From positions 1 to 64,000 of IMG/VR virus record IMGVR_UViG_3300046492_000163: a DNA stretch of 64,000 nt. The stretch is one strand, 5' to 3'. Shown here piece by piece: positions 1 to 64,000 of this stretch. Positions within the stretch are counted from its first letter, which is position 1. Each line of letters opens with the position of its first letter. The translations under genes and the position numbers were made by a program. A model generated the notes under the pieces. That model worked only from the letters and a program-made list of their open reading frames with translations, was not told the DNA's origin and did no database searches. This DNA is from a virus (taxonomy: Duplodnaviria; Heunggongvirae; Uroviricota; Caudoviricetes).

Positions 1-2715
1 CTCGATAACAAGCAAGCCTTCCTCAAGCAGAATCAGAATTCCTTCACTGCCGCCGAATACGACCGCATCAATAAGAGCATTGATGCTGCCCGTGAGAAAG
101 TTAATCGGTATGGTGGTGTTCTAGGTCGCACTTCCCTCTCTGCTAAACAACTTCAGATGGCCCAAGCGGGTCTTCCTGCACAGTTCACTGACATCTTCGT
201 ATCCCTCCAGGGTGGACAAGCTCCACTAACCGTGTTGTTGCAACAGGGTGGACAGATCAAGGACATGTTCGGTGGCACTGGTGCGGCGATCAGAGGGGTC
301 GGTAGTGCCATTGGCTCAGTAATCAACCCACTCTCAGTTAGTGCCGCAGCATTTGCTACCCTGATTCTTCTGTGGAATGACGGTGCCAATCAGCTCAAGA
401 AGTTGAATGGCGCTATTATTCAAACAGGCGGATACTCTGGGCAAACTGCGGACCAACTACGTCAGTTGGCAGAGGCTCACGGGCAAGGCATCTCAAGCGT
501 TCGTGAAAACATTGAAGCCCTCGGTCTGCTGACCAAGGCCGGTAAGCTTGTACCTGAAACTTTCGGTGCTGTTTCCGAAGCTGCAACTTCCATGGCGAAC
601 GTCTCGGGCGCCAAGATTGAAGACCTGGTTGCTGACTTCAACACACTAGGCGAAGAGCCTGTTGAGGCAGCTCTGAAGCTGAATGAGAAGTACCACTTCC
701 TCACTGACTCGATCTACCAGCAAGCCCAAGCCCTGGTAACTCAGGGTAAAGAGTCTGAAGCAACTGCTCTTCTAACTAACCATCTTGCCGACACGATTGC
801 TACTCGTGCCAAGGACATGGAAGAGTCTGGACGTGGTGTAGCGAAAGTCTGGAACGAAGTAAAGAACGTTGTTAGTAACGCGATCACTGCTGCCGGTAAA
901 GGATTGAACCCAACGGACCAATCAGAATTGGAAGGGGTTCAAAACCGCCTCCAGCTCTTCCGTGACAACTTCGAATCTCGACCTCAGATGTACAAGAACG
1001 ATCCTGAGTACCTGATGCTGCTTCGGCAGGAATTGGAACTCAAAGAGCGGATTGAGATTAAAAACAAGCAAGCTAAACTTGTTCGTGCAGAAGAGCTAAA
1101 GACTGAAGCCACTATTTCAGCCCGTGCTGCATCGCTCAAGAAAGAGGAAGCGGGTTGGGATGCTGTTCGCAAGGCCAAGGAAGAACTCAAGAAGTTCGAC
1201 CAAAAGCTAAATCTAACAGGCAACAAACTTTCGAAGGGTGATCAGGATCTACTTCGTCAGCCATTCTTGGACTCAATCAAGAAGGCCGAAGAAGCCAAGA
1301 AGAAACAGGATGAGAGCAAGAATCCGAAGTCAGCGGTAATCGACAACACTGATGTCAACGAACTTAAAAATAAGGTCGCTGAGATTAAGTCGTTGTACAA
1401 GTCCTTGAATGAAACAATCATTCAGGAACAAGGTGCCGGGGCTATCTCTTCTGAAGTAGCAGTAGGTAAACGTAAGACACTGCTCGATGAAGAGTCCGCT
1501 AAGATCAGGGACGCTTACCAGCAACAGATTTCCGCCTTGGAAGCGTTGAAGGGCAGCAAGAACATCTCTGCCAACCAACTTATCTCAATTGACCGCCAGA
1601 TTGCAGATGCTCGTTCGAAGATGGTTATTGCTCAGCAAGATGCTGAGAAAGACTTGACCAAACTTGCAGGCGATGAAGAGCGGCGACTAGAGAAACAGCG
1701 ACGTGCAATTGCTGCCTACTCTGACTCTGTTGATCAGATGGTTAAGAACCTGGAGACGGCGGGTGAGCGTGAGCGTGCTGCACTTGGCATGAGTAGCGGT
1801 GAAGCTGATCTACAGAACAAGCTGAACAGTGAAGCTGACCGGTACAACCAAGAGTCACGAACTCTGGCCCTGCAAATCGGGGAGGAAGGCCGGGACCAGG
1901 CTGAAGTCCAGGCCAACATGCGGAAGGCTGCTGAAGGCCACACTGCGATGAAAAAGCAGATCGTCAGCAACTACCAGCAAATGAAAATTGCCCAACAAGA
2001 TTGGGGTGCTGGAATTAGTAGTGCCTTCCAAGAGTACATCGAAGCAGGCGAGAACTTCGCCGGTATTACTAACGAAGTAGTCACCAACGCTTTTAGTAGC
2101 ATGGAAGACTCCATTGTTAACTTCGTTGAAACTGGCAAGGCTTCTTTCTCGGACTTCACCAAGTCCGTTCTCGCTGATATGGCTCGCATGGCTGTTCGGA
2201 TTGCTGCCTCTAGAGCCCTGACGGCTGTACTGGCTTCATTCGCCGGTCCATCTGCGGCTCCTGCTGCTTCAATGAACAGTGCATCAGGCTGGAGCGATGG
2301 AATCATGGCGGCGAAGGGTGCCGCATTCAAAGGTGGTACACAGTTCTTTGCGAAGGGTGGTGCATTCACCAACTCAGTTGTAAGTAAGCCTACTGCGTTC
2401 AGCACTAGCGGTAGCAACAACAACGTCATGGGTGAAGCTGGTCCTGAAGCCATTATGCCGTTGACTCGTGCCTCTGACGGTTCACTGGGCGTTCGTGCCC
2501 AAGTTGATCTATCCGGCCTGCAACAGAATGCCGGAAGCGGTGTGCAAGTCTACATCAGCATTGATGGTGAAGGCAACAAACAGACTTCAGCTAATGATCC
2601 AGGCTACTCATCGTTCGGTAACGAGATTGGTCAATTTGTTGATCAGCGTTACAAGCAACTGATCGGCAAGGATCTACAACCAGGTGGAGACATCTGGAAA
2701 TCAATGCAGGGTTAA
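1..2715 (+). CDS. H: tail tape measure protein (lambda gpH-like), 5'-truncated by window start
   Basis: ORF 157..2715 continues in-frame to base 1 with no stop; LPAQFTD...GGQ...LLQQGGQ.KD.FGG motif matches the lambda H N-terminal region; coiled-coil middle and Gly-rich C-terminus; synteny H-M-L-K-I-J. Confidence 0.9.
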   Translation, partial: LDNKQAFLKQNQNSFTAAEYDRINKSIDAAREKVNRYGGVLGRTSLSAKQLQMAQAGLPAQFTDIFVSLQGGQAPLTVLLQQGGQIKDMFGGTGAAIRGVGSAIGSVINPLSVSAAAFATLILLWNDGANQLKKLNGAIIQTGGYSGQTADQLRQLAEAHGQGISSVRENIEALGLLTKAGKLVPETFGAVSEAATSMANVSGAKIEDLVADFNTLGEEPVEAALKLNEKYHFLTDSIYQQAQALVTQGKESEATALLTNHLADTIATRAKDMEESGRGVAKVWNEVKNVVSNAITAAGKGLNPTDQSELEGVQNRLQLFRDNFESRPQMYKNDPEYLMLLRQELELKERIEIKNKQAKLVRAEELKTEATISARAASLKKEEAGWDAVRKAKEELKKFDQKLNLTGNKLSKGDQDLLRQPFLDSIKKAEEAKKKQDESKNPKSAVIDNTDVNELKNKVAEIKSLYKSLNETIIQEQGAGAISSEVAVGKRKTLLDEESAKIRDAYQQQISALEALKGSKNISANQLISIDRQIADARSKMVIAQQDAEKDLTKLAGDEERRLEKQRRAIAAYSDSVDQMVKNLETAGERERAALGMSSGEADLQNKLNSEADRYNQESRTLALQIGEEGRDQAEVQANMRKAAEGHTAMKKQIVSNYQQMKIAQQDWGAGISSAFQEYIEAGENFAGITNEVVTNAFSSMEDSIVNFVETGKASFSDFTKSVLADMARMAVRIAASRALTAVLASFAGPSAAPAASMNSASGWSDGIMAAKGAAFKGGTQFFAKGGAFTNSVVSKPTAFSTSGSNNNVMGEAGPEAIMPLTRASDGSLGVRAQVDLSGLQQNAGSGVQVYISIDGEGNKQTSANDPGYSSFGNEIGQFVDQRYKQLIGKDLQPGGDIWKSMQG

Positions 2716-2717
2716 CA

Positions 2718-2746
2718 GAGGGGACGAAAGTCCCCTTCTTTTTTGA
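2718..2746 (+). terminator. intrinsic terminator/attenuator hairpin between tape measure and gpM genes
   Basis: GGGGAC-gaaa-GTCCCC stem followed by TTCTTTTTT. Confidence 0.5.
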
Positions 2747-2753
2747 GGAAGTT

Positions 2754-3092
2754 ATGGCAAGTCCAACTTTTACTTGGGTAGTGAATACTCAGGCCTCACC
2801 GACTATTGGATACACAGTTCGCTCTGCCCAGATGGGAGATGGCTACGTTCAAGAGATTGGTGAAGGCGTCAATAATAAAACAGAGTCTTGGGAAGTAAGT
2901 TACGTTGGGAGTGATACTGATATCGCTGCCATCATGACGTTCCTCGATGCTCTCGCGGGTTACAAGTCCTTCTTCTGGACTAACCCACTCAATCAACTCG
3001 GCCTGTATAAGTGCAAGAACCCTCAACCTACAGAACTAGGTGGGAATACTTTTAGCTTCTCAGGCACATTCACCAAAGCCTACGCGGCTTAA
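2754..3092 (+). CDS. M: minor tail protein M (lambda gpM-like)
   Basis: 112 aa; FGDGY.Q...KSFFWT.P pattern as in lambda M; position after H. Confidence 0.85.
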   Translation: MASPTFTWVVNTQASPTIGYTVRSAQMGDGYVQEIGEGVNNKTESWEVSYVGSDTDIAAIMTFLDALAGYKSFFWTNPLNQLGLYKCKNPQPTELGGNTFSFSGTFTKAYAA

Positions 3093-3103
3093 CAAGGAGA
3101 GTT

Positions 3104-3835
3104 ATGCCGATTAAGTTAGACGTTCAGAAACTTGAACCGGGACAACGTGTCCGTCTGGTTGAAGTTAACTGCACAGAGTTTGGTGGACCCGTGATGTACT
3201 TCCACAACTACAACGTGGAATACACACAAGCAGAACTACTGGCTGCCCAAACTGCCGGAACAGAGCTGGGTGCGAAGCCCATTATCTGGCAAGGGCAGAC
3301 TTATACTTGCTGGCCCTACGATATAGACGGCATTGAACTCGATGGTACTGGCTCTACGGCCTCCCCTACCCTCGCAGTTGCCAACGTTGATTCTACGATC
3401 AGCTCGCTGTGCCTTGCTCTCAATGACTTGGCTCAAGCCAAAGTAACGGTTCACATCACATTCCAACACTACTTGGACGGACAGCCAGGCGCTGACCCGA
3501 CTCAAGAGTTTGTACAGATTTGGTATATCGACCGCAAGACCAATGAGGATAACGTTTCCATCTCATGGAGCCTATCCAACCCAGCGGACACTAGCGGCAA
3601 ACTTATCCCTGCCCGTCAGGTTCACTCTATCTGCTACTGGATGCTCCAAGGTCAATACCGTGGTGCAGACTGCGGATATACGGGAACCAACTACTTCGAT
3701 GCAGACGGTAATGTTGTGGCTAACCCCGCCCTGGATAAATGCTCCGGCCTTCTAGGCACAGGATGCAAACTTCGCTTCCCCGGAAACATCCCTCTCCCCT
3801 TCGGCGGTTTCCCTGCAAGTGCTCTCATGAACTAA
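3104..3835 (+). CDS. L: minor tail protein L (lambda gpL-like)
   Basis: 243 aa; W.G..Y...P, YRG.DCGYTG, D.CSGLLGTGCKLRF...FGGF motifs shared with lambda L incl. Cys cluster. Confidence 0.9.
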   Translation: MPIKLDVQKLEPGQRVRLVEVNCTEFGGPVMYFHNYNVEYTQAELLAAQTAGTELGAKPIIWQGQTYTCWPYDIDGIELDGTGSTASPTLAVANVDSTISSLCLALNDLAQAKVTVHITFQHYLDGQPGADPTQEFVQIWYIDRKTNEDNVSISWSLSNPADTSGKLIPARQVHSICYWMLQGQYRGADCGYTGTNYFDADGNVVANPALDKCSGLLGTGCKLRFPGNIPLPFGGFPASALMN

Positions 3836-3844
3836 AGGAACTAC

Positions 3845-4666
3845 ATGGAAGTTTTTGACAACGAGAATGTGCGGGAAGATATCCGCCGTCACGCAGCAAA
3901 AGAATACCCACGGGAATGCTGTGGTGTAGTTGTGAGTATCCAAGGAAGCCCGCAATATTTTCCTTGCAAGAATACCTCTGAAGACCCGACCGAAGAGTTT
4001 CAGATGTCCCCCGAGGACATGACGGATGCGATGGACCTGGGTGAACTAGAAGCCATTGTACATTCCCACCCTGATGCAACTTCCCAACCCAGCACCTTCG
4101 ATCTAGCGTTCATGGAGCGCTATTACGCTCTTGAGCTGGCTTTGGACCCCGAAGCTAAACCAACCCCTTGGATAATCTTGTCGTGGCCTGAAGGCGATTT
4201 TAGACAGGTTGTAGCCCAAGGCGGTGTACCGCTAACTGGAAGAGAGTTTGTACATGGACTGCACGATTGTTGGCAGTGCTGTGCAGACTATTACTTCCGA
4301 ACTAGCGGCCTGACATTCCCCAACTTTGAAAGGCAAGACGGCTGGTGGGAAGAGAAGGATGGTCCTTCTCACTATGAACAGAACTTCTTGGACTGCGGCT
4401 TCTATAAAGTCCCGCTTGATGAAATTCAAGTAGGGGATCTTATCGTGATGCAGATCGGGCGTTCTTATCACCCCAACCACGCTGCCGTCTATCTTGGCAA
4501 TGTTCCGAAACTTCCAGATGAAGCGTTGGACATCTTCGGCCAAGGCCCTTTCATTCTTCACCACATGTACGCACGCAAGTCCGCAGTTGAAATATACGGA
4601 GGGCAGTGGCTACACCGTACATCATTTGTATTAAGGCACAAGGATTATGTCGGAGAGACTAGTTAA
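3845..4666 (+). CDS. K: tail assembly protein K (MPN/JAB + NlpC/P60 domains)
   Basis: ECCGVVV...HSHP (JAB/MPN) N-terminal part and Cys/His NlpC/P60-like C-terminal part; position after L. Confidence 0.85.
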   Translation: MEVFDNENVREDIRRHAAKEYPRECCGVVVSIQGSPQYFPCKNTSEDPTEEFQMSPEDMTDAMDLGELEAIVHSHPDATSQPSTFDLAFMERYYALELALDPEAKPTPWIILSWPEGDFRQVVAQGGVPLTGREFVHGLHDCWQCCADYYFRTSGLTFPNFERQDGWWEEKDGPSHYEQNFLDCGFYKVPLDEIQVGDLIVMQIGRSYHPNHAAVYLGNVPKLPDEALDIFGQGPFILHHMYARKSAVEIYGGQWLHRTSFVLRHKDYVGETS

Positions 4667-5282
4667 AGTAAAACTCTATGGTCACTTGAGAAAGTTCGGC
4701 AGAGAGTTTGAAGTATCCGTTAAAAGCCCTGCTGAAGCAGTACACGCACTTGGCGTGATGATTCCAGGGTTCAAGCACTTCCTAGAAACAGCAGAACTCA
4801 AAGGCATGGCCTTCGCTGTCTTCAATGGAAAACAAAACATTACAGCCGAGGAACTACGCCTCGGTGCAAAGCCTGAGATTCGAATCGCCCCTATATATGG
4901 TGGCCGTAAGAGTAGTGGCGGCTTCTCAGTGATCCTAGGTGTCGCCCTGATGGCTATTGCCGTTGTTGCGACTGGTGGTGTAGCAGGCCTCGGTATTGCC
5001 GGTGCTGCTGGCTGGGGTGGTGCCCTATCTGCCGGTGGGTTCGCCGGGGCTCTCGCAATGACAGGCTTCGCTATGGCTATTGGTGGGGTAATCCAAATGC
5101 TTACTCCAACCGCTAGCACCGGACTAAAGACTAGTGCGGATAGCGAAAACACTTCGGCCTACGCCTTTGGCGGGCCAGTTAATACAACATCGCAAGGCAC
5201 ACCAGTCGGCATCCTATATGGAGAGCGAGAGATTGGTGGTGCCGTTATTTCTGCCGGAATCTTCGCTGAGGATCGGGCATAG
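4647..5282 (+). CDS. I: tail assembly protein I (lambda gpI-like)
   Basis: KLYGHLRKFGREF start and Gly/Ala-rich hydrophobic middle mirror lambda I; overlaps K end by 20 nt. Confidence 0.85.
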   Translation: MSERLVKVKLYGHLRKFGREFEVSVKSPAEAVHALGVMIPGFKHFLETAELKGMAFAVFNGKQNITAEELRLGAKPEIRIAPIYGGRKSSGGFSVILGVALMAIAVVATGGVAGLGIAGAAGWGGALSAGGFAGALAMTGFAMAIGGVIQMLTPTASTGLKTSADSENTSAYAFGGPVNTTSQGTPVGILYGEREIGGAVISAGIFAEDRA

Positions 5283-5294
5283 TAGAGGATTCAA

Positions 5295-8200
5295 ATGGAA
5301 CAAGTAGTTCTAGAAGGCCACAAGGGCGGTAGTAGCACACCACACCAGCCCGTAGAGGAAAGAAACAACCTGCTCTCAAAGTCCTACGCCAAAGTGCTTC
5401 TTGCAATTGGTGAAGGTGAGTTCGCAGGCACCCCAACCGCAGAGAACATCTACCTCGATGGCACCCCTCTTGTAAGTGCCACCGGTCTGCAAAACTTTGG
5501 TGGAGTTAAATGGGAATACCGCTCTGGTCGCTCTGATCAGTCGCACATTCCCGGCATGCCGGACATCTCTAACGAGTTTGCTATTGGCTTGGCTCTCACC
5601 AGCACAACCCCATATACCCGCCTGATTACCAACTCGCAACTTGATGCGATCCGTATCACCCTCGCATGGCCTGCTCTTTATCAACAAAAAGATAACGGCG
5701 ACATCGTGGGCTACAACATTGTCTATGCAATCGACATCTCCACTAACGGTGGAGCGTACGTGCAACAGGGGCAATGGGATACAGGCTCTGGTAAAACCAA
5801 CGTCGAGTATAACCGTACTCACCGCCTCACACTTCCGAAGCCAGGTACATCGTGGACTTTCCGTGTTCGTCGGATTACTCCGAATCAGAACAACGCTAAG
5901 TTCGCAGACATCATGCAGGTTAAATCCTACGCAGAAGTCATCGATGCCAAACTTCGTTACCCTAACACTGCCCTGCTCTATGTAGAGTTTGATGCTGAAG
6001 CCTTCGGTGGTTCCTCGATCCCCAAAGTTTCTATTCGAACTAGAGGCCGTTTGATCCAAGTTCCACAGAACTACAACCCAGACACCCGCGTTTACTCTGG
6101 CGTGTGGAACGGTACGTTCAAATGGGCATGGTCGGATAACCCTGCCTGGGTCTTCTATGACCTGGTGACAAACGACCGGTACGGCCTGGGTGCTCGCATC
6201 ACAGCAGATATGGTGGACAAGTGGACCCTGTACCAGGTCAGCCAGTATTGCGACGTGATGGTTCCAAACGGCAAGGGCGGTACAGAGCCACGTTACACTT
6301 GCAACGTCTATATCCAAGCCCGCAAAGAAGCATGGCAAGTTCTCCGCGACATCGTGGGGATCTTCAACGGGATGCTGCACTGGTCCGGTACGCAGATGGT
6401 TGCATCGGCAGATATGCCTGTTGCAATCAACACTGTTCGTACTTACAACCGCAGCAATGTAGTAGACGGTAAATTCATTTACGGCTCTACATCAGAGAAG
6501 ACCATTGCTACAACGGCCTTGGTGTCGTTCGATGATCCAGAGAACCACTTTGAAACCGCTGTAGAGGCCGTCAACGAACTTAGTCTTGTTCAACGATACA
6601 AGACCTGGAACCAAGCGGAACTCGCCGCTATCGGCTGCACAAGCCGTGGACAGGCACAGCGTAAAGGTAAGTACACGATGCTTACCAACTCGTTGAATCG
6701 AGTTGTGACATTCAAACTTGGCCTAGAAGGTTATCTGCCCGGTCCAGGTGATGTCATCGGTGTTGCTGACCAAGTGTTGGCAGGCTCGCAATTCTCTGGT
6801 CGTATCAGCACAGCCACTTTGAAAGTTGTTACTTGCGACCGTGTACCCAACGCTGTTGCTGGAGATATTCTTTACATTAACAAGGCGGATGGAACTCTAG
6901 GCGAAGGCCGGACCATCCAAAGTGTTGTTGGCAAGGTAGTTACTGTAACAACCAACTACTCTGAGATTCCAGCCGCTGAGTTGGGATGGTACGTCGAGAA
7001 GACGACCCTGAAGTCTCAGCTCTACCGTGTAACTAAAGTTGCATGGAGTGACAACGACGGTAAGTTTGAAGTTACCGGTGTTCAATACGAAGACAGCAAG
7101 TATGCAGCCGTTGATAGCGGTGCCCGTCTTGAGTCTCGGCCTATTACCACTGTTCCAGCGGGTGGGCAAGCTGCTCCAACTGGCCTGACTCTTACCAGCT
7201 TCAGCTACATCGAACAAACGATGGCAGTTACAACGCTATCGGTGAAGTGGAACCCTGCTGCCGGTGCCATGAAGTACGAAGGACAATGGCGTAAAGATGG
7301 TGGTGAATGGAACAACGTTGGACTGACAGCAAGCACTGGGTTTGACGTTAAAGGGATTTACTCTGGTGCCTACCAGGCGCGTGTACGGGCTATCAACGCT
7401 CTCGGAACTAAGTCGATTTGGCTTGAGTCTGCAAACACGCAACTAACCGGTAAAGTCGGCAACCCACCTTCCCTAGCGACTTTGACCACAGTATCGGAAA
7501 TCTTCGGTATCCGGATTAACTGGACGTTCTCACCTGGTGCGGAGGATGGTAATTACATCCAACTGCAACAAGCAACAACGGACACTGGAACAGGTGCTGC
7601 TGATCTTACAATGGTTGCCTACCCTGCTCAGACTTACCTCAAGTCGAACATGCTGGGTGGTGCTCAACTGTACTTCCGTGGTCGTCTGATCGACCGTTCG
7701 GGGAACCAGAGCCCATGGACCGCATGGACCTACGGTATTTCCGAGTACGGTACTGACAAGATCCTGGAAGCGATTGTTGGTGAAATCGAGCGTACCGAAC
7801 TTGGTCAGGAGTTGCTGAGCGAACTGGACTTCACTAAACAGGATATTAACTGGCTAGAAGCTGAAGTCACCGGCCTTGAGCAGCAAGTTCAGAACAACAT
7901 CTCCGACTTGAACGACACCATCTCGGATGTCAATATCGTTGTTGATGGGTTGCATGAGCAACTTGATTCTGCCTTCTCTACTCCGGAATACGATGCGGCT
8001 AAAACTTACCAGAAGGGTGAAATCACTCGTGTTGGGGAACGTCTATACCAAGCATTGATTAACGTGCCAGCTAACACCACTCCACCCAACGTAACTTATT
8101 GGAAGGATGTTGGACAAGTTGTTTCCACTGTTAGTGGGATGGCTGCACAAGTTCAGATCAACACAGCAGACGTTGCTACGCTGGACGGTGTAACTACCGC

Positions 8201-11200
8201 ACAGGCTGGATTAATCTCTGGGGTGAAATCGACCCTAGACAATATCGGTGGTAGCGGAACTAACTTGGTTCCGGCTGAGTATTCTGTATTCGGTGCTAAC
8301 AAGCCTGAAATCGTGTATGGCGGGACTATCGCAACTACAGTAGCGGATGCAACTGCCCTGTACGGTTATGCCCTCAAGGTTACAACCAACAGCACAAACG
8401 CCACCGCAACTATCTACACTACCCCGCTGGAAACCTACGCTGCATTCAACATGGCGTGCAAGCCCGGTAAGTATATCCTGTCTTACTACGGCAAGACAGA
8501 TACTGCTGGTCACACTATTGCTATGTTCCTCCGGGGCCGTAATAGTGCAGACGTTGCTGTAAGTTCGACAGGCGCTCCACAAGATGCACTGACAACAGGC
8601 TGGGTTCGTTACTCGCAAGTTGTTGACCTGACCGTCGCTTCGTTTGCCGATAAAGATAAGATGTCTATCGGTATCCAGGTTAACCGTTCTGGTATTACTG
8701 GACGTGTGTTCTACCTCGACCGCATCATGCTTGAACCGATGCTTGGCGAGAACACTGCACCATCGCCATTCAGCGTTGGTAACAGCTTCGGTAAAGTTGA
8801 CGCTCTTGCGACTGCAACAACTGCCTTGACTACAAGCGTGAATCAACATGGCCTGGATATCACTAGCCAAGGCCAAGCAATCACAGCCGTTGAAGCAAGC
8901 ATTGGAAGCATGGGTGGTGCGGGAACTAACTTTGTTCCAGATACCTATAGCTGGCTTGGAACCGCAACACTTCCACAGACGGCGCTGAGTACAGCAACTT
9001 CGCTCACATCTGTTCCTGTTACAGGATCGGTGTCTGGGTATGGTTACAGGTACGTGAAGCCTAACGTGGCCGTGCCATGGTTCATGCTCTGCCCGAGCAA
9101 CAACGCAGCAGGCTGGAACATCCCTCTAGTTCCAGGTAAGTACCTGATGTCGTTCTACGCGAGCACTGACGCCCAAGGCGTTACAGATGGCTTGCAAGTT
9201 CGTGCAGCAATGTGGGATGGCAGCAGCAAGAGCCCAACAGACTTCACCCTGACAGCGACACGTACACGCTACACCGCTGTAATCACGATTCCGAACAGTA
9301 ATACCTACGGGTTTACGCTGTTCTTCGTGGGTGGTGTCGCAGGCAGCATTGCGTGGATTGACTCCCCAATGTTGGAGAAGCAGGTAGGTAATAACACTGC
9401 CCCTTCCCCGTTCGTAGCTGGAAGTAGTGCAGCCACTGTAGTAGCAACCGCTGCCGCAGTTACAGCCCTGACTGCAACAGTATCCCAAACAGGGACTACC
9501 GTTGATTCTCACACGAACGCTATCACCACGATTAACGCTACGGTGAATAATCTTGGGGGCAGTGGAACGAACATGGTCCCTGCTGAGTTTAGTGCGTTCA
9601 CTTCCAAAGTGCCGACGTTCAGTAAAGCTGCTCTGCTAACTGTAACAACTGAGGCAGATCCAGCGGCGTACTCGGGATATCTCCTGAGAGCAACTAACAC
9701 CACGGCAACTGTTGGGCACCTCTACTTGGGTTCTACAGCAACCGATTACAACATGCGTATCGCTCCGGACAAGAAATACATTATTTCGTTCTGGGCTAAA
9801 GGCGATGTTGCTCACAACGTTGGCATCCGTATTCGTTATCCGAACTCGGCAGGTACAGCGGTTGAGATTGGCTTGGCGTCAGTTGCGATTACAACAACAC
9901 TGGCCCGTTATAGCGCTGTACTCACAATGCCTGCGGCTGTAGTGGATCGAGGCGTAATCGTCCTCTATACACAGAACACCGCTGCTATCGGTGATACCTG
10001 GTTCGATGGCTTCATGGTTGAAGCTGCAATTGGCCCAGCAGTGACCCCAAGTGCGTTTGTACCTGGTAACTCGATGAGCCAAGTTATCGGGCAAGCTTCG
10101 GCAACCTCGGCACTTGACGCTCGCGTGGTAGTCACCGAAGGGAACATGATCAGCACTGGTAATGCGATCACTACCATCAACGCTAACATTGGCAAGATCG
10201 GTGCTGCGGGTTCTAACCTGCTGAACGATGACTATAGCTGGCTTACTTCAACTACGTTGCCAGCCAACGTAAGTGGAACTAGCTTGGCACGAGTTGGTGT
10301 AGCTGTTCCTGGCTCAGCTTCAGGCTTCGGTATGAAGATGACTACAGCCAGCACTAGCACTGGTCAGTTCATCATGCTCTGCCCAACGAACAACGCGGCT
10401 GGCTGGAACGTGGACTTGGAAGCCGGACTTTACTTGGTGTCCATGTATGTCCAAGGTTCAGTTGCGGGAACAATGCGTATCTCGATGTACGACGGTACAC
10501 ACCGTTATTCACCGATTATTGCATTCACCACAACTCGCACTCGCCTGACATTTGTTTGTGGAGCTACTGCATTCACCCGTGCAGCAGTAACGATCTACCC
10601 GAACATGGCGGGTCTGGCAGCAGGAGCTGAAATTACTGTTGACAGCGTAATGGTTGAGAAGACAGCGAACGATGTATCTAGCCAAGTTCCTTCGCCATTC
10701 GTTGCGGGCAACTCTGCACGGGCACTGTCGGCACTTGCCACAGTAACCAACGCAATGGGCACCACAGTTAGTCAGCATGGAACGGACATCAACACTGCGG
10801 CCAACAATATTCTGTCGTTGCAAACCTCAGTTGGTGGACAGACTCAAGAGAACTATGTTCTCGACCCAACTTTCAACGTTGATAAAGCGGGCCTGTCTAA
10901 CTCTTCTCAGGTAACTATTGTTCCTCAGACTGATGTAACAGTTCCATTAGGTTCATCGGTTCCGCGTCTTGCTCGTTGGGATGTTCCAACCTCGACAGGG
11001 AACACTTACTTGGGCTGGCAATGTGTAACTCTGCAACGCTCTCCTGCTAGCACGATCACCGCGTCTATGGCGCCTGGTGAAGTGTACGAAGTCTCTTGCG
11101 ATGTCTACATGGATGTTGCAGGGGCTGCTAGACAGCACGGGATCTGGTTCCAGTTCTACGATGCCGCAGGCGCCTCGATCAGCCATAACTGGGTAGTAGG

Positions 11201-12581
11201 GACTATCTCTACTAAGAACAGCCAATGGGAAACACTGGCAGGAACTGTAACGGTTCCAGCAACTGTTGTCCGTGGTCGTCCTACGTTCCGGATGAGCCTG
11301 GGTGATGCAACTCCGCTGTGGATTACCAACATGCGTTGGACGAAGCAGACTGTTGCACAGGCCGGTAACGCAGCAGCAATCAGTTCACTGTCTGCAACTG
11401 TTGACAGCATGGATGGGATCGTTACTTCAACGGCAAAGGAAATTAGTAGTCTTACCGCCACTGCCAGACAGAACGATGGTACAGGTGATCTATCTGATGC
11501 TTTGAACTTGTGGCAGGCAACCGCGAAGATCCAGACTGAAGCAGTTGCCCGTGCTTCCGAAGATGGGGCAATGGCATCTAGGATTGATACGGTTAGTGCT
11601 CAGTTGAGTGACACCGCCGCGATGGTTCAGCAGGAGGCTATAGCAAGAGCCAACGGTGACTCAGCAGTTGCTAACTACACAACCTCTGTTCAGGCGAACC
11701 TGAATAACACCAACAGCAACTTGGCTACTACTAACGCGAACGTCACAACTGCGTCGAATGCTATTGCAACACTGAACGGTAAAGTAGCAGCATCGTACAG
11801 TATCAAGTTGGGGGTCAGCTATAACGGGTACTACTATGCCGCTGGCATGGGCATCGGGATTGAAAACACCCCGGCTGGTATGCAAAGCCAAGTGATCTTC
11901 CTGGCTGATCGTTTCGCGATCATGAATGGTGCAACTGCTAACTTCGTTGCTCCGTTCGTAGTGCAAGGTGGTCAGACGATCATCAACAACGCATTGATTG
12001 GTACAGCAAGCATTACTAACGCGATGATTGCCGATGCTCAAATCACCTACGCGAAGATTGCTGCGGCACAGATTGCTGATACCCATATCATCAACGGCCA
12101 CATCACCAACGCGAAGATTGGAGACGCAGCGGTTTCTACTGCGAAGATTCAAGACCTATCTGTGAACACGTTGAAGATTGCTGGTCGGGCTGTAACTGTC
12201 CCGATTGCTGTTTACTCTGAAGGTGTCGTGGGCTGCCCTGGTACTGTCAACGCACCTAACTGGACTGCTGTACAAGGTATAACGGTATCGAGTAGCGGTG
12301 ACGTGGGCTTGTTTAGCTTCACCTGCCAATTGAGTTTGAATAGTAATGCTGGCTACTGGCGTATCCGTCGTAGTGACGGTGCAATCCTGGCTTCGGGGCG
12401 TATGGCTGGAGATAACTTCAACTTCAACACCCCGGCTAACAGCTTCGCTATCAACATCCACCACTACTTTGCTGGCACGCTGGCCTTCTACCTCGACATC
12501 GCACCTTGGTACACCAATTTGGGAACCACCACGATGTATGTAGATAACCGTGCTATCACCTACACGAGTTTTATGCGATGA
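5295..12581 (+). CDS. J: central tail fibre / host specificity protein J-like, 2428 aa with long repeat-containing insertion
   Basis: N-terminal ~1100 aa collinear with lambda J (RYPNTAL, RGRL.QVP.NYNP.TR.YSG.W.GTFK, GGTEPR.TCN.Y, TYNRSNVV); four internal ~215-aa modules (GGSGTN.VPAE, D.YSWL..TTLP, MLCP.NNAAGWN); J-like C-terminal domain. Confidence 0.95.
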   Translation: MEQVVLEGHKGGSSTPHQPVEERNNLLSKSYAKVLLAIGEGEFAGTPTAENIYLDGTPLVSATGLQNFGGVKWEYRSGRSDQSHIPGMPDISNEFAIGLALTSTTPYTRLITNSQLDAIRITLAWPALYQQKDNGDIVGYNIVYAIDISTNGGAYVQQGQWDTGSGKTNVEYNRTHRLTLPKPGTSWTFRVRRITPNQNNAKFADIMQVKSYAEVIDAKLRYPNTALLYVEFDAEAFGGSSIPKVSIRTRGRLIQVPQNYNPDTRVYSGVWNGTFKWAWSDNPAWVFYDLVTNDRYGLGARITADMVDKWTLYQVSQYCDVMVPNGKGGTEPRYTCNVYIQARKEAWQVLRDIVGIFNGMLHWSGTQMVASADMPVAINTVRTYNRSNVVDGKFIYGSTSEKTIATTALVSFDDPENHFETAVEAVNELSLVQRYKTWNQAELAAIGCTSRGQAQRKGKYTMLTNSLNRVVTFKLGLEGYLPGPGDVIGVADQVLAGSQFSGRISTATLKVVTCDRVPNAVAGDILYINKADGTLGEGRTIQSVVGKVVTVTTNYSEIPAAELGWYVEKTTLKSQLYRVTKVAWSDNDGKFEVTGVQYEDSKYAAVDSGARLESRPITTVPAGGQAAPTGLTLTSFSYIEQTMAVTTLSVKWNPAAGAMKYEGQWRKDGGEWNNVGLTASTGFDVKGIYSGAYQARVRAINALGTKSIWLESANTQLTGKVGNPPSLATLTTVSEIFGIRINWTFSPGAEDGNYIQLQQATTDTGTGAADLTMVAYPAQTYLKSNMLGGAQLYFRGRLIDRSGNQSPWTAWTYGISEYGTDKILEAIVGEIERTELGQELLSELDFTKQDINWLEAEVTGLEQQVQNNISDLNDTISDVNIVVDGLHEQLDSAFSTPEYDAAKTYQKGEITRVGERLYQALINVPANTTPPNVTYWKDVGQVVSTVSGMAAQVQINTADVATLDGVTTAQAGLISGVKSTLDNIGGSGTNLVPAEYSVFGANKPEIVYGGTIATTVADATALYGYALKVTTNSTNATATIYTTPLETYAAFNMACKPGKYILSYYGKTDTAGHTIAMFLRGRNSADVAVSSTGAPQDALTTGWVRYSQVVDLTVASFADKDKMSIGIQVNRSGITGRVFYLDRIMLEPMLGENTAPSPFSVGNSFGKVDALATATTALTTSVNQHGLDITSQGQAITAVEASIGSMGGAGTNFVPDTYSWLGTATLPQTALSTATSLTSVPVTGSVSGYGYRYVKPNVAVPWFMLCPSNNAAGWNIPLVPGKYLMSFYASTDAQGVTDGLQVRAAMWDGSSKSPTDFTLTATRTRYTAVITIPNSNTYGFTLFFVGGVAGSIAWIDSPMLEKQVGNNTAPSPFVAGSSAATVVATAAAVTALTATVSQTGTTVDSHTNAITTINATVNNLGGSGTNMVPAEFSAFTSKVPTFSKAALLTVTTEADPAAYSGYLLRATNTTATVGHLYLGSTATDYNMRIAPDKKYIISFWAKGDVAHNVGIRIRYPNSAGTAVEIGLASVAITTTLARYSAVLTMPAAVVDRGVIVLYTQNTAAIGDTWFDGFMVEAAIGPAVTPSAFVPGNSMSQVIGQASATSALDARVVVTEGNMISTGNAITTINANIGKIGAAGSNLLNDDYSWLTSTTLPANVSGTSLARVGVAVPGSASGFGMKMTTASTSTGQFIMLCPTNNAAGWNVDLEAGLYLVSMYVQGSVAGTMRISMYDGTHRYSPIIAFTTTRTRLTFVCGATAFTRAAVTIYPNMAGLAAGAEITVDSVMVEKTANDVSSQVPSPFVAGNSARALSALATVTNAMGTTVSQHGTDINTAANNILSLQTSVGGQTQENYVLDPTFNVDKAGLSNSSQVTIVPQTDVTVPLGSSVPRLARWDVPTSTGNTYLGWQCVTLQRSPASTITASMAPGEVYEVSCDVYMDVAGAARQHGIWFQFYDAAGASISHNWVVGTISTKNSQWETLAGTVTVPATVVRGRPTFRMSLGDATPLWITNMRWTKQTVAQAGNAAAISSLSATVDSMDGIVTSTAKEISSLTATARQNDGTGDLSDALNLWQATAKIQTEAVARASEDGAMASRIDTVSAQLSDTAAMVQQEAIARANGDSAVANYTTSVQANLNNTNSNLATTNANVTTASNAIATLNGKVAASYSIKLGVSYNGYYYAAGMGIGIENTPAGMQSQVIFLADRFAIMNGATANFVAPFVVQGGQTIINNALIGTASITNAMIADAQITYAKIAAAQIADTHIINGHITNAKIGDAAVSTAKIQDLSVNTLKIAGRAVTVPIAVYSEGVVGCPGTVNAPNWTAVQGITVSSSGDVGLFSFTCQLSLNSNAGYWRIRRSDGAILASGRMAGDNFNFNTPANSFAINIHHYFAGTLAFYLDIAPWYTNLGTTTMYVDNRAITYTSFMR

Positions 12582-12958
12582 AAATCGTTCAATATGATAC
12601 AACGACAGGGAAAATCCATAGTGTTCAAACTATGGATGACCTGACGATGAGTGACGACTACAGGGCGTTTCTGGGGGAAGAGGGGGTGCTGTACCTCCCC
12701 TCTGTCTTCACCGCTCACATCAGCGACGTGAAGCACTACGTCAACGATTCGACGGTTATGGAGCGTCCTACCTCCACTATCTATTTAGACGGTGCAACAC
12801 TATGTAATGTCAGGGAAAATGCCAGTGTAATAATCGACGGCGTTAGCTACGAGGCAGACGGAAGTGATATAACTTTAGAGTTTTCCCACCCCGGAACCTA
12901 CCAACTAACCGTCAAAGACTGGCCTTTCCTCGACTGGGAAGGAACTTATGAAAATTAA
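12578..12958 (+). CDS. hypothetical protein (ATGA overlap with J stop)
   Basis: 126-aa ORF translationally coupled to J. Confidence 0.5.
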   Translation: MKIVQYDTTTGKIHSVQTMDDLTMSDDYRAFLGEEGVLYLPSVFTAHISDVKHYVNDSTVMERPTSTIYLDGATLCNVRENASVIIDGVSYEADGSDITLEFSHPGTYQLTVKDWPFLDWEGTYEN

Positions 12959-13124
12959 TCACGCGGCAGATGTGGCAAGTCGTAGAAAAGTCGAGTATCC
13001 TGAGATTGCAGACCAACTAGATGCACTCTGGCATGCCATGGATCAAGGGCAACTTCCAAAGATCCCCGGCTTTTACGATGAGATTAAGGCGGTTAAAGAC
13101 CGCCACCCCAAAATCCAAGGATGA
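12948..13124 (+). CDS. small hypothetical protein (58 aa), coupled at both ends
   Basis: ATG at 12948 overlaps preceding stop; its TGA overlaps ATG of lipoprotein gene (ATGA); below ORF-track length cutoff. Confidence 0.3.
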   Translation: MKINHAADVASRRKVEYPEIADQLDALWHAMDQGQLPKIPGFYDEIKAVKDRHPKIQG

Positions 13125-13453
13125 TTCCGATGAAAACCTTGATCATGGCAACACTGGTAACTGTAGCTCTGACTGGCTGTGCCTCTAACGGCTGGCAAGA
13201 ATATGCAGCCAAGAATGATTGCGTTGCTACTGGCAACAGTAAGCTTTTACAGGAAACTGCCATGTCCAGCATGGATGGTGGAGCTGGAGGGGGTATTGGT
13301 CTTAGCCCTGGTGGAAACACTTTCTCAATGCCGAGGTTGTCGATTCGACGTGCCTATGAATACTCCTGCTCCAATGGGGGTATCTGGTCCTACAGCGAAC
13401 CAACTAACGCACAGCAACGGGCACCCGATATGGTTGCCGCACAGCGCCAGTAA
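13121..13453 (+). CDS. lipoprotein (signal peptide + LTGC lipobox); candidate Cor/Llp-like superinfection-exclusion protein
   Basis: MIPMKTLIMATLVTVALTGC: n-region, h-region, lipobox; location immediately downstream of J as for cor in T1/phi80/N15-type phages (positional inference only). Confidence 0.55.
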   Translation: MIPMKTLIMATLVTVALTGCASNGWQEYAAKNDCVATGNSKLLQETAMSSMDGGAGGGIGLSPGGNTFSMPRLSIRRAYEYSCSNGGIWSYSEPTNAQQRAPDMVAAQRQ

Positions 13454-13480
13454 CCACCACGGTTACATGGTTAGCAAGTA

Positions 13481-13508
13481 GAGGGAGGCCTAGAGCCTCC
13501 CTTTTTTA
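13481..13508 (+). terminator. intrinsic terminator
   Basis: GGGAGGC-ctag-GCCTCCC stem + TTTTTT. Confidence 0.6.
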
Positions 13509-13525
13509 TGGAGAAAATAAACTAA

Positions 13526-14356
13526 ATGGCTTGGTATTCTACCGGGTCGATCACTGCAACGAACAATAGCGGAGCAATAACGGGCGTGGGAACGTCCTTT
13601 ATGACGAACGTACGGATCGGAGACGGCGTTACCATCACCGGTAGCACGTCCATCCATGAAGTTGTTAACGTGACCAGTGACACCCAACTAACTGTTGCAC
13701 CCGTCTACGGTGGAACAACCGGCAGCGGTAAAACTTACAGTATCGTCCCTGTTCAGGGATATACAAAAAGCTTGGCCGACCAGGCTAAGTCACTCCTTCT
13801 CTCTTTCAGTTCTGTAGGGTCTTCACCCAGCGTAGCGGCGTTGGCCGGTATCACGGGGGCTGCGGACACGATTCCTTACTTCACGTCGGGCTCAACGATG
13901 TGGACAACGCCGCTAACTCTTCAGGCACGCGGACTACTAGATGACACAACTCCTGCTGCAATGCGTACAACCCTTGGGTTGGGTTCGGCAGCAGTAGCCA
14001 ACATCGTCGGTAGTGTAGGAGCCGGGAATATCATCGAAACTGCAACTAACGGGAACGGCACTTACGTGAGGTTCCAGGATGGAACGCAAATCTGTTTCCG
14101 AACCTTTTTCGGCACCACGACGATGTATGGGTTAGGTAATGGTATCTACTATGGCGTTATCAATGGTCTGACTTGGGCTGCCTCCTTTATTGATGGAGGA
14201 TACGCAGTAGCGTGCTCTGGAGCAGACTCGGCATCAGTAGGCTGGGTATCTGGTGGAGTAACTAGCGTTTCTGATTACGTCATCTATTACTTTTCTCTGT
14301 CCGGCACCCACACAAGTACAGGACTACGATTTATTGCCATAGGGAGGTGGAAGTAA
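13526..14356 (+). CDS. side tail fibre protein, Stf-like paralogue 1
   Basis: 276 aa; conserved AALAGITGAADTIPYFTSG...LL...MRTTLGL segment resembles the LPYF region of lambda Stf / P2 gpH; N-terminal 90 aa shared with two downstream paralogues. Confidence 0.8.
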   Translation: MAWYSTGSITATNNSGAITGVGTSFMTNVRIGDGVTITGSTSIHEVVNVTSDTQLTVAPVYGGTTGSGKTYSIVPVQGYTKSLADQAKSLLLSFSSVGSSPSVAALAGITGAADTIPYFTSGSTMWTTPLTLQARGLLDDTTPAAMRTTLGLGSAAVANIVGSVGAGNIIETATNGNGTYVRFQDGTQICFRTFFGTTTMYGLGNGIYYGVINGLTWAASFIDGGYAVACSGADSASVGWVSGGVTSVSDYVIYYFSLSGTHTSTGLRFIAIGRWK

Positions 14357-15180
14357 TGGCCTGGTATGGAGTGGGCACTGTAACCGCAACAAACAACAGT
14401 GGAACTATTACGGGTGCAGGCACTGCCTTCATCTCTAATATTCGTGTAGGAGATGGTATTACCCTAGCGGGTAGCACTTCACTTCACGAAGTAACTAACA
14501 TCGTTAGTGAAACTCAACTAACGGTTTCTCCCGTATATGGTGGAACAACCGGTGCAAGTAAGACTTACGCCGTTGTACCAGTACAGGGGTATGTACAAGG
14601 CTTGGCGGATCAAGTTAAGAACTTGGTCCTCACGTTTGGCAACGTAGCCGCTAACGCTTCAGTTAATGCCTTAATGACGGTCACTGGTGCAGCGGACAGG
14701 CTTCCGTACTTCACTAGCGGCACAACTATGGCTACAACTGGCCTCACGCCTCTAGCGAGAACTTTGCTCGATGACGGATCAACTGGTTCAATGCGTACAA
14801 CTCTTGGATTGAAGACTGCGGCTGTATACGACGCGGTTGGTTCTGGAGGGATTATAGAACGGGGTGCTAACGCTAACGGCGAGTACACCAAGTTCGTAGA
14901 CGGCACTCTAATTTGTTGGTTCTATCAAACCATCGCAGCTAACTTGTCTTCAACAGGCTACGGAAGTGGTGCATATAACTCTTATAACTGGACCTTCCCT
15001 GTAGCTTATGCAGCGATTCCAGGATTAGCCGTACAAGCTGTAATTGCCGGTCGTATCATTTTCTGCGGACAGACAACTGGGATTACAAATAGTGCTGCTG
15101 GTTGTTTCTTCTGGGACGCATACGGCACTGCCCAGGCGCCGATGCTTACACGCTGGATGGCTATAGGGAGATGGGGATAA
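14356..15180 (+). CDS. side tail fibre protein, Stf-like paralogue 2
   Basis: ATG at 14356 overlaps stop of paralogue 1 (TAATG); GGGAGGTGG RBS; same N-terminal/middle architecture, divergent C-terminal ~80 aa. Confidence 0.8.
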   Translation: MAWYGVGTVTATNNSGTITGAGTAFISNIRVGDGITLAGSTSLHEVTNIVSETQLTVSPVYGGTTGASKTYAVVPVQGYVQGLADQVKNLVLTFGNVAANASVNALMTVTGAADRLPYFTSGTTMATTGLTPLARTLLDDGSTGSMRTTLGLKTAAVYDAVGSGGIIERGANANGEYTKFVDGTLICWFYQTIAANLSSTGYGSGAYNSYNWTFPVAYAAIPGLAVQAVIAGRIIFCGQTTGITNSAAGCFFWDAYGTAQAPMLTRWMAIGRWG

Positions 15181-16031
15181 TGTGGTATAACGCAGGGACA
15201 GTGACGGCGACACTTAATAACGCGACAGTAACAGGAGCGGGAACGCTATTCCTTGCAAACGTTCGTGTAGGAGATGGGATTACCATTGCTGGTAGCACTG
15301 TTATCCATGAAGTTACGAACGTTGCAAGTAACACGCAACTTACAATCTCCCCGGTTTATCCAGGCACAACTGGTGCAACTAAGGCTTATGCAGTCATCCC
15401 AGTACAGGGTTACGTTAAGGATCTAGCCGACCAGGCTAAGCAACTTATCCTAACTTTCAGTACCGTTGGATCGAGCGTCAGTGTTAACGCACTGGCTGGC
15501 ATCACTGGTGCAGCCGATAAGATCCCGTACTTCACTTCAGGGTCCACGATGTGGACAACCCCATTAACCCTGATGGCTCGCGGGCTATTAGACGATCCTG
15601 ATGCTGCCTCTATGCGAGCCACCCTCGGATTGAAGACTGCTGCTACTGCTACCCTAGTTGGGGATGTGTATGCCGGTGGGGTCATGGAGCGAGGATATAA
15701 CTCGAACGGTGAGTGGGTTAGATACGCTAACGGTAATATTCATCAGTGGGGGTACATCATCTTTGGGCAAGGACCGATACTGACAACGATCAGTGCCAAT
15801 ATCATCTTTCCCACGCTGTTCTACGACAACACCTATACCATCTCACTAACTCCGCAGGTTTCAAATAACGGCGCCGGTAGTCAAAGTTGCATAGGTGAAT
15901 ACTACGCTAATGGCGCGTACCTGAACAAAGCCACAGATTACTGTGGAGTTGGTATGTACACCTACCGCTACGCACAGACGTCTCAAGTTGTTCTTCAATG
16001 GCACGCTATTGGCCGTTGGCAAGCTAAATAA
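15180..16031 (+). CDS. side tail fibre protein, Stf-like paralogue 3
   Basis: ATG at 15180 overlaps stop of paralogue 2 (TAATG); GGGAGATGGGG RBS; MWYNAGTVTAT... same fold, divergent C-terminus (ORF-track start 15102 is an upstream extension). Confidence 0.8.
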   Translation: MWYNAGTVTATLNNATVTGAGTLFLANVRVGDGITIAGSTVIHEVTNVASNTQLTISPVYPGTTGATKAYAVIPVQGYVKDLADQAKQLILTFSTVGSSVSVNALAGITGAADKIPYFTSGSTMWTTPLTLMARGLLDDPDAASMRATLGLKTAATATLVGDVYAGGVMERGYNSNGEWVRYANGNIHQWGYIIFGQGPILTTISANIIFPTLFYDNTYTISLTPQVSNNGAGSQSCIGEYYANGAYLNKATDYCGVGMYTYRYAQTSQVVLQWHAIGRWQAK

Positions 16032-16045
16032 TCAAGGAATACCAA

Positions 16046-16336
16046 ATGAAACTTATTCTAACCCCGCAACGGCGGGACGATACACTGTCGGTCATCGTTT
16101 CTGGTGACATCTTAATCCTCAACGGCGAAGTCCTGAACTTCGGTCCATTACCAGAAGGCGGAACACTACCAAGTGATGCTGTTGGTAGCCCATGGATTCT
16201 TGGAGATATCCACCGCGTTAATGGACAAATCGAACTAACCCTAATCCTTCCAAATGCAGCAGATGCTTCTGAAGCCGCACGCTTCCCTGTGCCTCTGGTT
16301 GTCAATATGGATGGTCCCGTGGAGTTGCCAGTATGA
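16046..16336 (+). CDS. hypothetical tail-associated protein
   Basis: 96-aa ORF, operon context. Confidence 0.5.
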   Translation: MKLILTPQRRDDTLSVIVSGDILILNGEVLNFGPLPEGGTLPSDAVGSPWILGDIHRVNGQIELTLILPNAADASEAARFPVPLVVNMDGPVELPV

Positions 16337-16716
16337 TTGACTGGGGCAAAGTAGTAACAGCATCAGACAAGGCCGCAACGGCTCTTGCAGACCTCAAGAA
16401 GCGTGTGGCGACAGTTCGCTACGAACATGAAGTAAGCGGCATCACTGTTGCCGGTATGGCAGTTGATACAGGCCGTGATAGCCAAGGCCTTATTGCTGGA
16501 GCATGCCTTGCAGCAATCATCGATCCTGACTATGTAGTGAACTGGAAGACCTCCAGCGGAGAGTTCCTACCGCTTACAGCACAGCAGATCATCGGCGTTG
16601 CCACAGCAGTTCGTGCCCACGTCCAGGCTTGCTTCAACCGGGAGCACGAGTTGCTAACTGAGATTGACAACCTGACGTTCACTGAAAGTAAGTTGGAACA
16701 AGGGTGGCCTGAATGA
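16333..16716 (+). CDS. hypothetical protein (possible tail fibre assembly/chaperone by position)
   Basis: 127 aa, 4-nt overlaps both sides. Confidence 0.5.
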   Translation: MIDWGKVVTASDKAATALADLKKRVATVRYEHEVSGITVAGMAVDTGRDSQGLIAGACLAAIIDPDYVVNWKTSSGEFLPLTAQQIIGVATAVRAHVQACFNREHELLTEIDNLTFTESKLEQGWPE

Positions 16717-17075
16717 GTAACGGCTTCCCACTTCCACTAAATGTTCAATACAACAACACCGCCAAGACTTGGAAACTTCTTCAGCCTTTCATCTTCGTAG
16801 ACGAAGTAGAAGGACCAATCGATGTTCCAGCTCGCTTCACAACTAACGGACTTACCCTCCCCCGCATCCCGCTGGTACTTGCCATGTTTGATAACTACGG
16901 CTTCCCAGCAGCGGTTGTACACGACTATCTCTACGCAGCCTCGGGGGTAGGTCGGAAAGAGTCCGATCAAGTCTTCTACCGGGCTCTCAGGGCCTCTGGT
17001 GTGGCTCGCTGGAGAGCAAGTTTGATGTATGCAGGTGTAAGACTCTTTGGCAGGTTTTATTACGAGGCTCGATAA
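16713..17075 (+). CDS. hypothetical phage protein (DUF1353-like, FTTNGLTLPRIP motif)
   Basis: 120 aa; motif resembles the F.TDGaSiP signature of a common phage family; recalled from memory. Confidence 0.45.
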   Translation: MSNGFPLPLNVQYNNTAKTWKLLQPFIFVDEVEGPIDVPARFTTNGLTLPRIPLVLAMFDNYGFPAAVVHDYLYAASGVGRKESDQVFYRALRASGVARWRASLMYAGVRLFGRFYYEAR

Positions 17076-17653
17076 TGGCTAAGGCAACTTACGTTACTAA
17101 CTCTACGGGTAGTAACTGGGTTGACATCGTGGTAGGTGAGTGTACAATTGCTTCAGTAGCAATGACTGCAACTTCTCAGGACACACTAGTTGCTCTGAGA
17201 ATTCTCAAGGGTGGTACAACACCCTCGCTTATCCTTCCCGGTAATACCCTTTCTCTTAATACTCCACATCGCCCTGCCGTTGGTGGCATCTGCCTCAAGC
17301 CAACTGACAAACTTCAATGTTTATCAGAGTTTGCGGTAAGTTGGATCACCACAGTTGTAACTGGCTCTGCTTATAACTCAGCAGTGGCAACTTCCCCGGC
17401 TGGTGGTGCCTGGACAACCTTGGCAACTGGCCCTGTAAACCTTCGGGCTGTCTTCGCCTGTGTGCCCTCTGGCGGCACTGTAGGCATCCGGCTACACAAA
17501 ACCGCATCTGATACCTCTATCGTCCTCGCAGAGGCTGTAGACCTGGCTGGAGCTAAGCGTCTGCTGACTCCGCTTGTCTTGGCCTCGGGAGAAACTTTGC
17601 AAGTTCAAAGCACAACTAGTGCCCAGTGGATTGCATCAGGGATCGGGACATAA
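17075..17653 (+). CDS. hypothetical beta-rich tail protein
   Basis: 192 aa, Ser/Thr/Gly/Ala-rich. Confidence 0.5.
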   Translation: MAKATYVTNSTGSNWVDIVVGECTIASVAMTATSQDTLVALRILKGGTTPSLILPGNTLSLNTPHRPAVGGICLKPTDKLQCLSEFAVSWITTVVTGSAYNSAVATSPAGGAWTTLATGPVNLRAVFACVPSGGTVGIRLHKTASDTSIVLAEAVDLAGAKRLLTPLVLASGETLQVQSTTSAQWIASGIGT

Positions 17654-17670
17654 TCCATTAAGGAGGCACT

Positions 17671-19677
17671 ATGAGTGCAATGGGACTTGTGACCACTCTT
17701 CCGAGTGCGATCCAACAGGCCAACTTGAGTCTTGACTTTGTTAACCAGCAATTCGCGGTTAACGGAACAAGTAAGACTTTCAATGATCTATTCACCTTCG
17801 CCCGTACTTCACAAGCCACTTACTTTGGGTCTGATGGCTTGGTTAAGTATGCCGCTGCAAACACTCCACGCTTCAACTACGACCCAGCAACCAAAGTTGG
17901 CAATGGGCTGCTGATCGAGGAATCAAGAACCAACTTGCTCAAGTATACAGAGCGGCTTGAATTCTTACCTTGGACACGTAGCGCTGCATCCATTGTACCT
18001 GGAGCTGCAATAGCTCCAGATGGTCGCTACTCAGCAGATAAACTGATCGAGAACACAGCCAACAGTGCTCACTATCAAGACCAGGTAATCGATGGCACAT
18101 ATACCACTGGGCAAGTCTTCTCTGGATCGATCTTCCTGAAGGCCGCTGAGCGTACTCGGGTTCGGATGAACTTCTACTACGCCATTGGCGCATCAGGCGG
18201 GAAACAGATTATTTTTGATCTATCCACTAAGACAATTGTTTCCCAAGACGCGGGCATCCTGTCCAGTGGCACAATCGATATGGGCAATGGGTGGGTCCGC
18301 TGTTGGTTTACTGCGGCTGTCGATACTCCCGCAGAGACTCGCTTACTGATCCGGACCTATCTGGTCAGCACCGGCTCGACATCCACTTATACCGGGGACG
18401 GCTTATCTGGTGTGTATGCCTGGGGTGCTCAAGTTGAGTTGGGTGCATTCCCAACAATGTATATCCCCTCTGAGGATACTTTCACTTCCCGCACATCCAT
18501 TGCAACTTACTACAACAATGCGGGAGTCTTGCAAACTGCCGCTAGCGGTGTAGGGAGAACTTCAGCCTTTGAGTATGACAGTAACGGTGTGTTGTGGCCT
18601 CTTGGCTTGCTGGCAGAGAATGCAAGTACAAACTTACTGCTGCGATCAGAAGTGTTCGATAACGCTTCATGGGCAAAGACCAACGTAACCGCAGTTGCCA
18701 ATGGCGCTATTGCACCAGACGGTACAATGTCAATGGACTTACTTCGGGCAACGGCGACGGTGGGCAACCATACAGCCACGCAGACAGTCGCTGCCACTGC
18801 ATCCACTACCTACACCGCGTCCGTCTTCATTAAAGCAGGTGGGTACACTTGGGGCCGAATCCGAATTGCAGACTCTGTGGGTTTCCTCAGAGATGCAGTT
18901 ATTGATCTAACCAACGGGGCTGTATTCAACCCATCAACTCTTACTAGTGTTGAGAATGTTGGGAATGGGATCTATCGCGTTAGCATAGTTGTGACGACCG
19001 CAGCCGCTGCAACTAACCTGAGTATGGGGGTGTGGGTGTACGACAACACTCGTGCATCCAGTTTCGCGGGAGATGGTGTCTCAGGCATCTATGCCTGGGG
19101 TGCTCAGATTGAAGCGGGTTCATTCTCCACTTCCTATATCCCTACCACCACTGCCGCAGTAACTCGGGCTGGGGATGTGACAGCCAGTGTAGTAGGTGTG
19201 CGAGCCGATGAAACAACATCGCTTGCCCTCGATACGGCCTGGTTCAACGCAGCCGCATTCACTGTGTACTCAGAGGCACAGGCTCAACTCCCACGCGATG
19301 TATTTGCACGGGTGTATGAGATGTCCGCTATCGCAGACAACCTGAACAGGTTCGGCGTGCTCTACAACCAGAACTTGTTCACCGGGAAGCTCCAGGTTGT
19401 TACCGCTGGAACGAACGTGGCTGACATCCTGTCACCGACCATCGAAGCCAATACGATCTTCAAGGCCGCAGTGGTATGTAAAGTCAATGACTATGCCGCC
19501 AGTTACAACGGAGCGACAACTACAACCGATACCGCTGGAGCATTGCCTACCGGAATGGAGCGGCTGTACATCGGTTATTACCGTGCAGGTGGCTCCGTGC
19601 TCAACGGGCATGTTCGGAAGATCCAGGTGTTCAACCGCAGACTAACGAACGCAGTATTGCAAATCCTTAGTTCGTAA
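17671..19677 (+). CDS. tail fibre / receptor-binding protein with internal tandem duplication
   Basis: 668 aa; two ~230-aa modules each starting TNLL..SE.F and ending GDG(L/V)SG(V/I)YAWGAQ(V/I)E.G.F.T.YIP. Confidence 0.7.
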   Translation: MSAMGLVTTLPSAIQQANLSLDFVNQQFAVNGTSKTFNDLFTFARTSQATYFGSDGLVKYAAANTPRFNYDPATKVGNGLLIEESRTNLLKYTERLEFLPWTRSAASIVPGAAIAPDGRYSADKLIENTANSAHYQDQVIDGTYTTGQVFSGSIFLKAAERTRVRMNFYYAIGASGGKQIIFDLSTKTIVSQDAGILSSGTIDMGNGWVRCWFTAAVDTPAETRLLIRTYLVSTGSTSTYTGDGLSGVYAWGAQVELGAFPTMYIPSEDTFTSRTSIATYYNNAGVLQTAASGVGRTSAFEYDSNGVLWPLGLLAENASTNLLLRSEVFDNASWAKTNVTAVANGAIAPDGTMSMDLLRATATVGNHTATQTVAATASTTYTASVFIKAGGYTWGRIRIADSVGFLRDAVIDLTNGAVFNPSTLTSVENVGNGIYRVSIVVTTAAAATNLSMGVWVYDNTRASSFAGDGVSGIYAWGAQIEAGSFSTSYIPTTTAAVTRAGDVTASVVGVRADETTSLALDTAWFNAAAFTVYSEAQAQLPRDVFARVYEMSAIADNLNRFGVLYNQNLFTGKLQVVTAGTNVADILSPTIEANTIFKAAVVCKVNDYAASYNGATTTTDTAGALPTGMERLYIGYYRAGGSVLNGHVRKIQVFNRRLTNAVLQILSS

Positions 19678-19681
19678 CTTA

Positions 19682-19708
19682 GGGGGCTCTGCCCCCATTC
19701 TTTTAGAG
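19682..19708 (+). terminator. intrinsic terminator after tail module
   Basis: GGGGGC-tct-GCCCCC + ATTCTTTT. Confidence 0.55.
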
Positions 19709-19715
19709 AAATAAT

Positions 19716-20138
19716 ATGAGTAATGAAAAAGACATAGACGTGCTCGCCCGAACACTTTGGGGAGAGGCACGAGGGGAAGGATTTAACGGCATGATCGCTG
19801 TTGGCTGGACGATCCGCAATCGGGTATTCGACGGTAAGTCGAACTCTTGGTGGGGAGAAGGCTACGCGGGAGTTTGCCAGAAGGCCTGGCAGTTTAGTTG
19901 TTGGAACAAGAGTGATCCGAACTCTGCCTACCTACGGGGAGAGAAAGCCATCCCGGCTGATCAATTCGCCCTGGCAAAGAAGGCTGCTGAGACGGTAATC
20001 GAAGGGTTGATCCCTGATCCGACCGGCAAGGCCACGCACTACTTCAGCACCTCAATGAAAACACCGCCTGCTTGGGCCGCTGTTGGCACTAAGACGGTAC
20101 AACTTGGAAGACACTTGTTCTACAAGGATGTCAAGTAA
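19716..20138 (+). CDS. endolysin, SleB-type cell wall hydrolase (Hydrolase_2-like)
   Basis: LARTLWGEARGEG..G.IAVGWTIRNRV pattern typical of SleB-family amidases used as lysins by Pseudomonas phages. Confidence 0.85.
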   Translation: MSNEKDIDVLARTLWGEARGEGFNGMIAVGWTIRNRVFDGKSNSWWGEGYAGVCQKAWQFSCWNKSDPNSAYLRGEKAIPADQFALAKKAAETVIEGLIPDPTGKATHYFSTSMKTPPAWAAVGTKTVQLGRHLFYKDVK

Positions 20139-20148
20139 AGGGGGCCTC

Positions 20149-20409
20149 ATGGCTATTCTAGCACCCAATAGTAAACACTTGCACAAGAGCAGCACTGTAG
20201 TTCTCAGTGCCCTCCTGTTCGTGATTACACTGTTGGAAATCTTCCAGCCTCATGTGGAAATCCTGGCACCTCTCATGTTGCCACCGGGAACTTACCCGTA
20301 CGTGTCCGCTGGAATCAGTATTGCAATTGGAGTAGGCCGTTACGTAAGTCAACAGTGCCTACAAGTTAAGAAAGAAGAAGAGGACGCTTCGGATGAAAGC
20401 GCTGTTTAG
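20149..20409 (+). CDS. holin candidate (2 TM, charged C-terminus)
   Basis: ATG at 20149 with AAGGGGG RBS; TM segments VVLSALLFVITLLEIF and VSAGISIAIGVGRYV; KKEEEDASDE tail; ORF-track start 20083 is likely an upstream extension. Confidence 0.55.
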   Translation: MAILAPNSKHLHKSSTVVLSALLFVITLLEIFQPHVEILAPLMLPPGTYPYVSAGISIAIGVGRYVSQQCLQVKKEEEDASDESAV

Positions 20410-20926
20410 TTTGATTAGCTCTGTGTCAATGACGACTTTATGGGCAAAGTTGAAAGTTGGTCTGTTAGTTTCCGCCATCTCCTTCATGGTGTGGCAAGGG
20501 TGGCAGATGAACGCTTTGCAGCACGACGTGACCAAACTGGAGACTATCCAGACTGGCCTCCAGCTCCAGGTACAACAAATTTCAGCGGACTACACAATGC
20601 TCCGCGATAACTACAAGAACTCAGCCAAGACAAGTTTGCAGTATTTCGAATCTGTTAACCAACTCAATGGCAAATCAACAGAACTAGAGAAGTCCTTTTC
20701 CGCCCTTGAGCTGAAGGCTGCCAACGCCTCCCAGAAGGCCGATACAGCGCTGTCTCTATCTAAGGGCACTGCCACGAGGGCAAGCAATGAAACAAGCTCT
20801 ACAACGGCTCGCAAGAGTCTTGGGCGGGATTCTAACGATGGGGCTAGTGGTAGTGATGCTGAGTGGCGCGAGTTGCTCGACAAAACCTACTGTTCCGTCT
20901 ATCCCACCGACAACAAATGTACTTAG
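20393..20926 (+). CDS. i-spanin (Rz-like): N-terminal TM + periplasmic coiled coil
   Basis: TM VGLLVSAISFMVW then long Q/L/E-rich helical region; overlaps holin end. Confidence 0.6.
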   Translation: MKALFSLISSVSMTTLWAKLKVGLLVSAISFMVWQGWQMNALQHDVTKLETIQTGLQLQVQQISADYTMLRDNYKNSAKTSLQYFESVNQLNGKSTELEKSFSALELKAANASQKADTALSLSKGTATRASNETSSTTARKSLGRDSNDGASGSDAEWRELLDKTYCSVYPTDNKCT

Positions 20927-21116
20927 TGATATCCAAGTGCCCAAGTATCTACTCAACGAATGCCTATACGAGAGAGTGAATTGGGAAGAAGAGCGGGGCT
21001 TAGAAAAAGCTTATGCCCGGAACTTACTTATCGGTAAAGGGTGCAACGATAAGATAAAGGAGTTCAGGGGCTGGGTTGACGGTACTTTCCCGGCCTCTAA
21101 CGAAGTGAGCAAATAA
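20787..21116 (+). CDS. o-spanin (Rz1-like lipoprotein) in +1 frame overlapping i-spanin 3' end
   Basis: signal peptide MKQALQRLARVLGGILTMGLVVVMLSGASC + Pro-rich mature part STKPTVPSIPPTT; starts inside Rz-like gene and extends beyond it. Confidence 0.55.
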   Translation: MKQALQRLARVLGGILTMGLVVVMLSGASCSTKPTVPSIPPTTNVLSDIQVPKYLLNECLYERVNWEEERGLEKAYARNLLIGKGCNDKIKEFRGWVDGTFPASNEVSK

Positions 21117-21117
21117 G

Positions 21118-21417
21118 ATGGCTGACAATGGAGAAATGAGCGTAGTAGGGAAAGCCCTGCTCGACTTCAGCAGTAAGTGGATATTGCCAATTGTGCTTGC
21201 CTTTGTGACTTGGCAGTACACTGAAATCAATACCCTAGAGAAGCGTGTAAACGATCTTCAACGTGAAGCAGTCACCCATACGGAGCTGCAAGTAACTGAA
21301 ACTCGGATGGTCAGTCTGCTGGATCTACGGATTAGAGACTTGGCCGAACGACAAGAGATTACCAATGGCTACTTGAAACAGCTCATTGGAATGCAACAAA
21401 GCAAAAGCCGCCCATAG
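21118..21417 (+). CDS. membrane-anchored coiled-coil protein (lysis-associated?)
   Basis: TM WILPIVLAFVTWQY then coiled coil; stop codon sits in the terminator loop. Confidence 0.45.
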   Translation: MADNGEMSVVGKALLDFSSKWILPIVLAFVTWQYTEINTLEKRVNDLQREAVTHTELQVTETRMVSLLDLRIRDLAERQEITNGYLKQLIGMQQSKSRP

Positions 21418-21432
21418 GGCGGCTTTTTATTT
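21404..21432 (+). terminator. intrinsic terminator ending late/lysis operon
   Basis: GCCGCCC-atag-GGCGGC + TTTTTATTT. Confidence 0.7.
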
Positions 21433-21445
21433 GCCTGTAAGAAAG

Positions 21446-21670
21446 TCACATCCAAGTTTCAACGAGTTCAGGTACGTCTGATTCATCTCGCCGGAAACAG
21501 ATCAGTCCTGGTGGGATAGCCTTACGCGCTTCTTGCAACGTCTTGGCAAACTTCTGCACCGGGGTGAGGACCAACCTGCCATTCACAACTAGCCACAGCC
21601 GAATTACAAAGAGGTCCGGGTACTCTATGGGCCGCTCATAGATCACCCAGTTTTCCAGATACTTACTCAT
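21446..21670 (-). CDS. HicB-like antitoxin candidate (short, N-domain only)
   Basis: 74 aa directly downstream of HicA-like gene with 4-nt overlap; YPDLFV...TLQEARKAI loosely resembles HicB N-domain. Confidence 0.4.
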   Translation of the reverse strand: MSKYLENWVIYERPIEYPDLFVIRLWLVVNGRLVLTPVQKFAKTLQEARKAIPPGLICFRRDESDVPELVETWM

Positions 21671-21903
21671 GCAGCCTCCCTGAGTTTCTGCCGTTGCTCA
21701 GACTCGATGATCGCGTGCTTCAAGTCTCGACGGGTGTTCAAGCATGCACGGTAACAGCTTGGGCTCTTCGCAGAGAAGACAGGCATTGTATTTGGACGCC
21801 GGAATACCAAGTGCTTACTGCCATATTCACAGACAAAGCCCAGCTCTTCAGCCCACCGTTGAAGTTCCAGTACCTCTCCGTTCTTACGAATCGCTCTTCC
21901 CAT
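21667..21903 (-). CDS. HicA-like toxin
   Basis: 78 aa; LQRWAEELGF...GSKHLVFRR..MPV...P...RA.L aligns with E. coli HicA (FRRWLESQG...GSNHLKLRF...MPRHP...LRKAIL), recalled from memory. Confidence 0.6.
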   Translation of the reverse strand: MGRAIRKNGEVLELQRWAEELGFVCEYGSKHLVFRRPNTMPVFSAKSPSCYRACLNTRRDLKHAIIESEQRQKLREAA

Positions 21904-22342
21904 ACCTGTCTACCTTCTTGTAGTAGTTTTTGTCCAATAGTACCAAGTCTTCTTTAGTGAAATACTCTGCCAGCCACTCTTCTATTTTCCGCTCTACTTC
22001 TAATCCTTGCCTAAAAGTCTTCCGCTGTCCATAGACAACGGCGACGTTTAATAGCACGAGGCCGACATTCAGCCAACCTCCCCATGGATTCCCACCACTA
22101 AACGCGAGAGATGCCATCCAGATACACCAGGCACTAACGATGGTATTGGCACAACTTGCTATCTGGAGGACTCGGAACCGGCCCCTGTATCTGCGAACAC
22201 CTTTGACAATAACAGATATATCCAGGACTGCCAGTCCAATCAGCAAGCCAGTGAAGAACCACTGTCCGGCAGAGATAGCAAAGACCAAGAGGCTTATCGT
22301 TGCACAGAAGATCACCGTGCGAAAAATAGGATTTTCGTTCAT
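21884..22342 (-). CDS. small inner-membrane protein (4 predicted TM)
   Basis: 152 aa, hydrophobic segments. Confidence 0.5.
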   Translation of the reverse strand: MNENPIFRTVIFCATISLLVFAISAGQWFFTGLLIGLAVLDISVIVKGVRRYRGRFRVLQIASCANTIVSAWCIWMASLAFSGGNPWGGWLNVGLVLLNVAVVYGQRKTFRQGLEVERKIEEWLAEYFTKEDLVLLDKNYYKKVDRYGKSDS

Positions 22343-22659
22343 CTTTTTCTCACTTGGTAAATGAACCAGGCCGATGCACTGGCTGCCATTAGATTAAATC
22401 CAGTCGGAACCCACTTCCCGTCCATCCCATAGTCAACTGCGATCATGAGGAACAACACACCCAGCACACTGAACGCCCTCGACAGTGCCACGAAGACAGG
22501 GGCGGTCTTCTTTCGCAACTTCTGCCCCGCATGGAAGCAGGTAAAAGACATGAGGCCAACAAGAGTGGCGAGCGAGTAATCCTTAGTCACGTAGTACAGC
22601 ACGGCAGAAAAGGCATAGAAGCCAGTCATCACGTAGGTGCCGATAACGTATTGGTTCAT
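22339..22659 (-). CDS. small membrane protein (3-4 TM)
   Basis: 106 aa hydrophobic. Confidence 0.5.
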   Translation of the reverse strand: MNQYVIGTYVMTGFYAFSAVLYYVTKDYSLATLVGLMSFTCFHAGQKLRKKTAPVFVALSRAFSVLGVLFLMIAVDYGMDGKWVPTGFNLMAASASAWFIYQVRKR

Positions 22660-22922
22660 CCCTTTGTCCCTACCACTACCACCCTTCTGCTCTTCAGGGC
22701 AAGGTAGAACTCAAAGACTGCCAAGAAGGCGAACCACGCACAACTGCCGTAGTGCTCTTGCTGGAAGTAGGTGAAGGAAATAGCCCCGAACACCGCTGAG
22801 ATAAAGAAGAACACTTTCCCTGCTGTAGTAAAACCCCGCACAAACTTCCCCAATCCGCCTGTTGTTAGTGCGCGAGATTTTACCACGGGCCGGGGTAGCC
22901 CCACCAGCTCACTCATCGTCAT
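22656..22922 (-). CDS. small membrane protein (2 TM); start chosen at internal Met
   Basis: MTMSELVG... start with GGTGG RBS; the longer ORF-track version has an implausible Pro/Ser/Arg N-terminus. Confidence 0.4.
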   Translation of the reverse strand: MTMSELVGLPRPVVKSRALTTGGLGKFVRGFTTAGKVFFFISAVFGAISFTYFQQEHYGSCAWFAFLAVFEFYLALKSRRVVVVGTKG

Positions 22923-23181
22923 TGGCGAGCCACCGAGAGAACCTGGCCCACGGGTTGGTGCTGTTCCGCTTCCAGGCATACTCGACGGTGTAGCACACCA
23001 CCCACAGGGCGAAGACGGACGTGACGACCGCCACAATCGCACCGCCGTAGCCTACGACGAACCTGCCTGCCGTAAGCCTGCCGTCGAGGCCTGCCGCCAT
23101 CAAGGACACCCCCACCCACCAGCCTATGACCAGCACGGGAGACGACACCAGCCACACCTTGGCCTCATGACGCAATCTCAT
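22909..23181 (-). CDS. small membrane protein (2-3 TM)
   Basis: 90 aa hydrophobic; first gene of leftward moron operon. Confidence 0.45.
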   Translation of the reverse strand: MRLRHEAKVWLVSSPVLVIGWWVGVSLMAAGLDGRLTAGRFVVGYGGAIVAVVTSVFALWVVCYTVEYAWKRNSTNPWARFSRWLANDDE

Positions 23182-23513
23182 ACACTTACCTCAACTTTAG
23201 TTAAAACTAAACGAATAAAACGATATAACTTCTGACAACCAAGGTATTGCTCTAAGGAATCACCGTCAAGTGTAAAAGAAAATTTTCTCAGACACTTGAC
23301 AGGGGTTTTTGGAGCGGGCAGGATGCATCACATCGGAGCGAAACACAGCCGATCCACAGCGAAGTACCAGCAGTACCACATAGAGCACCCAAGATCCCTG
23401 CCCACTACTAGTAGCACGAGTGGAACACGCAGAACGATCTTCACAATACAGAACCGATTTCTAGCCTGATGGAGGTAGTTACCATCAGGCATTGTTGCGT
23501 CCGGAGTTTAACG

Positions 23514-23816
23514 ATGCGTAAATCGAGCGAACTTCTAAAGTTAGCCAAGAACGATCCGAGCTACCTAGAGAGTCAGCACTATCTCTGCCGCGTGGCCTCC
23601 ACGCTGCTATTAGAGGGTGAGATTACCCTCCCCGAGTATTACGAACTATCCCAAGCCATCTTGGGCTCTCTGGACGGGTTTGCGTACCTCCGCAGCTTCT
23701 TCCGTGCAGGGAACATCATTGCCCACCAGGACGATGAACGCTCACCAAGTTACGCGGCACTTGCACATGCCCACTGGGATGCATGGATCGCTGAACTAGA
23801 AGCACAGGGTTTGTAA
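23514..23816 (+). CDS. hypothetical protein
   Basis: start at MRKSSELL (GGAG RBS); first gene of rightward operon. Confidence 0.45.
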   Translation: MRKSSELLKLAKNDPSYLESQHYLCRVASTLLLEGEITLPEYYELSQAILGSLDGFAYLRSFFRAGNIIAHQDDERSPSYAALAHAHWDAWIAELEAQGL

Positions 23817-23966
23817 GTGGCAAAGAAGAAGAAGGGTAAAAAGAAGAAGTCCCTTCCAAGGAATCTGGTAGCGAAACACCTACCGAAGCAACACAAGAGC
23901 GTCCCATTCAGGGACAAAACCAAATACAGTCGCAAAGACAAAGAGAAATCACAGAATGACCATTAA
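23817..23966 (+). CDS. very basic 49-aa peptide (Lys-rich), GTG start
   Basis: VAKKKKGKKKKSLPRNLVAKHLPKQHK...; starts right after the previous stop and overlaps the next ATG; not in ORF track (below cutoff). Confidence 0.3.
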   Translation: MAKKKKGKKKKSLPRNLVAKHLPKQHKSVPFRDKTKYSRKDKEKSQNDH

Positions 23967-24510
23967 GTTGCCAGTTGAAGTTGAACAGTTCGCCAAAGAA
24001 TATTTCGCTGCCCAAGAGCGTGCATCCGATTATTTCAATGGCCGCAAAGTATTCCGCACTATCGATCAGAAAGAACTCGCACGTAAATGCAAGGCTCTGT
24101 TTGAAAGCGGTGCGGTAGAGAGCATGTACCAGTTGACCAAAGACCTGGCTGCCTACAAGCCTGGTTACACCAGCACGGCCCATACCCTGCGTTTGGGTAA
24201 CTTCGCTAAGCGTACCGGTATCACCTATCCGAAGCCTGCTGCCCCGGTTGCTGCTCCTGCTGCTGCCCCTGTCGCCGCTCCAGTGAAGACCGAATTCAAC
24301 CTGAAGTCTGTGTTGAATACCCACTTCCACCAGGCCCTGCGGTCGGGCATCTCGATCACGGTTCTGCAAGAGCAAGTAGCGGAAGTTGTCGGTGAACATA
24401 CCAAGCGTGTACACACTGAAACCCGCATTCAAGACCTGGTTCGTAAAACTGGCCTGAACCGTCAGCAACTGTCTGAAATCGCCACCGTTATGCAAGGACT
24501 GGCCGCATGA
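23956..24510 (+). CDS. two-domain protein with Pro/Ala-rich linker; C-terminal HTH-like segment
   Basis: 184 aa; PKPAAPVAAPAAAPVAAPV linker. Confidence 0.5.
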   Translation: MTIKLPVEVEQFAKEYFAAQERASDYFNGRKVFRTIDQKELARKCKALFESGAVESMYQLTKDLAAYKPGYTSTAHTLRLGNFAKRTGITYPKPAAPVAAPAAAPVAAPVKTEFNLKSVLNTHFHQALRSGISITVLQEQVAEVVGEHTKRVHTETRIQDLVRKTGLNRQQLSEIATVMQGLAA

Positions 24511-24896
24511 ATTCCCATGACAAGATTGAACAGCATCTGATCCAACAGAAAGCCCGTTCCGTAGATGAAGGGAACAAGGTGTGTATGTACCGTGGCGAGC
24601 AAGGCCGTATGTGTGCCGCTGGCTGTCTTATTCCAGACGAAGTTTATGGCCGTCACCTGGAAAGTAAGTCCATCGCTGTCTTGAAGGAACAAGGCTTGAT
24701 GGAAGTCTTCCCAACTGACATTACTTCTGAGGAACTGCTCTACTGGCAGCAGTACCACGACAGCGGTGTATTCCTCATCCGCCTGGGCGTCTCGTTCAAC
24801 TACAAGAAGTGGGTCGATGGTGACGAAGGCCATCACCCGAGCCTGTTCAAGGAGGCTCTGGTAGCCACTCTGGCGCCCTTGGCGGTGGCAGCTTGA
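24507..24896 (+). CDS. hypothetical Cys-motif protein (C.YRG..G..CAAGC)
   Basis: 129 aa. Confidence 0.5.
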   Translation: MNSHDKIEQHLIQQKARSVDEGNKVCMYRGEQGRMCAAGCLIPDEVYGRHLESKSIAVLKEQGLMEVFPTDITSEELLYWQQYHDSGVFLIRLGVSFNYKKWVDGDEGHHPSLFKEALVATLAPLAVAA

Positions 24897-25345
24897 CGTT
24901 CGTAAGCGATCAGGGCCGCAAGGCCCTGGTGAAGGTCGCAGAGTGGCTGGAAGCCGGTGCCCCACATCGAGACCTGGAGAACGGCCTACGGGTGGACCGC
25001 TTCGCCATGGACTCGGTGGTTCAGGTAGATCCGGACTGCGGCACGTCCTGCTGCATCGCCGGGGCGGTCTGCCAGTTCGAAGGCTTGGGCCTTGCAGCCC
25101 GTGACGTAGACGGCGAACTGGACTGGCTGGGTGAAGAAGGCGGGTTTGAGCTGGCCTACAACTTCCTCGGCATCGATCACGACAAAGCCTGCCAGATGTT
25201 TGAACCGTGGAACGCCTTCGGTGGAGACGATGAGAGCTTCAACTCCGCAGCCCGAGGCGCATCAGTAATCCGCCACTTCCTTGCAACGGGTGAAGTGGAA
25301 TGGGATGGGTTTGATGATCTAGGACTTAAATACGAGGCAGTCTAA
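24893..25345 (+). CDS. hypothetical Cys-motif protein, distant paralogue of previous (CGTSCCIAGAVC)
   Basis: 150 aa. Confidence 0.5.
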   Translation: MTFVSDQGRKALVKVAEWLEAGAPHRDLENGLRVDRFAMDSVVQVDPDCGTSCCIAGAVCQFEGLGLAARDVDGELDWLGEEGGFELAYNFLGIDHDKACQMFEPWNAFGGDDESFNSAARGASVIRHFLATGEVEWDGFDDLGLKYEAV

Positions 25346-25501
25346 GTGGCTTGGATTTATATAATCCCGATCTTCGTACTTACTGATGTTCTGTTGTATA
25401 TGAAAAATTGGCGGATCTTCGCACAGCGATTCTACTTCATGGATTATGGGATCGCTGTTGGCTGGAGGATGGCCTACAAGTTGAGGAAGCGTCATGGTTA
25501 G
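25346..25501 (+). CDS. small membrane protein candidate (GTG start, 51 aa)
   Basis: VAWIYIIPIFVLTDVLLY... starts right after the previous stop; alternative ATG at 25400. Confidence 0.3.
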   Translation: MAWIYIIPIFVLTDVLLYMKNWRIFAQRFYFMDYGIAVGWRMAYKLRKRHG

Positions 25502-25613
25502 TGTGTGTGCGGTCCTTGGTGCGATGGTAATCCTTTACTTCGTCGGCCTGGGTGTAGTTGAACATTTCGATAAAAAGAAAGTAGCAGATTTGCAAGACAG
25601 CGACGACGAATAA
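25494..25613 (+). CDS. small membrane protein candidate (39 aa, 1 TM + acidic tail)
   Basis: strong GAGGAAG RBS 5 nt upstream; MVSVCAVLGAMVILYFVGLGVV...DSDDE. Confidence 0.4.
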   Translation: MVSVCAVLGAMVILYFVGLGVVEHFDKKKVADLQDSDDE

Positions 25614-25646
25614 AAGTAAGTCCCGTCAATAATCAAGGAAGTATTA

Positions 25647-26948
25647 ATGCAGTTCATGAAGAAAGTGGGTATCGGTCTGGTAGCAGGCGCCCTGGTTCTC
25701 GTTGGAACCTTTAACAGCGTCTTCGTATATAACGAAGCTGGCTATCAAACTCACATCCGTACAATCACGGGTGAAGAGAAAGTAATTACCGATGTTGGCT
25801 ATGCCACTAAATGGTTTGGTAAGGCCACGCCCTGGAAACAAGCACAGACTCTCCAGTTCTCCATCGTAGGCCCGAATGAAACGAGCCGTGAAGTTGATGA
25901 CGGTGTTGGGGTAGACAACTACAAGGTTGTCTTCTTGGGCAACGTAGACGGCGTTGTGGAGGCTTCTACACGGGTTCGTATGCCGGTCGGTGAGCAGTTC
26001 TTGCAGATCGCTCGTGAGTACCGTACCCCGGAGAACTTCCTGCAACTTGCAGTAGTTCCAGCAGTAAAAGAAACCCTACAAACCACCGCCTCTTTGATGA
26101 CTGCGGATGACTTCTTCGCAGGCGGTCGTTCTGAGTTTGGTAACAACTTCGACGATCAACTTCGCAACGGCCAGTACGCTGTAAAGCGTAAGGAAGTTCA
26201 GAAGGCAGTTGTCCAGGAACGTCAGGAAGGCGATAAAACTGTCTCGGGTGCTGGTAATGATGGTGAACAGAAGCGGACTGAGTTCATCACTGAGAAAGAA
26301 GTTGATAACAAGGGCCAGGAAATCCGCAAGGCTCAGCAGTTTGTTAGTTTGGGTGCCCAAGTTGTAGAAGCCCGCATCACCAACATCATCCCGAACGAAC
26401 AGTTCCGTGGTCGGATGGTGAAAGTTCAAACTGCACAAGCGGACCTGGCTGTAGCCCGTGCTGATCGACTGAAAGAAGAAGAAGCAAAACTTCTGGCAAT
26501 CGCTAAGGGTCAGCGTGAAGTTGAACAGAAGCGTCAAGAAACTTTGCGTATGCAGGTAGAACAAACTACCAACGCAGAAACTTCCAAACTTCTGGCCCTG
26601 ACTGAGGCGTCCCAAGCAGAAGAGTCTGCGAAGATCAGCAAGCGTACCGCACTGGAACTGCTGGACAAGGCGAAGACCGATGCTCAAGCAAAGAAAACTT
26701 CTGCTGACGCAGAGGCTTACGCACTCCGCGTAGTGCTGGAGGCTGACGGTGCATTGGACAAGAAGCTGGCAACTATGGAACGCATGTCGCATTACATGTC
26801 GGAAGCCATCGCTCGTGCTCCAGTGTCGCAGTTTTCGATGGGTGGTGGTGGCTCTGGAAGTCGTGCAAGTCAAGTTGAAGACTTCATGGGTTTGATGAAC
26901 GCACAGAACATGAAAACCCTGTCGCTGGATATGAACATCAAGAAGTAA
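25647..26948 (+). CDS. SPFH/band-7 (flotillin/YqiK-like) membrane protein with long coiled-coil C-terminus
   Basis: N-terminal TM, then SPFH-like core, then ~200 aa E/A/K/Q-rich coiled coil; resembles E. coli YqiK architecture. Confidence 0.55.
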   Translation: MQFMKKVGIGLVAGALVLVGTFNSVFVYNEAGYQTHIRTITGEEKVITDVGYATKWFGKATPWKQAQTLQFSIVGPNETSREVDDGVGVDNYKVVFLGNVDGVVEASTRVRMPVGEQFLQIAREYRTPENFLQLAVVPAVKETLQTTASLMTADDFFAGGRSEFGNNFDDQLRNGQYAVKRKEVQKAVVQERQEGDKTVSGAGNDGEQKRTEFITEKEVDNKGQEIRKAQQFVSLGAQVVEARITNIIPNEQFRGRMVKVQTAQADLAVARADRLKEEEAKLLAIAKGQREVEQKRQETLRMQVEQTTNAETSKLLALTEASQAEESAKISKRTALELLDKAKTDAQAKKTSADAEAYALRVVLEADGALDKKLATMERMSHYMSEAIARAPVSQFSMGGGGSGSRASQVEDFMGLMNAQNMKTLSLDMNIKK

Positions 26949-27052
26949 GTGTTAGAGAAAAGAGTCTTGTAACAGGAAGTGCAAGACTTTTTAAAGCAAA
27001 AGCGTGTTAACAGTGTTTGAGAAAATTCGAGATTAGTGTAAGAGAGAACGAT

Positions 27053-27475
27053 ATGGGCAAGTATGCAAGTAAGACTGAAACTAACGTACCACTGTTTAAA
27101 TTATCCGGTGAAGTTCGTTATAAACATCTGCGACACTATGTGATTAATTACGACACTCACGCAGAAGGAATTTATAACCAAGGTGGGATAACTATCGCGT
27201 ATCAGCGACTCACCGATGTGGAACTTGAGCTGATCTTGGGATCGACTGAAGAACCGGCAATTCGGATTGGCTTCGCGGGCTGTAGCTTGTCGGACAATTA
27301 CGACCGGAAATTTGGTCGCATGATTGCCGAACAGCGGTTGGCAACGTCGCGAGACGTGATCGTTGGGGAGAAATACATCGAGCGGATTTTGAAGGCAATC
27401 GAACCTGGAGAAGTGGCCGATGTGATCTACGGACCACTGGCGGCACAGGGAATTCGATTTGAGGCTTGTGCGTAG
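27053..27475 (+). CDS. hypothetical protein
   Basis: start MGKYASK with AAGAGAGAA RBS. Confidence 0.45.
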   Translation: MGKYASKTETNVPLFKLSGEVRYKHLRHYVINYDTHAEGIYNQGGITIAYQRLTDVELELILGSTEEPAIRIGFAGCSLSDNYDRKFGRMIAEQRLATSRDVIVGEKYIERILKAIEPGEVADVIYGPLAAQGIRFEACA

Positions 27476-28165
27476 CTGGAACTAACCCGTTGAATCTACT
27501 GATAAAAAATTTCACTTCACACCTCGTCGTGACAAAGCCCACACGGACTAATCCTGTGGACGGTTTTTGGTCAAGATCGAGGGTGAATCAGTAGACAAGA
27601 CGGAGTGATCCCGCTAAAATCAAGTCTACTGAATCGAGAATTCCCGCCGCTTAAAACAGGATTCTTCCTCGATTCCGGGACCAGGGGGTTGGTAGCTCCG
27701 CTGATCCCTTCAAAGCCTCGCTTAGTGCGGGGCTTTGTCGTTGATGGGGCTGAGATTAGTCCCGTTCATCGACTAACGCAATACCCGATTGTAAAATCAA
27801 TTTCTCTTGACTTCCAGATTGAGCTGTGGCAGGCCGGATTGGCAACCCCAGCGAAGCGCCGGGTTGACGATGCGGCCTGCCACAGCCGACAAGCGAAGCG
27901 CGTCAGTGCTCCAGGCACCTCGATTCCCCCTGCCAAAACACCCCCTAAAAGAAAAGAAGCTTTTCCGAACCCCCGGTTTTATTACCTTTCGCCCGTTTTT
28001 TATAAACTATGCTCTTATGACCCGTAAGCTATTTCCTTACAGGTTGTAATTTAATGGGGTATAAAAGACAATGGCGCAATCGGGGTACGGAGGGGCTGTT
28101 TTTGACCCATCCTCTAGTACCTTGATTTAGAAGATTTTCCCGATCACCTGGAGGGGCACGCAACC

Positions 28166-28654
28166 ATGGCACGCGACAAGAAAACGGTTAAAAATCGTAC
28201 AGAGACGATCATCACCGATCACAAGACTGGGGAGGTTTTGAGCCAAGAATCGACCGTCACTTACAAAGTCCCACAAGAGCCGGACTTCGTGAAGGTGTAC
28301 ATCGAGTCCTTCACGGACATGGGACTGAGGGATCACCATGTGACCCTACTCTTCCAACTCGTTCGCAAAATGAACTACGAGAACGTGATTGCTCTCACAC
28401 CGGGCGCTCGGGTCAGGATCGGGGAAAAGCTGAAGATCCAGCAACAAACCTTCCGCAATTACCTGGCTGTTCTACTGGAGGCAGATATATTCCGGCGAAT
28501 AGGTCACGGAGAGTTCATGGTGAACCCGACCTACATTGCGAAGGCGAGGTTTGAGGAAAACGTAGCTCGACAGAAGATTTATTACAAAATCAAGCAAGTA
28601 AAGACTAAGAAAGGCCGAACTCCGAAGCCCAAGGAAGTTGCTCCAGATACTTGA
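28166..28654 (+). CDS. winged-HTH DNA-binding protein (candidate plasmid-type Rep or regulator)
   Basis: 162 aa; QQTFRNYLAVLLEADIFRRIGHGEFMVNP looks like recognition helix + wing; preceded by 690-bp repeat-rich non-coding DNA; convergent with par operon. Confidence 0.5.
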   Translation: MARDKKTVKNRTETIITDHKTGEVLSQESTVTYKVPQEPDFVKVYIESFTDMGLRDHHVTLLFQLVRKMNYENVIALTPGARVRIGEKLKIQQQTFRNYLAVLLEADIFRRIGHGEFMVNPTYIAKARFEENVARQKIYYKIKQVKTKKGRTPKPKEVAPDT

Positions 28655-28664
28655 GACAACAACT

Positions 28665-28690
28665 AAAGGGGCCGCAAGGCCCCTTTTTAG
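28665..28690. terminator. bidirectional intrinsic terminator between convergent genes
   Basis: AGGGGCC-gcaa-GGCCCCT + TTTTT. Confidence 0.6.
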
Positions 28691-28701
28691 TTCCATCATC
28701 C

Positions 28702-29238
28702 TTACTTGAGCTGCATCTTTCTCAATGTCTCAGCAGCCTTCTCGGGGGTGAGAAACCTATTGTGGGTCAACCACATGATCAACCCTTCCATTAGGATTGT
28801 CTGCCCAGTCAGGCCCCGAATTTCTTTCCGTGCTTCATCAACTACTTCGAACAGGTCGGGCGGAACTTGCACGCTCATTTGACTTGAGTTCTTTTTCTTC
28901 GTGCGATCATGTACAGGTGCGGCAAACATTACCGGCACCAGTTCTGGTTCAGGTTGAGCTGAAGTAACGAAAGTAATTGGTGGTTTCACGGGTTCTGGTT
29001 CTGGTTGACCTGGTTCTTCAGCAACTTTTGCTACAGGTGCGGCAGGCTGCGGTGCAACTTCCGGGGCATCCGCGATCTTGTGCAGCAATTGTTCAACCTC
29101 TTGCACTGGTGCGGGAGCTGGGGGCTCGACCGCTTCCGCTGGTGCCGCTGGCTGTAGTGGCACGGCTGTTGGATTGGGCGTTGCCTTCTCAGCCATTATC
29201 CCCGGTCTAAGGATGGATTCGCGTCGAGTGCGTGTCAT
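28702..29238 (-). CDS. ParG-like centromere-binding protein (RHH C-terminal domain, Pro/Ala-rich disordered N-terminus)
   Basis: C-terminus SVQVPPDLFEVVDEARKEI..GQTILMEGLIMWL fits a beta-strand-helix-helix (RHH) layout; downstream of parA; alternative start at 29196. Confidence 0.55.
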   Translation of the reverse strand: MTRTRRESILRPGIMAEKATPNPTAVPLQPAAPAEAVEPPAPAPVQEVEQLLHKIADAPEVAPQPAAPVAKVAEEPGQPEPEPVKPPITFVTSAQPEPELVPVMFAAPVHDRTKKKNSSQMSVQVPPDLFEVVDEARKEIRGLTGQTILMEGLIMWLTHNRFLTPEKAAETLRKMQLK

Positions 29239-29289
29239 GTTCGATTACCTGCGTACATGCGTGATTGAGTGCCCGGTTACTCGCATAAC

Positions 29290-29420
29290 CGGGTGGGTAC
29301 TCGGCTACCTACCAGAGTACCACACCGCCTACCTATTTGAATGGGTAACTGGGTAAGTACCCAACTGAGTAAATGGGTAGATACCCAGAGGTATATACAA
29401 GTGGGTAACTGGGTACTTAC
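29290..29420. repeat. centromere-like palindrome cluster (TGGGTA-NN-TACCCA units) downstream of parA
   Basis: TGGGTAAGTACCCA, TGGGTAGATACCCA, TGGGTACTTACCCA; the 31-bp block at 29370..29400 recurs at 31021..31051 with 1 mismatch. Confidence 0.5.
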
Positions 29421-29465
29421 CCACCTACCCACTCCAATACCCAAGCAGGGCAGTAAGGAATTAGG

Positions 29466-30224
29466 TCACTGGCTACTCACCAGCTTGAGTCCACGGGTGC
29501 CTTCTTTGACACCCAGCGACTTGCCTGCAACCTTCGGCCCGACCTTCGCCCGTTTCTTGACTTTTTCCTTGGGTTTCCGCAACTCAGCAGGTACTGGGTT
29601 CGGTTCTTTGATGCCAACTTCTTGCAGGATGAACTCAACCAGGTTGTCGATTTCCTCCACGCCTTGGTGGTTGGGATCGTATTCGTCCAAGGATTCGCCC
29701 CAGCCCATGCAAGTCTTAAAGGCAGTTGCTCGATGGACAATGCCCGCAACTTTCCCCACGCGGGAAAGCTCCATGACGGTTTCGGTTGTGATCCGTTCGC
29801 GTTTATCAACGATGTTCATCAGGAACACGGAGCGAGCGTGGTGTTCGGTCAGCGTGCCGAAGGTGTCGGCTGTACCTTCCAAATCCAATGGGCTTGGCTG
29901 GCACGGCACAACTACCAGATCGGCAATTTCATAAAGCTTGGACAGTTCTTCGTGCTTCCAGCCGGGGGTGTCGATCACGACACAATCCACGCCCAACTCC
30001 CGCAATTCATCGAGCCTTGGGCGAAGTTGTTCGAACGTAACTTTCAGCAGTTCGGGGAACTGAGATTCACGGCGTTCCCACCAGCGTTTGATGCCGCCTC
30101 GGTGGTGGTCAACGTCAATTAGAACGGTGTAGTAGCCACGGTTATCCAGGTTGACGCCAACCTGGGCGGTGATGGTGGACTTGCCTACACCCCCCTTTTC
30201 GTTGGCAACAGCGAAAATTTTCAT
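29466..30224 (-). CDS. parA: ParA/Soj-family partition ATPase (type Ib size)
   Basis: MKIFAVANEKGGVGKST deviant Walker A; GAGGAA RBS before ATG at 30224; ORF-track N-terminal extension to 30305 rejected. Confidence 0.9.
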   Translation of the reverse strand: MKIFAVANEKGGVGKSTITAQVGVNLDNRGYYTVLIDVDHHRGGIKRWWERRESQFPELLKVTFEQLRPRLDELRELGVDCVVIDTPGWKHEELSKLYEIADLVVVPCQPSPLDLEGTADTFGTLTEHHARSVFLMNIVDKRERITTETVMELSRVGKVAGIVHRATAFKTCMGWGESLDEYDPNHQGVEEIDNLVEFILQEVGIKEPNPVPAELRKPKEKVKKRAKVGPKVAGKSLGVKEGTRGLKLVSSQ

Positions 30225-30299
30225 TGGGTGTTCCTCTATATAGGTGCTCACCTGGGTGAGCGGTTCCTTGCTTAAGTGATTGCTTGCGCGAATCCCCGC

Positions 30300-31060
30300 A
30301 TCCATGCGTGATTGGGCGAACGCTTACCTGTGTAAACGAACGGGTATGTCCCTAAGTCCGCAGTTCCCTGAGTAACTGAGTAAAGACGGAAGCGTGCAAT
30401 TACGCATTCACTTACGTCCGCAACCGGGCGAGTAATGGCTCACGGGCGTGGTTCCCCACTTCTTCCCTTGGGCGTCCACCTGTGTGAGCACGCACTCGGT
30501 TGCTCAATTACCTAAGTCAGTAGCCAGTTCCCCACGTACCTCAATGAGGAAGTCACCACCTACCTAGGCAAACACCTGGGCAAGTACATACCTGCTTGGG
30601 TGTTTACTCAGACGCATGCGTCCTTACCTGGGGATTTAACTACTCGGGTGGGTAATTGTCAACTTACTCGCACAATTAATGTAATACGCGCCTACCCACG
30701 TACCCAACCAAGCGAGTCCCTAGGGAGGTAGGTAGGTGCATGGTTGGTTGAGTAGTTGAGTGTGGAGGTAGGTACTCAGACAACCACCTAGTTACCCAAA
30801 TAGGTAAGTGAATGGCTACTGGCGTACCTATGGAATTACCTGAATACGCAAGGGATTACGCACCCACACACGTACCCGGTTAGGTAAGCACACAAGTGAT
30901 TACGTGGTTCCTTGCGTGCTGGAGTATGCGGTGACGTACTGGTGTACTGGAGTACCCAAATGAGTAATTACCCAAGTGAGTAGCTGGGTAGGTGGGTAAG
31001 TACCCAAAAGGGTAGATGGGTAAATGGGTAGATACCCAGTGGTATATACAACCTGTTTGA
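30300..31060. repeat. repeat-rich non-coding region upstream of parA (degenerate GGTAAG/TACCCA and ATTAC motifs); candidate centromere
   Basis: no credible ORF; >8 ATTAC(C/G) copies and many GGTA/TACC half-palindromes; perfect TGGGTA-NN-TACCCA units at 31000..31040. Confidence 0.45.
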
Positions 31061-31449
31061 TTTCCCGCTTGGCAGGGTCTGCCACCAGGTGTTGAGGCAG
31101 CAGCCGCAGCCCGAAGTTCTGTGAGCCTCTGTGAGGCCTTATAGGAGGTCGGCAACCCATTAGTAGCCTCGCCCTGGCAACGTCGCCTGGCTGGGCTATA
31201 GTGAAGGCGGGTAAGGTGTTGCCGGACGAATTTTCCCCATAACCCGGCATTCACGCAGATCAGGACGGGGTTGCCTCTGGCGTGCTGAAAGATGCGCGTA
31301 CAGCGAGTACGGACAGACACGGCCTTACCTGAAGCCCTGCCATGACCTGGTGGGGCTTTTTATTGTCCTACAATAATCCACTGTACATCTACACAGTGGT
31401 GGCTATACTGAGTACGTCAACCTCGGGCAGACCGTCAATCTTCCCATTT

Positions 31450-31480
31450 AGCCGCCCCTCACCAGGGCGGCTTTCTTTTG
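31450..31480 (+). terminator. intrinsic terminator
   Basis: GCCGCCC-ctcacca-GGGCGGC + TTTCTTTT. Confidence 0.55.
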
Positions 31481-31488
31481 TCCAATGC

Positions 31489-31580
31489 CGCTACAGGGGG
31501 CCTGGCTCCCAGAATGCCCGTACAGGGGGCTAGCCCCCAGTTTCCTCATAGGGGGGTATGCACTACACGGGGGTGGGTTG
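31489..31580. repeat. ACAGGGGG-core repeat cluster (4 copies, irregular spacing) incl. perfect palindrome GGGGGCTAGCCCCC
   Basis: tacagggggc x2, cataggggggt, acacgggggtg. Confidence 0.4.
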
Positions 31581-31688
31581 CGGTGGTGCCGCCTGTCAGG
31601 TAGGATCGCCGTGCGTGTCCGAGACTGTAGCTTCGACAGGGGTGTACCTGCTCCATCCCGTGGGTACATCAGAACAGAAGCATTGATC

Positions 31689-31720
31689 AGCCGCTTAGCC
31701 CACCTAAGCGGCTTTTCTTT
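31689..31720 (+). terminator. intrinsic terminator
   Basis: AGCCGCTTAG-cccacc-TAAGCGGCT + TTTCTTT. Confidence 0.55.
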
Positions 31721-31857
31721 GCCTGGTGGAAAGGCATCCTGGTGTTGACCTGGTGTTGACCTGGTGTTGGTCCGACCGATGTGGTAACGTGCCTGGGCTT
31801 TCCTTGTGTTGTGTTGTAATGGCAGGGGTGGGGAACTCGTAAACCCCCACCCATTGA

Positions 31858-31890
31858 AAAGGCCGTCCTCTTGGACGGCCTTTTCTTTGT
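31858..31890 (+). terminator. intrinsic terminator
   Basis: GGCCGTCC-tctt-GGACGGCC + TTTTCTTTG. Confidence 0.55.
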
Positions 31891-31923
31891 CCGGTAGAAA
31901 GTCCTGGTCCGACCTGGTTAAAC

Positions 31924-32295
31924 TTGGATAAACCTGGTGAGGGAACAGACATGCCCTACTATGACGGTCGTTGGCATCTATATAGCGAGCAAGAACGCCG
32001 CGAATATGGCGAGCGGAAGCGTGCCGAGTTGAGTAAGAAGTGGCACGCCAAGTGGATCAGTAGACAGGGCCTGAAAGATCGGCTCTGGACTGATAAGGCG
32101 ATCCAGGATTTTCTAGGTAAGCCTCGGGCAGCAGGCGCGATTAAAGCTTGGCTACGCAAGGATGTATTGCGGGCAGAGCGTGGCCCTGAATTCCAGACCT
32201 GGATGGAGAAACGCCGTAGATGGTTGGCGGCACGCGGCAAGCTACCCGCACCATATCCCCTGCCGGACAACGTGTTCCCCATTCGCCCGATGTGA
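31924..32295 (+). CDS. hypothetical basic protein (Arg/Lys/Trp-rich)
   Basis: 123 aa; lies between the two ACAGGGGG repeat clusters; alternative start at MPYYDG. Confidence 0.45.
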   Translation: MDKPGEGTDMPYYDGRWHLYSEQERREYGERKRAELSKKWHAKWISRQGLKDRLWTDKAIQDFLGKPRAAGAIKAWLRKDVLRAERGPEFQTWMEKRRRWLAARGKLPAPYPLPDNVFPIRPM

Positions 32296-32349
32296 TCCAG
32301 CAGAAAGAGAAAAGCCAGCTTTCGCTGGCTTCTCGCTTATCTTTCGCTC

Positions 32350-32733
32350 TTATGCAGCGGCAGACACTTGCTTCCAGCTCAGAACTTCGTCTTTGCCGTA
32401 CTTGCCGATCCACTCTTGAATCTTCTTCTTCAAGATGTTCGCCGCTCGCACGACTTCCCCAGTGTGTGGGTTTTTGTACTCAGTAAAGACTGTGTTCGGT
32501 CCTGCCTTCTTCGGCTTCTTCTCTTTGACCTCTACCACTGGCGGTACATAGTTCGGATCAAGGATCGTGTTCACATCTACCAAGGACATCCCGTATTTGG
32601 CTAGGAGTTCTCGCTGCTCAGCTTCGAAGGCCTGGAGCTTCTGTAGCTGGGGGTTATTCTCAAGCTCTTGAAGGCGGCGCTGTACGGCTTCGAACTCTGC
32701 TCTTGCTTCGTGTAGCTGCTTTACCAATGACAT
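32350..32733 (-). CDS. MvaT/MvaU-family H-NS-like nucleoid-associated protein (xenogeneic silencer homologue)
   Basis: 127 aa; MSL...coiled coil...ILDP...Lys-rich linker...EYKNPHTGEVV...LSW matches P. aeruginosa MvaT (LLDPDA, QYKNPHTGEVIETKGG...ESW), recalled from memory. Confidence 0.85.
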   Translation of the reverse strand: MSLVKQLHEARAEFEAVQRRLQELENNPQLQKLQAFEAEQRELLAKYGMSLVDVNTILDPNYVPPVVEVKEKKPKKAGPNTVFTEYKNPHTGEVVRAANILKKKIQEWIGKYGKDEVLSWKQVSAAA

Positions 32734-32892
32734 TCCGTTGCGTATCCGTGTTTGTTGTTAGGAGGCCGCACTATATCGCCCTGGATGAGACAACGGAAGA
32801 CCTGGTAGAGAGAACCCGATAAGTGAGAGAGAAAATTCCTCGATGCTCGACCTGGTTCTATCTTGATTGACCTGGATAAGCCTGGGTGTTCC

Positions 32893-32985
32893 CACTACAG
32901 GGGGGTGCTGGATTTCCCCACACGGGGGTACTGGATTTGCCCACAGGGGGGTCGCCAATGTCGCCACAGGGGGGTGGCCCCCTCG
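32893..32985. repeat. iteron array: 4 direct repeats, exact 23-bp phasing, core CCACAGGGGGGT
   Basis: GGGGGT ends at 32906, 32929, 32952, 32975; first two units also share (G/A)CTGGATTT. Confidence 0.6.
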
Positions 32986-33181
32986 GGAGTTCTCGCCCTG
33001 GTTGATCCAGGTAAGTCGTCCAGGTTGAGCCAGGTCCCCGCCCAAAATCCCCCGGCATCGAGCATCGATCCCCTGTCTGAACAGCGGACAGGCAGAAGCC
33101 CCCGGCTGGCCCGTAGGCCCCGGATTTGGCGCTATATAGAAGGGAATCGACGGCTGAAAAGAATTTGAAGAAGCGGCTTTA

Positions 33182-33198
33182 CTGTACGATTCATACAG
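33182..33198. promoter_or_regulatory. operator-like palindrome CTGTA-N7-TACAG (copy 1 of 4)
   Basis: CTGTACGATTCATACAG 48 nt upstream of gene 33246. Confidence 0.4.
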
Positions 33199-33245
33199 CC
33201 TAGGCTTGCCCCTATCGAAACGAGAAAGCCCCTAGGGGTGTAGGA

Positions 33246-33779
33246 GTGGCAACCATGCAAACCATGTCTAAGCGTTTCCCTATCAAAGAAGGCCCCCTGC
33301 CTGCCTTCGCCTTCGCTGGCTTCCAATGGCCGCGTTTTGTGGCTGCCTTGCCTCAAGGCTCCAAGGCTAAACGCCTTGCCCGCTATAAGGCGCTAGTGTG
33401 TGGCCCTACCTTCCACGCGCCTATCCCTGTAGTCGGCTCGAATCACTGCATAGGCTTCTATCTGGCTGGCGATGATATGCCCGCCTTGCGTTGGGCGTGG
33501 TGTGATGAAGTTTTCGGCATGGGGCGGGCTATTAACCATACCGGATGGTTTACCGACGAACACGGCGACGGGGAAAAAATCCGTGGCGTTGTTTTTACTC
33601 TAACCCATGGTCGCGGGTATTTGGCCGGGTGGTCTATGGGCCACGGCATGGCGAGCGGCTTAGAGTGCTACGTCTATGCAGATGCTACTAGTGCCGCATA
33701 TGCCGCCGATAGTGCCGCGCAGTTTCTGGCGGAAGTTGAACGCGACAACAACGCAAACAATGCAGACGAAGGGGAGTAA
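33246..33779 (+). CDS. hypothetical protein
   Basis: 177 aa, GTG start per ORF track. Confidence 0.5.
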   Translation: MATMQTMSKRFPIKEGPLPAFAFAGFQWPRFVAALPQGSKAKRLARYKALVCGPTFHAPIPVVGSNHCIGFYLAGDDMPALRWAWCDEVFGMGRAINHTGWFTDEHGDGEKIRGVVFTLTHGRGYLAGWSMGHGMASGLECYVYADATSAAYAADSAAQFLAEVERDNNANNADEGE

Positions 33780-33784
33780 TTAAT

Positions 33785-34246
33785 ATGGCACGTATTAAAA
33801 AAGGTTCTTATGTTCGCCATGCCGCCGTTTGGGTTAAAGGCGCGGCTGTTAGCCATATCTGGCACTTGGATTCTAATCCGGTTGGCTTGCGTGTTTCCCT
33901 GATGGAATGGGAAGACCACCCACACGAAGCAGAGTTAATTAAAGGCGATGGCCGCACCATTAACTTTAAAGTGTTGGCCGCTGGTGAACTTGTGGGGCCA
34001 CGGGTAGACGTTACTTTTGCAACCGCCGAAGTTGTATTAAAGGCAGCAAGGGAACAGGACTTAGACGCGGCTTGCATTATTATCCAAGACGCTATCGGCC
34101 AAACTGACGGCGGTGTCGCTGGAATGTTCTTTTCTGATCTTGACACCCCGGCAGAGTGGGGCACGTTCACAGTATCGGAACGCCTAGAGCGCCTTTGTAA
34201 TTATGTCTTGATGGAAAAGGCATACGCCGGAAACGGGAGTAACTAA
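33785..34246 (+). CDS. hypothetical protein
   Basis: 153 aa. Confidence 0.5.
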   Translation: MARIKKGSYVRHAAVWVKGAAVSHIWHLDSNPVGLRVSLMEWEDHPHEAELIKGDGRTINFKVLAAGELVGPRVDVTFATAEVVLKAAREQDLDAACIIIQDAIGQTDGGVAGMFFSDLDTPAEWGTFTVSERLERLCNYVLMEKAYAGNGSN

Positions 34247-34248
34247 CC

Positions 34249-34539
34249 ATGGTAACTCTACGCAATGAATTGTTGGTGCAAGTTCGGGAGTTTATCCGCC
34301 AGCCTCTAGCGTGGCCGGGATGCTATCCCAAAGTTTTGTTAATGGCAGACGGCGAAGTAATGTGTGCCGTATGTGCCAAAGCGAACTATCGGCTTATCAG
34401 TCAGGCCACGCGGTCTAATGATCGGCGTGATAGCTGGTGTGTTGCTGGTGTAGACTTGTTCCTTGAGGGCTCGCCCCTGTCGTGTGCCCACTGCAATAAG
34501 CCAATCGAATCAGCCTATGGAGAGCCGGAAAATGAGTAA
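34249..34539 (+). CDS. hypothetical Cys-rich protein (CAVCAKANY...CAHCNKP zinc-ribbon-like)
   Basis: 96 aa with two CxxC pairs. Confidence 0.5.
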   Translation: MVTLRNELLVQVREFIRQPLAWPGCYPKVLLMADGEVMCAVCAKANYRLISQATRSNDRRDSWCVAGVDLFLEGSPLSCAHCNKPIESAYGEPENE

Positions 34540-34813
34540 CAACGCCCCGCCAAGCATCCGCGTTTACGATGAACAGGAAGTCAGCCGCAAAGACATGCTA
34601 CGGGCGCTAGAGATAGGGGAAAGCATTATCTTCGCGTGTGCCCCTGATCAGTCCCTTGCACGTCTACAGGCCGGAATTTCTGGCTCCTACCGTGGCAAGG
34701 AGAGCATGTTTAAAGAAGGCCTAGAGCAGCAACGGGGGCTGCTGGTGTTTGAAGGTGAGGTGTCTGTACCTGTTACCCGCGTAACCCGCGTTAAGTCGCC
34801 ACCAGGAAATTAA
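34532..34813 (+). CDS. hypothetical protein
   Basis: start MSNNAPP with GGAG RBS. Confidence 0.45.
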   Translation: MSNNAPPSIRVYDEQEVSRKDMLRALEIGESIIFACAPDQSLARLQAGISGSYRGKESMFKEGLEQQRGLLVFEGEVSVPVTRVTRVKSPPGN

Positions 34814-34846
34814 AAAATTTTCTGCAAAATGGAGAAAATCGCCTTG

Positions 34847-34863
34847 CTGTATGGAAAATACAG
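34847..34863. promoter_or_regulatory. operator-like palindrome CTGTA-N7-TACAG (copy 2), inside 37-bp block shared with copy 4
   Basis: AAAATCGCCTTGCTGTATGGAAAATACAGCGCTACTCTT vs 39386..39422. Confidence 0.45.
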
Positions 34864-34920
34864 CGCTACTCTTCCCCTGTCGATAACGAAAACGCCCCCT
34901 AGGGGGCAAAGGGGTTCTAA

Positions 34921-35517
34921 ATGGCTACTACTTACGAACAGGCTTTTGCTAGCTGGACCGCCGACATCAAGCCACTGGTGATTGATCAGTACGGCGAAGA
35001 CGATGAGGTGGCATTGTCGGAAAGCTGGAACGATTACACCGATAGCCTCTGTAAAGAAGGCGAGTTTTCTGATTTGCAGTATCACCACTGCCCCGCGTGG
35101 GATGATTCAATGCCTGATTCTGATCAGGCGTATATTCTTGAAGCTTTGGGCGTGGCTATGTCCAGCATTAAACTTGCGTCCCGTCCCGATAAACTAGACG
35201 AGAACTTTTCTGCCGATAGTACGCATTGGAAGGTTCTAATTAAACGCGGCAAAAACGAATTTGAAACTTTCTACAGTATGGGCAGCGCCTACACTACGTC
35301 ACCAGATATTGAGGACGTAATGTATAGCCTGTTGTCGGATACTTCGAACGTAGACGGCTATTCGTTCGAAGAATGGGCCAGCGATTTGGGCATGGATACC
35401 GATTCCCGCAAGGCTGAAAAGATGTTCAAGGCTTGCCAAGATACTTTGCTTCAATTGCGTCTGTTGTTCACTGAAAAAGAATTAGACGACTTGCGCGAAG
35501 TTTACCAAGACTTTTGA
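34921..35517 (+). CDS. hypothetical acidic protein
   Basis: 198 aa. Confidence 0.5.
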   Translation: MATTYEQAFASWTADIKPLVIDQYGEDDEVALSESWNDYTDSLCKEGEFSDLQYHHCPAWDDSMPDSDQAYILEALGVAMSSIKLASRPDKLDENFSADSTHWKVLIKRGKNEFETFYSMGSAYTTSPDIEDVMYSLLSDTSNVDGYSFEEWASDLGMDTDSRKAEKMFKACQDTLLQLRLLFTEKELDDLREVYQDF

Positions 35518-35595
35518 GTAGCCTTTTAGATAGCCCGCCTCGGGCTATCCATAAAGTTTATTCGCAACGCTGTTAATTAGTTGAGGGTTAACACC

Positions 35596-36177
35596 ATGCA
35601 GACTACACAAACTTACGCCCACTATGTCGCGGTTGTTTCCGCCCGTGGTGTTACGCCTGTAACAGAAGTTCAGTTTAACGCTCTGCAAACTCTGCCGCGT
35701 GTGGCTGATGTAAACATGCCCCGTACGCTAAACTACGCTATCGGCGTAGCGTTGGAAGCGGGCGATAATACCGGGGCTGCTAGTTTGATCAGACAGGGCG
35801 ACGAATATACGCAAGAATGTTGGCAGATGTTTACAGAAGAGGGGGACCATCTCCCGGCAGAAGGCTTGCATGCGAATATAGAACAATGGGCAAAGTTTGG
35901 GCGTGACGAAGTACGCCCTTTAAATATTGCTTACATGTTGGACTTTGACGGTAATTCGCCAAAGGATCAAACTTGCTTTTCAATCGGCAAACAAAACTTT
36001 TTCTTTAATGGGGATAGTATTTGCCAGTGGGATAATGAACGGGAGTGGGATTTTCTCTGCTTCCACTTCTTGTCTAATCCAACTTTGAAACAAATCCTAG
36101 TTATAACTATCGGCTGCTTTGATGTTGAAAGTTTGGCGGATATGTTGGCAGGCGACGAAGTAAAACAAGACGGATAG
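35596..36177 (+). CDS. hypothetical protein
   Basis: start MQTTQTY with GAGGG RBS. Confidence 0.5.
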   Translation: MQTTQTYAHYVAVVSARGVTPVTEVQFNALQTLPRVADVNMPRTLNYAIGVALEAGDNTGAASLIRQGDEYTQECWQMFTEEGDHLPAEGLHANIEQWAKFGRDEVRPLNIAYMLDFDGNSPKDQTCFSIGKQNFFFNGDSICQWDNEREWDFLCFHFLSNPTLKQILVITIGCFDVESLADMLAGDEVKQDG

Positions 36178-36185
36178 GAGGTTCT

Positions 36186-36452
36186 ATGGTGTGGCCAGTT
36201 AAACCCGTTTTAATTGAAGGCGACACGGTTAATTTAAAGGCGTTAACGCCTCGGTTAGCCGCAATAATCAAAACTTGTTTAGGCAAGTTGGACAGGACGG
36301 TGTTAGAACCGTTGGAAGCGGAACAGATACAGAGTCTGTATGCCGCTCTAAGCGGGGAAGATTGGGCGTTAGTTGTAAAGGGTAGGATAGGGGACTATGG
36401 CCCGCCAATAGAGTATATATTGGCCCTGCCACCTTCCCCTAAACGCAAATAA
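36186..36452 (+). CDS. hypothetical protein
   Basis: 88 aa. Confidence 0.5.
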   Translation: MVWPVKPVLIEGDTVNLKALTPRLAAIIKTCLGKLDRTVLEPLEAEQIQSLYAALSGEDWALVVKGRIGDYGPPIEYILALPPSPKRK

Positions 36453-36479
36453 GCAATTGTATATATAGAGGTGGGCTTT

Positions 36480-36716
36480 ATGTCTGTATTTGCTGAAATC
36501 GCGTTGGTGGTAACGTTGTGTACTTCGTCGGGTGGCATACCTGCCGAGTCCTGTAACAACGAAGCCCCGGAAAGCTGGACAAGCGCTAGCGTTGCGGAGG
36601 CTTCGCAAGACTGGCAGGCCTGCAAACGTACCGAGGCCGCGTATCTGGCTCGCCCCGGTGTATCCAAGGCCGTTTGCCGGTATACTCGGTACGCCGGGAG
36701 TGCTGTTCATGAATGA
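36480..36716 (+). CDS. hypothetical protein
   Basis: start MSVFAEIALVV. Confidence 0.4.
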   Translation: MSVFAEIALVVTLCTSSGGIPAESCNNEAPESWTSASVAEASQDWQACKRTEAAYLARPGVSKAVCRYTRYAGSAVHE

Positions 36717-36840
36717 ATTCCCGGCGTTTATCAGGCTCAAGATTAGCGGGTATGAACTAATAGCGTTCTCGCTTGCTGATATCCCTAGAGGCGTGGAGTT
36801 CATCGTCATAGGGCGTAATGTTAAGTTTAAGAAGCGGTAG
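36712..36840 (+). CDS. small ORF (42 aa), ATGA-coupled
   Basis: MNEFPAFIRLKISGYELIAF... Confidence 0.25.
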   Translation, partial: NEFPAFIRLKISGYELIAFSLADIPRGVEFIVIGRNVKFKKR

Positions 36841-36936
36841 AAATAGCCCTGCCCTAGTGGTGGGGCTTTCAATAAGAAAGTTCGCCAACACTGCAAATTC
36901 CTGGGTAATTCCTGGAGAGAAAGGGACAGTTTAAAA

Positions 36937-37320
36937 GTGAAAAAGAAAGCGGATAATTACGAACGTTTGCAGTTGGGTTTGCACTTGTGGCAAGGGATGG
37001 CGCCGCACCTCGGGCGGTCTTTCAAAGAATCAAAGGCTAGTTTTCCGATACGTGTAAGCGAGCATGATAAACACTTTGACCTGTTTAAAACTACCGATGT
37101 CTGGAACTATGACGGCTGGCTTATTACGTCGTCCAGCGTTGCCCATGGTGTCGCCCGTTGTAACGTCCGCAAGGGTACACAAGTCGGGCTATTAGTCGTT
37201 GAGGCTGACGCTATGTTCTACCATGATAATCCGTCTCTACCGTTCGAAGAGACGTCGCAAAACAGTTCAGGGGAAGCCGGCGACACGCTAGGGCAGGCCA
37301 AGCGAAGCCCTAAAAAATAA
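36937..37320 (+). CDS. hypothetical protein
   Basis: 127 aa. Confidence 0.45.
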   Translation: MKKKADNYERLQLGLHLWQGMAPHLGRSFKESKASFPIRVSEHDKHFDLFKTTDVWNYDGWLITSSSVAHGVARCNVRKGTQVGLLVVEADAMFYHDNPSLPFEETSQNSSGEAGDTLGQAKRSPKK

Positions 37321-37324
37321 TGTG

Positions 37325-37341
37325 CTGTATGGGGTTTACAG
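37325..37341. promoter_or_regulatory. operator-like palindrome CTGTA-N7-TACAG (copy 3; TGCTGTA/TACAGCA perfect 7-bp arms)
   Basis: TGCTGTATGGGGTTTACAGCA upstream of gene 37423. Confidence 0.45.
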
Positions 37342-37422
37342 CATGGCTGTAGGCCCCTATAGTGTTAGGTAGATAGACAGCAAGGCCGTTAGTCCCGACA
37401 GTCAGTTAAAGGAGTTTTAAAA

Positions 37423-38064
37423 ATGGCACTAGTTACCCTTCCGTTTTCCGGCTTCTATCAGTCGCTGCATGATGGCGAGATAGACCGCGAAATTGCCTCG
37501 ATGTTCTCAGACCGGGATACCGGCTGTGATCGTAACCAAGGCTTAGAAAGTGCGCTTTTCGATAAGTGCGACTTTCGCCAAGTTCATCAGGCTTATACAC
37601 AAGCCTATGCGGAAAAGTTCGCACAAGAATTCAAAGTTAAAGGGCTCAAGTTTGAAAGTATGTCCAGCCCGAAAGAATATAACTTTGAAACAGACCGCGT
37701 ATTTGCACTAGTGTCTAAAAAGGAATTGACGCGCATTTATCGTAACTTAGATAAAAGCGTTTTTGCTGATGTCTTAAAAGACAAGTTCACAAGTTGCGAC
37801 GGTTTTAGTTCGTTCTACTCTAACGATGTGAAAGATTGGGGGCCAATCGCAAGTTGGGACCATAACCAATACGGCGCTATTCTGTTAGCGTTGGCTATTG
37901 AAGAAAGTACCAACGGCGAGTTTGACCAATGGGCGGAATATAACTTGTGCGAATCCTTTAGCGGTAACGGCGATTTAACCAGATGGATTGAAGCCGCTAC
38001 ACCTAACGTTGAACGCCTGTATAAAATTCACGACTACCTTGAAACACGTTCAGGGCGGGTTTAA
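37423..38064 (+). CDS. hypothetical protein
   Basis: 213 aa. Confidence 0.5.
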   Translation: MALVTLPFSGFYQSLHDGEIDREIASMFSDRDTGCDRNQGLESALFDKCDFRQVHQAYTQAYAEKFAQEFKVKGLKFESMSSPKEYNFETDRVFALVSKKELTRIYRNLDKSVFADVLKDKFTSCDGFSSFYSNDVKDWGPIASWDHNQYGAILLALAIEESTNGEFDQWAEYNLCESFSGNGDLTRWIEAATPNVERLYKIHDYLETRSGRV

Positions 38065-38067
38065 CTA

Positions 38068-38256
38068 ATGCGCGCCATTATTACACTTGACCGTTACGAC
38101 GGATCGCAAGGCAAGTCAAAGGAAATAGACTTAGAGTCTTTTCCAATGCGTGAACTTATTTACGCTCTGATGGAATCCGACGTTTGCGGGTTTACAGTTA
38201 CCAAAGTTAACACCCCGGAAAAACTTATTCGCAAACTTGACGAACTAAGAGGTTAA
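38068..38256 (+). CDS. hypothetical small protein
   Basis: 62 aa. Confidence 0.45.
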   Translation: MRAIITLDRYDGSQGKSKEIDLESFPMRELIYALMESDVCGFTVTKVNTPEKLIRKLDELRG

Positions 38257-38258
38257 TC

Positions 38259-38792
38259 ATGCCTATTATCGTTTCTCAAACTTTCCAGATCGTTACAGAA
38301 GAATCCGCCGAACATGGCGAAGCGGCAGAGTCTGGCTTCGACTTTGAAAATCAAAGTTATGGCTTCCGTGAACTTGTGGAGTATATCAAGTCGGAAGGGT
38401 TCACTAATTCCTCCGATTCTCACGGTGTACCGCGTTGGCTTACTAGCGAAGTTGTACAGGACCGGGCATGGCTTGAACGCGGCGAAGATAAAACTTTTTC
38501 CCTACACCCTGCCAGTGACGCCCGTTCTTTGCGTTATTGGGAGAAAGCCTGCCGTGCCGCTGACATCCTAAAAGATGCTAAATATTGGCGCGGCATGATC
38601 GTTGGTATACATGCCAACGGCTACCGGGCGGAAGTCACGTATAAAACACCGCACGGCTACAGCAAAGGCCTAGCCACGCACAACCCGACTAAGGGCGTAG
38701 GCCCCGAGGGGGTTTTGTTCGTTTGTGTAGATAGTTTCACAAACCGCGTACATCTGGACAATGTAATCAGCGTTAAACGGGTGGTACAGTAG
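38259..38792 (+). CDS. hypothetical protein
   Basis: 177 aa. Confidence 0.5.
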   Translation: MPIIVSQTFQIVTEESAEHGEAAESGFDFENQSYGFRELVEYIKSEGFTNSSDSHGVPRWLTSEVVQDRAWLERGEDKTFSLHPASDARSLRYWEKACRAADILKDAKYWRGMIVGIHANGYRAEVTYKTPHGYSKGLATHNPTKGVGPEGVLFVCVDSFTNRVHLDNVISVKRVVQ

Positions 38793-38808
38793 GCGCCGTT
38801 TTACGGCG

Positions 38809-39123
38809 ATGCAGTTAGAAGTGTGGATTTATAACCTAACCATTGGTGGGCATATGGACAGTAAAGTTTTCAGCGTTGCCGAATTAAACAGCGTGCTAAG
38901 CCAGACCTTCAAAACGAAGCGTCTGATTAATACCCCCGATTGCGTGGGGTACATCGTCAAGCTTGACCGGCCTATGTTGCCCGTCACGTCGGTGGATACC
39001 GAGGTTAGCGGGGGCGATTTGATGGCGATGCTCTCCAAGCTGAACGAATGGGAAAAGACCATAGAAGAGGTGCGCAAGGGGATCTTGCACATCATAGAGA
39101 GCCAGCTACAGACGCCCAAATAA
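38809..39123 (+). CDS. hypothetical protein (start uncertain, alt 38854)
   Basis: 104 aa. Confidence 0.45.
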   Translation: MQLEVWIYNLTIGGHMDSKVFSVAELNSVLSQTFKTKRLINTPDCVGYIVKLDRPMLPVTSVDTEVSGGDLMAMLSKLNEWEKTIEEVRKGILHIIESQLQTPK

Positions 39124-39136
39124 GCGAGCCGGGATA

Positions 39137-39166
39137 AACCCGCCCTAATCCCCTAGGGCGGGTTTT
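39137..39166 (+). terminator. intrinsic terminator
   Basis: CCCGCCCTA-atcccc-TAGGGCGGG + TTTT. Confidence 0.6.
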
Positions 39167-39395
39167 GGCGTTGGTGGGAAATAGGCCTAGGGCGAGCAAG
39201 GGCGCTCTAACGTTCGTTGCTCTATCAGCCGCTGGCGTCCCTCTAGGGGCCAAAGAATCGACGGCGGGTTACTTGTTCAACGTTCACCAGGGCGAGCCCA
39301 GGACGAACGACAAAAAAGCTAATGAAACCGGGGGTTTTGCCCTTTCCGGGGCCTTTTTCGTGTCCGGGGTAAAAATAAATTGATAAATCGCCTTG

Positions 39396-39412
39396 CTGTA
39401 TGAAAAATACAG
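39396..39412. promoter_or_regulatory. operator-like palindrome CTGTA-N7-TACAG (copy 4)
   Basis: TGCTGTATGAAAAATACAGCA; TTGATA upstream could be a -35. Confidence 0.45.
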
Positions 39413-39474
39413 CACTACTCTATGCATCAGGGGTTAGGCGAAGGGCCTACCCGGTAGGCTCTAAGGGTGACAAA

Positions 39475-39684
39475 ATGCGTGTTTTCCAAGCCTTTGTTTT
39501 CTTCATGATGTCGCTGATGCTGATTAACCAATACGCGCCAATGATTGGCGACCACTACCGGGCCAAGGAAGCGGCAGAAAAGGCCGCTGTGTTCCAAGCG
39601 AAACAGGAAGCAAGCCGCAAGGCCCGTATGTGTGCCGAGTTGCCGTTTCTCCGTGTTTGCAAGCCTCCACACCACGTCCGTTAA
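39475..39684 (+). CDS. small membrane/secreted protein
   Basis: start MRVFQAFVFFMMSLML with AAGGGTGA RBS. Confidence 0.45.
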   Translation: MRVFQAFVFFMMSLMLINQYAPMIGDHYRAKEAAEKAAVFQAKQEASRKARMCAELPFLRVCKPPHHVR

Positions 39685-39698
39685 TAAGGGGCTACATC

Positions 39699-40046
39699 AT
39701 GAACGAACTCTATAACCCGGACGACAGCTTCCCCCCGTTCGATAATATCGGGTCTTGCGTTGGAACCGAAAACGAAGGCCTTTGTTCGTGCTGCATTCCG
39801 GCGCCTAAACGCTCCTACTTCCTTAATCCAATCCTTGTATTGGCCGCAAGTGCCGCCCGTGGCGGTAACTCTATGTTCGCTGATTCGCTGTTAGATGTTG
39901 GCCGTGGTCGTCGCGATTGTAAGTCAATCCGTAAGAGCATTACCCGCTTGCGTGGTAACTGTGATTTGAATATCGCCCGCATTACTGAAAGTTCGTTGTT
40001 GCTTACTGGCTCGCCTTCCCTTGTCCGTCCTAAAGTAGGGGCTTAA
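39699..40046 (+). CDS. hypothetical Cys-containing protein
   Basis: start MNELYNPDD with AAGGGG RBS. Confidence 0.45.
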   Translation: MNELYNPDDSFPPFDNIGSCVGTENEGLCSCCIPAPKRSYFLNPILVLAASAARGGNSMFADSLLDVGRGRRDCKSIRKSITRLRGNCDLNIARITESSLLLTGSPSLVRPKVGA

Positions 40047-40048
40047 TC

Positions 40049-40633
40049 ATGATTAATACAAAGAACGCTCGTGATCTTGATATGTACGATGTTGGCGTAT
40101 TGTTCGCCGCCATGGTCGGCGTTAATTCTTCGGAACTTGCCGAAGAGGCCGACCGTTCGTTGGTTCAAATCGGCTATGACGAAGGGCTGGCCCGTTGCAC
40201 TTTCGCCGTTCAAGTTGTTGCGGAGAATCATCGCGACGAAGGCGACAACCGCGACGGTTGCATGTGGCTGGAAAGTTACGACGATGAGCACGAAGGCGGG
40301 CTCGCCCATCAATTGTTCATGTTGGACGTGAACAAAGAAGAGAACGCCGAACTGTTTCATGAAGTTGTTAAAGGCGTGGCCCTAGAGTGGCTGCATGAAG
40401 TTCAGGGCCTTACACTGTTCGCCGTTAATGACTTGGCGGGGGAAACTCTGTTCTGTGTTCAGGCTGAAACAACGCAGGAGGCTTTTGATTGTATCCCTGT
40501 CGCTCTAGAGGACAAGTTTGAAGTAGGGAACGTATACACCAGCATCGCTGAAACTTACGAAGATTACACTGTGTATCGCATGCCTGAACATCAGGCCGAC
40601 ACTTTCGCCGTCCTGATCAAGAAGGCGGGCTAA
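40049..40633 (+). CDS. hypothetical acidic protein
   Basis: 194 aa. Confidence 0.5.
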   Translation: MINTKNARDLDMYDVGVLFAAMVGVNSSELAEEADRSLVQIGYDEGLARCTFAVQVVAENHRDEGDNRDGCMWLESYDDEHEGGLAHQLFMLDVNKEENAELFHEVVKGVALEWLHEVQGLTLFAVNDLAGETLFCVQAETTQEAFDCIPVALEDKFEVGNVYTSIAETYEDYTVYRMPEHQADTFAVLIKKAG

Positions 40634-40635
40634 TC

Positions 40636-40761
40636 ATGTTTATTAAATTTCTCACTAGTGACATGGCGTTGCACTTGCTCGCCCTTGTTATTCTCGGGTC
40701 CGTTGTTGCTGGTGTGTTTGTTCACTTCGTCCGCAAGGCAATTAAGGAGGGTTCGCTGTGA
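40636..40761 (+). CDS. small membrane peptide (41 aa)
   Basis: MFIKFLTSDMALHLLALVILGSVVAGVFV...; tightly coupled to both neighbours. Confidence 0.3.
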   Translation: MFIKFLTSDMALHLLALVILGSVVAGVFVHFVRKAIKEGSL

Positions 40762-40988
40762 TTACCCGGCCTGATGTCTCGGGCTTTACTGCCCACCGGA
40801 TCAGGGAAGAGGCAGCAACACAGCCCATTGGGTTTGTGTTAGATTTTCCCGCCTGTTTCAGTGTAACGATGGTCGTTATAGGTGGCGAAGTTCTCGCCGC
40901 CCATGATCAGCAAGACGACGATGTAACTAAGTTGGTTCGCGAAGTTTGTGCCCCGGTGTTGCGTGCGTTGCCACGCTTCCCGGTGTAA
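40758..40988 (+). CDS. hypothetical protein (GTG start)
   Basis: 76 aa. Confidence 0.4.
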   Translation: MITRPDVSGFTAHRIREEAATQPIGFVLDFPACFSVTMVVIGGEVLAAHDQQDDDVTKLVREVCAPVLRALPRFPV

Positions 40989-41035
40989 CATGTAGTAAAG
41001 CAAGAAACTAAGTTCAATCAAACGGAGTCAATACC

Positions 41036-41674
41036 ATGGCAACAACTAAGAGCATTAAAACGGTTCAACAGATCGAAGCCGGGGGCGTCCACTATGGCTT
41101 GATCATGCAAGACGAAAGCGGGCTGTTCTATCGCCAGAAAGGGAAAAGCGGCCTGCATAACCCCAAGCATGACGGCATGCATTGCCCTGACATCGCCGCT
41201 GTAAAACAGGCCCTGTTGAACTCGGGCGATGAGCAGCAAGTAAAGGCAGGCCACGCACTCAAGGCGCCTAAAGCGGCTCCAAAGGCCAAGGAGGAAGCCC
41301 CGAAAGAGGCAGCCCCCAAGGCAACTAAAGAACCCGTGAAACAGCCAGCCAAAGAACCGGCTAAGCCTGCCCACGCCGTGGAAGTTCCCCCGGCAGGCGC
41401 CTCTAAAGTCCGTTACAAGTTGGTTGAAGCGTCCGGTGCCGTTGGCACGCATTATTGGCTCTATGCGGGCTATGAACACGCAACCGGCTTTAAATGGAAC
41501 GGGTCCGGCGGTTTTATGTTCCTGAACATGAACGCTGTAAACGACTTTCTACGTTCTAACGGTATCGACGGAAATATTGAAGTTGAAACCGTAGACGTTA
41601 CAAACGGAAGTTACGACCCTAACAAGGGCGTTGTAGCGCTCTATAAAGTTGGCCAACAAAGTCTCAGTTTGTAA
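41036..41674 (+). CDS. two-domain protein with Lys/Pro/Ala-rich linker
   Basis: 212 aa; APKAAPKAKEEAPKEAAPKATKEPVKQPAKEPAKP linker. Confidence 0.5.
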   Translation: MATTKSIKTVQQIEAGGVHYGLIMQDESGLFYRQKGKSGLHNPKHDGMHCPDIAAVKQALLNSGDEQQVKAGHALKAPKAAPKAKEEAPKEAAPKATKEPVKQPAKEPAKPAHAVEVPPAGASKVRYKLVEASGAVGTHYWLYAGYEHATGFKWNGSGGFMFLNMNAVNDFLRSNGIDGNIEVETVDVTNGSYDPNKGVVALYKVGQQSLSL

Positions 41675-41684
41675 GGGGGATAAC

Positions 41685-41948
41685 ATGAGTATTGAAATTT
41701 CGAAAGCCATTGAAACCTTCGTTAGCGCTAACCAAAACTTGCTCGGTAATCTTTGGGGTCGCTGGCAGGATGAAAAAGAATATGAAGACATCAACGAGTA
41801 TGGCGCGGTAATCGCTAAGAATTTTCCAGAAGGCTGGAAATTAATCAAATCTGCCAAACGTCCATTCGGGGTTACGGTTCAAATCGAACAAGAGCAATGG
41901 CAAGTCTCTGTAACTGGCCGCTCCATGGGTTGGAAGCGTATAAAATAG
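41685..41948 (+). CDS. hypothetical protein
   Basis: start MSIEISKA with AAGGGGGA RBS. Confidence 0.45.
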   Translation: MSIEISKAIETFVSANQNLLGNLWGRWQDEKEYEDINEYGAVIAKNFPEGWKLIKSAKRPFGVTVQIEQEQWQVSVTGRSMGWKRIK

Positions 41949-41965
41949 AACCCCAACGAAAGACC

Positions 41966-41994
41966 ACGCCGGGGCCAATGCCCCGGCTTTTTTA
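41966..41994 (+). terminator. intrinsic terminator
   Basis: GCCGGGGC-caat-GCCCCGGC + TTTTTT. Confidence 0.65.
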
Positions 41995-42148
41995 TGTCTG
42001 TTCCTGGGCTCGCCCTGGAGGAAGTCCCGAACACCCGAAGAAACACCCCCGCCAAGCCCCTGTGGATCGATTCCAGGAATTCCCCCGTCACCAGGTCATT
42101 ACCCCACCACTTTCTAGGCTCGCCCTGTGTAGGCCTCTATAGGAGCCC

Positions 42149-42740
42149 CTAGCAGCTAGGCCCCCAACTTAACTAATTACATATCTATTAATATGTGGCG
42201 TAGACGCCACGGGTAATTATCGCTAAGACGTACCGTCTTTCTTGTAATAGAGGGGGCAGGGGCCAGAAAGCCCCCTAATTAAAAAGCGTTCAATGCCGCG
42301 TAATACGCGGGGTGTAGCGTTATTCCGTGACGTGAACGTCACATATATACACCAGTCTATTGCGTAGCAATAAGTTAGTTACACTGCCCCATATACACTA
42401 CCCCATATAACTCCCTGCATAGTATAACTTCCGACTGTTAGTCGGGTATATGTCTCTATATATGTATTGAACTAACTTAGTTCAAATCCCCGTATTGCTT
42501 GCAATACAGTTAATTAACTATGACATATAGCCTATATCTTGGCGTAGCTAATCGGGACGATTGGGGTTAAGCCAAGCCTTTTTTCTATGGATTAAATTAT
42601 TTATATAGTTCCACGTGGAACAATTCGAACAGACACGCTAGTGTCAGAGTAAACCTAGACAGATAGCCCCGAGTCAGGGAGAATCTAGTGGAATCTGGCA
42701 CAGCCCAGGAATAGAGTCAGCTAATCGATCCTGGTGGATC
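42149..42740. repeat. AT-rich non-coding region densely packed with short perfect palindromes (>=12)
   Basis: GTGGCGTAGACGCCAC, AAGACGTACCGTCTT, CCGCGTAATACGCGG, GTGACGTGAACGTCAC, TATTGCGTAGCAATA, CCGACTGTTAGTCGG, TTGAACTAACTTAGTTCAA, GTATTGCTTGCAATAC, GTTAATTAAC, TTCCACGTGGAA, GACACGCTAGTGTC, GATCCTGGTGGATC. Confidence 0.5.
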
Positions 42741-42798
42741 AATAGAGATAAGACCCCCATATAACCATCCGACCTAGATAACACCAGGGTTAGAACGT

Positions 42799-42826
42799 TG
42801 TTCCCATATTAGGTATTATGTTAAAT
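42799..42826. other. dif-like 28-mer (candidate Xer recombination site)
   Basis: TGTTCCCATAT-TAGGTA-TTATGTTAAAT; right arm identical (11/11) to the XerD-binding arm of E. coli dif, ~21/28 overall to the Pseudomonas dif consensus (from memory). Confidence 0.45.
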
Positions 42827-43075
42827 CCCGGCCTAGTCGGCCCAGGTCAACTGACGAACGGTACTTGCGATATTTCTAGATTGTGCTAGCCAGGCCGGGG
42901 CCAGAAGCAAGAGCGGGTTTAACACCGAGCCACAGTTGGATGGATTCCAGGTATTACACCGAGCCACAGATTGTCGATATCTGGAAGTTACAAACTGTCC
43001 TGGTTAGTCCGTCCTGGTTGACCTGGCTGATAGTTGATATTCGCCCCAGTTGATATTCGGCAGGCGTAAGTAAGG

Positions 43076-43363
43076 GTGGTTTTAAAATTTGGAAAGTGGT
43101 ACACTTTTAAAATGGGAGACGTGCCCTCCAAAACAAAGTGGGAGTTTGCAATGGAAGCCAAGCTAGGCCGCAAGTACAGGATCGGTGGAGATGGTTGGTG
43201 GTACCTGGAACCAGGCGTACCCATCCTGGTGACGGATGAAATCCAGGTGAGTAGCCGCAATCCCACGGGCGTAGTTATAGAAGTGAAACGTGATGGTGAG
43301 TTACTGGGGCATAAGGCGATGCACCCCACCTTCTTCCAGCAAGACTTTGAGTTGATCGATTAA
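43076..43363 (+). CDS. hypothetical protein (start uncertain: GTG 43076, or ATG 43151 with GGGAG RBS)
   Basis: 95 aa. Confidence 0.4.
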   Translation: MVLKFGKWYTFKMGDVPSKTKWEFAMEAKLGRKYRIGGDGWWYLEPGVPILVTDEIQVSSRNPTGVVIEVKRDGELLGHKAMHPTFFQQDFELID

Positions 43364-43375
43364 GGATAGGCTGAG

Positions 43376-43933
43376 ATGTACAAGTTGACTGAAGACGACC
43401 TCCTAGAGTTTGCAAAGTGGTACTGGGAGAATAACGAAGTTCCCGAGGGCGTAGAACCCTTTGCGATTGGCGAAGATGGGGCCTACGTTCAGGAAGCCAC
43501 CCGTGATGCTCTGGTCCGCTGGGTGGACATGAAGTGTGCCGATGCTCTGATTGCATCTGGTATAACCCAAATAACTCGCTTCGGTGCTCCGCTGTACTGG
43601 ATCTTGGCTGAGGATGGTAGAACACCCAAGCAGACAAACAGTATCGCGCTGTGGGCTCAGTGCATGGGCAATGAAGCCATTAAGCGAGTTGCCTACGACA
43701 GTGACGACAACCTGGGTATCTCCGTCTCCACGGTGTTCTTGGGTATTGACCACGGCTACCACAGTAGCGAGCCAGTGCTGTTTGAGACGATGATTTTTGG
43801 TGGCAAGCACAACGAGTGGATGCAGCGTTACTGCACTTGGGAAGAGGCGGAACTAGGCCACCAAGAAGCCTGCGATCTGGCAGGAATCCAACGGAAGTTA
43901 TCAACCTGGATCGAGGGTCAACTAGATGCCTGA
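43376..43933 (+). CDS. hypothetical protein
   Basis: 185 aa. Confidence 0.5.
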   Translation: MYKLTEDDLLEFAKWYWENNEVPEGVEPFAIGEDGAYVQEATRDALVRWVDMKCADALIASGITQITRFGAPLYWILAEDGRTPKQTNSIALWAQCMGNEAIKRVAYDSDDNLGISVSTVFLGIDHGYHSSEPVLFETMIFGGKHNEWMQRYCTWEEAELGHQEACDLAGIQRKLSTWIEGQLDA

Positions 43934-44102
43934 ACTGACTGCCGAAGAGCACAAAGAGTTTGCAGAGTGGTTCAACAAGAATATCGAGATTCCCGATGAC
44001 GTGGAAGCCTTCGATGTTATGCCGGATGGCACATACGTTTGGCATGCCGCCCGTGACGGCCTGGTACGCTGGCTGGAAATGAGGCAGAGAGAGAACAACT
44101 AG
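43926..44102 (+). CDS. small ORF (58 aa)
   Basis: MPELTAEEHKEFAEWF...; coupled at both ends; N-terminus resembles start of gene 43376 (MYKLTEDDLLEFAKWY) suggesting a paralogue. Confidence 0.35.
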   Translation: MPELTAEEHKEFAEWFNKNIEIPDDVEAFDVMPDGTYVWHAARDGLVRWLEMRQRENN

Positions 44103-44486
44103 ATGACTACTCCAGTTGCAGTAAAGCGCTTTGTCATGTTGAACCCAGACGGGACTAACCGTGCAGGTAGTCTCATGAAGGCAGACGCTACAGTGGTGAT
44201 GACTCCGAGGGACGAACGGAATGCTATTGCACGCATCCTTGGCTGCAAGCAGGTCTATTGGTACGAGTTAAAGCTTCAGCAAGCGGATGGCGATTATCAC
44301 GCCAATGTCTACTTCGATCCAGACGCTGCTGAGAAGCGGTTGCCTATCAATGACCGCATAGACGTGATGATCCGTGACATGCACGATAAGAAACTAGCGC
44401 CCTACCCTGAGCTGCCAGTTTGCCTATATGGCCCTGTAGTCCTGGTCCCCGCTTCCGTTGGTGGTAATGGAGTTATGACCGCATGA
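44103..44486 (+). CDS. hypothetical protein
   Basis: 127 aa. Confidence 0.5.
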   Translation: MTTPVAVKRFVMLNPDGTNRAGSLMKADATVVMTPRDERNAIARILGCKQVYWYELKLQQADGDYHANVYFDPDAAEKRLPINDRIDVMIRDMHDKKLAPYPELPVCLYGPVVLVPASVGGNGVMTA

Positions 44487-44971
44487 GCAATGAAGTAGAC
44501 ATTATCACGAAGTTGATGCTGGCCCAAGTTAGCGCCTGCTCCTGTCAGACAAAGACTAGTGAAGCGGCCTGGCATGATACTTACTGCCTCTACCGCGTCC
44601 TAGATGAAGCTGTAGGAACGATCACCAGGCAGCATGTAGAGCAAGAAACCCTTCAGGCAGCCTATGAGTCGATGCGTGATCGCAAGAATTCGATTGTGCA
44701 TCTGCAACAGCAACTGTCTGCTGCTGCGGCAGAGATAGCCGAGCTGAAAGTTGACAAGGCTCGGCTAGACTTCTGGCAGGCCACCCCTGCCTATGTTGGT
44801 GGCTTTGCTCCCGGTAAGCGTCAGGTCTGGTCCTTCTTCGTTCCACCAGAGAGGGTCCGCAGTGGAGTAGGCAAAGTCTGCTACGGCGATACACTACGCG
44901 AAGCAATGGATCAGCTCCAGGTTATGCACGCGGATTTGACCAAGGGTTCTGACACAACTAAGCGGCACTGA
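44483..44971 (+). CDS. hypothetical protein
   Basis: 162 aa. Confidence 0.5.
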   Translation: MSNEVDIITKLMLAQVSACSCQTKTSEAAWHDTYCLYRVLDEAVGTITRQHVEQETLQAAYESMRDRKNSIVHLQQQLSAAAAEIAELKVDKARLDFWQATPAYVGGFAPGKRQVWSFFVPPERVRSGVGKVCYGDTLREAMDQLQVMHADLTKGSDTTKRH

Positions 44972-44979
44972 GGGCGAAC

Positions 44980-45177
44980 ATGGACAGTGAGAAGAAGATT
45001 CACGAGAAGTATTACCGCTTTGCCGTAGCTGAGTTACCCCGTGTTAAACAGGCTCTAGAAGCCCTCCAGCCCACTGGGGTTGATTGGTTGGACTCACTGT
45101 TCAGGATGCATATCAAGGACACGATACAGGGCTTTGAGGACACTATCGAAGAGTTTGAAAACAGGCCCAAACACTGA
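44980..45177 (+). CDS. hypothetical small protein
   Basis: 65 aa. Confidence 0.4.
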   Translation: MDSEKKIHEKYYRFAVAELPRVKQALEALQPTGVDWLDSLFRMHIKDTIQGFEDTIEEFENRPKH

Positions 45178-45264
45178 TAATAAAAGTTTGAAAAGTCGTA
45201 CACTAAGCTTGCTCCCCTGCTATACTGAAAGTACGTCGAAGGACTTACTAGTGGGAGCAAGTAC

Positions 45265-46200
45265 ATGATCGATTTTCAGGCTGGTGTAGATTCTTTCTGC
45301 GAATACCTGCGACTTGAACGTCAAGCGTCTGTTCACACTATCCAAGCCCGTCGTCGTGACCTGGCTAAAGTGATTGCCTACTGCAAGGCCTGCCATATCC
45401 CTGACTGGTCCTCCTTTGAGGCTGCGAACATGCGGGGCTTGGTCGCAAAGATGAACGAGAATGGTCAAGAGGCAAACAGCGTCAAGCGTCTGATGTCTTC
45501 CGTCCGTAGATTGTTCCGCCACCTCAAGTTGCAGAACGTGATCGCTGATGGTCATAACCCGCTTCATAAAGTGGACACACCAAAGGGTCACAAACGGCTT
45601 CCTCGGCACCTGCTCTCCTATGAGTCTGGCGACATGCTCGATGCTGAAGTGGAAGACACTTTCATTGCCCGTCGTGACCATGCCATTGTTGAACTTTTCT
45701 ACTCTTCTGGCCTTCGCCTCACTGAACTAGTGAACCTCGACATGGAGCACGTAGACTTCAACGACAAGTTGGTAACGGTAGTTGGCAAGGGCAATAAGAC
45801 CCGGATCGTTCCAGTGGGTCGCAAGGCTCTGGAGTCGCTTCAGGAATGGTTCAAGCACCGCGACCTGGTGGAAGCAAAGGGCAAGGCGATCTTCATCAGC
45901 CAGCAGGGCCAACGCCTCACCGGGCGGGCTGTCCGCATGCGGGTAGAAGCCATGGGCAAGAGCAAGCTGGGCCGTCACCTGTACCCGCACATGCTCCGTC
46001 ATTCCTTTGCCACAGATATGTTGTCTTCGTGCCACGACTTGCGTGTTGTACAGGAGCTGCTCGGTCACGCAGACATCAAGACCACGCAGATTTACACGCA
46101 CTTGGATTACGGCCATCTTGCAGGGGTGTACAACAATGCTCACCCACGGGCTAAACGCATTACAACTGATTCCGATATTGGAAAGAGCCATGAACTATAA
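45265..46200 (+). CDS. XerC/XerD-like tyrosine recombinase
   Basis: 311 aa; C-terminus HMLRHSFATDMLSSCHDLRVVQELLGHADIKTTQIYTHLDYGHLAGVYNNAHPRAKR near-identical in pattern to XerC; GGGAG RBS. Confidence 0.85.
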   Translation: MIDFQAGVDSFCEYLRLERQASVHTIQARRRDLAKVIAYCKACHIPDWSSFEAANMRGLVAKMNENGQEANSVKRLMSSVRRLFRHLKLQNVIADGHNPLHKVDTPKGHKRLPRHLLSYESGDMLDAEVEDTFIARRDHAIVELFYSSGLRLTELVNLDMEHVDFNDKLVTVVGKGNKTRIVPVGRKALESLQEWFKHRDLVEAKGKAIFISQQGQRLTGRAVRMRVEAMGKSKLGRHLYPHMLRHSFATDMLSSCHDLRVVQELLGHADIKTTQIYTHLDYGHLAGVYNNAHPRAKRITTDSDIGKSHEL

Positions 46201-46579
46201 GGGTTTCCGCATTGAGAATGATCCAGCTTACATCTGGCGTACCTACTGCTGGGGTTCGCATGCTGGGCATAACCATGTAGCTTGTTGGTACGTGTTCAAT
46301 GCGGAAGGTAAGCGTGTTACAGGGGGTTATACTTCGGGGAACAATACCCGTAGTGGTTCGGTTGATCTGGCACGTCGCAAAGATGCCAAGGCCTGGGTAG
46401 ATGGTTATTGTGCCTACCGCGATGAGCCAGAACATCGGGAGATTTGTGCTAATGGTACTGCCGTGTATGCACCAACTTATGCCCTGCACGCTCTTGATAC
46501 GGAACAACAAGCATCTTTTGATGCTGGTTACTGGGATGCACAAAGACAAATCCAGCGAGTTAAACTCAGCACTAGCTAA
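46190..46579 (+). CDS. hypothetical Cys/His-rich protein
   Basis: start MNYKGFRIEN overlapping recombinase stop. Confidence 0.45.
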   Translation: MNYKGFRIENDPAYIWRTYCWGSHAGHNHVACWYVFNAEGKRVTGGYTSGNNTRSGSVDLARRKDAKAWVDGYCAYRDEPEHREICANGTAVYAPTYALHALDTEQQASFDAGYWDAQRQIQRVKLSTS

Positions 46580-46591
46580 GGAGTAATATAG

Positions 46592-46915
46592 ATGGCGATA
46601 GTACAGAAGATTACCCTGGTGGATCGAGGTCAGGATTTCACTGAGTGGTACGTGCGAGATACTGTTGTTATTGATTGCCAGCCTTTCAGTGGTGCGATGT
46701 GGGTTGGCACTCAGATAGAGTTGCCCGAGGGGCCACTGAAAGTTGGCAGCACCCTGCATATTCGCACCCCCATTAAGAAGTGGGAAACTACTACCCTTAA
46801 CTATCCGGTTGAGGCCATTGAAGTCTTGTCGGACGTAGAGGCTGCTGAAGTGGAAGATATTGGTCGTCGTTGGGCCGGTCTGCGAGGTATCGCTGCATCA
46901 GAATGGGGGCTGTAA
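46592..46915 (+). CDS. hypothetical protein
   Basis: 107 aa. Confidence 0.5.
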   Translation: MAIVQKITLVDRGQDFTEWYVRDTVVIDCQPFSGAMWVGTQIELPEGPLKVGSTLHIRTPIKKWETTTLNYPVEAIEVLSDVEAAEVEDIGRRWAGLRGIAASEWGL

Positions 46916-46917
46916 TC

Positions 46918-47193
46918 ATGACCCCTATTATTGAAATCGAGCCAGCAAGGAAGTTAATGAGTCTGGCAGCAGAACTAGCGGCCCGTCGTCCACTTCGGCC
47001 TCTAGAGGATCTTTGCCAGCGGCAAAAGTCTGTCACTACTTCGCGGCTTCTTGAGTCCGTCGAGATGTGCGGAGATACACTGGCTCAGATTGCCTATGAA
47101 ATCCGCCAAGCCTATGACAAAATGCAAGCCACTATCGAGCAACAGGCCGCAGAGTTGGCTGAGTACCGAGGAAAGAATGACATCGCTAGCTGA
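46918..47193 (+). CDS. hypothetical protein
   Basis: start MTPIIEIEP. Confidence 0.45.
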   Translation: MTPIIEIEPARKLMSLAAELAARRPLRPLEDLCQRQKSVTTSRLLESVEMCGDTLAQIAYEIRQAYDKMQATIEQQAAELAEYRGKNDIAS

Positions 47194-47656
47194 AGCCCTT
47201 CGCCCTGCTGCTCTACAGGATGAATTCACCGCCTGGATGCTGAAGGAAGATGGTGGGGGTTACATAGGTGCAAGGAGACTTCCTGACGGAAGTTACGCGG
47301 GGGTACTTCGGCTCGCATTTACCTATGGCCTGTGCCTGGGTGTGGACCGGGGTTGTCCTGCAACCAAGCGTTATTGCTTCGAACACATCTATGACTGCCT
47401 AATTGCCTTTGAGCAACTAACGTCATCCGACGATGAGCCTGTAGGTTGGGTGGCAAGTCGGCCCAAGCAACTAGAAGAGGACTGGAACCCCGTCGTCACT
47501 GCTCCACGCGACGGCACTATTATTCGCATGGCTAACTTCGCCTTTGGGCACTGCCACTATTGCCGCTCTGCTGCCTATCAAAATGGTGAGTGGATCGAGG
47601 TCGATAGTTCCAGAGAGGGGCAGCCCCTGAAAGACCCCACGCACTGGCTACCGTAA
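47177..47656 (+). CDS. hypothetical Cys-containing protein
   Basis: start MTSLAEALRP with GAGGAAAG RBS. Confidence 0.45.
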   Translation: MTSLAEALRPAALQDEFTAWMLKEDGGGYIGARRLPDGSYAGVLRLAFTYGLCLGVDRGCPATKRYCFEHIYDCLIAFEQLTSSDDEPVGWVASRPKQLEEDWNPVVTAPRDGTIIRMANFAFGHCHYCRSAAYQNGEWIEVDSSREGQPLKDPTHWLP

Positions 47657-47670
47657 CTTGCAGGCAAAGA

Positions 47671-47698
47671 AAAGCCCCGCTCTTGGCGGGGCTTTTTA
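47671..47698. terminator. bidirectional intrinsic terminator at strand switch
   Basis: AGCCCCGC-tcttg-GCGGGGCT + TTTTATT. Confidence 0.65.
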
Positions 47699-48409
47699 TT
47701 AACTATTTGAAGTAGACTCTTTAACCTTGGCCCGGTAGCCCCGTTCTGTCCAGTGCTTGTTCCCGGCCAGTATGTCTTCGATGATTGCCTTCTTGGAGTT
47801 TGCTGGAACTGTCTCACCCCGGATGTTCACGAACGTAGGCGGATCCAGCAGTCGCCCATCTGCTGAGATGTCGAAGCCCAAGAACTCAAAGAATTCTTTC
47901 TCTGTACCAGGTAACTTGGCGGCACCTGCGTTCTTCATCGCCTCGATGCTCGTTCCGCCGTGGCTGATGATGTACACGGTCCCCTTTGGAGCCTCAGTAG
48001 ATCGGTCCCGGCGTGGTGTCTTCTTGCCCTTGTGCAGGCCTTCCTGTGTCGTCTGGAGAACCAGTAGGCCCAGCTCGTACACCAGCGACTTGTAGTCCCT
48101 CGGGAAGGCCCTCATGACCTCGGCAAAGGTGAAGTCTTCAGCGATCTGGTGCAGGCGGGAGTTGCGTTGCTCTTCGTCCTGCTTCGCCTTCTTCAGTTCG
48201 TCTGTGAGCCTGAAGATTGCCTCTGTATCGCCTTGGCCTGCGGCCTCATGAATGCGGCGAGTGAGGTCCGCTGCCCTAGCATCGTTTCGATTCTGGAATA
48301 ACCGATCGATCACGGCGTTCGCACTGCTGCGGGATACTGGGTTCAGGTCCGCGTCTTGGGTTGCCCCCTTGTACACCATCTCATAATCGATTAGCGCTTC
48401 ACTATTCAT
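47699..48409 (-). CDS. hypothetical protein
   Basis: 236 aa. Confidence 0.5.
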   Translation of the reverse strand: MNSEALIDYEMVYKGATQDADLNPVSRSSANAVIDRLFQNRNDARAADLTRRIHEAAGQGDTEAIFRLTDELKKAKQDEEQRNSRLHQIAEDFTFAEVMRAFPRDYKSLVYELGLLVLQTTQEGLHKGKKTPRRDRSTEAPKGTVYIISHGGTSIEAMKNAGAAKLPGTEKEFFEFLGFDISADGRLLDPPTFVNIRGETVPANSKKAIIEDILAGNKHWTERGYRAKVKESTSNS

Positions 48410-48482
48410 TCTGGCATCCCTGATATGCGTGTCGAGGCAGACATCTTACGGAAAATCTCCCCGAGTAGGAAGCCATCGCCTG

Positions 48483-49082
48483 TCAAGCCTTCGGGGGGAA
48501 GAAGTCTCGGATATCTGCCCAGACTTCATCAATGAAGACTAGCCCATGTGCTACATGGATTTGCTTCAAGTTGATCTGTGGAACTATGCTCTCACCCGGT
48601 GGAACTTCCGTATTGCAGAAGTGGGGACTGTCAGCGAGGTTCTGATGTAGACGGCAGGCCATTGGGCGAGCTTCATAGATACTGCACTTGCCCTTCACCA
48701 GGAATGGGCATGGTACACCGCGCCATTTATGTACGCCTGCCTCATGATCCGTATTTGCATCCAACTTCTTGGGCTTACGCTTTGCGGCCTTGCCCATTAT
48801 CTGGGCTTCTGTCTCAGTAATAATTGTTGCGATGCTGCAACAGTAGCTACAGTTGGCCTTACATGCAGTAAATGGTCTAACCGCCTTACTAAACTCTCCC
48901 GCAACTTCCAAGAAGCGTTGGGCCTTAGCCCGTTTCGGGATATCTAGTTTGTTCACGCGCTTGAATGCAGCTTCGAACTTCACTAAGTCAACCGTATTGT
49001 TCAGGCGTTCTATATTGACTTCAGCCTGACGTATGGCTTCTGCTTTCAACTCTTCGATAAGTGTTACGGGAATCTTTTCCAT
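48483..49082 (-). CDS. Cys-rich putative Fe-S/Zn protein (YkgJ/UPF0153-like CxxCxxCC motif)
   Basis: CKANCSYCC ... CPFLVKGKCSIYEARPMACR. Confidence 0.45.
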   Translation of the reverse strand: MEKIPVTLIEELKAEAIRQAEVNIERLNNTVDLVKFEAAFKRVNKLDIPKRAKAQRFLEVAGEFSKAVRPFTACKANCSYCCSIATIITETEAQIMGKAAKRKPKKLDANTDHEAGVHKWRGVPCPFLVKGKCSIYEARPMACRLHQNLADSPHFCNTEVPPGESIVPQINLKQIHVAHGLVFIDEVWADIRDFFPPKA

Positions 49083-49083
49083 C

Positions 49084-49314
49084 TCACTTTCCTACAGTAG
49101 CAAGCATTGTCTTGAAGTCTCGTAGCCAGCTTTCAGTTTCTAGGTAGTATTCTCTATCTGCTGGAACAAGTCTGGATAAGGCTTGTTCGATTGTTTCGTC
49201 CTGACGCTTATAGAACGAAGCGCTCGCAACTCGTAGCCTATCCTCGTAGTCCCTGATCGCAGGAAGCAGGAGTTCTCTTAGGACTTCATTCTCGCCATGC
49301 TCGTACTTAGCCAT
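49084..49314 (-). CDS. hypothetical protein
   Basis: 76 aa. Confidence 0.45.
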   Translation of the reverse strand: MAKYEHGENEVLRELLLPAIRDYEDRLRVASASFYKRQDETIEQALSRLVPADREYYLETESWLRDFKTMLATVGK

Positions 49315-49332
49315 TTTCGCCTCCCGATAGAC

Positions 49333-49527
49333 TTACGCTTCCGGTGTTTCGGCTGGAATACTAACTGCACCCTTGTACGCCATGTTACGACGACTGCCAC
49401 AGCAGCTAGGGTGCGGGGTGTTCTCTGCATCCTTTAGCACTGGCTCCAGATGCTCTTTCAAGCACCCTCGGCACACGTACTTAAAGTGTGTTGTCTTGTT
49501 GTCCATCGTTTTTCTCCCGTGAGGCAA
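49333..49527 (-). CDS. small zinc-ribbon-like protein (CRGC...CCG)
   Basis: 64 aa. Confidence 0.4.
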   Translation of the reverse strand: MPHGRKTMDNKTTHFKYVCRGCLKEHLEPVLKDAENTPHPSCCGSRRNMAYKGAVSIPAETPEA

Positions 49528-49705
49528 ACGTGCGTGTCCTATTAATCCGGGTTGCGATGTTCTTTACTTCATCGCAGCAGAGTTTGTACTCTTCCTCGGT
49601 CAATTCCTCTGCCCAAGGCTGCCAGATTATCTCCAGGTTATCGACAGCGCCTTGAGCAAGTGCCCTCACTCTGTCTTTTAACCAGGCAGCCCGGTCAGTG
49701 TTCAT
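49481..49705 (-). CDS. hypothetical protein
   Basis: 74 aa; overlaps previous gene start. Confidence 0.4.
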   Translation of the reverse strand: MNTDRAAWLKDRVRALAQGAVDNLEIIWQPWAEELTEEEYKLCCDEVKNIATRINRTRTFASREKNDGQQDNTL

Positions 49706-49716
49706 ATCATCTCCCG

Positions 49717-49938
49717 CTACGGGTAGGCCCGCTTAAACGCTGCTGTCGCTTGCCAGTTCAATACAGAGTGAGCATAGACCATGTTACCTGGATAAGTCTT
49801 GTTATACATGGCAAAATCCAAGGAGGCTTGGGGCTTACTGATCGAGAAAAAGTCTACCAACTGGCGGGGTGCTACGAACCCGTAGCTCGCCAGAAGGAAG
49901 TCAATGAGCCGCAGCCGTTGTTCAAGGGCGTAGGTCAT
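49717..49938 (-). CDS. small HTH protein, tandem paralogue A
   Basis: MTYALEQRLRLIDFLLASYG... Confidence 0.5.
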   Translation of the reverse strand: MTYALEQRLRLIDFLLASYGFVAPRQLVDFFSISKPQASLDFAMYNKTYPGNMVYAHSVLNWQATAAFKRAYP

Positions 49939-50156
49939 GGATAGACACGCTTAAAGTCAGCGGTGGCTAGCCAGGATTTCTCAGAACTCCCGTACACCAT
50001 GTTGCTGGGGTGCAATTCGTTGTACAGGGCGAAATCGCGGGTTGCTTGCGGGAGGCTGATCCCGAAGTAATCGATTAAATGGCGTGGACCCACACTGGCA
50101 TAGTTAGCCAGCAGGAAATCAATTAGCCGCATGCGTTGCTCGATGGCGTAAGTCAT
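49935..50156 (-). CDS. small HTH protein, tandem paralogue B
   Basis: MTYAIEQRMRLIDFLLANYA...; ~60% identical to A. Confidence 0.5.
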   Translation of the reverse strand: MTYAIEQRMRLIDFLLANYASVGPRHLIDYFGISLPQATRDFALYNELHPSNMVYGSSEKSWLATADFKRVYP

Positions 50157-50289
50157 AGCGAGAATATCACAATGGCTGAGATTTCCAGTATCAGTTCAAA
50201 GAACGATATACATATCGCGTAGAACCAGTTGTCTTCGGTAATTACACGCTTGCCGCGTGCCCAAGTGGCGCAGATAGCTATGATCATGG

Positions 50290-50826
50290 TCAGTCGAGCA
50301 CCTTGAGGGCGGGATTAATTGCAATTGCAGCGGATTGCAAGGCATAGAGTTGTCGTTGGAGGTTGATCCACCGTATCAGGGTCAAGACGAACCAGTCGTT
50401 CATAGACGCTCTCTCAAAAAGAGAGTTTTCAATTCCGTCACGAACAACATCCCGCACATCTGGCGGGAAGCGTAGAACAAACTTTTTAGGAGTAATCAAC
50501 TGGCTCCACTCAAACTCTGGCAAGGCTGCCAGTACGTGAGCACTGACTTCATCGCCTAAGTGCCCGACCAGAATATTCAGCATGGCGGAAGTACGTTCCC
50601 ACTCGCTAATCCCCTCTAGCACCGCCATTTGAGCTTCAGAGTTTCTGCTACGGCAGAACCGGATGCCAAGGGTATCTAGTTCTTGCCACAACTCCAGGTA
50701 GCCACGGATAACGAACTTATCAGCAGTACGGCTGTTCGTCTTTTGAGGCGATTTTGGTGCCTCATTTGCAGCACTAACTGCCTGCTCTAGGGTGTCTGTA
50801 GCTCGTTGCATAATCAGAGATGTCAT
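50290..50826 (-). CDS. hypothetical protein
   Basis: 178 aa. Confidence 0.5.
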   Translation of the reverse strand: MTSLIMQRATDTLEQAVSAANEAPKSPQKTNSRTADKFVIRGYLELWQELDTLGIRFCRSRNSEAQMAVLEGISEWERTSAMLNILVGHLGDEVSAHVLAALPEFEWSQLITPKKFVLRFPPDVRDVVRDGIENSLFERASMNDWFVLTLIRWINLQRQLYALQSAAIAINPALKVLD

Positions 50827-50863
50827 TACACTTGCCTATTTTCAACTGCTACTTGGTCAACTA

Positions 50864-51199
50864 CTAGAATCGACTGCCAAAAACCATGTCTTTCAGTGCG
50901 AACGCACGCATAGCGCCCTTGTCGTGATCGATGGCGTACATCAACCACTGCTCTTCTGGGTGGTGCTCCGTCTTGCCGAACTCAAATCGAATAGGAGTGG
51001 CCCGACGTTCGGAAAATTCGCCTCGGTAGTTGGTGTAACCGAAGGAAAATACGTCGCCCTTCGCTCCTGCCCAGTGCTGATCGTTGATTTCCAGGCACTG
51101 GCGGCAGAAGCCACGCTTGATTTCACGCTCAGTCTCGGAATACCCACGGCAGTGCATGTAAAGTTGGCACTCTGGTGGGGCTTTTGTTATATTAGTCAT
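50864..51199 (-). CDS. zinc-ribbon protein (CQLYMHC...CRQC)
   Basis: start MTNITKAPPE with GGAGAG RBS. Confidence 0.45.
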   Translation of the reverse strand: MTNITKAPPECQLYMHCRGYSETEREIKRGFCRQCLEINDQHWAGAKGDVFSFGYTNYRGEFSERRATPIRFEFGKTEHHPEEQWLMYAIDHDKGAMRAFALKDMVFGSRF

Positions 51200-51536
51200 T
51201 ACAAGCTCTCCGATGAGCTGCTGCTGTCTTCTGAATAATCCACCGACTAACCCCAAACTTGTCTGCCACCTCTTGCTGAGTGTGATGTTCAAGTAGGATT
51301 AGTGCCTGAACCTTCTGCTCCGCAGTTAGCGATGAGACTATCCCCCGTGGCCTGGATGCAACTCCTAGGATTTTGAGAACTCGGGCGACAGATAGAGAGG
51401 AAGCTCCGTGACGTTCGCCAATACTCTTCATAGATTCCTTGGCTAAGTACCGTTGCTTTACATCTTCAAGTTGGTCGCGTTTCCAGATGTGCTTGCAATG
51501 ATACTTTGCCTGTTGTAACTGTAGATCCGTAACCAT
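51192..51536 (-). CDS. HTH DNA-binding protein (two HTH-like segments)
   Basis: SMKSIGERHGASSLSVARVLK and TQQEVADKFGVSRWIIQK. Confidence 0.5.
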   Translation of the reverse strand: MVTDLQLQQAKYHCKHIWKRDQLEDVKQRYLAKESMKSIGERHGASSLSVARVLKILGVASRPRGIVSSLTAEQKVQALILLEHHTQQEVADKFGVSRWIIQKTAAAHRRACND

Positions 51537-51670
51537 TCCCTATCACAGCTCCATTTATTATTTTGTAACGCTCTGGTGAGGCATGTAAACTGGGATTGGT
51601 ACATCCCTTAGTGCAACTGTGGCAATCGCTGATGCCCATATTGCCACTATGAGGCTGAGTGTAAGAGTTT

Positions 51671-51919
51671 TCAGCATAGAAGTAAACCGCGTTTTGACAG
51701 GATGTCGTAGATCCCCGTCCAGGTGCTGGCCCCCTCGTGGAAGGCCGGGAACCAGACGTACCAGCCACAGTGCGGGCTGACCCTGCCCTTGGCTAAACGC
51801 ATCATCTGGATCATGTCGACCTTGGTCTGCCACCAGATATTCTCAGTCTTCAGGATCAGGGTTGGTAAGGCAAGGTCGGCCTCTGGGCCATGGTAAATAA
51901 TTGTCTGGATGTGGCTCAT
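51671..51919 (-). CDS. hypothetical protein
   Basis: 82 aa; preferred over the overlapping 51558..51833 ORF. Confidence 0.4.
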   Translation of the reverse strand: MSHIQTIIYHGPEADLALPTLILKTENIWWQTKVDMIQMMRLAKGRVSPHCGWYVWFPAFHEGASTWTGIYDILSKRGLLLC

Positions 51920-52116
51920 GGGTAGTCTTCTGCGTTAAAGTCTTGGCCCCACGCATCTAGTGCTTCTTTCAAAGTGAAGTGATAAACAACTGGTGGGGCG
52001 ATATAAGTGCGTGTGTATTCCCGAATAGCTTCGTTCATTGGCAAGTCTCGCCAGTAAATACGCCCTTCTTGGGACAGGCATTCAGGACATTGTTGATTCT
52101 TCGTAACTGTAGTCAT
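51916..52116 (-). CDS. hypothetical small protein
   Basis: 66 aa. Confidence 0.45.
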   Translation of the reverse strand: MTTVTKNQQCPECLSQEGRIYWRDLPMNEAIREYTRTYIAPPVVYHFTLKEALDAWGQDFNAEDYP

Positions 52117-52318
52117 CTTCTACCGCCTCTTTGGGGCTCACGATCAGCTCTCCACCCTCATCCAGGTTACGGTACATGAGACTGGTTGCGTAAATACCCG
52201 CAGCAGCTTGTTCATCAGGGCCAAACATACCCGTCAGGATAAGTAGGTCTGCAACTTCCTGTTTCCAGTATTTCCGCTCTGCTGCTTGGCGATTTACGCG
52301 GGTAGTTCCGTGATTCAT
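52082..52318 (-). CDS. hypothetical protein
   Basis: 78 aa. Confidence 0.45.
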   Translation of the reverse strand: MNHGTTRVNRQAAERKYWKQEVADLLILTGMFGPDEQAAAGIYATSLMYRNLDEGGELIVSPKEAVEDDYSYEESTMS

Positions 52319-52606
52319 TCTAGTTCCTTTTCCAACTCTTTGATACGAGCTTCCAGCTCAAGTATCTTGTAACGCTTCTCGATGTTCCGCTTTACCGCTT
52401 CGGCGTGCTTCGGAGAGTCATAAAATTGTGGGTTGTCGTCTACCCACGCAAGTTCCCATGCCATCAATCACGCACCCTGAAACCTTCAACTTCATATTCA
52501 TCTTCGGCGTGACCGCGTGCTTGTGCCCATAGATGAGCAAGTTCGCGTTCGGCAAACGGATGTGGATACCACTGCATCGTCTTCAACACCCTGACTAGGT
52601 AGACGT

Positions 52607-52834
52607 TCATCGCATCACGTCCGCCATAGTTACGGCACCGTCTTCAATCGCCTGAGTTTGCTTCGCCATCTCTTCAAACTGACGCCAGTGTTTGGTTGCA
52701 TCCACCACAAACTTGCATTCACGGGTATTCAAACCCAAGTAGTAGTCTGCCAAGACTTCCAAGCGACGGATCTTTTCTTTATCGGAGAGCCGATCATATT
52801 GGCGTTGCAACTTACCAAGTTCTTCGTGTTTCAT
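52607..52834 (-). CDS. hypothetical protein
   Basis: 75 aa. Confidence 0.45.
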   Translation of the reverse strand: MKHEELGKLQRQYDRLSDKEKIRRLEVLADYYLGLNTRECKFVVDATKHWRQFEEMAKQTQAIEDGAVTMADVMR

Positions 52835-53061
52835 GTGTGCTTACACTCTATAATAGTTCCGTTAAACCCCGTGTACGGGGCAGTTCGATCATACTCAAGC
52901 CATTTTGACTTATGGTATGACCTGAAAGAAAATTCTTTGGCAATCTCTACCGCGAAAGGGTCGCAGAGTTCGTCAATGTTAAAAAAGAGGTCGTCTATCG
53001 AGCACGATAGAGTCCCTAGATACTCTTTGTTCTCTTTTAGTCGGATAATCCAGCGTGCCAT
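52831..53061 (-). CDS. hypothetical protein
   Basis: 76 aa. Confidence 0.45.
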   Translation of the reverse strand: MARWIIRLKENKEYLGTLSCSIDDLFFNIDELCDPFAVEIAKEFSFRSYHKSKWLEYDRTAPYTGFNGTIIECKHT

Positions 53062-53074
53062 CTAGCCCCCCTTA

Positions 53075-53428
53075 TTATTTATTTGCTAAACTTAGTGGTA
53101 ATCCACGCATCCGCCCTATTAGATAGTTCAGATCCGGTGGCGGTACTGGTACATGGAATTCAATGCGGGAGAACTGTCTCCCGGCATGCTTTAATACCCA
53201 GCGGTTCGGCTTTTCACTATCTACATACGCATCTTGAGGGCAAGTCCAATGCCACCGGTACGTGCGACCCTGGTATTCGACTTTTGCTTTATTTGCTCGA
53301 TGGTTGAACTCCAGTCCCTGATGCCCGCAGAACCTTGCAGCATGCTCATCTATAGCCGCCTCATCTTCCATGACAAACAGCGTACATGGGTCGTGCATCT
53401 CTTCACTGAAACTGAGAATAAAGGCCAT
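53075..53428 (-). CDS. hypothetical protein
   Basis: 117 aa. Confidence 0.5.
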   Translation of the reverse strand: MAFILSFSEEMHDPCTLFVMEDEAAIDEHAARFCGHQGLEFNHRANKAKVEYQGRTYRWHWTCPQDAYVDSEKPNRWVLKHAGRQFSRIEFHVPVPPPDLNYLIGRMRGLPLSLANK

Positions 53429-53730
53429 TACTGGTCCCCCTGCTCAGGCTTCTTGAAGCGGCTCGCTATTACTTCGACACTGGCCCAAATAACCTTCAGG
53501 TTCTTCAGGAGCAGTTCGCAAAATACGTGTCCCGCGTAATACAAACCTACAACGACGATGAGCGGCCAGCCGAGAGGCCAGAAGACCGCTAAGATCATCC
53601 CCAAGGCGTTGGTAAACTCGTGATCAGTCTTGATAAAGAACCAGCACCAAGTTTGGAATGGCTTCGTTGACATAAACCCAATGAGTGAGTAAAGTGCGAC
53701 GACAAACAACAGTAACAATACACCTTCCAT
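53428..53730 (-). CDS. membrane protein (3 TM)
   Basis: 100 aa hydrophobic. Confidence 0.5.
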   Translation of the reverse strand: MEGVLLLLFVVALYSLIGFMSTKPFQTWCWFFIKTDHEFTNALGMILAVFWPLGWPLIVVVGLYYAGHVFCELLLKNLKVIWASVEVIASRFKKPEQGDQ

Positions 53731-53826
53731 TAAAACTCCTATGACGCTCTGTACGCGCCTAGTGGGATACCTAGTATGTTGGTATCCCGTCCATGTTAAA
53801 ACCTCCCAAAACGCACTACAGAGCGT

Positions 53827-54054
53827 TTAAAGAGGGGTATTCCCCCACCAGGGTGCATTGGGATGATAAGGGTTTTCTAAGTAGCGTTTGGGTGGCAGTA
53901 GATACCGCTCCAACAACTGCCTAATTACATCGTGTGGCTTTCCTTGGTAACTGAATACCGTAACTGTGCCGTCCTTGTATGTATAAACGATTTCACAGTT
54001 CTCTAGGGTTAGTAGGGTTACTTCACTCATCTTGCCGTCCTTGACGCTAACCAA
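53827..54054 (-). CDS. hypothetical protein
   Basis: 75 aa. Confidence 0.45.
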   Translation of the reverse strand: MVSVKDGKMSEVTLLTLENCEIVYTYKDGTVTVFSYQGKPHDVIRQLLERYLLPPKRYLENPYHPNAPWWGNTPL

Positions 54055-54617
54055 ATCATTACTCGCTCTCGATCATCTCGCACAGCTAGGTTGTAGCGGT
54101 TGATGTTGTAACGCTCTGCGATCTTCCAGGCCGTGCGGGTTCCACCCTCTGGTACACCGTGGATATCAGGGATTGCCCAACAGATAAGCCAGCTACTGTA
54201 GCTCTCTGGCGCCATGTCCGGCCCCAAGACCTGGTAGACGTTCCGTGCATGCATTTCACGGGCAAGTTGATCGCACTTGTGCCACGCTGGGTGAACTTCA
54301 GAGGCGAGTTGCACGGCCTCCGCGTAATTGCTGTACTTCTGTGCGTTGTACAGGCCCTTACTTGGGTCATGACACCGCCCATCCCGAAGTCTATTCCGGT
54401 GAATGAAGATTTCTTTGTTATTGTTGTCTTGCACGCCTGATTCGAAGTAAGTATCGGCGCCTCTCGCGGCACCAGAGCGGAGAATAAACCCTGCCCTTTC
54501 GAGGTGAAACCCTAACTTCATCATCATCAGCCCAATCTCTGCTGGGCACTCTCGGCTTCCAATGCCTGCGTAGTACATTAATCTTGTACCCTCGTTGGGT
54601 ATTCTAAGATGTGGCAC
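54027..54617 (-). CDS. SLOG-superfamily (DprA/Smf-like Rossmann) protein
   Basis: YAGIGSR...LRSGAARGAD resembles the DprA/LOG nucleotide-binding signature. Confidence 0.5.
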   Translation of the reverse strand: MPHLRIPNEGTRLMYYAGIGSRECPAEIGLMMMKLGFHLERAGFILRSGAARGADTYFESGVQDNNNKEIFIHRNRLRDGRCHDPSKGLYNAQKYSNYAEAVQLASEVHPAWHKCDQLAREMHARNVYQVLGPDMAPESYSSWLICWAIPDIHGVPEGGTRTAWKIAERYNINRYNLAVRDDRERVMIWLASRTAR

Positions 54618-54781
54618 TGCCCCACCCCATCAACAAACCCAACACCAAACCCGCCCTGGATAATTTCAAACGTTTTAATATAGTCGGCTAGGCCATCTAT
54701 CGTTTTGAAGAACCGCTGGGTAACTTGCGGGGGAATCACTTCCCCCTCTAGGCCTTCCTGTTGATTTACAACTTCTTCCAT
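54578..54781 (-). CDS. hypothetical protein
   Basis: 67 aa. Confidence 0.4.
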   Translation of the reverse strand: MEEVVNQQEGLEGEVIPPQVTQRFFKTIDGLADYIKTFEIIQGGFGVGFVDGVGQCHILEYPTRVQD

Positions 54782-54788
54782 GTATTCC

Positions 54789-55460
54789 TCATTGAATCTG
54801 AACTAAAGTTAGAAACCCGCCAGTAAACCCTGAACCAGTGTCCACGTAGGTGACGTTACCGAGGGTTGTTGGCTGATCTACGCAAGAGTGCCCTACATAG
54901 ACGTGATGTATCCCTTCTACTATCCGCGTGGTCCCGCGTGAGAGGCGAGTTCTTGACCACATGGCTACCGCATCAAAGTATTCTTTGTTGTCAGCGTACA
55001 AGGCTTTGAAGTCATTCCAGTTGCACCATGGAACTTCGGCATGGACGATCCCGATCAAACCGCGATCCGTCTCTACTTCGATTGCAAGGGGAAGGTCGTC
55101 AAAGACCAGGGCGATGCATTGCTGCTCTACGGTAGGAAGGCCGTAGAACCACGTTCCGCCATTCTGGCAGTGATTGCCAGCAGCGTTAGGATAGTCGGGG
55201 TTTAGTGCATCGATGAGCATCTGTTCGTGATTGCCTTTGATGGCATGGAACCAGTGTTCGTTCATCACGTAGTACACAGCGTCATCACTTTCCGGGCCTC
55301 TATCAACTAGATCGCCCGTCGAGAAGAGCCGGTCGTAGCGTTGGTCGAAGGCTACTGCCTCCAAGGCTTCTTCCAACTTGGTGAAACACCCGTGGATGTC
55401 ACCTACAACAAAATCTCTACCGTACTTGTTTAGTTCGTACCGCTTGAATATCTCGGACAC
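54789..55460 (-). CDS. Ser/Thr protein phosphatase (lambda-PPase-type metallophosphoesterase)
   Basis: GDIHG ... GDLVDRG ... GNHE motifs. Confidence 0.8.
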   Translation of the reverse strand: MSEIFKRYELNKYGRDFVVGDIHGCFTKLEEALEAVAFDQRYDRLFSTGDLVDRGPESDDAVYYVMNEHWFHAIKGNHEQMLIDALNPDYPNAAGNHCQNGGTWFYGLPTVEQQCIALVFDDLPLAIEVETDRGLIGIVHAEVPWCNWNDFKALYADNKEYFDAVAMWSRTRLSRGTTRIVEGIHHVYVGHSCVDQPTTLGNVTYVDTGSGFTGGFLTLVQIQ

Positions 55461-55532
55461 TTTGCGTGCTCTTTCTGGTGGGGCCGAGTGTAAGAGAAAA
55501 CCCTCACACCTGTCAACCCGAATCGTGAACGT

Positions 55533-55558
55533 AAAAAAGCCCCGCTCCAGGCGGGGCG
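55533..55558 (-). terminator. intrinsic terminator downstream of nrdB (minus strand)
   Basis: minus-strand GCCCCGCC-tgga-GCGGGGC + TTTTTT. Confidence 0.6.
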
Positions 55559-55681
55559 TTGTGCCTCATCCTTGAGGCTTGAACTGTGCGGTCTTGGCTT
55601 TCCAGAGGGTATCAACCCACCAGCGAGCCATCAACGCATCTTTCATGTAGAAACACCATTCAACCGCGTCAAGAGGCGTCA

Positions 55682-56713
55682 TCATGCTGCACCCGGCAGC
55701 ATATGCAAGTAGCGGTTATAATTAACTTCACCCGGCAACTTCCTGTGAACGTAATCCGTTACTTTCTTCTCAAAGAAGTTAGAATGCTTGTTAGCACCCA
55801 GCAACCATTCCATCCATGGGAGCGGATTCACCGGCACTTCAGACAACTGGACATATCCCAACTGGAACAAGCGAAGTTGACAGAGATAATCGATGTAGCC
55901 TTTCATCTCTTCCAGAGTCAGGCCTTCTGCACCGCCCATCTCAAACACAAGTTCAAGATACCTATGCTCTGCTAGGCGGAAACGATCAACGAAACGGCGA
56001 GTAACGTACTCCAGAGCCATACGCTCAACCTCAGTCAGGTCGAGTCGCATCTCTTTAACAGTGTTGATGTTGTAGATTACGTGTTCTGACTCATCCTTCA
56101 GGCTCCATTCATTGATGTCATTAAAACCATTCATGATGCCGTTGCGTTTCTGATTCAACAGAGTACCGAAGGCGCCGAACAGGCCGACACCCTCCCCTAG
56201 GAGAATCTGTGTCAACTTGATAGTTGCACGGAGTTCATCACGGGCACCAACTGGTACAACGTCCTCGGCCATGATATCCAGCTTATCAACCATTTCTTTA
56301 TACTCAGCGAACGCAGTCCAATCTGAGTTACTAAAGCCGAAAGTCTCTGCCGCAAGAGCATATGCTGTCTGGTGTGTTACTTCCCGACTCGCGAATCGCA
56401 GCATCATGTTGCGAATCTCGTTATTCCGGATGTATGGCAACACCTCGGTATAGCCAGCACCTACGGTACGATCCATCTCTGTAAACAAACAGAGGGTTTT
56501 ATCCAAGATGGCTTTGTTCTGTTCGTGCGATACCGTGGCAGTTTTCATACCCTCTTTAGAGTAATACTGCTGGATATCATCTTGCAGGTTGATCTGCTTT
56601 GTTGACCAGTACATATCAATCTCGTGCCGCTGTGCAGCCTCAACGGCCCAAGGGTAAGTAAACGGACGATACGATGCACTTTCTTTAAATACGCTCACTA
56701 TTAACCCTCGCAC
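55682..56713 (-). CDS. nrdB: ribonucleotide reductase class I small subunit (R2)
   Basis: two E..H iron-ligand motifs (EVTH, ESEH), EGVGLFGAF motif; immediately downstream of nrdA-like gene. Confidence 0.8.
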   Translation of the reverse strand: MRGLIVSVFKESASYRPFTYPWAVEAAQRHEIDMYWSTKQINLQDDIQQYYSKEGMKTATVSHEQNKAILDKTLCLFTEMDRTVGAGYTEVLPYIRNNEIRNMMLRFASREVTHQTAYALAAETFGFSNSDWTAFAEYKEMVDKLDIMAEDVVPVGARDELRATIKLTQILLGEGVGLFGAFGTLLNQKRNGIMNGFNDINEWSLKDESEHVIYNINTVKEMRLDLTEVERMALEYVTRRFVDRFRLAEHRYLELVFEMGGAEGLTLEEMKGYIDYLCQLRLFQLGYVQLSEVPVNPLPWMEWLLGANKHSNFFEKKVTDYVHRKLPGEVNYNRYLHMLPGAA

Positions 56714-58563
56714 GCAAGACAGTTCGTCTCTTCGTACTCAACTTTCTTAATTACCGGGACTGCGTTCAATGGTTTCCCACCACCAGTACCAATATCAGCT
56801 TTGGAAGTTCCTTCTGCTCGGCAGTAGTACAGCGTTGGAACACCGCCGTACCAAGCTTTCATGGAGATATCCGACATCTGTTCGTTAGTTACATCCTTGG
56901 AGACTTTGATGTTCAAGCTTGTGGCCTGGCAGATATACGGCGTCCGTGCAATGGCTTGCTCAACGATCCACATTGGATCTGTCTCTTTGAACGTCTTGAA
57001 TACCTTCTTCTCGTGCTCAGACAAGAAGTCCAGGTGCTGTACTGATCCGTCGTTCTGCTCAATCGACTTCCACACCTCTTCGGTGTCTTTCTCGATTGCC
57101 TGAAGCACCGTTTGAAGGTGCGTATTCTTGATCAGGAAGGCCCCTGCACGCCCGTCAGCGACGAAACAGTTATCCGCCCAAGGCTCGATGCTCGGACTTG
57201 CTCCAACCAGGCTAGAACTCGATGCGTTCGGTGCAATGGCGAACAGGTGGCTGTTTCGCATACCACTACCACGGCAATCCGGTGCTTCACCACGCTCAAG
57301 AGCAAGTTGCAGGCTGGACTTAATGCCACGCTCACGGAGTTGCTTGTAGATCATGTGCGTGTGTTGAATAGCCGAGTTAAAACCACCGCTTTCAAACGGG
57401 ATCATCTTACTTTGCAAGTAAGAGTGCCAACCCAGAGTACCAAGACCCAAGGCACGCTCTTTACGGGCAGAGTAAACAGCCTTCTTCAGCTCTGGTGGTG
57501 CCAAGCGAATGAAGTATTCCAACACGTTGTCGAGATAACGAATCAAGTCCTCAACAATCGTCGTGTCCTTCCACTCTTCGTACTTCTCAAGGTTCAGTGA
57601 GGACAAGCAACATACCGCAGTACGCTTCTCAGAGGTCCACAACAGAATCTCACTGCACAAGTTGGATTGACCAACATAGTAATGCGGATTACGAATCCAA
57701 CCAGGACGCTTACGGTTCGCAGTGTCGCGGAACAGGATATAAGGCTCGCCAGTTTCAAAACGCATCTGGTGAATCTCTTCCCAGACAGTGCGTGCGTCCA
57801 GGAAGCGGCCTGTACCACCGTGCTTCGGATCAACTAGTTCGTATTGCTCGCCCTTAATAACAGCGTGCATGAACTTATCGGTGATAGTCACCGCGTTATT
57901 CAGATTGAAGCACTTCTTATTCTGATCACCACCCACCGGGTCGCGCATCTGAATAAACTGCATAATCTCTGGGTGATCGATATCCAAGTACGCGGCAATA
58001 CTGCCACGGCGGGATTCTTTCTGTTTGAACGCCAGAGTATCGGCATCGTAGCCAGCCATGTGAGCCATAACACCGGTTGATTTCTCATCCGGGGCACGGT
58101 TAGCCGCCCATACACCAACACCACCGCCCAGCATTGAGAGCCATTCAGTCTCACTGCGGGTTTCAACGAGAGATGCTTTATCGTCTGAAATTTTAGTCAG
58201 GAAGCAACTGATCGGCATGCCATCTGGCGTGACGTTCTTCTGTAACCAGTCCCCAGCCTTTTCAAACTCATTTGGACCGAACTTGGGCCAGTTAACTTCT
58301 ACGGCGTTGGAAAGAACCGGGCTTGCGTTCGTGTACCAGCCCTTCGAAGCATATTCGTAAATCCGCTGAGCGAATTCATAGTCACCGAAAGAGTAACAGG
58401 TAGCTGCTCGTGCGAATCCTTCCTGCGGACTAGTTTCCCAGTCCCGCTTATAAAACCCCTTGCGGGTAAGCATTGCGAGCCCCTGCTCTGGCAGAGACGC
58501 ATCACGCGAGAGGTCGATTTGCACCCCGAGGTGCTGCTTTACGTAGTCTTCCGTGACAATCAC
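56701..58563 (-). CDS. nrdA: ribonucleotide reductase large subunit (catalytic core, no ATP-cone)
   Basis: 620 aa; SNLCSEI catalytic motif; C-terminal Cys pair (CLACEG). Confidence 0.8.
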   Translation of the reverse strand: MIVTEDYVKQHLGVQIDLSRDASLPEQGLAMLTRKGFYKRDWETSPQEGFARAATCYSFGDYEFAQRIYEYASKGWYTNASPVLSNAVEVNWPKFGPNEFEKAGDWLQKNVTPDGMPISCFLTKISDDKASLVETRSETEWLSMLGGGVGVWAANRAPDEKSTGVMAHMAGYDADTLAFKQKESRRGSIAAYLDIDHPEIMQFIQMRDPVGGDQNKKCFNLNNAVTITDKFMHAVIKGEQYELVDPKHGGTGRFLDARTVWEEIHQMRFETGEPYILFRDTANRKRPGWIRNPHYYVGQSNLCSEILLWTSEKRTAVCCLSSLNLEKYEEWKDTTIVEDLIRYLDNVLEYFIRLAPPELKKAVYSARKERALGLGTLGWHSYLQSKMIPFESGGFNSAIQHTHMIYKQLRERGIKSSLQLALERGEAPDCRGSGMRNSHLFAIAPNASSSSLVGASPSIEPWADNCFVADGRAGAFLIKNTHLQTVLQAIEKDTEEVWKSIEQNDGSVQHLDFLSEHEKKVFKTFKETDPMWIVEQAIARTPYICQATSLNIKVSKDVTNEQMSDISMKAWYGGVPTLYYCRAEGTSKADIGTGGGKPLNAVPVIKKVEYEETNCLACEG

Positions 58564-58962
58564 TTAAAAACCCCGCTCACTCGATACTTCAGAGTGCATA
58601 CTGCGTAGAGCGAACCGCATACTGCCGTCTTTCGATGAGGCGATAACTGCATTCATTGATGGTGCGCCATTCTTCAGCCAATCGGCATCGAGGCGTTCTG
58701 AACCTTCAAAGCGGTAACACGATACAATCTTGTTCTGTAAGTTACGGTGTTGGATAAATACAATCTCCACCGGCTCTTCGATATCCACCCCATTGTTATA
58801 TAGATGCTGGAGGATAATGGAGTCATGTACAAAGATATGACGCTCCCCCACTTCCTCTACAACTTCATATCCCAGCGGGAAGGCATCGATGCTTGCGGCA
58901 AAGTCTTTCTTAAACTTGTCGATCAAATTCAGATCGCTGACACTTAGTGCGAAATCTACCAC
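58564..58962 (-). CDS. hypothetical protein
   Basis: 132 aa. Confidence 0.45.
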   Translation of the reverse strand: MVDFALSVSDLNLIDKFKKDFAASIDAFPLGYEVVEEVGERHIFVHDSIILQHLYNNGVDIEEPVEIVFIQHRNLQNKIVSCYRFEGSERLDADWLKNGAPSMNAVIASSKDGSMRFALRSMHSEVSSERGF

Positions 58963-58966
58963 TGGA

Positions 58967-59941
58967 CTAACCTTTTCTTACGTTATTTGGGATGAGCTGA
59001 CGATGCTGGATATAGCCGCAGAAGTTTCCGGACCAGAAGTAGTCGTCGCGGTCGAGGTGAGTTACACCGTTCTCCCACTCAACATGATCTTGGGTCCACT
59101 CTGCCGCTGGAATGTTGATGTAACTAAGCGTCTTATCTACGCCTGTTGCATACGTCATTGGTGTAGCTTGATGTTCAAATGGGCTAGCATGTACTGGCTC
59201 GCTATCAACCAAGCGACCATAAATCGTTTGTGCCTTACTAAGGCTCATGTCCAGAGTTCGATAACTCACTTGGGCACAGCAGCTAGAACTAACTGCAAGG
59301 GCTTCCTCAGCCGTGAGGAACTGTGTCTCGTATACATCTTCTGCGATGTACACTTCGGTGAGGTACATGAGGCCAGCCGTACCACGCATGCGGTTCACAT
59401 ATGGTACGTGCCACTCACCAGGGTGGATAATGAACGGTGTACTGTTATCAAGGGCCTGCACCATTGCGTCTGCTAGTGCGTAGATCGTTGGGTCAGCATC
59501 GCCGTGATGACGTAGCCATTCCCAGTTATTGCCTTCGGTGTAAGTCAGTACGACTTTCATCCACTGGTACGGTTCGGTTACACGGTTCGCTACTTGCTTG
59601 TGGGCACCCAAGTTCGCCATGGCTTCCGAGACTTCAGCAGCCGCAAGGGCAGATTCGAACCAGAGGTGCCTTGTAGCTGCCAGTTGAAAGCCGTCCAGCT
59701 CTTCACGGGCCTGCATGCCTGGTTGATTCTTACCCCAGTGTGACGGAAAAGCCGGGTTGTCACGCACCATCTCAACCACTTTCGCAATCGGAATGGCGCG
59801 GCTACTTGCACTGTTACGGCTGAACATCCTATGGGTTAGGAGTTCGGCATGGATTATCCGTGGATATACCAGTTCGAACGTTACAATCTCTTTACCGCTG
59901 ACAGAACACTTACTGCGTTGAACAATAGTTGCTGTAATCAC
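58967..59941 (-). CDS. thyX: flavin-dependent thymidylate synthase ThyX
   Basis: ThyX signature RHR-X7-S: THRMFSRNSASSRAIP. Confidence 0.85.
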   Translation of the reverse strand: MITATIVQRSKCSVSGKEIVTFELVYPRIIHAELLTHRMFSRNSASSRAIPIAKVVEMVRDNPAFPSHWGKNQPGMQAREELDGFQLAATRHLWFESALAAAEVSEAMANLGAHKQVANRVTEPYQWMKVVLTYTEGNNWEWLRHHGDADPTIYALADAMVQALDNSTPFIIHPGEWHVPYVNRMRGTAGLMYLTEVYIAEDVYETQFLTAEEALAVSSSCCAQVSYRTLDMSLSKAQTIYGRLVDSEPVHASPFEHQATPMTYATGVDKTLSYINIPAAEWTQDHVEWENGVTHLDRDDYFWSGNFCGYIQHRQLIPNNVRKG

Positions 59942-60303
59942 GCGACGGCCTTATCAGCACGATCTTGTGCGGCCTTATCGCTGTACTTGAAGCCCTTGTA
60001 ACGCTCTTCTAGTTTGTAGATGTTCTGGCGGATAATGAAATCCCGAGGGAGAGCAAGTTGGTCCCTCATCCCTTCCATGTAGAACTCCAGATCACCTAGT
60101 TCTTCTACAATGTTTGCAAGGTCTGGCTCTTTGTTGTAGATGACGTGCTTCTTGATAGCGTCCAGAAGTTCACCAGCTTCACCGGCAATCCCAATCGCCA
60201 TATGGAGCAAGTGAGCCTTTTCCGGTGTCAGCGAGGCAACGATATCCGCACCCGGTTTAGCCAGGGCGCGAACCATGTCTTCAAAATCGATAATGGTACT
60301 CAC
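59938..60303 (-). CDS. MazG-like nucleotide pyrophosphohydrolase
   Basis: EE.GE...EELGDLEFY all-alpha NTP-PPase motifs. Confidence 0.75.
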   Translation of the reverse strand: MSTIIDFEDMVRALAKPGADIVASLTPEKAHLLHMAIGIAGEAGELLDAIKKHVIYNKEPDLANIVEELGDLEFYMEGMRDQLALPRDFIIRQNIYKLEERYKGFKYSDKAAQDRADKAVA

Positions 60304-60845
60304 CAGTCTGTTGCCTCTTCTTTACGTTCGTAACGCTGTTCCAACTTACCAACGCTGTATTCAATTTTGTTCTTTTCGTAACTTACGGAGTTGCCAGCTT
60401 TACCGGCACCGTTGAATGCACCCCACAAGCGGACCAAACTCTTAAACGCATTACCCGCATCGAAGTCGTCGTTGAAGGCGGCTTCAATGAGTTCTTCCGT
60501 TTTAATGTAGGCACGCCCTTCAATAATGCGGTTGAGTACCCGATCAATAAGCCAGTCTGGTAGGTCGATGTCATAATAAGCGCTGGAACGTCCATCTGAT
60601 GCAATCGCACCGACCGTTTCATCTGTACAAGCAATACCAACATCCTCATCCACTTCATCTTCTACCTGCACCCATGTCCCATCATCGAAGAACTGTGCAA
60701 TCAGGCCCGCTGGATAGCGATGGGAGCGTTCACCATATATGTCGTCCCAGCTAATCAAGTTGCCATCCAGTGTGTAAATCGTCTCGGGATTATTCGGGTT
60801 ATAAAATTTAATAGTCATTTCTTTCTCGCTTACTTGCGGATCCAT
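60300..60845 (-). CDS. hypothetical acidic protein
   Basis: 181 aa. Confidence 0.5.
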   Translation of the reverse strand: MDPQVSEKEMTIKFYNPNNPETIYTLDGNLISWDDIYGERSHRYPAGLIAQFFDDGTWVQVEDEVDEDVGIACTDETVGAIASDGRSSAYYDIDLPDWLIDRVLNRIIEGRAYIKTEELIEAAFNDDFDAGNAFKSLVRLWGAFNGAGKAGNSVSYEKNKIEYSVGKLEQRYERKEEATDW

Positions 60846-60982
60846 CGCCCGTTAGTGTCGAGCAACATCGGCTCAAGAATTGGTTGGCTGTCGATAATCA
60901 AGCCAGTACCAATAACGGGTCGTTTAATATTTACGTTGTTGTAACTGAATGCCAAGGCGTCATCGTCGATGAGACAACCGCA

Positions 60983-61741
60983 CTACATGCCCCAGAACAA
61001 ACCGTTAGGGTTGCCCCAATAGTCGATCCGGAAACCTTCATGGTAGTGCCCTTGAATAGCGTTCATCCCCATTTGCTGACTTAGCTTGATTACATCGCTA
61101 GTCTTGCCGTGGTGGATGTAACACTTCTGTCCATTGGGGAGCGTGATAGTTAGATCGTAACTCCACTTCCAACCTGGACCTACGCCAAGTACATCGTTGT
61201 AACTCTTGATGTAGTGTTTTGGGATGCCGTGAGTCTTTGCTTTACGTAGTACAAGACTACCGTGGTTGGAATCGATCACATCCACGTCAGGGAACATCTC
61301 TTCAACCTTCTGAATGATCGGAAGGCTTTTACGCAGTTCATCGCCTGCACTTGGCAAGTCTGGGTCGCTGTCGTGATAACTTAGAGCGTGCTTGTCCAGT
61401 TCATCACCCAAACAGATAACTCGGGTTGGGCGATACTTGTCCTTGAGGTGTTGCAGGAAATCAAGCAGGTCCGGATGGTTGTACGGGATGTGCATATCCG
61501 AAATCAAAAGGATTCTGGAGTTGTCTTCAGTGCCATCAACTTTCCGTACTGCAAATCTTTCGCTACTGTGCTTCTTCTCAACAACTTCTCGGCTAAATTC
61601 CTTCCGCAAGTAATCGGACACGGTACTCTTCGGTTGATCAAGTTCTGCCGCGATTTGACGCCAAGAGATACCAAGTCGTGCGAGGCCTAGGGCGCTCTCT
61701 TTCCAGAATTCATCCATTGAACTTGGCTCCGAAGTAAGCAT
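60983..61741 (-). CDS. calcineurin-like metallophosphoesterase with N-terminal HTH; ORF may continue past an in-frame TAG to 60833
   Basis: DMHIPYNHPD...GDELD...DSNHG motifs; reading frame stays open for 50 codons after the TAG. Confidence 0.6.
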   Translation of the reverse strand: MLTSEPSSMDEFWKESALGLARLGISWRQIAAELDQPKSTVSDYLRKEFSREVVEKKHSSERFAVRKVDGTEDNSRILLISDMHIPYNHPDLLDFLQHLKDKYRPTRVICLGDELDKHALSYHDSDPDLPSAGDELRKSLPIIQKVEEMFPDVDVIDSNHGSLVLRKAKTHGIPKHYIKSYNDVLGVGPGWKWSYDLTITLPNGQKCYIHHGKTSDVIKLSQQMGMNAIQGHYHEGFRIDYWGNPNGLFWGM

Positions 61742-62024
61742 GTATATCCTCAGAGAGGTTCAAGTCATAGTCGGCATTGCCTAGGCAGGAATAGGCCCGT
61801 GACAGGAGCATTTCAGCAACTTGAAGTTGCTGTGCCTCAACTGGAACAACTTCTACAATCTCGTACACGTCCTGCTCATCGAAGCGAACGCCGCTGCGGT
61901 AAGCGTATTTGTTGGTGAATGCCGCCTTCGCGTGCCCTACCGTCTTCCAGACGCTTTTCTTACCACGGGAAGTGGAGAACTGCTCATGCGTTTCTTTGTG
62001 GCGAATAATGTATTGCTTAGTCAA
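61710..62024 (-). CDS. hypothetical protein
   Basis: 104 aa. Confidence 0.45.
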   Translation of the reverse strand: MTKQYIIRHKETHEQFSTSRGKKSVWKTVGHAKAAFTNKYAYRSGVRFDEQDVYEIVEVVPVEAQQLQVAEMLLSRAYSCLGNADYDLNLSEDIHAYFGAKFNG

Positions 62025-62352
62025 TAGGGTAATCCTTTGGTTTCCAGAGTTTTGCGAAGGTAAGTAGCGGTGGAACTTCGTGCGGAGTCATGGGTAGAAC
62101 TACCAGGCATGAAGGCTGAGCTTCGCAAATAGTGTTCTCGTGTCCTTTCCAACACTGATAACGGGATGCAATCTTGTCGAACTCTTTGCGACCAACACGA
62201 ACTACAACTTTCTTAAACGAGTTCAACAGCCAGTCGTCGTATTCGGGACTTCCTTCGAAGTACCTGTGTGCGTTAATTGCACTGTGGGCCACAAGTGTTG
62301 GCACCATATAGTCTGGAGCATCGTCCAGTACCGCGATGTACATCTTTCTCAT
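62017..62352 (-). CDS. hypothetical protein
   Basis: 111 aa. Confidence 0.45.
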   Translation of the reverse strand: MRKMYIAVLDDAPDYMVPTLVAHSAINAHRYFEGSPEYDDWLLNSFKKVVVRVGRKEFDKIASRYQCWKGHENTICEAQPSCLVVLPMTPHEVPPLLTFAKLWKPKDYPID

Positions 62353-62488
62353 TGGATAGACTCAATCAATCTAGCTTCGAAAATGTGATAGCCGGGAAGG
62401 CGCAGATATGAGAGGCGTTCCGATGCTTCTTTATAGGTGCTGTACTTCTCTACGATGTACATCGCTGGACTGCATACCAGATAACAGA

Positions 62489-63043
62489 TCATTGCTCTTC
62501 CTTTAGCACTTCTTCAACTTGCGTTCTACGTTTGGCAGCACTTGTTGCGGGTTTAACGCCGTGCTCGATGAGGAACTGTTTGTCTTTCTTGGTCTTGCAG
62601 ATTTCGATGGCCTGTTTAATTACAACTGCCTCTTCGAAAGTCAGGCCCATCCGCTCAGCGTAAGATTTGATCTTGTGAGCTTCCTTCTCCACGTACTGCA
62701 TGTTCTCTTTACTTGCACACAAGTGCTGAATGAACGGCAGTACGTCTTCCCATGTTTGCAATGAAACATGCCCATGGATGTGATCAATCTCAGCAGCCGA
62801 TTTACCTACCCACTTCCCTGTGAGGGCACAGTAGTTGCCTGATTTAGCCCTACCGGTGTAACCAGGTGGGGGTGGTTCGCAAAACTGGTTCTTGAACTCC
62901 AGCTTGAGCGGCCACTTCTCCCAGACTGCTCGCCTCAGTGCTCCGCGTAGGAAGGCGAAGAACGCCGCCTGGGTCTTCCAGATATGCGGGGCTTCAATCC
63001 ATGGCTCACTCATTCCAGGCATCGCCAAAGTATCGAGCGGCAT
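62489..63043 (-). CDS. hypothetical protein with possible HNH-like motif (EIDHIHGH); start uncertain
   Basis: start moved to internal Met preceded by AAGTGGG; overlaps FEN gene 3' end. Confidence 0.35.
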   Translation of the reverse strand: MPLDTLAMPGMSEPWIEAPHIWKTQAAFFAFLRGALRRAVWEKWPLKLEFKNQFCEPPPPGYTGRAKSGNYCALTGKWVGKSAAEIDHIHGHVSLQTWEDVLPFIQHLCASKENMQYVEKEAHKIKSYAERMGLTFEEAVVIKQAIEICKTKKDKQFLIEHGVKPATSAAKRRTQVEEVLKEEQ

Positions 63044-63950
63044 CCCACTTATCGTCTTCACTCCGCAATAGATAGAGGAAGAAGGCGTTGTCATCCAGGC
63101 GCTCTTTCCAGTCTTCAGGGTGTGAGCCCCTGTAGCACTCCACAACGCGATTCGCTAGGTCTGCCTCAGTCTTACAGTCAGCTAGCAACTTAATCGCCGT
63201 GGCTGGCCCTACACCGTTCACGCGGATGTTGTATTTCTGCTTCAACTCAGCCGATAGGCCCTCGATCCCCGGAATCTCATCGGCGTTATCGCCGGTGAGG
63301 CACTGGGTCGCGAAGTTATAGCTTTGCGTGAATCCATCGTTCCAGAAGATCCCATCTTCCAGGTGCTTGTAGTTCAACATCCAGCCACGCCCGTTTGCGG
63401 GGATATCCTTATCACAGTAGGCAATGACGTAGTTTGCTTCGTCCTTGTCGAGGTACTTCAGGCTCTTGTTGTAACTAATCCAAGACCGCATAACTACTTC
63501 GTCGTCAGTTTCCCGGTCCACTGCCATCAGAAGGTTGTGCCGATACTTAGAACGAACGAACTCTTTGCATTGGTGGAACAGCAGCGGCTTCTCTGGTCGC
63601 GATCCCTTGTAGTTAACAAACTTGGATTCGCGTTCCATCCGGAAATTGCCTGGGCCTTCCATGATGATCAGGAAGTCATCGCATTTGCCAGCAGTGACAA
63701 TGTTTGACAGCTTCTGATCGATGGTGCTGAAAGCATGGCTGGCTTCACCAGTCAGCTCAGACTTAACCCTGAAGTCGAAGTCCTCTTTCGTCCAGCGGTC
63801 TTGGCCTTTAACCCAATTATTGAACTCTGTCTTCGACTCCCACAACTTCTCCCGGCCAGACTCTCTGTGAATGGCAATACATCGGTTCGTTTGTTGTTGT
63901 GCGGCTGAAGAGTAGAGAACCGTGTCAAAATCTATGACTAGTGTTCTCAC
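63006..63950 (-). CDS. 5'-3' exonuclease / flap endonuclease (T5 D15 / Pol I 5'-nuclease family)
   Basis: VIDFDTVLY N-terminus; GDNADEIPGIEGL... VGPATAIKLL H3TH motif. Confidence 0.8.
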   Translation of the reverse strand: MRTLVIDFDTVLYSSAAQQQTNRCIAIHRESGREKLWESKTEFNNWVKGQDRWTKEDFDFRVKSELTGEASHAFSTIDQKLSNIVTAGKCDDFLIIMEGPGNFRMERESKFVNYKGSRPEKPLLFHQCKEFVRSKYRHNLLMAVDRETDDEVVMRSWISYNKSLKYLDKDEANYVIAYCDKDIPANGRGWMLNYKHLEDGIFWNDGFTQSYNFATQCLTGDNADEIPGIEGLSAELKQKYNIRVNGVGPATAIKLLADCKTEADLANRVVECYRGSHPEDWKERLDDNAFFLYLLRSEDDKWDAARYFGDAWNE

Positions 63951-64000
63951 TCTTCCACCTTAATATCCTGACAGTTCTTCGTACTTGTCGAATACAGCCT

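Follow-up and report, generated by a model that had tools for sequence, protein, structure and literature searches.

How does a long-tailed phage of about 107 kb live in its host, when next to its virion genes it carries what looks like the maintenance kit of a plasmid? We have addressed this question for a siphovirus contig of ~106.9 kb, of which 64 kb were analyzed (the window). Its genes include those of a lambda-type tail (a tape measure and a J-like protein of 2428 aa), as an earlier note on this DNA had recognized, and those for ribonucleotide reductase (RNR), thymidylate synthase (ThyA), an exonuclease and a phosphoesterase. A HicA-like toxin gene lies at 21667-21903. The G+C content of the window is ~50%, versus 66.5% for P. 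aeruginosa PAO1, the one Pseudomonas genome checked.

On comparison of the sequences, plasmid-style functions for replication, partition, dimer resolution and gene silencing form a conserved set in an uncultured family of ~107-kb long-tailed phages, whose host is probably Pseudomonas. From this set we propose that life as a plasmid is the family's probable mode of persistence in its host. The region would then be the maintenance module of a temperate phage-plasmid, a reading to which we give a probability of about 0.58.

The gene order Band7, RepL, ParG-like, ParA, array, MvaT is syntenic in independent JGI, ENA and Logan assemblies, on metagenomic contigs of 105.4-107.7 kb. It is found in at least six independent assemblies of different projects, with protein identities of 39-72%, and it is kept across lineages that have diverged down to 54% RepL identity. 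All family members come from metagenomes. The module is a conserved core of the whole phage family, and no accident. An assembly chimera, or a recent plasmid or transposon insert without a role in phage biology, would agree with the G+C of 0.55 at 29-34 kb (~0.50 in the rest of the window), and with the absence of the module from the cultured phage vB_PpS_SYP discussed below. But the synteny in independent 105-108-kb contigs contradicts a chimeric element, which the earlier note had raised as an alternative, and we see no transposase or flanking repeats. We consider this explanation extremely improbable.

Replication and partition genes

The left part of the module contains the following features.

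27476-28165, + strand: conserved non-coding control region and origin candidate, 690 bp, 5′ of repL, with a direct repeat AGCGAAGCGC
27592-27620: promoter-like site in the control region
27627-27745: structured sRNA-like element and terminator in the control region
27823-27886: large hairpin in the control region
~27980-28070: A+T-rich variable spacer in the control region
28108-28130: invariant 23-mer CATCCTCTAGTACCTTGATTTAG in the control region
28166-28654, + strand: repL-family replication initiator, 162 aa (Pfam PF05732 RepL)
28702-29238, − strand: candidate ParG-like centromere-binding protein, 178 aa, 3′ of parA
29280-29450: tetramer-box array 1, 14 boxes, between parA and the ParG-like gene, terminating in GGGTAGATACCCAGAGGTATATACAA
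29466-30227, − strand: parA, small type Ib Walker ATPase, 253 aa from MKIF (ORF to 30305)
30306-31060: tetramer-box array 2, ~750 bp, 27 boxes, 5′ of parA, terminating in GGGTAGATACCCAGTGGTATATACAA

The winged-HTH protein that had been noticed beside repeats is indeed there, and it is the RepL initiator itself, matching PF05732 over residues 3-145 with 43.8 bits (cut-off 20.3). All items of the earlier note were recovered, two of them having been under-called, and the observation is stronger than first stated. The protein is 30-35% identical to RepL of 2.7-6.6-kb plasmids, where the homologue is the only replication protein, and to RepL of Sodalis phiSG1, Arsenophonus and Erwinia elements; homologues also occur in phage-like plasmids. 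Its family orthologues (54-84% identity) are on 105-108-kb contigs.

Upstream of repL, column identity reaches 80-81% in blocks without codon periodicity, while the RepL proteins of the same lineages are only 54-61% identical. The structured RNA shows compensatory changes in 7 of 31 pairs and has z=-3.2, and the A+T-rich spacer is found in 3/3 lineages examined. In the phage-plasmid model, RepL would start theta replication from an origin in or beside 27476-28165, and the upstream structured RNA would tune RepL synthesis.

P1 is a useful reference, since it is also a tailed phage of ~100 kb with a RepL-family initiator and a ParA-type partition system. Unlike the phage described here, P1 belongs to the myoviruses and has a type Ia partition system, in which ParA contains an HTH and ParB is an HTH protein; its plasmid replicon is RepA/oriR, with RepL being used as the initiator of the lytic cycle and not for plasmid replication (PMC9948254). 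We see no RepA-type gene in the 64-kb window. The role of RepL in P1 favors a different reading of the whole module, namely that the phage is virulent, or has at most an unstable carrier state, and that the module genes serve productive infection. RepL would then be a lytic-cycle initiator. The task of ParA and the ParG-like protein would be to place or distribute the genomes under replication, or else to sustain a short-lived, pseudolysogenic episome. We hold this second reading to be possible, but rather unlikely.

The assignment of ParA stands on Pfam matches (CbiA/AAA_31/MipZ/ParA), on a full-length match to NCBIfam ParA_partition (115.8 bits, positions 1-202/203), on PHROG 164 (ParA-like partition protein), and on a KGGVGKS motif read directly from the sequence. 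The likely start is at 30227 (MKIFAVANEKGGVGKST), within an ORF at 29466-30305 (−), and the C-terminal tail is Lys-rich. In a cultured-phage collection, the relatives of this ParA include phiHAP-1 and ParA-annotated mycobacteriophages. These are extrachromosomal prophages, and such episomal types among the homologues count against a virulent phage.

The neighboring gene had been described as a ribbon-helix-helix ParG. We find a ParG-like protein with a disordered Pro/Ala/Glu-rich N-terminal tail of ~100 aa and a conserved C-terminal domain of ~55 aa (strand QMSVQV, helix, G-L-T, helix), kept in lineages L004 and L005 and in 6 representatives. An AF2 single-sequence model of a fragment (pLDDT 67) places helices at 28-40 and 46-60, after QMSVQV. 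The ribbon-helix-helix fold was not confirmed by any family or fold search: the best PDB profile match is a weak one to a CopG/Arc/MetJ protein (E=0.16), and searches of Pfam, NCBIfam, PHROG and Foldseek gave no support.

The centromere-like repeats reported to flank the operon are borne out. The ACCC/ACTC tetramer boxes around parA and the ParG-like gene keep a strict 4/8-bp phase, such that within each array every box of one orientation has the same phase modulo 4, and the region 29240-31060 is 6-7-fold enriched for G(G/A)GTA and TAC(C/T)C. Box density in array 2 peaks at 30940-31050 (TRF periods 8 and 32), and a 22-nt perfect inverted match joins the two arrays. Lineages L004 and L005 have ~1-kb arrays at the position of array 2, and L004 also has an equivalent of array 1 with different boxes. 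In L004 the boxes are ACGC/ACTC with the layout unchanged, and the ParG-like domain is only ~46% identical, a co-variation of the putative binding protein with its site.

This layout resembles the experimentally defined parH/OF of plasmid TP228, with degenerate tetramer boxes (ACTC, common to both systems), 4-bp gaps, and direct and inverted orientations, upstream of the operon (PMC3130281). As in ParF-ParG-parH, a small Walker ATPase is paired with a small adaptor that has a flexible N-terminal tail. On the other hand, the phage arrays also use ACCC, measure ~170 bp and ~750 bp versus ~100 bp plus operator, have spacers that are not markedly A+T-rich, and one of them sits between the two partition genes. 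Moreover, the phage adaptor (178 aa, with its ~100-aa tail) has no detectable sequence similarity to ParG, and the phage ParA has a Lys-rich C-terminal extension. In the architecture observed here, the two arrays bracketing parA would be coated by the ParG-like protein, which would recruit ParA and stimulate its ATPase, so that ParA spaces plasmid copies over the nucleoid; the ParG-like protein probably represses its own promoters too. A dedicated set of ParA, adaptor and centromere, with ~1 kb of phased putative binding sites, argues against a purely virulent use. To our knowledge, such sets are known from replicons with stable inheritance, but from no strictly virulent phage.

A recombinase with its own site

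Further to the right are a recombinase gene and a site for it.

42170-42625: hairpin/palindrome array, at least 10 short units, on the XerC-arm side of the Xer core site
42799-42826, + strand: dif-like Xer core site, 28 bp, TGTTCCCATAT-TAGGTA-TTATGTTAAAT
45265-46200, + strand: phage-encoded XerC homologue, 311 aa (TIGR02224)

The recombinase called XerC-like is a true XerC homologue. It scores 311 bits with TIGR02224 (XerC) versus 254 with the XerD model, keeps the Arg, Lys, His-x-x-Arg, His and Tyr residues invariant, and is 53-55% identical over ~95% of its length to the chromosomal XerC of many Pseudomonas species. The dif-like site, which had been mentioned without coordinates, can now be located, and we read it as XerC arm, 6-bp center and XerD arm. 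It matches PAO1 dif at 21/28 positions, the top match in the window and one reached by 2 of 300 shuffles. Its right arm is a perfect XerD arm, identical to that of Pseudomonas dif, and the site holds the only exact copy of TTATGTTAAAT in the window.

The gene and the site co-occur in five lineages, with the site upstream of xerC: L090, L091, L093 and L098 have a xerC orthologue at the corresponding position, and counterpart sites lie 5′ of xerC in L090, L091, L093/L094 and L098. The left arm and the center vary between lineages (centers TAGGTA, TGGGGA, CGGGTA and TGCCCA), and in one lineage both arms are XerC-type, the right arm there being unlike a XerD arm. Compared with L090 and L091, the hairpin array is conserved at ~70%, and its stems show compensatory changes; it is also present in L098. 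It ends in the palindrome GTTCCACGTGGAAC (42608-42621), which in four lineages precedes the Xer core site by 158-191 bp.

Could this site be an attP? Known IMEX elements use host XerC and XerD, without a XerC of their own. Like them, an integrative phage would insert at the chromosomal dif, here by means of phage XerC and host XerD, leaving RepL and ParA a role only in the phases that precede integration or follow excision. The XerD arm and the overall match to dif speak for it, and filamentous phages and other elements are known to integrate at dif via Xer (PMC4246890). But the centers differ from the proteobacterial TGTATA (PMC2731167) and from each other, which favors a site that recombines with itself over one that recombines with the host dif, and the lineage with two XerC-type arms does not fit. 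Two probes against 185,579 species-representative genomes found no relative and no integrated copy. An initiator and a full partition system would be redundant for an integrated prophage, and the phage carries its own XerC, unlike the IMEX elements. Integration is thus improbable. The earlier note had seen no lambda-type integrase, and among the ORFs scanned (64 of ~106.9 kb) there is none other than XerC.

In the phage-plasmid model, the entered DNA would circularise, and dimers arising from recombination would be resolved at 42799-42826, the diverged left arm being the substrate of phage XerC, and the canonical right arm that of host XerD. We infer this partnership; the site, the xerC gene and their co-conservation are observed directly. 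For comparison, at cer (ColE1) and psi (pSC101) it is host XerC and XerD that act. Those sites also have a 28-30-bp core with a diverged XerC arm and center and a near-canonical XerD arm, a conserved accessory region on the XerC side, and presumably the same function in multimer resolution. Unlike them, the phage encodes its own XerC, ~53% identical to the host enzyme, its adjoining 450 bp are an array of small hairpins and not ArgR/PepA or ArcA sites, and one lineage has two XerC-type arms. The XerC/dif pair is private to the phage. P1, too, pairs a tyrosine recombinase with a private site of the 11-6-11 type, whose proposed roles are dimer resolution and cyclisation of terminally redundant DNA. 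Its Cre, however, is no orthologue of XerC, and lox has no relation to dif. For a virulent phage, XerC and its site would circularise incoming DNA or process replication multimers.

The silencer and its surroundings

Between the partition genes and a divergent rightward operon are these features.

31060-31900, + strand: gene-poor stretch, four successive intrinsic terminators (31331-31359, 31450-31472, 31689-31713 and ~31854-31880; terminator scan and direct reading)
31493-31575: second cluster of the 23-bp-array motif, ACAGGGGG repeats
31951-32295, + strand: basic 114-aa ORF, with CCTGGT repeats just 5′ (31900-31940)
32350-32733, − strand: MvaT/MvaU-family nucleoid-associated silencer, 127 aa (NF041859, Pfam MvaT_DBD)
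32896-32975, + strand: four direct ACAGGGGGGT repeats, 23-bp spacing, between mvaT and the operon

That the element carries a MvaT-family silencer is confirmed by the NCBIfam equivalog NF041859 (79.0 bits versus a cut-off of 75, positions 1-120/120) and by Pfam MvaT_DBD (32.5 versus 27). The gene is kept at the same position in L004, L005 and L086-88, and no cultured phage of the collection searched has a homologue. Pmr of the Pseudomonas plasmid pCAR1, an extrachromosomal element, is also a MvaT/MvaU-family protein with oligomerisation and DNA-binding parts (PMC4138198, PMC7273181), whereas the carrier here is a phage genome. The phage protein would join or supplement host MvaT filaments on the comparatively A+T-rich element and, as Pmr does for pCAR1, hold lytic genes silent and lower the burden on the host. 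In a virulent phage it would rather interfere with host MvaT/MvaU silencing of A+T-richer phage DNA. A HicA-like toxin, and a MvaT paralogue of the type that pCAR1 carries (PMC7273181), suit long-term residence better than virulence.

The 23-bp repeats had been taken for iterons. They are real and conserved, with four copies of the motif at the corresponding positions of L004 (14925-15004) and of L005 (14581-14673), where it flanks mvaT, but they are unlikely to be the origin. A putative regulator is likely to use the dispersed CCTGGT and ACAGGGGG repeats as operators. The 114-aa ORF has no Pfam, NCBIfam or PHROG match; because it shares its position with an HTH_37 (Cro/CI-type) gene of the L004 lineage (L086-L088), it is a possible immunity regulator. 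The gene-poor stretch may encode small RNAs or contain regulatory units. The folding z is -2.4 for segment 31055-31365, and no Rfam family is above threshold in 31060-31900.

Virulent phage or phage-plasmid

The nearest cultured relative is vB_PpS_SYP (OQ183418, 107 kb), a distant one, with tail proteins 38-53% identical. It shares the genome size, the Band-7, thymidylate synthase and RNR genes, and the hairpin array, GTTCCACGTGGAAC palindrome and dif-like site in the same order. Unlike our phage, it is without RepL, ParA, ParG-like, MvaT and XerC genes, has its own DNA polymerase and primase, and makes clear plaques (PMC10580904). Its dif-like site is inside the 351-bp terminal repeat of the record. 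Since this site exists without partition genes, a Xer site alone is no sign of a plasmid lifestyle, and the relative as a whole speaks for virulence. So do the ~50% G+C and the RNR, ThyA, exonuclease and phosphoesterase genes, traits common in virulent phages, and also the lack of any CI-, C1- or Cro-type repressor identified within the 64-kb window and of any lysogen in the genome or plasmid collections. Against virulence, the module has been conserved across lineages as diverged as those described above.

In plasmid prophages, a type Ib ParA is typically found together with a ribbon-helix-helix adaptor and a Xer-like recombinase, the last being typical of the circular ones (PMC8026635). Vibrio phage pVv01 and Escherichia phage D6 (Table 1 of the same paper) have these functional classes in a tailed-phage genome, as does our phage. 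They differ in host and morphotype, have no detectable nucleotide similarity to it, and none of this type is reported to carry a MvaT-family gene; their recombinases are only Xer-like, whereas our phage has a close homologue of XerC together with a dif-like site.

The SSU5/pHCM2-type phage-plasmids of Enterobacteria (PMC7969092) are siphoviruses of ~100-110 kb with nucleotide-metabolism and plasmid replication and partition genes, as here. Unlike our phage, that group has a RepA-type initiator, ParAB and another host range. We detected no close sequence relationship, the best plasmid matches being to the tail J protein (at most 47%).

The earlier note had proposed plasmid-type lysogeny, for which the support is partial, and had asked whether relatives occur extrachromosomally. 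PLSDB gives no match, and no family member is found in a cultured bacterium, plasmid record or species-representative genome, so that extrachromosomal maintenance is deduced from the genes and not observed. By its gene content, the element qualifies as a phage-plasmid in the working sense of the term, since it unites virion genes with genes for plasmid replication and partition in one replicon. On that reading, which we prefer, this phage would add a new member, so far uncultured, to the phage-plasmids, one that has a XerC/dif pair of its own.

Replication and partition genes of an uncultured phage family

The window begins inside a tape-measure gene, continues with lambda-type tail genes, including one for a J-like protein of 2428 aa, and a Band-7 gene, and ends in a leftward block that encodes ribonucleotide reductase, thymidylate synthase, a phosphoesterase and an exonuclease. 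Proteins 100% identical to its RepL and XerC are found on a metagenomic contig of 106,866 bp, and the contigs of relatives measure 105,402, 107,073, 107,168, 107,407, 107,570 and 107,722 bp; from these sizes we take the genome to be about 107 kb. Neither the phage nor the plasmid collection contains near-identical DNA, and a nucleotide search with 28.0-46.5 kb returned a single 96-bp match in the phage collection and none in the plasmid collection. The nearest cultured phage, Pseudomonas phage vB_PpS_SYP (OQ183418, 107 kb), has the tail module in common at 38-53% protein identity, along with some metabolism genes, and has none of the maintenance genes described here. Three lines of evidence point to a Pseudomonas-like host: the best matches of the XerC homologue are all Pseudomonas XerC, the silencer is assigned to the MvaT/MvaU family, and the tail J protein is nearest to those of Pseudomonas phages. 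The family appears to be an uncultured one with hosts of this kind. The earlier note had allowed for a chimeric phage-plasmid; as a chimera of assembly this is contradicted by the synteny across lineages, and we regard an assembly artefact as hardly credible.

Several other observations concern the genome at large. The J-like central tail fibre protein (5295-12581, plus strand) has a counterpart of 3853 aa in the related metagenomic lineage L004/L086 (L086 1-578), and both are far larger than lambda J. Plus-strand ORFs fill about 14 kb at 33785-47656, and none of the 20 proteins tested between 33.8 and 47.7 kb has a Pfam match, nor does the ORF at 33246-33779; beyond 34.8 kb the ORFs have no homologue in the available stretch of the L004 lineage. 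A 236-aa protein (47699-48409, minus strand) matches nothing in any family library, is 61-62% identical in the related contigs L090 and L091, and corresponds to a 235-aa gene at the same place in L093; in every case its gene marks the convergence point that follows the xerC block. A peptide-pattern search of IMG/VR with ParA and this protein retrieved no relatives. The G+C fraction is 0.55-0.56 at 29000-34000 vs about 0.50 elsewhere in the window, and G-rich repeats account for part of this.

The protein that the earlier note described as a winged-HTH protein beside an A+T-rich stretch can now be named: it is a RepL-family initiator (28166-28654; Pfam PF05732 at 43.8 bits vs a gathering threshold of 20.3, residues 3-145 of 162). 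With tblastn we find RepL genes at 30-35% identity in small plasmids of 2.7-6.6 kb, where they are the only replication gene, and homologues occur, too, in Sodalis, Arsenophonus and Erwinia on phage-like plasmids. A non-coding stretch of 690 bp upstream of the gene (27476-28165) is as well conserved as the gene itself: column identity is 80-81% between lineages with RepL proteins 54-61% identical, and the conserved blocks have no codon periodicity. The features of this region are as follows.

Features upstream of repL
From 27592, plus strand: promoter-like site TAGACA-17-TAAAAT, on the repL strand
Up to 27745, plus strand: 119-nt structured element of three hairpins, the third an intrinsic terminator, downstream of the promoter-like site
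Within 27476-28165: long hairpin in the conserved region
Just upstream of repL: A+T-rich spacer of variable sequence, flanked by invariant blocks in three lineages
Directly before the repL start codon: invariant 23-mer

The 119-nt element has compensatory changes in 7 of 31 pairs across four lineages (z = -3.2) and no Rfam family; it is a candidate copy-control or leader RNA. Taken together, we infer that 27476-28165 is the control region and the probable origin of the RepL replicon. The origin of P1 RepL includes an A+T-rich segment inside repL (PMC9948254), and an A+T-rich 3′ end inside repL is found in the window only, among three lineages. Because RepL of P1 serves lytic growth (PMC9948254), the presence of the gene does not by itself settle the lifestyle.

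In the partition locus, parA (29466-30227, minus strand) encodes a 253-aa Walker ATPase with the deviant Walker A motif KGGVGKST at residues 10-17 and no HTH domain. These are the properties by which we recognise type Ib ATPases (KGGxxK[ST], about 200-260 aa, no HTH). The protein matches positions 1-202 of 203 of the NCBIfam model ParA_partition (NF041546) with 115.8 bits, below the equivalog cut-off of 180, so by sequence it is best described as a diverged relative of ParA_partition and not as an equivalog. The ParA of the earlier note stands. Its partner requires more care. Downstream of parA, after a gap of 227 bp, lies a gene for a 178-aa protein (28702-29238) whose tail is rich in Pro, Ala and Glu and whose C-terminal domain, about 55 aa long, is conserved; the predicted pattern of this domain, a short strand (QMSVQV), helix, G-L-T and helix, is that of a ribbon-helix-helix adaptor. 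The fold is putative. Pfam, NCBIfam, PHROG and PDB sequence searches gave no match, a word-indexed search for homologues yielded no candidate, the closest PDB profile match, a CopG/Arc/MetJ protein, reaches a weak E = 0.16, the AF2 monomer model, of low confidence (pLDDT 67), reads coil, helix, helix, helix, and Foldseek with that model found nothing below E=1. The family is a small one, with about seven representatives in 1.84 billion proteins. What does hold for the ribbon-helix-helix ParG proposed earlier is its context: the gene is small, lies beside parA, has a flexible N-terminal tail, and is accompanied by a cognate array of short phased boxes.

The evidence from the DNA is much stronger than that for the fold of the ParG-like protein. 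The pentamers G(G/A)GTA and TAC(C/T)C, which contain ACCC or ACTC tetramers, are 6-7-fold enriched in two stretches, 29280-29450, between parA and the ParG-like gene, and 30306-31060, upstream of parA. They give 41 boxes in total, in one phase modulo 4 per orientation within each stretch, and confirm the centromere-like repeats reported earlier as flanking the partition operon. We call parH-type an array of many degenerate tetramer boxes, 8 bp centre to centre and in either orientation, and this is what both stretches contain. The architecture is the one established by experiment for the TP228 parH centromere and OF operator, in which degenerate ACTC boxes with a 4-bp separation lie in either orientation with a ParG dimer on each (PMC3130281), although the spacers in the window arrays are not notably A+T-rich. 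The window centromere is thus parH-like and unusually large. As a comparison, L004 has its arrays at the same two places and with the same end, ...GTAGA-N2-TATATACAA, with the box changed to ACGC/ACTC, and the C-terminal domain of its adaptor is only about 46% identical to that of the window; in the related lineage L005 the adaptor is closer and the GGGTA/GAGTA boxes are kept. Since the box changes together with the presumed binding protein while the layout is kept, the comparison is good evidence that the arrays act as a working centromere and operator, with the ParG-like protein as their presumed binder.

XerC, its core site and the genome ends

Over about 95% of its length, the recombinase at 45265-46200 shares 53-55% of its residues with the chromosomal XerC of many Pseudomonas species, and its best database matches are all Pseudomonas XerC at 50-55%. 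By sequence it is, in line with the earlier note, a XerC homologue and not a phage-type integrase. It scores 311.2 bits with TIGR02224, below the equivalog cut-off of 335.15, and 254 with the XerD model; it has the two-domain architecture of Pfam SAM_1 and Phage_integrase, and the catalytic residues (Arg, Lys, His-x-x-Arg, His, Tyr) are the invariant columns R151, K175, H242, R245, H268 and Y277. Neighbour-joining places the phage copies on long branches outside the clade of chromosomal Pseudomonas sequences, which fits an old capture from the host followed by divergence.

The dif-like site claimed alongside it is also there, 2.4 kb upstream of xerC. A search with the E. coli dif 25-mer, allowing up to 3 mismatches, has no match in the window, and the site surfaced with a search for the XerD arm. 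We define a Xer core site as an 11-bp arm, a 6-bp centre and a second 11-bp arm, with TTATGTTAAAT as the consensus XerD arm; the site at 42799-42826 has this form, and its right arm is the XerD arm of P. aeruginosa dif, GATTCGCATAATGTATATTATGTTAAAT (PMC2731167). Compared with PAO1 dif it agrees in 11/11 positions of the XerD arm, 7/11 of the XerC arm and 3/6 of the centre. The total of 21/28 is the highest score in the window, and 2 of 300 shuffles attain it. The xerC-bearing relatives have a matching site in the equivalent non-coding gap.

Xer core sites in the window and in related metagenomic contigs (XerC arm, centre, right arm)
Window, 42799-42826: TGTTCCCATAT, TAGGTA, TTATGTTAAAT
L090: CCTTCCCATAT, TGGGGA, TTATGTTAAAT
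L091: CCTTCCCATAT, TAGGTA, TTATGTTAAAG
L093/L094: GTGGCGCATAT, CGGGTA, TTATGTTAAAT
L098 (IMGVR_UViG_3300046542_000168), 1739-1766: AGTTCGTATAA, TGCCCA, TTATGCGAACT

The simplest reading of the window lineage would be that the left arm is private and served by phage XerC, and the canonical right arm by host XerD. The right arm of L098 is an inverted XerC-type arm, so that this site combines two inverted XerC-type arms and lacks one of XerD type, and the L098 XerC is 45% identical to that of the window; this hints at a shift to a single-recombinase system.

Which reaction would such sites favor? Tyrosine recombinases need matching centres to complete an exchange. The dif sites listed in PMC2731167 have TGTATA at the centre, and the phage centres differ from it and vary among lineages. 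The phage sites should therefore be better suited to recombine with their own copies than with the host dif, which favors multimer resolution or circularisation over integration. Xer-like recombinases are common in circular plasmid prophages (PMC8026635). The competing proposal, that the phage integrates at dif, would make it an IMEX, an element inserted at the host dif and flanked by dif or dif-like sites. Against it stand those same centres, different from that of the host and variable between lineages, and no integrated copy was detected in the species-representative genomes probed. We consider it improbable.

The 450 bp before the Xer site form an array of short hairpins, found in relatives as well.

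Hairpin arrays
Window, 42170-42625: at least 10 short hairpins or palindromes
L090, about 4700-5100
L091, about 7500-7930
L098, about 1150-1600
vB_PpS_SYP (locus L002), 351-980

The stems carry compensatory substitutions between lineages, which suggests a structure formed by the nucleic acid rather than palindromes bound by protein. The array could be a Xer accessory element, an origin, a set of hairpin promoters or a packaging signal. It ends with the palindrome GTTCCACGTGGAAC, at 158-191 bp from the core site in four lineages. In vB_PpS_SYP we observe the same order and orientation of hairpin array, palindrome GTTCCACGTGGAAC and a dif-like site, GTTACCCATAA CGTACA TTATGTTAAAT, whose XerD arm is perfect; there the palindrome and the site fall inside a 351-bp sequence that is repeated at both ends of the GenBank record.

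Positions at the two ends of the vB_PpS_SYP record
Locus L002, 117-161
Locus L003, about 25040-25084

This phage has no xerC, RepL or ParA genes, and might be circularised by the host XerCD.

By homology of order and orientation, the palindrome and dif-like site of the window may also belong to a short direct terminal repeat. Virion DNA would then have two Xer sites in direct repeat; once the DNA is injected, recombination between them would close the genome into an exact circle, and plasmid dimers would be resolved at the same site later on. The XerC taken from the host would have co-evolved with the left arm, pairing with host XerD in the window lineage and becoming self-sufficient where, as in L098, both arms are XerC-type, and directionality would be imposed by the neighbouring hairpin array in the role of accessory element. 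XerC and its site would thus be an analogue of Cre/lox built from host parts. Cre/lox has been proposed to circularise the P1 genome in much the same way. We offer this scheme, drawn by analogy, as speculative and on balance doubtful. The host-derived XerC with a co-evolving private site is a notable feature of the family.

The MvaT-family silencer and nearby repeats

The H-NS-like silencer of the earlier note is confirmed as a MvaT/MvaU protein (32350-32733): it scores 79.0 with NF041859, above the equivalog cut-off of 75, over positions 1-120 of 120, and 32.5 vs 27 with the DNA-binding domain PF22055. The gene is kept at the same position across the phage family, and the cultured phages in the collection have no homologue. 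The closest functional precedent is Pmr of the Pseudomonas plasmid pCAR1 (PMC4138198, PMC7273181). The G+C content of the element is about 50% vs 66.5% for P. aeruginosa PAO1, and this difference makes a role in managing xenogeneic silencing plausible, whether by reinforcement or by interference.

Four ACAGGGGGGT repeats with 23-bp spacing lie at 32896-32975, with a second cluster at 31493-31575. L004 and L005 have the same motif in the same arrangement around mvaT. The 23-bp-phased array reported earlier is thus real and conserved, but it is unlikely to be the origin: the ACAGGGGG array lies at a distance of 4.3 kb from repL, no A+T-rich segment adjoins it, and in all lineages it flanks mvaT on both sides. 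The repeats at 32896-32975 occupy the divergent control region between mvaT and a long rightward operon without family matches, and an operator or promoter role is likelier.

A different motif, CCTGGT (GACCTGGTT, up to 1 mismatch), occurs 41 times in the window vs 15 expected, a count that none of the shuffles attains. Tandem clusters of it stand directly before plus-strand operons (31740-31940, 32799-33036, 42997-43028), some copies overlapping TTGACC, and other copies are scattered; L004 has CCTGGG repeats at the equivalent place. Candidate dispersed operators of a master regulator would fit this pattern. In the same neighbourhood, the plus strand at 31060-31900 has four serial intrinsic terminators, each followed by TTTCTTTG(T)CC, forming small units without a convincing ORF, and 31055-31365 folds with z=-2.4. 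Rfam reports no family at gathering level and, at E<=1, weak terminator-like matches only; an RNAI match at 31815-31887 (29 bits vs 47) is probably due to chance.

A probable plasmid prophage in Pseudomonas-like hosts

Contigs of 105-108 kb that carry tail genes as well as RepL and ParA have the gene content of a phage-plasmid, and from this content we estimate a probability of just under 60% that the phage is maintained as a plasmid prophage. In favor of this reading, the full set for replication, partition and resolution is kept over deep divergence, and the cultured-phage relatives of ParA include phiHAP-1 and ParA-annotated mycobacteriophages, which we take to be extrachromosomal prophages. 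In addition, one lineage has a Cro/CI-type HTH gene between parA and mvaT, and the window carries a HicA-like toxin gene that may be part of a toxin-antitoxin pair.

21667-21903, minus strand: HicA-like toxin gene (PADLOC 26 bits, E=1.4e-6; the L005 homologue matches Pfam HicA_toxin)

Its neighbours are at 21446-21670 and 21884-22342.

On the other hand, the phage could be virulent or live in a carrier state. The G+C content and metabolism genes are like those of virulent phages, vB_PpS_SYP makes clear plaques, and we recognised no repressor in the window, where the candidates amount to a weak Arc-like protein and a weak sigma-r4/HTH protein on the far side. All family members come from metagenomes. 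Searches of plasmid and genome collections turned up neither a lysogen nor a plasmid record of the family: PLSDB yielded no match, and probing 185,579 species-representative genomes with the Band-7 alignment and the invariant 23-mer returned no relative. Set against the conserved maintenance genes, a virulent or carrier-state phage is unlikely, if still the most serious alternative. The phage-plasmid lifestyle suggested by the earlier note is thus plausible and internally coherent; its gene content is borne out, and extrachromosomal relatives did not appear in PLSDB or among the species representatives.

Good records of phage-plasmids exist for enterobacteria, Vibrio, Bacillus and mycobacteria. 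What is new here is an uncultured phage-plasmid type that combines a host-derived XerC and its private site with a large parH-like centromere and a MvaT-family gene. If the phage does lysogenise as a plasmid, it would give Pseudomonas a further type of large, transduction-capable episome, and its RepL and ParA would provide a compact mini-replicon for tool building. The pairs of xerC and dif-like site form a natural series in which a host-captured recombinase and its site diverge together, in one lineage up to a symmetric site, and this series bears on the origin of private site-specific recombination systems such as Cre/lox. A phage MvaT homologue, on DNA about 10-15% lower in G+C than that of P. 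aeruginosa, gives a handle on how foreign DNA deals with xenogeneic silencing.

What the first reader, a model, noticed from the sequence alone, without database searches (positions are those of the whole stretch)
28702..31060. Type Ib partition cassette flanked on both sides by TGGGTA-NN-TACCCA palindromes and a 31-bp direct repeat
ParA (deviant Walker A KGGVGKST) is followed by a small protein with an RHH-like C-terminus. Identical 14-bp palindromes (TGGGTAAGTACCCA / TGGGTAGATACCCA) lie both downstream (29290-29420) and upstream (30950-31060) of the operon. A 31-bp block (TAAATGGGTAGATACCCAG(A/T)GGTATATACAA) is repeated 1.65 kb apart with one mismatch. Two centromere clusters bracketing the par genes is unusual.
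Basis: seen in the sequence. Interest (0 to 1): 0.6.

Follow-up and report, generated by a model that had tools for sequence, protein, structure and literature searches.

The report
Giant phase-locked ParG-type centromere lattice
A roughly 100-kb uncultivated phage carries a ParF/ParG-like plasmid-partition module in which all the non-coding DNA around the ATPase gene (832 bp plus 228 bp) is one unbroken four-base-periodic array of protein-binding boxes, several times longer and far more regular than any comparable centromere I could find described.

Summary
Five TGGGTANNTACCCA palindromes and a 31-bp repeat lie at the stated places, with 0 expected by chance.

The geometry was misread. One cluster is upstream of parA. 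The other is in the 227-bp spacer between parA and the second gene, not downstream of the operon.

The module is ParF/ParG-like (type Ib):
- ParA's best solved relative is ParF.
- The 178-aa partner has a predicted ribbon-helix-helix C-terminal domain, distantly ParG-like, behind a ~100-aa disordered linker.

The palindromes are the best-preserved units of something larger. Window 30225-31056 (208 tetramers) and 29230-29457 (57 tetramers) are phase-locked (Y-R-N-N)n arrays, found nowhere else in the 64 kb.

Eight related genomes (~100-kb contigs where assembled; ParA down to 39% identity) have the same two arrays, 0.23-1.1 kb long:
- The box sequence changes with the partner protein's β-strand (TACCCA, TACTCA, CAATCG).
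- The Y-R skeleton and a TTGTATATACA palindrome stay constant.
- The lattice outside the cores resembles each genome's own box type in 8 of 9.

Best reading: two nucleation cores plus a templated lattice along which the RHH protein polymerises, covering the parA promoter and leader. Binding is inferred, not shown. I rate it a new variant of a known kind.

The parts
29466..30224 (-). parA: 252-aa ParF-like Walker ATPase (KGGVGKST) with a conserved Lys-rich C-terminal tail of about 45 aa ending LKLVSSQ
   Evidence: ORF and translation. Pfam CbiA/MipZ/AAA_31 and NCBIfam ParA_partition 1.8e-33, below the equivalog cut-off. phrog_164. Best PDB hit is ParF 4DZZ at 1.6e-8. The start at MKIF is fixed by alignment with relatives and by a GAGGAA ribosome-binding site.
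28702..29238 (-). Centromere-binding protein gene (178 aa). It has a conserved Arg/Lys-rich N-terminal peptide, a Pro/Ala/Glu-rich disordered linker of about 100 aa, a C-terminal ribbon-helix-helix domain (SSQMSVQV strand) and one extra helix.
30225..31056 (.). Upstream lattice: 208 consecutive Y-R-N-N tetramers in one phase, running from the parA start codon to the distal core
   Evidence: Mod-4 composition. Fourier power. Sliding YR scan. Conserved in 8 relatives at 416-1084 bp.
30953..31038 (.). Distal strong core: 11 consecutive hexamer boxes (TGGGTA/TACCCA/TGAGTA) at 8-bp pitch in mixed orientation, including palindromes at 30993 and 31025
31042..31049 (.). GTATATAC palindrome (part of TTGTATATACC) marking the outer boundary of the upstream array. 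It is invariant in all 9 genomes.
31021..31051 (+). 31-bp direct repeat, copy 2 (last box pair plus the palindrome)
29230..29457 (.). Intergenic lattice: 57 in-phase Y-R-N-N tetramers filling the parA-CBP spacer
   Evidence: Relatives have 228-464 bp.
29342..29431 (.). Intergenic strong core: 6 + 4 boxes at 8-bp pitch on either side of the GTATATAC palindrome (29391-29398), with palindromes at 29350, 29374 and 29410
29370..29400 (+). 31-bp direct repeat, copy 1
30634..30662 (-). Conserved sigma-70-like promoter TTGACA-N17-TTAAAT inside the lattice, 438 nt upstream of the parA ATG. A TACCCA box lies in its spacer.
   Evidence: Alignment A2. A regex finds it in 6 of 7 loci, 159-611 nt from the ATG. 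The generic promoter scan missed it because of its -10 rule. Function is inferred.
30438..30489 (-). Strongly conserved inverted repeat in the parA leader (GCTCAC…GGTGG…CCAC…GTGAGC). It could be an RNA hairpin or a pair of inverted boxes.
   Evidence: RNAalifold on 6 genomes shows invariant stems plus covarying pairs 229:246 and 212:263.
30246..30261 (-). GCTCAC-loop-GTGAGC inverted repeat immediately 5' of the parA ribosome-binding site. The arms are invariant. The loop is 4 nt in W, L001, L005 and L010, and 8 nt longer in L002 and L006.

Best explanation
This is the partition module of an uncultivated ~100-kb tailed phage that most likely persists as a plasmid prophage. It is a ParF/ParG-type (type Ib) system: a ParF-like ATPase plus a centromere-binding protein (CBP).

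The CBP has three parts:
- an RHH domain, whose dimer reads 6-bp boxes (TGGGTA/TACCCA and variants) set at 8-bp pitch in either orientation, as ParG reads ACTC boxes in parH/OF;
- a disordered linker of about 100 aa;
- a basic N-terminal peptide, the presumed ParA-ATPase activator, by analogy with the ParG tail.

Two cores of 10-11 good boxes act as high-affinity nucleation sites. Each abuts a TTGTATATAC palindrome. One lies at the far end of the parA upstream region, the other in the parA-CBP spacer.

From these cores the CBP is proposed to polymerise cooperatively along a lattice of weak boxes. Only the pyrimidine-purine step every 4 bp is strictly kept in this lattice, possibly as a deformability or indirect-readout requirement. 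The predicted result is a continuous nucleoprotein filament of roughly 100 + 28 dimer positions. It would serve as a very large segrosome. It would also cover the parA promoter, the leader and the CBP gene's upstream region, so it would autoregulate both genes.

Shown: the sequence anatomy, its conservation, the fold prediction and the box/β-strand co-variation.
Inferred: binding, spreading, ATPase activation, regulation and the plasmid lifestyle.
For: 1. Identity of the proteins.
- ParA family hits, with ParF as best PDB match.

2. Site architecture like parH/OF.
- All 19 box pairs at 8-bp pitch in the 64 kb lie in the two arrays.
- A TP228-type parH contains TGAGTAGATACTCC, the same 6-2-6 form. 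Its description is in PMC3130281.

3. The lattice is real and under selection.
- Period-4 power is 32 against 0.7.
- YR occupancy is a uniform 73-88% along 832 bp.
- At skeleton positions transitions outnumber transversions about 2:1. At positions 3 and 4 the ratio is about 1:2.
- 40 of 51 alignment gaps are multiples of 4.

4. Conservation. The same two arrays and the same synteny occur in 8 further genomes, with ParA down to 39% identity.

5. Co-variation.
- Core consensus is TACCCA in the six genomes with strand SSQMS(V/C)QV.
- It is TACTCA/TACGCA with QIQLSLKL and CAATCG with KMSNVSVPL. It is shifted with DSQMSFTV.
- The non-core lattice scores best with its own box type in 8 of 9 genomes.
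- The lattice's YR-step composition follows its own core.

6. Published precedent for function.
- ParG coats parH cooperatively and may tether further dimers to neighbouring mutated boxes (PMC3130281).
- For the RHH ParB of pSM19035, contiguity of at least 4 repeats without a gap is required for ParA activation (PMC9499535).
Against: - No binding data exist.
- The Fourier signal is at period 4 and 2, not 8. Strong boxes keep a single 8-bp register only locally. A one-dimer-per-8-bp filament over the whole lattice is therefore not demonstrated.
- The promoter-proximal half carries blocks far more conserved than a weak-site lattice needs. These include inverted repeats with some covariation, so part of the constraint may act on RNA.
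- The RHH ParB of pSM19035 is reported not to spread (PMC9499535).
- The CBP does not reach any Pfam threshold.
- ParA is below the NCBIfam equivalog cut-off.
- The invariant TTGTATATACA element does not co-vary with the CBP and is unexplained.
Confidence: 0.55

Rival explanations
1. Only the two strong cores are functional CBP sites: an ordinary parH-like centromere and an OF-like operator. The surrounding (YRNN)n DNA is the decaying by-product of repeated expansion and contraction of 8-bp units by slippage or unequal crossing-over. It has no function of its own.
For: - The cores have 10-11 boxes, the size of parH (12) and OF (8) (PMC3130281).
- Array length varies 416-1084 bp between relatives, by 4n-bp indels that in-register recombination would generate anyway.
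- The promoter-distal half is barely alignable between relatives.
Against: - Neutral decay should erode the skeleton with distance from the cores and with age. Instead YR occupancy is a uniform 73-88% across 832 bp.
- The skeleton is present in all 9 genomes despite ParA divergence to 39% identity and a complete change of box sequence.
- Substitutions at skeleton positions are biased fourfold towards class-preserving transitions, relative to positions 3 and 4.
- The phase is never lost over as many as 271 tetramers.
Confidence: 0.2
2. The lattice is read by a different protein. One candidate is the MvaT-like (H-NS-type) protein encoded just upstream in every relative. Another is a host nucleoid protein that prefers flexible YR steps. 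The RHH protein would bind only the cores.
For: - An MvaT_DBD gene is syntenic with the arrays in all 9 genomes.
- The invariant TTGTATATACA palindrome and the invariant skeleton do not change when the CBP β-strand and boxes change. This is what a second, conserved reader would predict.
Against: - The non-core lattice resembles each genome's own box type in 8 of 9 genomes, and its TA/TG/CA/CG usage follows its own core. This ties the lattice to the CBP specificity.
- The arrays do not look AT-rich, which is the usual MvaT/H-NS preference (general knowledge). Skeleton steps are only 20-34% TA in most genomes and 9% in L016. GC content was not computed.
Confidence: 0.1
3. The promoter-proximal 160-610 bp is primarily a structured 5' leader RNA of parA (translational or stability control). 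Its conserved inverted repeats are RNA hairpins. The DNA periodicity there is secondary.
For: - A conserved TTGACA-N17-TTAAAT lies 159-611 nt upstream of the ATG.
- RNAalifold finds 62 pairs, 17 of them with compensatory changes in at least one genome. These include a three-part hairpin with invariant stems and a GCTCAC/GTGAGC hairpin whose loop varies while the arms stay fixed.
- Shared motifs (GCCCAATCACGCATG, CCGCGTAAGCGG) occur in the leaders of both genes.
Against: - It cannot explain the skeleton upstream of the promoter or its strand symmetry.
- Arrays built from boxes in both orientations give inverted repeats for free.
- Only 6 sequences were available, and the covariation term is small (-2.3 kcal/mol).
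- There is no Rfam match.
- This reading is compatible with, rather than exclusive of, the lattice model.
Confidence: 0.1
4. The repeats are iterons of the replication origin, bound by the convergent Rep protein rather than by the partition protein.
For: A RepL-like gene (28166-28654) lies next to the module. Long arrays of short repeats are typical of iteron origins (general knowledge).
Against: - The Rep gene is RepL-type in W and L001 but HTH_36-type in L002, L005, L006, L010 and L015, while the TACCCA boxes stay the same.
- Boxes track the RHH β-strand instead.
- An 8-bp pitch with mixed orientation is the RHH/ParG pattern (PMC3130281).
Confidence: 0.05

Closest known systems
ParF-ParG-parH/OF of plasmid TP228 (type Ib partition)
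   Same: - ParF is the best solved relative of this ParA.
- The CBP is an RHH protein with a detectable profile match to ParG, including the TAPV segment before the strand.
- The sites are short boxes at 8-bp pitch in direct and inverted orientation upstream of the ATPase gene, doubling as operator. TP228-type parH even contains TGAGTAGATACTCC, the same 6-2-6 palindrome form (PMC3130281).
   Different: - TP228 has 20 boxes (about 160 bp). Here there are 208 + 57 tetramer positions (832 + 228 bp), and up to 1084 bp in a relative.
- TP228's array is not phase-locked at 4 bp. It shows two phases at about 50/50, and no 64-bp stretch in parH-OF reaches 12 of 16.
- A second array fills a 227-391-bp spacer between the two genes, where TP228-type has 51 nt.
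- The CBP is 131-188 aa in the phage loci, with a disordered linker of about 100 aa in this window's protein. ParG is 76 aa.
- ParA has an extra basic tail of about 45 aa.
- The host replicon is a tailed phage.
- Pfam ParG is not matched.
δ-ω-parS of pSM19035 (RHH ParB on contiguous heptads)
   Same: - An RHH CBP binds contiguous short repeats in either orientation and wraps straight DNA as a left-handed spiral.
- The repeat arrays sit upstream of several promoters, so they serve as centromere and operator at once.
- Contiguity without gaps is functionally essential (PMC9499535).
   Different: - The pitch is 7 bp, in arrays of about seven repeats, against an 8-bp pitch on a 4-bp skeleton over hundreds of bp here.
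- ω is reported not to spread (PMC9499535).
- There is no sequence similarity.
par2 of pB171 (parC1-parA-parB-parC2)
   Same: A type Ib locus with two separate clusters of CBP-binding repeats (PMC4270457).
   Different: There the clusters flank the whole parAB operon. Here the second cluster is between parA and the CBP gene. The repeat structure of parC1 and parC2 was not compared here.
MetJ on tandem 8-bp met boxes
   Same: - RHH dimers sit at 8-bp pitch on tandem boxes. In (AGACGTCT)n the pyrimidine-purine steps fall every 4 bp, and the uncontacted T-A junction step contributes by indirect readout (general knowledge, not checked in a paper here).
- MetJ-DNA was the top Foldseek hit, although not significant (E 0.69).
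   Different: MetJ operators have 2-5 boxes and regulate transcription only. MetJ needs a co-repressor. No homology is claimed.

Membership tests
Type Ib (small ParA + RHH CBP) partition systems | Walker-type ParA with deviant Walker A (KGGxGK[ST]) and no N-terminal DNA-binding domain | tested here: met
   KGGVGKST lies at residues 10-17 of a 252-aa protein. The profile matches start at residue 1. ParF is the best PDB hit.
Type Ib (small ParA + RHH CBP) partition systems | Centromere-binding protein with a ribbon-helix-helix DNA-binding domain | tested here: met
Type Ib (small ParA + RHH CBP) partition systems | CBP gene immediately downstream of parA, co-transcribed and autoregulated from one promoter | tested here: inconclusive
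   The order and strand are right. However, the genes are 227 bp apart (280-391 bp in relatives) with an array in between. A TTGAC[TC]-N17 promoter-like site appears in that spacer in only 3 of 9 genomes.
Type Ib (small ParA + RHH CBP) partition systems | CBP binds the repeats, stimulates the ParA ATPase, and the cassette stabilises a replicon | not testable with these tools
   Only indirect evidence: co-variation between box and β-strand.
ParG family (Pfam PF09274) / ParF equivalog (NCBIfam NF041546) | Score above the curated family thresholds | tested here: not met
   The CBP has no Pfam hit, even at E 10 on the isolated domain. ParA scores 115.8 bits against a cut-off of 180 for NF041546. 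The proteins are distant relatives, not members by those definitions.
parH/OF-type centromere (TP228) | Arrays of short boxes at regular 8-bp pitch, in direct and inverted orientation, upstream of the ATPase gene | tested here: met
   There are 11 and 6+4 consecutive boxes at 8-bp pitch in mixed orientation.
parH/OF-type centromere (TP228) | 4-bp boxes separated by 4-bp AT-rich spacers; about 20 boxes in total | tested here: not met
   The boxes here are hexamers with 2-nt spacers of any composition. The array is 5-7 times longer and strictly 4-bp phased, which the TP228-type site is not.
pB171 par2-type dual centromere | Two repeat clusters flanking the complete parAB operon | tested here: not met
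   The second cluster (29230-29457) lies between parA and the CBP gene. Only a terminator-like hairpin and the convergent rep gene follow the CBP gene.
Phage-plasmid | Phage structural genes together with plasmid replication and partition genes on one replicon, maintained extrachromosomally | tested here: inconclusive
   The same window carries tape-measure and tail genes, RNR, a RepL-like Rep, ParA and a XerC/D-like recombinase. Five of the relatives' contigs are 100-108 kb, one is 87 kb, and two are fragments of 11 and 17 kb. No bacterial flanks are visible in the fetched loci, which cover at most 12.6 kb each. The extrachromosomal state is not testable here.

The most novel reading that the evidence does not exclude
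The arrays are a sequence-templated spreading track. A pyrimidine-purine step every 4 bp makes any stretch of the lattice competent for cooperative RHH polymerisation from two nucleation cores. An RHH-type partition system would then build a kilobase-scale partition complex, the functional counterpart of CTP-driven ParB spreading, using DNA-encoded phase instead of a sliding clamp. The skeleton (indirect readout) and the boxes (direct readout) would be separable layers that evolve independently. That is what the nine genomes show: the boxes change with the β-strand while the skeleton is invariant.
Probability: 0.4. Interest if true: 0.8.

Novelty: new variant of a known kind. Interest (0 to 1): 0.62.

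Why it matters
RHH-type (type Ib) partition complexes are thought of as short, non-spreading arrays of about 7-20 repeats. How they move large replicons is less clear than for HTH-ParB/CTP systems. Here a family of ~100-kb phages keeps 0.65-1.5 kb of strictly phased lattice around parA.

The family offers a natural experiment. The base-specific boxes change with the protein's recognition strand, while a 4-bp YR skeleton is held constant. That separates direct from indirect readout. It makes several questions directly testable with simple footprinting and stability assays:
- Can RHH centromere proteins polymerise over kilobases?
- Does phase or contiguity set ParA activation?
- Does a ~100-aa disordered tether change how ParA is engaged?

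It also adds a previously undescribed maintenance module to the catalogue of phage-plasmids.

Tried and rejected
- DNA similarity of 28100-31400 to INPHARED phages and PLSDB plasmids: no match.
- The search for related loci with ParA or the ParA alignment in viral, genome and metagenome contigs: nothing. Relatives were reached instead through protein searches and exact-sequence look-ups.
- CBP against Pfam, PHROGs and NCBIfam: no hits.
- PDB profile search with the full-length 4-sequence alignment: nothing.
- An 8-bp Fourier peak was expected and is absent. The period is 4, with its harmonic at 2. Autocorrelation beyond the tetramer skeleton is weak.
- The generic promoter scan found nothing on the minus strand. 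The conserved TTGACA-N17-TTAAAT emerged only from the alignment.
- The TTGTATATACA palindrome was considered as a LexA box, an IHF site or an extended -10 element. All three were rejected on sequence grounds (my inspection, no tool test).
- More distant small ParAs (about 35% identity; L013, L014) and the TP228-type locus (L012) have no (YRNN)n arrays.
- Rfam: no family at gathering threshold. Only sub-threshold hits at E <= 1.
- My first impression that all indels are multiples of 4 was corrected to 40 of 51. Several exceptions lie in the flanks, near the ribosome-binding site or in coding sequence.
Full report
**1. What is in the sequence**

Both genes of the finding are on the minus strand.
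- parA runs 30224->29466. It encodes 252 aa starting at MKIF and carries NEKGGVGKST.
- A 178-aa ORF runs 29238->28702.

TGGGTANNTACCCA occurs five times in the 64-kb window, at 29350, 29374, 29410, 30993 and 31025. No shuffle produces it. The 31-bp block is at 29370-29400 and 31021-31051 with one A/T difference.

The first cluster, however, lies in the 227-bp spacer between parA and the second gene, not downstream of the operon. The two clusters bracket parA alone.

**2. The larger feature**

I laid the non-coding DNA out in 8-nt register. The palindromes turned out to be the best-kept units of a much longer array. Over 30225-31056 (832 bp):
- Every fourth position is a pyrimidine (T 129, C 60, G 17, A 2 of 208).
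- The next position is a purine (A 112, G 76, C 18, T 2).
- Fourier power is 32 at period 4 and 36 at period 2. Mononucleotide shuffles tested at period 8 give a mean of about 0.7 and a maximum of about 2.5, and neighbouring non-coding DNA (31061-31900) gives 0.5 at period 4. There is no period-8 or period-3 signal.

The 228 bp from 29230 to 29457 shows the same pattern. In the rest of the window no 64-bp stretch in any phase exceeds 11 of 16 in-phase YR steps, whereas the arrays reach 13-16. Occupancy is a uniform 19-23 of 26 tetramers along the whole 832 bp.

All 19 pairs of good boxes (TGGGTA/TACCCA/TGAGTA/TACTCA/TAGGTA/TACCTA) at 8-bp pitch in the window lie inside these two arrays. They form two strong cores:
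- 11 consecutive boxes at 30953-31038;
- 6 + 4 boxes at 29342-29431.

Each core abuts the palindrome GTATATAC, at 31042 and 29391, the only two copies in the window.

**3. The proteins**

ParA:
- It matches ParA-type families (Pfam CbiA/MipZ/AAA_31; NCBIfam ParA_partition 1.8e-33 but below the equivalog cut-off; phrog_164).
- Its best solved relatives are ParF of TP228 (4DZZ, 1.6e-8) and 5U1G.
- It carries a conserved Lys-rich C-terminal tail of about 45 aa that ParF lacks.

The 178-aa protein:
- It has no hit in Pfam, PHROGs or NCBIfam.
- It is rare: 4 relatives among 5.8 billion clustered proteins and 14 representatives among 1.84 billion.
- Alignment shows a conserved basic N-terminal peptide, a variable Pro/Ala/Glu-rich linker, and a conserved C-terminal segment, APVHxR…SSQMSVQV…AR…GLTGQ.IL.E….WL.HN.F.
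- A profile of that segment finds RHH proteins as best PDB sequences (E73; a CopG/Arc/MetJ-family antitoxin; E 0.05-0.08).
- The profile aligns with ParG over 52 columns (hhalign E 5.6e-5, probability 66%).
- The full-length model is disordered for residues 1-120.

I conclude that this is a ParF/ParG-like pair, but too distant to meet the curated family thresholds.

**4. Context**

The window is a tailed phage. It carries a tape-measure protein, tail proteins, ribonucleotide reductase, a ThyX-like gene, a XerC/D-like recombinase, a RepL-like gene convergent on the CBP gene, and an MvaT_DBD gene. It has no nucleotide match to known phages or plasmids. The nearest protein matches in cultured phages are at or below 40% identity. 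A plasmid-prophage lifestyle is inferred from this gene content.

**5. Relatives**

Exact-sequence look-ups gave eight further genomes. Six come from 87-108-kb contigs and two from 11- and 17-kb fragments. All have the same order: MvaT-like gene, long non-coding stretch, parA, spacer of 280-391 bp, CBP gene, convergent Rep gene, then a Band_7-type gene. ParA identity runs from 76% down to 39% among the six reached through ParA or CBP searches. It was not measured for L015 and L016.

Every one has both arrays in a single phase:
- upstream, 416-1084 bp (up to 271 tetramers);
- intergenic, 228-464 bp.

Evidence that the skeleton is under selection:
- Between relatives, transitions outnumber transversions about 2:1 at the two skeleton positions. 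The ratio is about 1:2, roughly the unbiased expectation, at positions 3 and 4.
- 40 of 51 distinct alignment gaps are multiples of 4.

More distant small ParAs (about 35% identity) in ordinary plasmid contexts have no such array. Nor does a TP228-type parFG locus. The TP228-type parH-OF has ACTCA boxes at 8-bp pitch and even TGAGTAGATACTCC, but it switches between two phases and never reaches 12 of 16.

**6. Who reads the boxes**

| Genomes | CBP β-strand | Core consensus box |
|---|---|---|
| W, L001, L002, L005, L006, L008 | SSQMS(V/C)QV | TACCCA |
| L015 | QIQLSLKL | TACTCA/TACGCA (no TACCCA) |
| L016 | KMSNVSVPL | CAATCG/CGTTCA |
| L010 | DSQMSFTV | shifted, with CATCCA/TGGAG variants |

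The Rep gene, by contrast, is RepL-type in W and L001 and HTH_36-type in L002, L005, L006, L010 and L015, with no change of box. This argues against iterons.

The lattice outside the cores follows each genome's own specificity:
- It scores best with the box matrix of its own type in 8 of 9 genomes. For example, the L016 lattice scores 3.8 bits with its own matrix and -0.4 with W's.
- Its usage of TA, TG, CA and CG steps follows its own core. TA is 30% in W and 9% in L016.

The YR skeleton and the TTGTATA(T/G)ACA palindrome do not change in any genome.

**7. Other layers**

- A conserved TTGACA-N17-TTAAAT lies inside the upstream array (window 30634-30662, minus strand), 438 nt from the parA ATG. 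It is found in 6 of 7 loci, at 159-611 nt.
- The stretch between it and the ATG holds blocks conserved even at 39% ParA identity. These include inverted repeats with a few compensatory changes. I cannot decide whether these act in RNA or as inverted box pairs.
- A promoter-like site in the parA-CBP spacer is seen in only three distant relatives.

**8. Mechanism proposed**

By analogy with ParG on parH/OF, I propose that CBP dimers nucleate on the two cores and polymerise along the lattice. In that system one dimer binds per box, coating is cooperative, box orientation is tolerated, and dimers may be tethered onto neighbouring mutated boxes (PMC3130281). In pSM19035 gap-free contiguity of RHH-ParB repeats is required to activate ParA (PMC9499535).

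The YR step every 4 bp would supply the deformability needed for close packing. This is the arrangement also seen in tandem MetJ boxes (general knowledge). The filament would present many long tethers ending in the basic N-terminal peptide to nucleoid-bound ParA, and it would repress parA, and probably the CBP gene, by covering the promoter and leader.

Shown: anatomy, conservation, fold prediction and co-variation.
Inferred: binding, spreading, ATPase activation, regulation and lifestyle.

Weak points:
- There is no period-8 signal over the whole lattice.
- The palindrome is unexplained.
- The leader may carry an RNA layer.
- ω of pSM19035 is reported not to spread.

**9. Verdict**

The type Ib/RHH interpretation is supported. 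The claim that two clusters are unusual is not, given TP228 parH+OF, pB171 parC1/parC2 (PMC4270457) and the six parS sites of pSM19035.

The unusual feature is the kilobase-scale, 4-bp phase-locked lattice, conserved across a phage family, with co-evolving boxes and an invariant skeleton. I rate it a new variant of a known kind, interest 0.62.

Noticed in passing
window 31060-31920: This is a gene-free stretch next to the upstream array. It has three plus-strand terminator-like hairpins (31331-31359, 31450-31472, 31689-31713) with repeated flanks, and a perfect 13-bp hairpin at 31856-31885. There is a sub-threshold Rfam RNAI-like match at 31815-31887 (29 bits against a gathering score of 47, E 0.011). 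These may be small regulatory or copy-control RNAs.
   Followed up: partly
window 32350-32733 (minus strand); L001 2693-3076, L002 1779-2360, L005 3429-3836, L006 1307-1846, L008 3043-3420, L010 2195-2671, L015 403-852, L016 1038-1451: A gene with an MvaT-type (H-NS-like xenogeneic silencer) DNA-binding domain sits upstream of the arrays in all nine genomes. It is a candidate second reader of the lattice, or a phage-encoded silencer.
   Followed up: partly
window 28166-28654 (+) and the equivalent genes in the loci: The replication-initiator-like gene convergent on the CBP gene is RepL-type in the window and L001, but HTH_36-type in L002, L005, L006, L010 and L015. The partition module is otherwise conserved. 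This indicates replicon-module exchange within one phage family.
   Followed up: partly
window 29466-29600 (C-terminal 45 codons of parA): ParA ends in a conserved Lys-rich tail (PVPAELRKPKE.VK.K…G.KV.GK…LKLVSSQ) that is absent from the 206-aa ParF. Its function is unknown. It might provide extra non-specific DNA contact or a partner-binding site.
   Followed up: no
window 30303-30318 and 29256-29273 (read on the minus strand): The motif G(C/T)(C/A)C(C/T)CAATCACGCATG occurs in the parA leader and again about 20 nt upstream of the CBP start codon. In relatives a CCGCGTAAGCGG hairpin is likewise present in both leaders. This suggests a shared regulatory element for the two genes.
   Followed up: partly
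window 29391-29398 and 31042-31049; equivalents in all loci: A TTGTATA(T/G)ACA palindrome, an alternating Y-R run of 10 bp, abuts every strong core. It marks the outer edge of every upstream array. It stays constant even where the boxes have changed completely (L016). What reads it is unknown.
   Followed up: partly
window 45265-46200 (+): A XerC/D-type tyrosine recombinase (Phage_integrase plus the SAM-like N-terminal domain). It could be a dimer-resolution enzyme for a plasmid prophage or an integrase, which bears on the lifestyle question.
   Followed up: no
window 28912-28924 / 29032-29044 and 28936-29012: Direct repeats lie inside the CBP coding sequence: an exact 13-mer 120 bp apart and a 26-mer at 85% identity 51 bp apart. 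They correspond to the Pro/Ala-rich linker. The linker probably grows and shrinks by repeat slippage, which fits its variable length among relatives.
   Followed up: no
window 5295-12581 (+): A single 2428-aa ORF lies downstream of the tape-measure gene, presumably a giant tail or fibre protein. It was not examined.
   Followed up: no

Follow-up and report, generated by a model that had tools for sequence, protein, structure and literature searches.

The DNA analysed here is a stretch of 64,000 nucleotides, positions 1 to 64,000 of the virus record IMGVR_UViG_3300046492_000163, and is called the window below. The open reading frame list, the sequence and family HMMs define a coding sequence for an MvaT-like protein of 127 amino acids at 32350..32733 (stop codon included). 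The gene is on the minus strand: its ATG is at 32733 and the frame is read down to 32350, with the stop codon at 32350-32352. It should be mentioned that an earlier note on this DNA, which drew attention to the gene, did not give its strand. The frame is intact and of full length, and the protein starts with the family-typical 'MS'. The Shine-Dalgarno sequence is weak. Both motifs by which the gene had been picked out are present, EYKNPHTGEVV as residues 85-95 and ILDP as residues 57-60.

The encoded protein is a genuine member of the MvaT/MvaU family, and the similarity is far beyond chance. Against the NCBIfam model silencer_MvaTU (NF041859), it scored 79.0 bits (E=3.1e-22), which is above the cut-off of 75 by a small margin, and the match runs from end to end (protein residues 1-122 on profile positions 1-120 of 120). 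The Pfam family MvaT_DBD (PF22055) was matched over residues 86-120 with 32.5 bits (E=8.5e-08; gathering score, 27). A sequence search of the PDB found the C-terminal domain of MvaT, 2mxe (E=6e-06). Furthermore, when the AlphaFold2 model of the protein was compared with 2mxe by Foldseek, the TM value was 0.86 and the rmsd was 1.3 Å at 38% identity. Thus, the family assignment proposed in the earlier note, for which a protein search had been suggested as a check, is borne out. The protein also matches PHROG 34034, which is labelled 'unknown function'. The same note stated that the protein matches MvaT closely. This was overstated: over the full length, about 34-36% of the residues are identical to those of MvaT, with 37% identity in the N-terminal and 44% in the C-terminal domain, and on the MvaT-specific "exception" model NF041860 the protein scored 79.2 bits (cut-off, 180). 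Because of this low score, assignment as an MvaT orthologue was rejected.

The MvaT-like gene is convergent with ORF123 (31924-32295, plus strand). Between the two genes there is a GC-rich hairpin (32305..32338, unstranded), which coincides with the inverted repeat I18 and is likely a terminator, possibly a bidirectional one. On the minus strand, a terminator-like site with 11 pairs and a T-rich tail (32334 to 32309) lies directly 3' of the stop codon of the MvaT-like gene. On the other side, an intergenic region of 512 bp (32734..33245, unstranded; 57% GC) is common to the MvaT-like gene and a divergent block of plus-strand genes beginning at 33246. A search of its minus strand for a sigma-70 promoter gave no consensus match. 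Two sets of repeats lie in this region, TTGACCTGG units with an 11-bp period (32848-32890) and a tandem array of three 23-bp units (32897-32975); the TTGACCTGG family and the 23-bp ACAGGGGGGT family each recur on either side of the two convergent genes.

About 2 kb downstream and on the same strand as the MvaT-like gene is a gene for a ParA-type partition ATPase (29466..30305, minus strand). Its product scored above the cut-offs of the Pfam families MipZ, CbiA and ParA, and matched the ParA-like partition protein family PHROG 164 with E=3.6e-28. Upstream of parA, a repeat array (30680..31015, unstranded) comprises the direct repeat families D1, D3, D7 and D8, with TACCCAAATAGGTAA-type motifs about 80 bp apart, and is a candidate centromere or iteron region. 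A RepL-family replication protein is encoded about 4 kb from the MvaT-like gene (28166..28654, plus strand; score on Pfam PF05732, 43.8 bits; cut-off, 20.3). The window also encodes a XerC/D-like tyrosine recombinase of 311 amino acids (45265..46200, plus strand), which matches Pfam Phage_integrase with 150 bits, a SAM-like N-terminal domain and PHROG integrase families; either integration or the resolution of plasmid dimers could be its role. Among about 30 neighbouring ORFs, most of which are ORFans, no repressor, anti-repressor or ParB was recognised in Pfam and PHROG scans. The 42.1-42.9 kb stretch had been described as palindrome-dense and proposed as a target of silencing. It contains one of four local GC minima; however, no inverted repeats of at least 12 nt (8-nt seed) were found there and no link to the protein emerged, and the proposal was not upheld.

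The carrier of the gene is a siphovirus of roughly 107 kb (a contig of about 106.8 kb) with a GC content of 51%. The window contains genes for the tape measure protein, the central tail fibre J, tail fibres and an endolysin, together with the nucleotide-metabolism genes for ribonucleotide reductase, thymidylate synthase and an exonuclease. The idea that a phage carries the MvaT-like gene is therefore supported. The carrier also encodes DNA polymerase A, a primase-helicase and NAD-salvage genes. In the window, no tRNAs were found and no Rfam family reached the gathering threshold. The tape measure, J, tail fibre and endolysin genes share one contig with ParA and RepL, which is the gene combination of a phage-plasmid. 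Because ParA, RepL and the Xer-like recombinase are present, plasmid carriage is plausible, and a phage-plasmid lifestyle of the carrier is likewise plausible from its gene content. To this extent, the plasmid-carriage strategy envisaged in the earlier note stood. However, the carrier's own DNA polymerase A and primase-helicase count against temperate or plasmid carriage, as does the lack of a recognised repressor.

Like phage-plasmids of the SSU5/pHCM2 type, the carrier has ParA and a Rep protein. Its size of about 107 kb, its siphovirus tail module around a lambda-J-type fibre and its nucleotide-metabolism, replication and NAD-salvage genes place it beside this group and beside the large siphovirus vB_PpS_SYP, a distantly related phage isolated on Pseudomonas plecoglossicida. 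The tail modules of the carrier and vB_PpS_SYP are syntenic, with 33-53% amino-acid identity. Besides this module, only some nucleotide-metabolism genes are common to these two phages, and homologues of the MvaT-like gene, parA, repL and the recombinase were not detected in the SYP genome up to its last 7 kb. At the nucleotide level, no usable relative of the carrier was found among phage or plasmid records. Megablast of the 30-36 kb segment gave nothing against plasmids and only a 96-bp match, to a Burkholderia phage, against phages; the 1-25 kb segment had no match among phages. A search for whole-phage relatives via the neighbouring ORF177 led to a single prophage, which is unrelated and does not contain an MvaT-like gene.

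MvaT homologues are common on Pseudomonas plasmids and nearly absent from sequenced phages. In PLSDB, 282 plasmid records possess an MvaT homologue and 261 of these are from Pseudomonas; among GenBank phages, a match was found in only 2 of 50,697 records. A structural search of BFVD with the model of the MvaT-like protein gave no significant viral match. In the plasmid-borne relatives that were examined, P0004 among them, the DNA-binding head is canonical. On an IncP-2 megaplasmid, checked for rep or par genes beside mvaT, the mvaT gene abuts the record origin and its neighbours are annotated 'hypothetical'. The plasmid counts, the best matches of J (Pseudomonas phages) and the presence of a protein of the same clade (see below) in the isolate Pseudomonas sp. 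BF-R-21 make a Pseudomonas-like host plausible, as had been supposed from the protein alone. The low GC content of the carrier is compatible with such a host, because that of vB_PpS_SYP is 43%.

Three parts can be distinguished in the MvaT-like protein. According to the AlphaFold2 model and alignments, the N-terminal oligomerisation domain (residues 1-60; 32554..32733, minus strand) has two long helices and a short one. The helices span residues 3-25, 28-47 and 51-58 with pLDDT of 91-96; the N-terminal part, described earlier as a coiled coil, is thus helical. The alignment of this domain with MvaT needs no gaps and shows 37% identity. MvaT depends on F36 and M44 to oligomerise (PMC7039000). 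Of these two residues, the MvaT-like protein retains F36, which does not vary within the family, and has L in the place of M44. The second part is a flexible basic linker (residues 61-83; 32485..32553, minus strand) that includes the sequence KEKKPKK; in the model it has low pLDDT (54-75) and no secondary structure. In the alignments, the linker lacks the RKxRxxK arm, from which R80 of MvaT comes. The third part is the C-terminal MvaT-type DNA-binding domain (residues 84-123; 32365..32484, minus strand), which is defined by PF22055 and the Foldseek match to 2mxe. The model gives it strands 84-87 and 94-97 and helices 103-112 and 114-119. Within this domain, gap-free HMMER and MAFFT alignments place a remodelled loop 2 (AANILK, residues 97-102; 32428..32445, minus strand) where MvaT has TKGGNH, the home of the G99-N100 half of the AT-pincer.

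These differences fall on the residues by which MvaT contacts DNA. In MvaT, R80 and G99-N100 of loop 2 are inserted into the minor groove as the AT-pincer, K81, K83, K97, K102, K105 and K108 form a lysine network, and alanine mutants at R80, N100, K105 and K108 abolish cupA silencing (PMC4466236). In the MvaT-like protein, all four of these DNA-binding and silencing residues have been exchanged, with T for R80, L for N100, Q for K105 and I for K108. The AT-pincer is absent in the gap-free alignments: T81 stands in the place of R80, and N99-I100-L101 replaces G98-G99-N100. In the lysine network, only K102 is kept (as K103), and V, T, A, Q and I occupy the remaining five positions. Because all contacts of MvaT that were defined by mutagenesis are lost, canonical silencing of AT-rich DNA is not simply to be assumed for this protein, and canonical AT-rich minor-groove binding may be weakened or changed. 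The net charge is -3 in the N-terminal domain and +6 in the linker and C-terminal domain; the corresponding values in MvaT are -3 and +9.

The remodelled head, VVRAANILKK..EWI, defines a small divergent clade of at least ten members. VVRAANILK is invariant in P0001, P0002 and P0003, proteins that are only 46-50% identical overall; P0001, encoded on a contig of about 106.8 kb, is identical to the MvaT-like protein described here. Within the clade, the C-terminal domain is better conserved than the N-terminal domain (identity, 0.61 vs 0.54). Judging from this conservation, its positive charge and the motif that is invariant within the clade, the variant C-terminal domain looks functional. Every member whose context was examined is on a mobile element, be it a phage, an island resembling a prophage or an integrative element of similar kind, which suggests that the clade is restricted to mobile elements. 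One member is that of BF-R-21, and one adjoins an anti-restriction-like gene and a BrxR-like gene. The order of MvaT-like gene and then parA on the same strand is also found in L002 and L020, which are unrelated elements of about 65 kb, and the variant-head protein occurs in elements without any other gene in common with the present phage. All four critical residues are missing in only 9 of 156 aligned family representatives, which came largely from a search whose profile favoured the variant-head clade. In a scan of species-representative genomes, the RAANIL head was present in none of the best 80 of 289 family loci; three Pseudomonas loci among those 80 possess another non-canonical loop, EAKSTLHK.

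Several known systems can be compared with this gene. MvaT and MvaU of P. aeruginosa and TurA and TurB of P. putida are chromosomal xenogeneic silencers of the 'short' H-NS family. The phage protein has a similar size (127 aa, compared with 124 aa) and has in common with MvaT/MvaU the residue F36, an LDP hinge followed by a basic linker and the core YKNPHTGEV...W...G...V..W. Unlike MvaT/MvaU, it is phage-encoded, only about 35% identical and without the AT-pincer and five residues of the lysine network. Like Pmr (pCAR1) and Sfh (R27/pSf-R27), it is an H-NS-family paralogue on a large, lower-GC element, possibly of extrachromosomal type, near maintenance genes. Unlike Pmr, which is 58% identical to MvaT (PMC4138198), it is far more divergent, has a remodelled head and is carried by a tailed phage. 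Its N-terminal identity to MvaT (37%) is well below the 50-58% identity of the Pmr, TurA and TurB pairs that are known to hetero-oligomerise (PMC4138198). Phages with homologues of the silencer family of their host have been described, namely EPV1 H-NS, the Lsr2-like proteins of mycobacteriophages and CgpS of prophage CGP3 (PMC7074111). Those proteins are of the H-NS and Lsr2 families, whereas the present one is of the MvaT family, of which no phage homologue was listed in a 2020 review (PMC7074111).

The explanation that we favour, with more than a little doubt, is that the gene encodes a paralogue of MvaT/MvaU which acts as a backup silencer like Pmr and Sfh, with an altered head, on a probable phage-plasmid of a Pseudomonas-like host. 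In such a mechanism, the acidic two-helix N-terminal domain would form dimers and higher oligomers, possibly as a co-polymer with host MvaT/MvaU. The basic linker and C-terminal domain would bind DNA via the remodelled head, in which R96, N99, L101 and K102-K104 would take the place of the R80/G99-N100 pincer and the lysine network. The protein would coat the element's own DNA, which, with a GC content of 51%, would stand out as foreign if that of the host is about 60% or higher. This coating would keep lytic or costly genes quiet during carriage, and the host MvaT/MvaU pool would be spared titration. Such a 'stealth' or backup role has been shown for the plasmid proteins Sfh and Pmr (PMC7074111, PMC4138198). 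A maintenance role fits the locus because the gene has its own terminator, lies about 2 kb from parA and about 4 kb from repL, and keeps its arrangement with parA in unrelated elements. However, the upstream region of the gene is GC-rich, unlike the promoters of hns and mvaT genes, which are AT-rich and autoregulated.

A serious rival, although an unlikely one in our estimate, is that the protein is a dominant-negative MvaT mimic, which would enter the filaments of host MvaT/MvaU and free the phage genome from silencing. The GC content of the phage is far below that of the Pseudomonas genome, and such DNA would be a natural target of MvaT. Proteins that relieve silencing differ in kind: Mip and T7 gp5.5 are unrelated small proteins, Ler keeps the H-NS-type DNA-binding motif and H-NST has no DNA-binding domain. 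The phage protein might likewise relieve host silencing, and its carrier, as a phage of a high-GC host, would face MvaT. Pseudomonas phages are known to target MvaT, and Mip of LUZ24 binds it (PMC4635203). The substitution of the four critical contacts and of five of the six lysine-network residues, the former being rare among the aligned representatives, which came largely from a search favouring the clade, would suit such a mimic, and so would the retention of the oligomerisation residues (F36, and L for M44), the phage or integrative context of the examined members and the anti-restriction-like and BrxR-like neighbours of one of them. However, known dominant-negative forms, H-NST for example, have no DNA-binding domain at all, whereas the C-terminal domain of the phage protein is the best-conserved part of the clade, positively charged and intact in fold. 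This argues that it binds something, most simply DNA. An antagonist truncated as H-NST is was rejected, because PF22055, Foldseek and conservation in the clade all show a complete C-terminal domain. Moreover, the low N-terminal identity to MvaT speaks against co-polymerisation with host filaments, and closeness to parA and repL suggests a function in carriage rather than early in lytic growth.

The repeats around the gene raise another idea, namely that the protein is a dedicated regulator with changed specificity (compare Ler), acting at the repeat arrays or at the par/rep control region as a local switch or architectural factor for maintenance or early genes rather than as a general silencer. 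The TTGACCTGG and ACAGGGGGGT repeats flank the convergent pair and fill the 512-bp divergent promoter region, linkage to parA is kept in two unrelated element types, and both loop 2 and the N-terminal arm of the C-terminal head are conserved yet different from those of MvaT. We consider this role quite improbable, because no known target of the family is GC-rich as these repeats are, and because the variant protein also occurs in elements that have no other common genes and presumably no such repeats. It is very improbable that the gene is a passenger now without function, copied from an mvaT-like gene of a host and either decaying or neutral. Divergence from MvaT, the marginal score over the NCBIfam cut-off, the weak Shine-Dalgarno sequence and the lack of a detected consensus promoter would be expected of such a copy. 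However, the full-length frame with its 'MS' start and own terminator, the confident AlphaFold2 model, and a head that is invariant at 46-50% overall identity in a clade of at least ten members, whose known contexts are different elements, all speak for a working gene. The backup silencer with an altered head remains the reading that we prefer. For the clade as a whole, we propose tentatively, and as somewhat doubtful, that the VVRAANILKK..EWI proteins are MvaT proteins specialised for mobile elements, with a rebuilt head that makes them either co-polymerising anti-silencers, which disable filament binding and let phages and islands escape xenogeneic silencing, or readers of DNA by a new mode. 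For example, a hydrophobic Ile/Leu wedge and Asn may replace the Arg/Gly-Asn pincer and confer another target preference.

In Pseudomonas, silencing by MvaT and MvaU controls prophages, virulence genes and the fitness cost of plasmids. It is known that plasmids bring their own MvaT copy (Pmr) and that phages bring inhibitors (Mip). A full-length relative of MvaT on a phage or phage-plasmid, with the critical contacts swapped, offers a natural experiment for two questions: in what way DNA is read by this fold, and by what means mobile elements adjust host silencing or evade it. If the protein is a co-polymerising antagonist, it would represent a new route to counter-silencing, by a full-length anti-silencer derived from a silencer. 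If it binds DNA, a second recognition mode would exist within the MvaT family. If it is merely a divergent backup silencer, the Pmr/Sfh paradigm would be extended to phage-plasmids and nothing more. Because established MvaT assays can be reused, either reading can be tested directly.

The mvaT-like ORF (32350-32733, minus strand, stop codon included) begins with ATG and encodes a 127-aa protein, MSLVKQLHEARAEFEAVQRRLQELENNPQLQKLQAFEAEQRELLAKYGMSLVDVNTILDPNYVPPVVEVKEKKPKKAGPNTVFTEYKNPHTGEVVRAANILKKKIQEWIGKYGKDEVLSWKQVSAAA. The earlier note had claimed that this is an MvaT/MvaU-family protein and named two motifs, EYKNPHTGEVV and ILDP; both are present in the translated ORF, at residues 85-95 and 57-60, respectively, and protein searches bore out the family claim. 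Pfam MvaT_DBD (PF22055) matched residues 86-120 with E=8.5e-08 (32.5 bits against a gathering score of 27), and NCBIfam NF041859 (histone-like nucleoid-structuring protein, MvaT/MvaU family) matched end to end with E=3.1e-22 (79.0 bits against a cut-off of 75). When solved structures were searched, the sole significant match was the MvaT C-terminal domain (2mxe, E=6e-06). We modelled the protein with AlphaFold2 from a 68-sequence alignment (mean pLDDT 84). Helices are predicted at residues 3-25, 28-47 and 51-58, followed by a disordered linker and a C-terminal part consisting of strands 84-87 and 94-97, a loop, and helices 103-112 and 114-119. Foldseek placed the modelled C-terminal domain on 2mxe with a target TM of 0.86, an rmsd of 1.3 Å and 38% identity. 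Judged by HMM cut-offs and predicted fold, the protein is a member of the MvaT/MvaU family. Assignment as an MvaT orthologue was rejected (79 bits against a cut-off of 180 on NF041860).

Ding et al. solved the structure of the MvaT C-terminal domain bound to DNA (PMC4466236). In MvaT, R80 and loop 2 (KGGNH, with G99-N100) form an AT-pincer, and K81, K83, K97, K102, K105 and K108 form a lysine network. Repression of cupA is abolished by R80A, N100A, K105A and K108A, and also by K83A, in this case apparently through domain unfolding; in R80A and K108A, binding is weaker by more than 10-fold (PMC4466236). The window protein was aligned to MvaT without gaps (HMMER against 2mxe; MAFFT with 14 and with 156 family members), and its residue numbers in the C-terminal region are those of MvaT plus 1. 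In this alignment, R80 is replaced by T81, K81 by V82, K83 by T84, K97 by A98, G98-G99 by N99-I100, N100 by L101, H101 by K102, K105 by Q106 and K108 by I109; K102 is kept, as K103. None of the four function-critical contacts and one of the six network lysines are retained. As aligned, the window protein fails both mechanistic hallmarks of MvaT DNA recognition, the AT-pincer and the lysine network.

A profile search run exhaustively over 1.84 billion cluster representatives gave 272 family members at E≤1e-3. At the top of this list are variants with the same head type: the loop reads x-A-x-N-[ILV]-[LM], a hydrophobic residue follows the conserved Trp, and GP(N/H)TxW(Y) replaces RKxRxxK as the arm. 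The relatives with this head are P0026-P0031, P0033, P0048, P0060, P0064 and P0175-P0181. Among 156 full-length aligned sequences, a set in which variants are over-represented, as they were the basis of the query profile, all four critical positions are kept in 81 and none in nine, including the window protein. Because VVRAANILK is identical in the window protein (P0001) and its relatives P0002 and P0003, which are just 46-50% identical overall, the replacement of the head is not random decay. Mean identity in the tighter clade is 0.61 for the C-terminal domain versus 0.54 for the N-terminal domain. The charge pattern is kept (-3 in the N-terminal domain and +6 in the linker and C-terminal domain; -3 and +9 in MvaT), and there are new basic residues around the remodelled loop (R96, K102-K104, K111 and K114). 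Because of this conservation, charge pattern and these basic residues, the C-terminal domain appears to be under selection and is, plausibly, still a candidate DNA binder with different contacts. One relative, P0027 (194 aa), possesses two tandem C-terminal domains, the first near-canonical (YTNPHNGDRIVYVGGVNKQLEEWKEKWG) and the second with the variant head (YINPHTSQVVRASNILKKELQQWIGQYG), a hint that the variant domain is a functional module rather than a decoy. A second non-canonical head, NPHTGEVVEAKSTLHKTVRAWI, is found in three Pseudomonas isolate genomes (loci L033, L067 and L089), each near an end of the fetched DNA, and in P0208 (Pseudomonas sp. S37, named 'DNA binding protein').

All variant-clade members with a readable context lie on mobile elements. 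P0002 and P0175 are encoded on contigs of ~65 kb, one of them listed as viral in IMG/VR, with many small ORFs around and, 1.4-1.5 kb downstream in the same orientation, a ParA gene. The arrangement in the window is alike, with parA ~2 kb downstream of the mvaT-like gene on the same strand. The gene for P0178 comes after an integrase gene, an anti-restriction-like gene and a BrxR-type winged helix gene and before an Arc-like gene; P0064, a more distant variant, is encoded near integrase, Prim-Pol and SNF2 helicase genes. The elements that carry variant genes have essentially no other genes in common with the window. The mvaT-like gene therefore travels between unrelated elements as a cassette. 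Relatives at a slightly greater distance, with a canonical head, are likewise carried by mobile elements: one by a Rep3 plasmid-like contig of 96 kb, another by an island that also bears UmuDC and defence genes.

PHROG matches identify the window as phage DNA. They include a tape measure protein (157-2715), central tail fibre J (2428 aa; 5295-12581, plus strand), tail fibre and tail proteins (15102-16031 and 17671-19677), an endolysin (19716-20138) and, on the minus strand, ribonucleotide reductase subunits (55682-58563), thymidylate synthase (58967-59941) and an exonuclease (63006-63950). Tail fibre J is unusually long; its likeness to Pseudomonas phages is limited to the first ~1000 residues, for its C-terminal 1400 residues, the matches are to other tail PHROGs or to unknown ones. 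Megablast of 30-36 kb (phage and plasmid records) and of 1-25 kb (phage records) gave no nucleotide-level relative, the one hit being 96 bp of a Burkholderia phage. Of described phages, Pseudomonas phage vB_PpS_SYP (107,173 bp, host P. plecoglossicida) is the nearest; it has a syntenic tail module (33-53% amino-acid identity) and has RNR, ThyA and exonuclease genes in common with the window. In contrast, it has almost no counterpart to ~20-54 kb of the window. A protein identical to the window protein is encoded on a ~106.8 kb contig recovered in Logan and JGI assemblies. Just past the window end, genes for DNA polymerase A (881 aa), a Toprim/DnaB primase-helicase, NAPRTase and PRPP synthetase follow on this contig (L108). 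The NAPRTase and PRPP synthetase genes are auxiliary genes of NAD salvage, and vB_PpS_SYP has such genes too.

Plasmid and genome distribution, tail J matches and P0178 make a gammaproteobacterium like Pseudomonas the probable host; a Pseudomonas-like host had been proposed in the earlier note. MvaT-family genes occur in 282 PLSDB plasmids, 261 of them from Pseudomonas. In GTDB contigs (one genome per species), the best 80 of 289 loci are mostly from Pseudomonas, then from Marinobacter, Halomonas/Vreelandella, Hahella and relatives. The best matches of the tail J protein are Pseudomonas phages, and P0178 comes from cultured Pseudomonas sp. BF-R-21. The GC content of the window (50.8%) is low for Pseudomonas; that of vB_PpS_SYP, isolated on a Pseudomonas strain, is 43.4%. 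A low-GC phage in a high-GC host is just the type of DNA that MvaT/MvaU targets. Composition is flat across the window, with only four local GC minima (36-39% in 200-bp windows) at 26851-27200, 35901-36150, 37601-37850 and 42351-42650, which would be natural first places to look for H-NS-family binding. The 42.1-42.9 kb region, which had been called palindrome-dense, overlaps the last minimum, but inverted repeats of ≥12 nt were not found there; short direct repeats are present at 42.0-43.4 kb.

Plasmid-type maintenance functions neighbour the mvaT-like gene: ParA (29466-30305, minus strand; Pfam MipZ, CbiA and ParA above cut-offs, PHROG 164 with E=3.6e-28), RepL (28166-28654, plus strand; PF05732, 43.8 bits against 20.3) and a Xer-like tyrosine recombinase (45265-46200; SAM-like N-terminal domain, PHROG). 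Near RepL and ParA is a 433-aa Band_7 (SPFH) protein (25647-26948, plus strand) matching PHROG 11908 (function unknown; E=2.6e-60); a band 7 protein is also annotated in vB_PpS_SYP. The stretch upstream of parA (30330-31030) is non-coding and repeat-dense, with TACCCAAATAGGTAA at 30793, 30873, 30953 and 31001 (~80 bp apart) and related 28-32-nt copies nearby; this array is plausibly a partition centromere or an iteron array. In gene content (phage structural genes plus partition and replication genes, all on a single replicon), the element matches the working definition of a phage-plasmid, with episomal carriage as a putative trait. In addition, the phage carries a complete replisome of the lytic type, and Pfam and PHROG scans of ~30 neighbouring ORFs recognised no repressor.

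The mvaT-like gene is a single transcription unit. A hairpin with a T-rich tail (32305-32338) lies directly 3' of its stop codon as a likely terminator, possibly shared with the convergent ORF123 (31924-32295, plus strand). Upstream of the gene, 512 bp at 57% GC precede a 9-kb plus-strand small-gene block from 33246 and contain 11-bp-periodic TTGACCTGG repeats and three 23-bp tandem repeats; both families recur at 31484-31937, beyond ORF123. The promoter search detected no consensus sigma-70 promoter for the mvaT-like gene, and its Shine-Dalgarno sequence is weak. The two repeat families bracket the convergent pair (31484-31937 and 32848-32982) and may be operators or iterons: the 11-bp-periodic TTGACCTGGTG repeat is at 31734-31768, 31900-31937 and 32848-32890, and the 23-bp tandem ACAGGGGGGTnCTGGATTTnCCC repeat has three copies at 32897-32975 and related copies at 31484-31557. 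The ~1.6 kb between parA and ORF123 contains no convincing ORF and has no Rfam match. Promoter-like sites (31174-31202 and 31382-31409) and terminator-like hairpins (31331-59, 31450-72 and 31689-713) at 31174-31720 (plus strand) in this gap may mark small RNAs, perhaps for replication or partition control. An ORF of 96 aa at 34249-34539 (plus strand), in which CxxC motifs are paired (CAVCAK...CAHCNK), matches PHROG 18452 'DNA ligase' (E=1e-22); its size and motifs are more in line with a small zinc-ribbon protein than with a ligase.

The best-supported reading, which we hold tentatively, is that the window protein is an element-encoded H-NS-family paralogue analogous to Pmr (pCAR1) and Sfh (R27). 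Family membership, fold, substitutions, clade conservation and mobile-element context are its observed basis. The protein would oligomerise through its conserved N-terminal domain (F36 and a hydrophobic residue at 44); mutation of F36 and position 44 makes MvaT dimer-only (PMC7039000). It would bind DNA through the basic linker and remodelled C-terminal head and coat the comparatively AT-rich DNA of the element during carriage. Costly or lytic genes would then be quietened, and host MvaT/MvaU would be spared titration by the element. DNA binding, oligomerisation, the sign of the effect and an episomal lifestyle are steps that we infer.

The loss of the AT-pincer and lysine network would also suit the main rival, a co-polymerising antagonist that frees phage DNA from host silencing. 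The outcome would be that of LUZ24 Mip (PMC4635203), reached here by molecular mimicry. The conserved, positively charged C-terminal domain speaks against a pure decoy. We consider an antagonist rather unlikely. It is less likely still that the protein is a Ler-like specialised regulator with a new specificity, perhaps for the flanking repeat arrays, and a dead passenger gene is very improbable.

MvaT homologues borne by plasmids and islands are well known, and one on a phage or phage-plasmid is an uncommon, yet natural, extension of these copies. Only 13 viral contigs in IMG/VR encode any relative, 11 of them with the canonical KGGNH loop, and GenBank phages gave only two matches, both faecal-metagenome contigs. 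The BFVD structural search gave no significant neighbour, and the PHROG matched by the window protein (34034) is annotated 'unknown function'. Among horizontally acquired silencer homologues, a 2020 review includes phage H-NS (EPV1) and phage Lsr2 homologues and no phage MvaT (PMC7074111); in 2009, a gene of a P. fluorescens Pf-5 island had been described as 'phage-related MvaT-like' (PMC2647930). To our knowledge, the conserved, mobile-element-restricted replacement of the DNA-reading head is new, and its functional consequence is directly testable with published MvaT assays. In the P. aeruginosa IncP-2-type megaplasmid pR31014-IMP (loci L105/L106), an MvaT/MvaU-family gene is at the very end of the record, adjoining the record's first gene (annotated hypothetical), and a plasmid-borne csrA is ~0.6 kb from it. 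The family gene has the same record position in more than 20 related megaplasmids.
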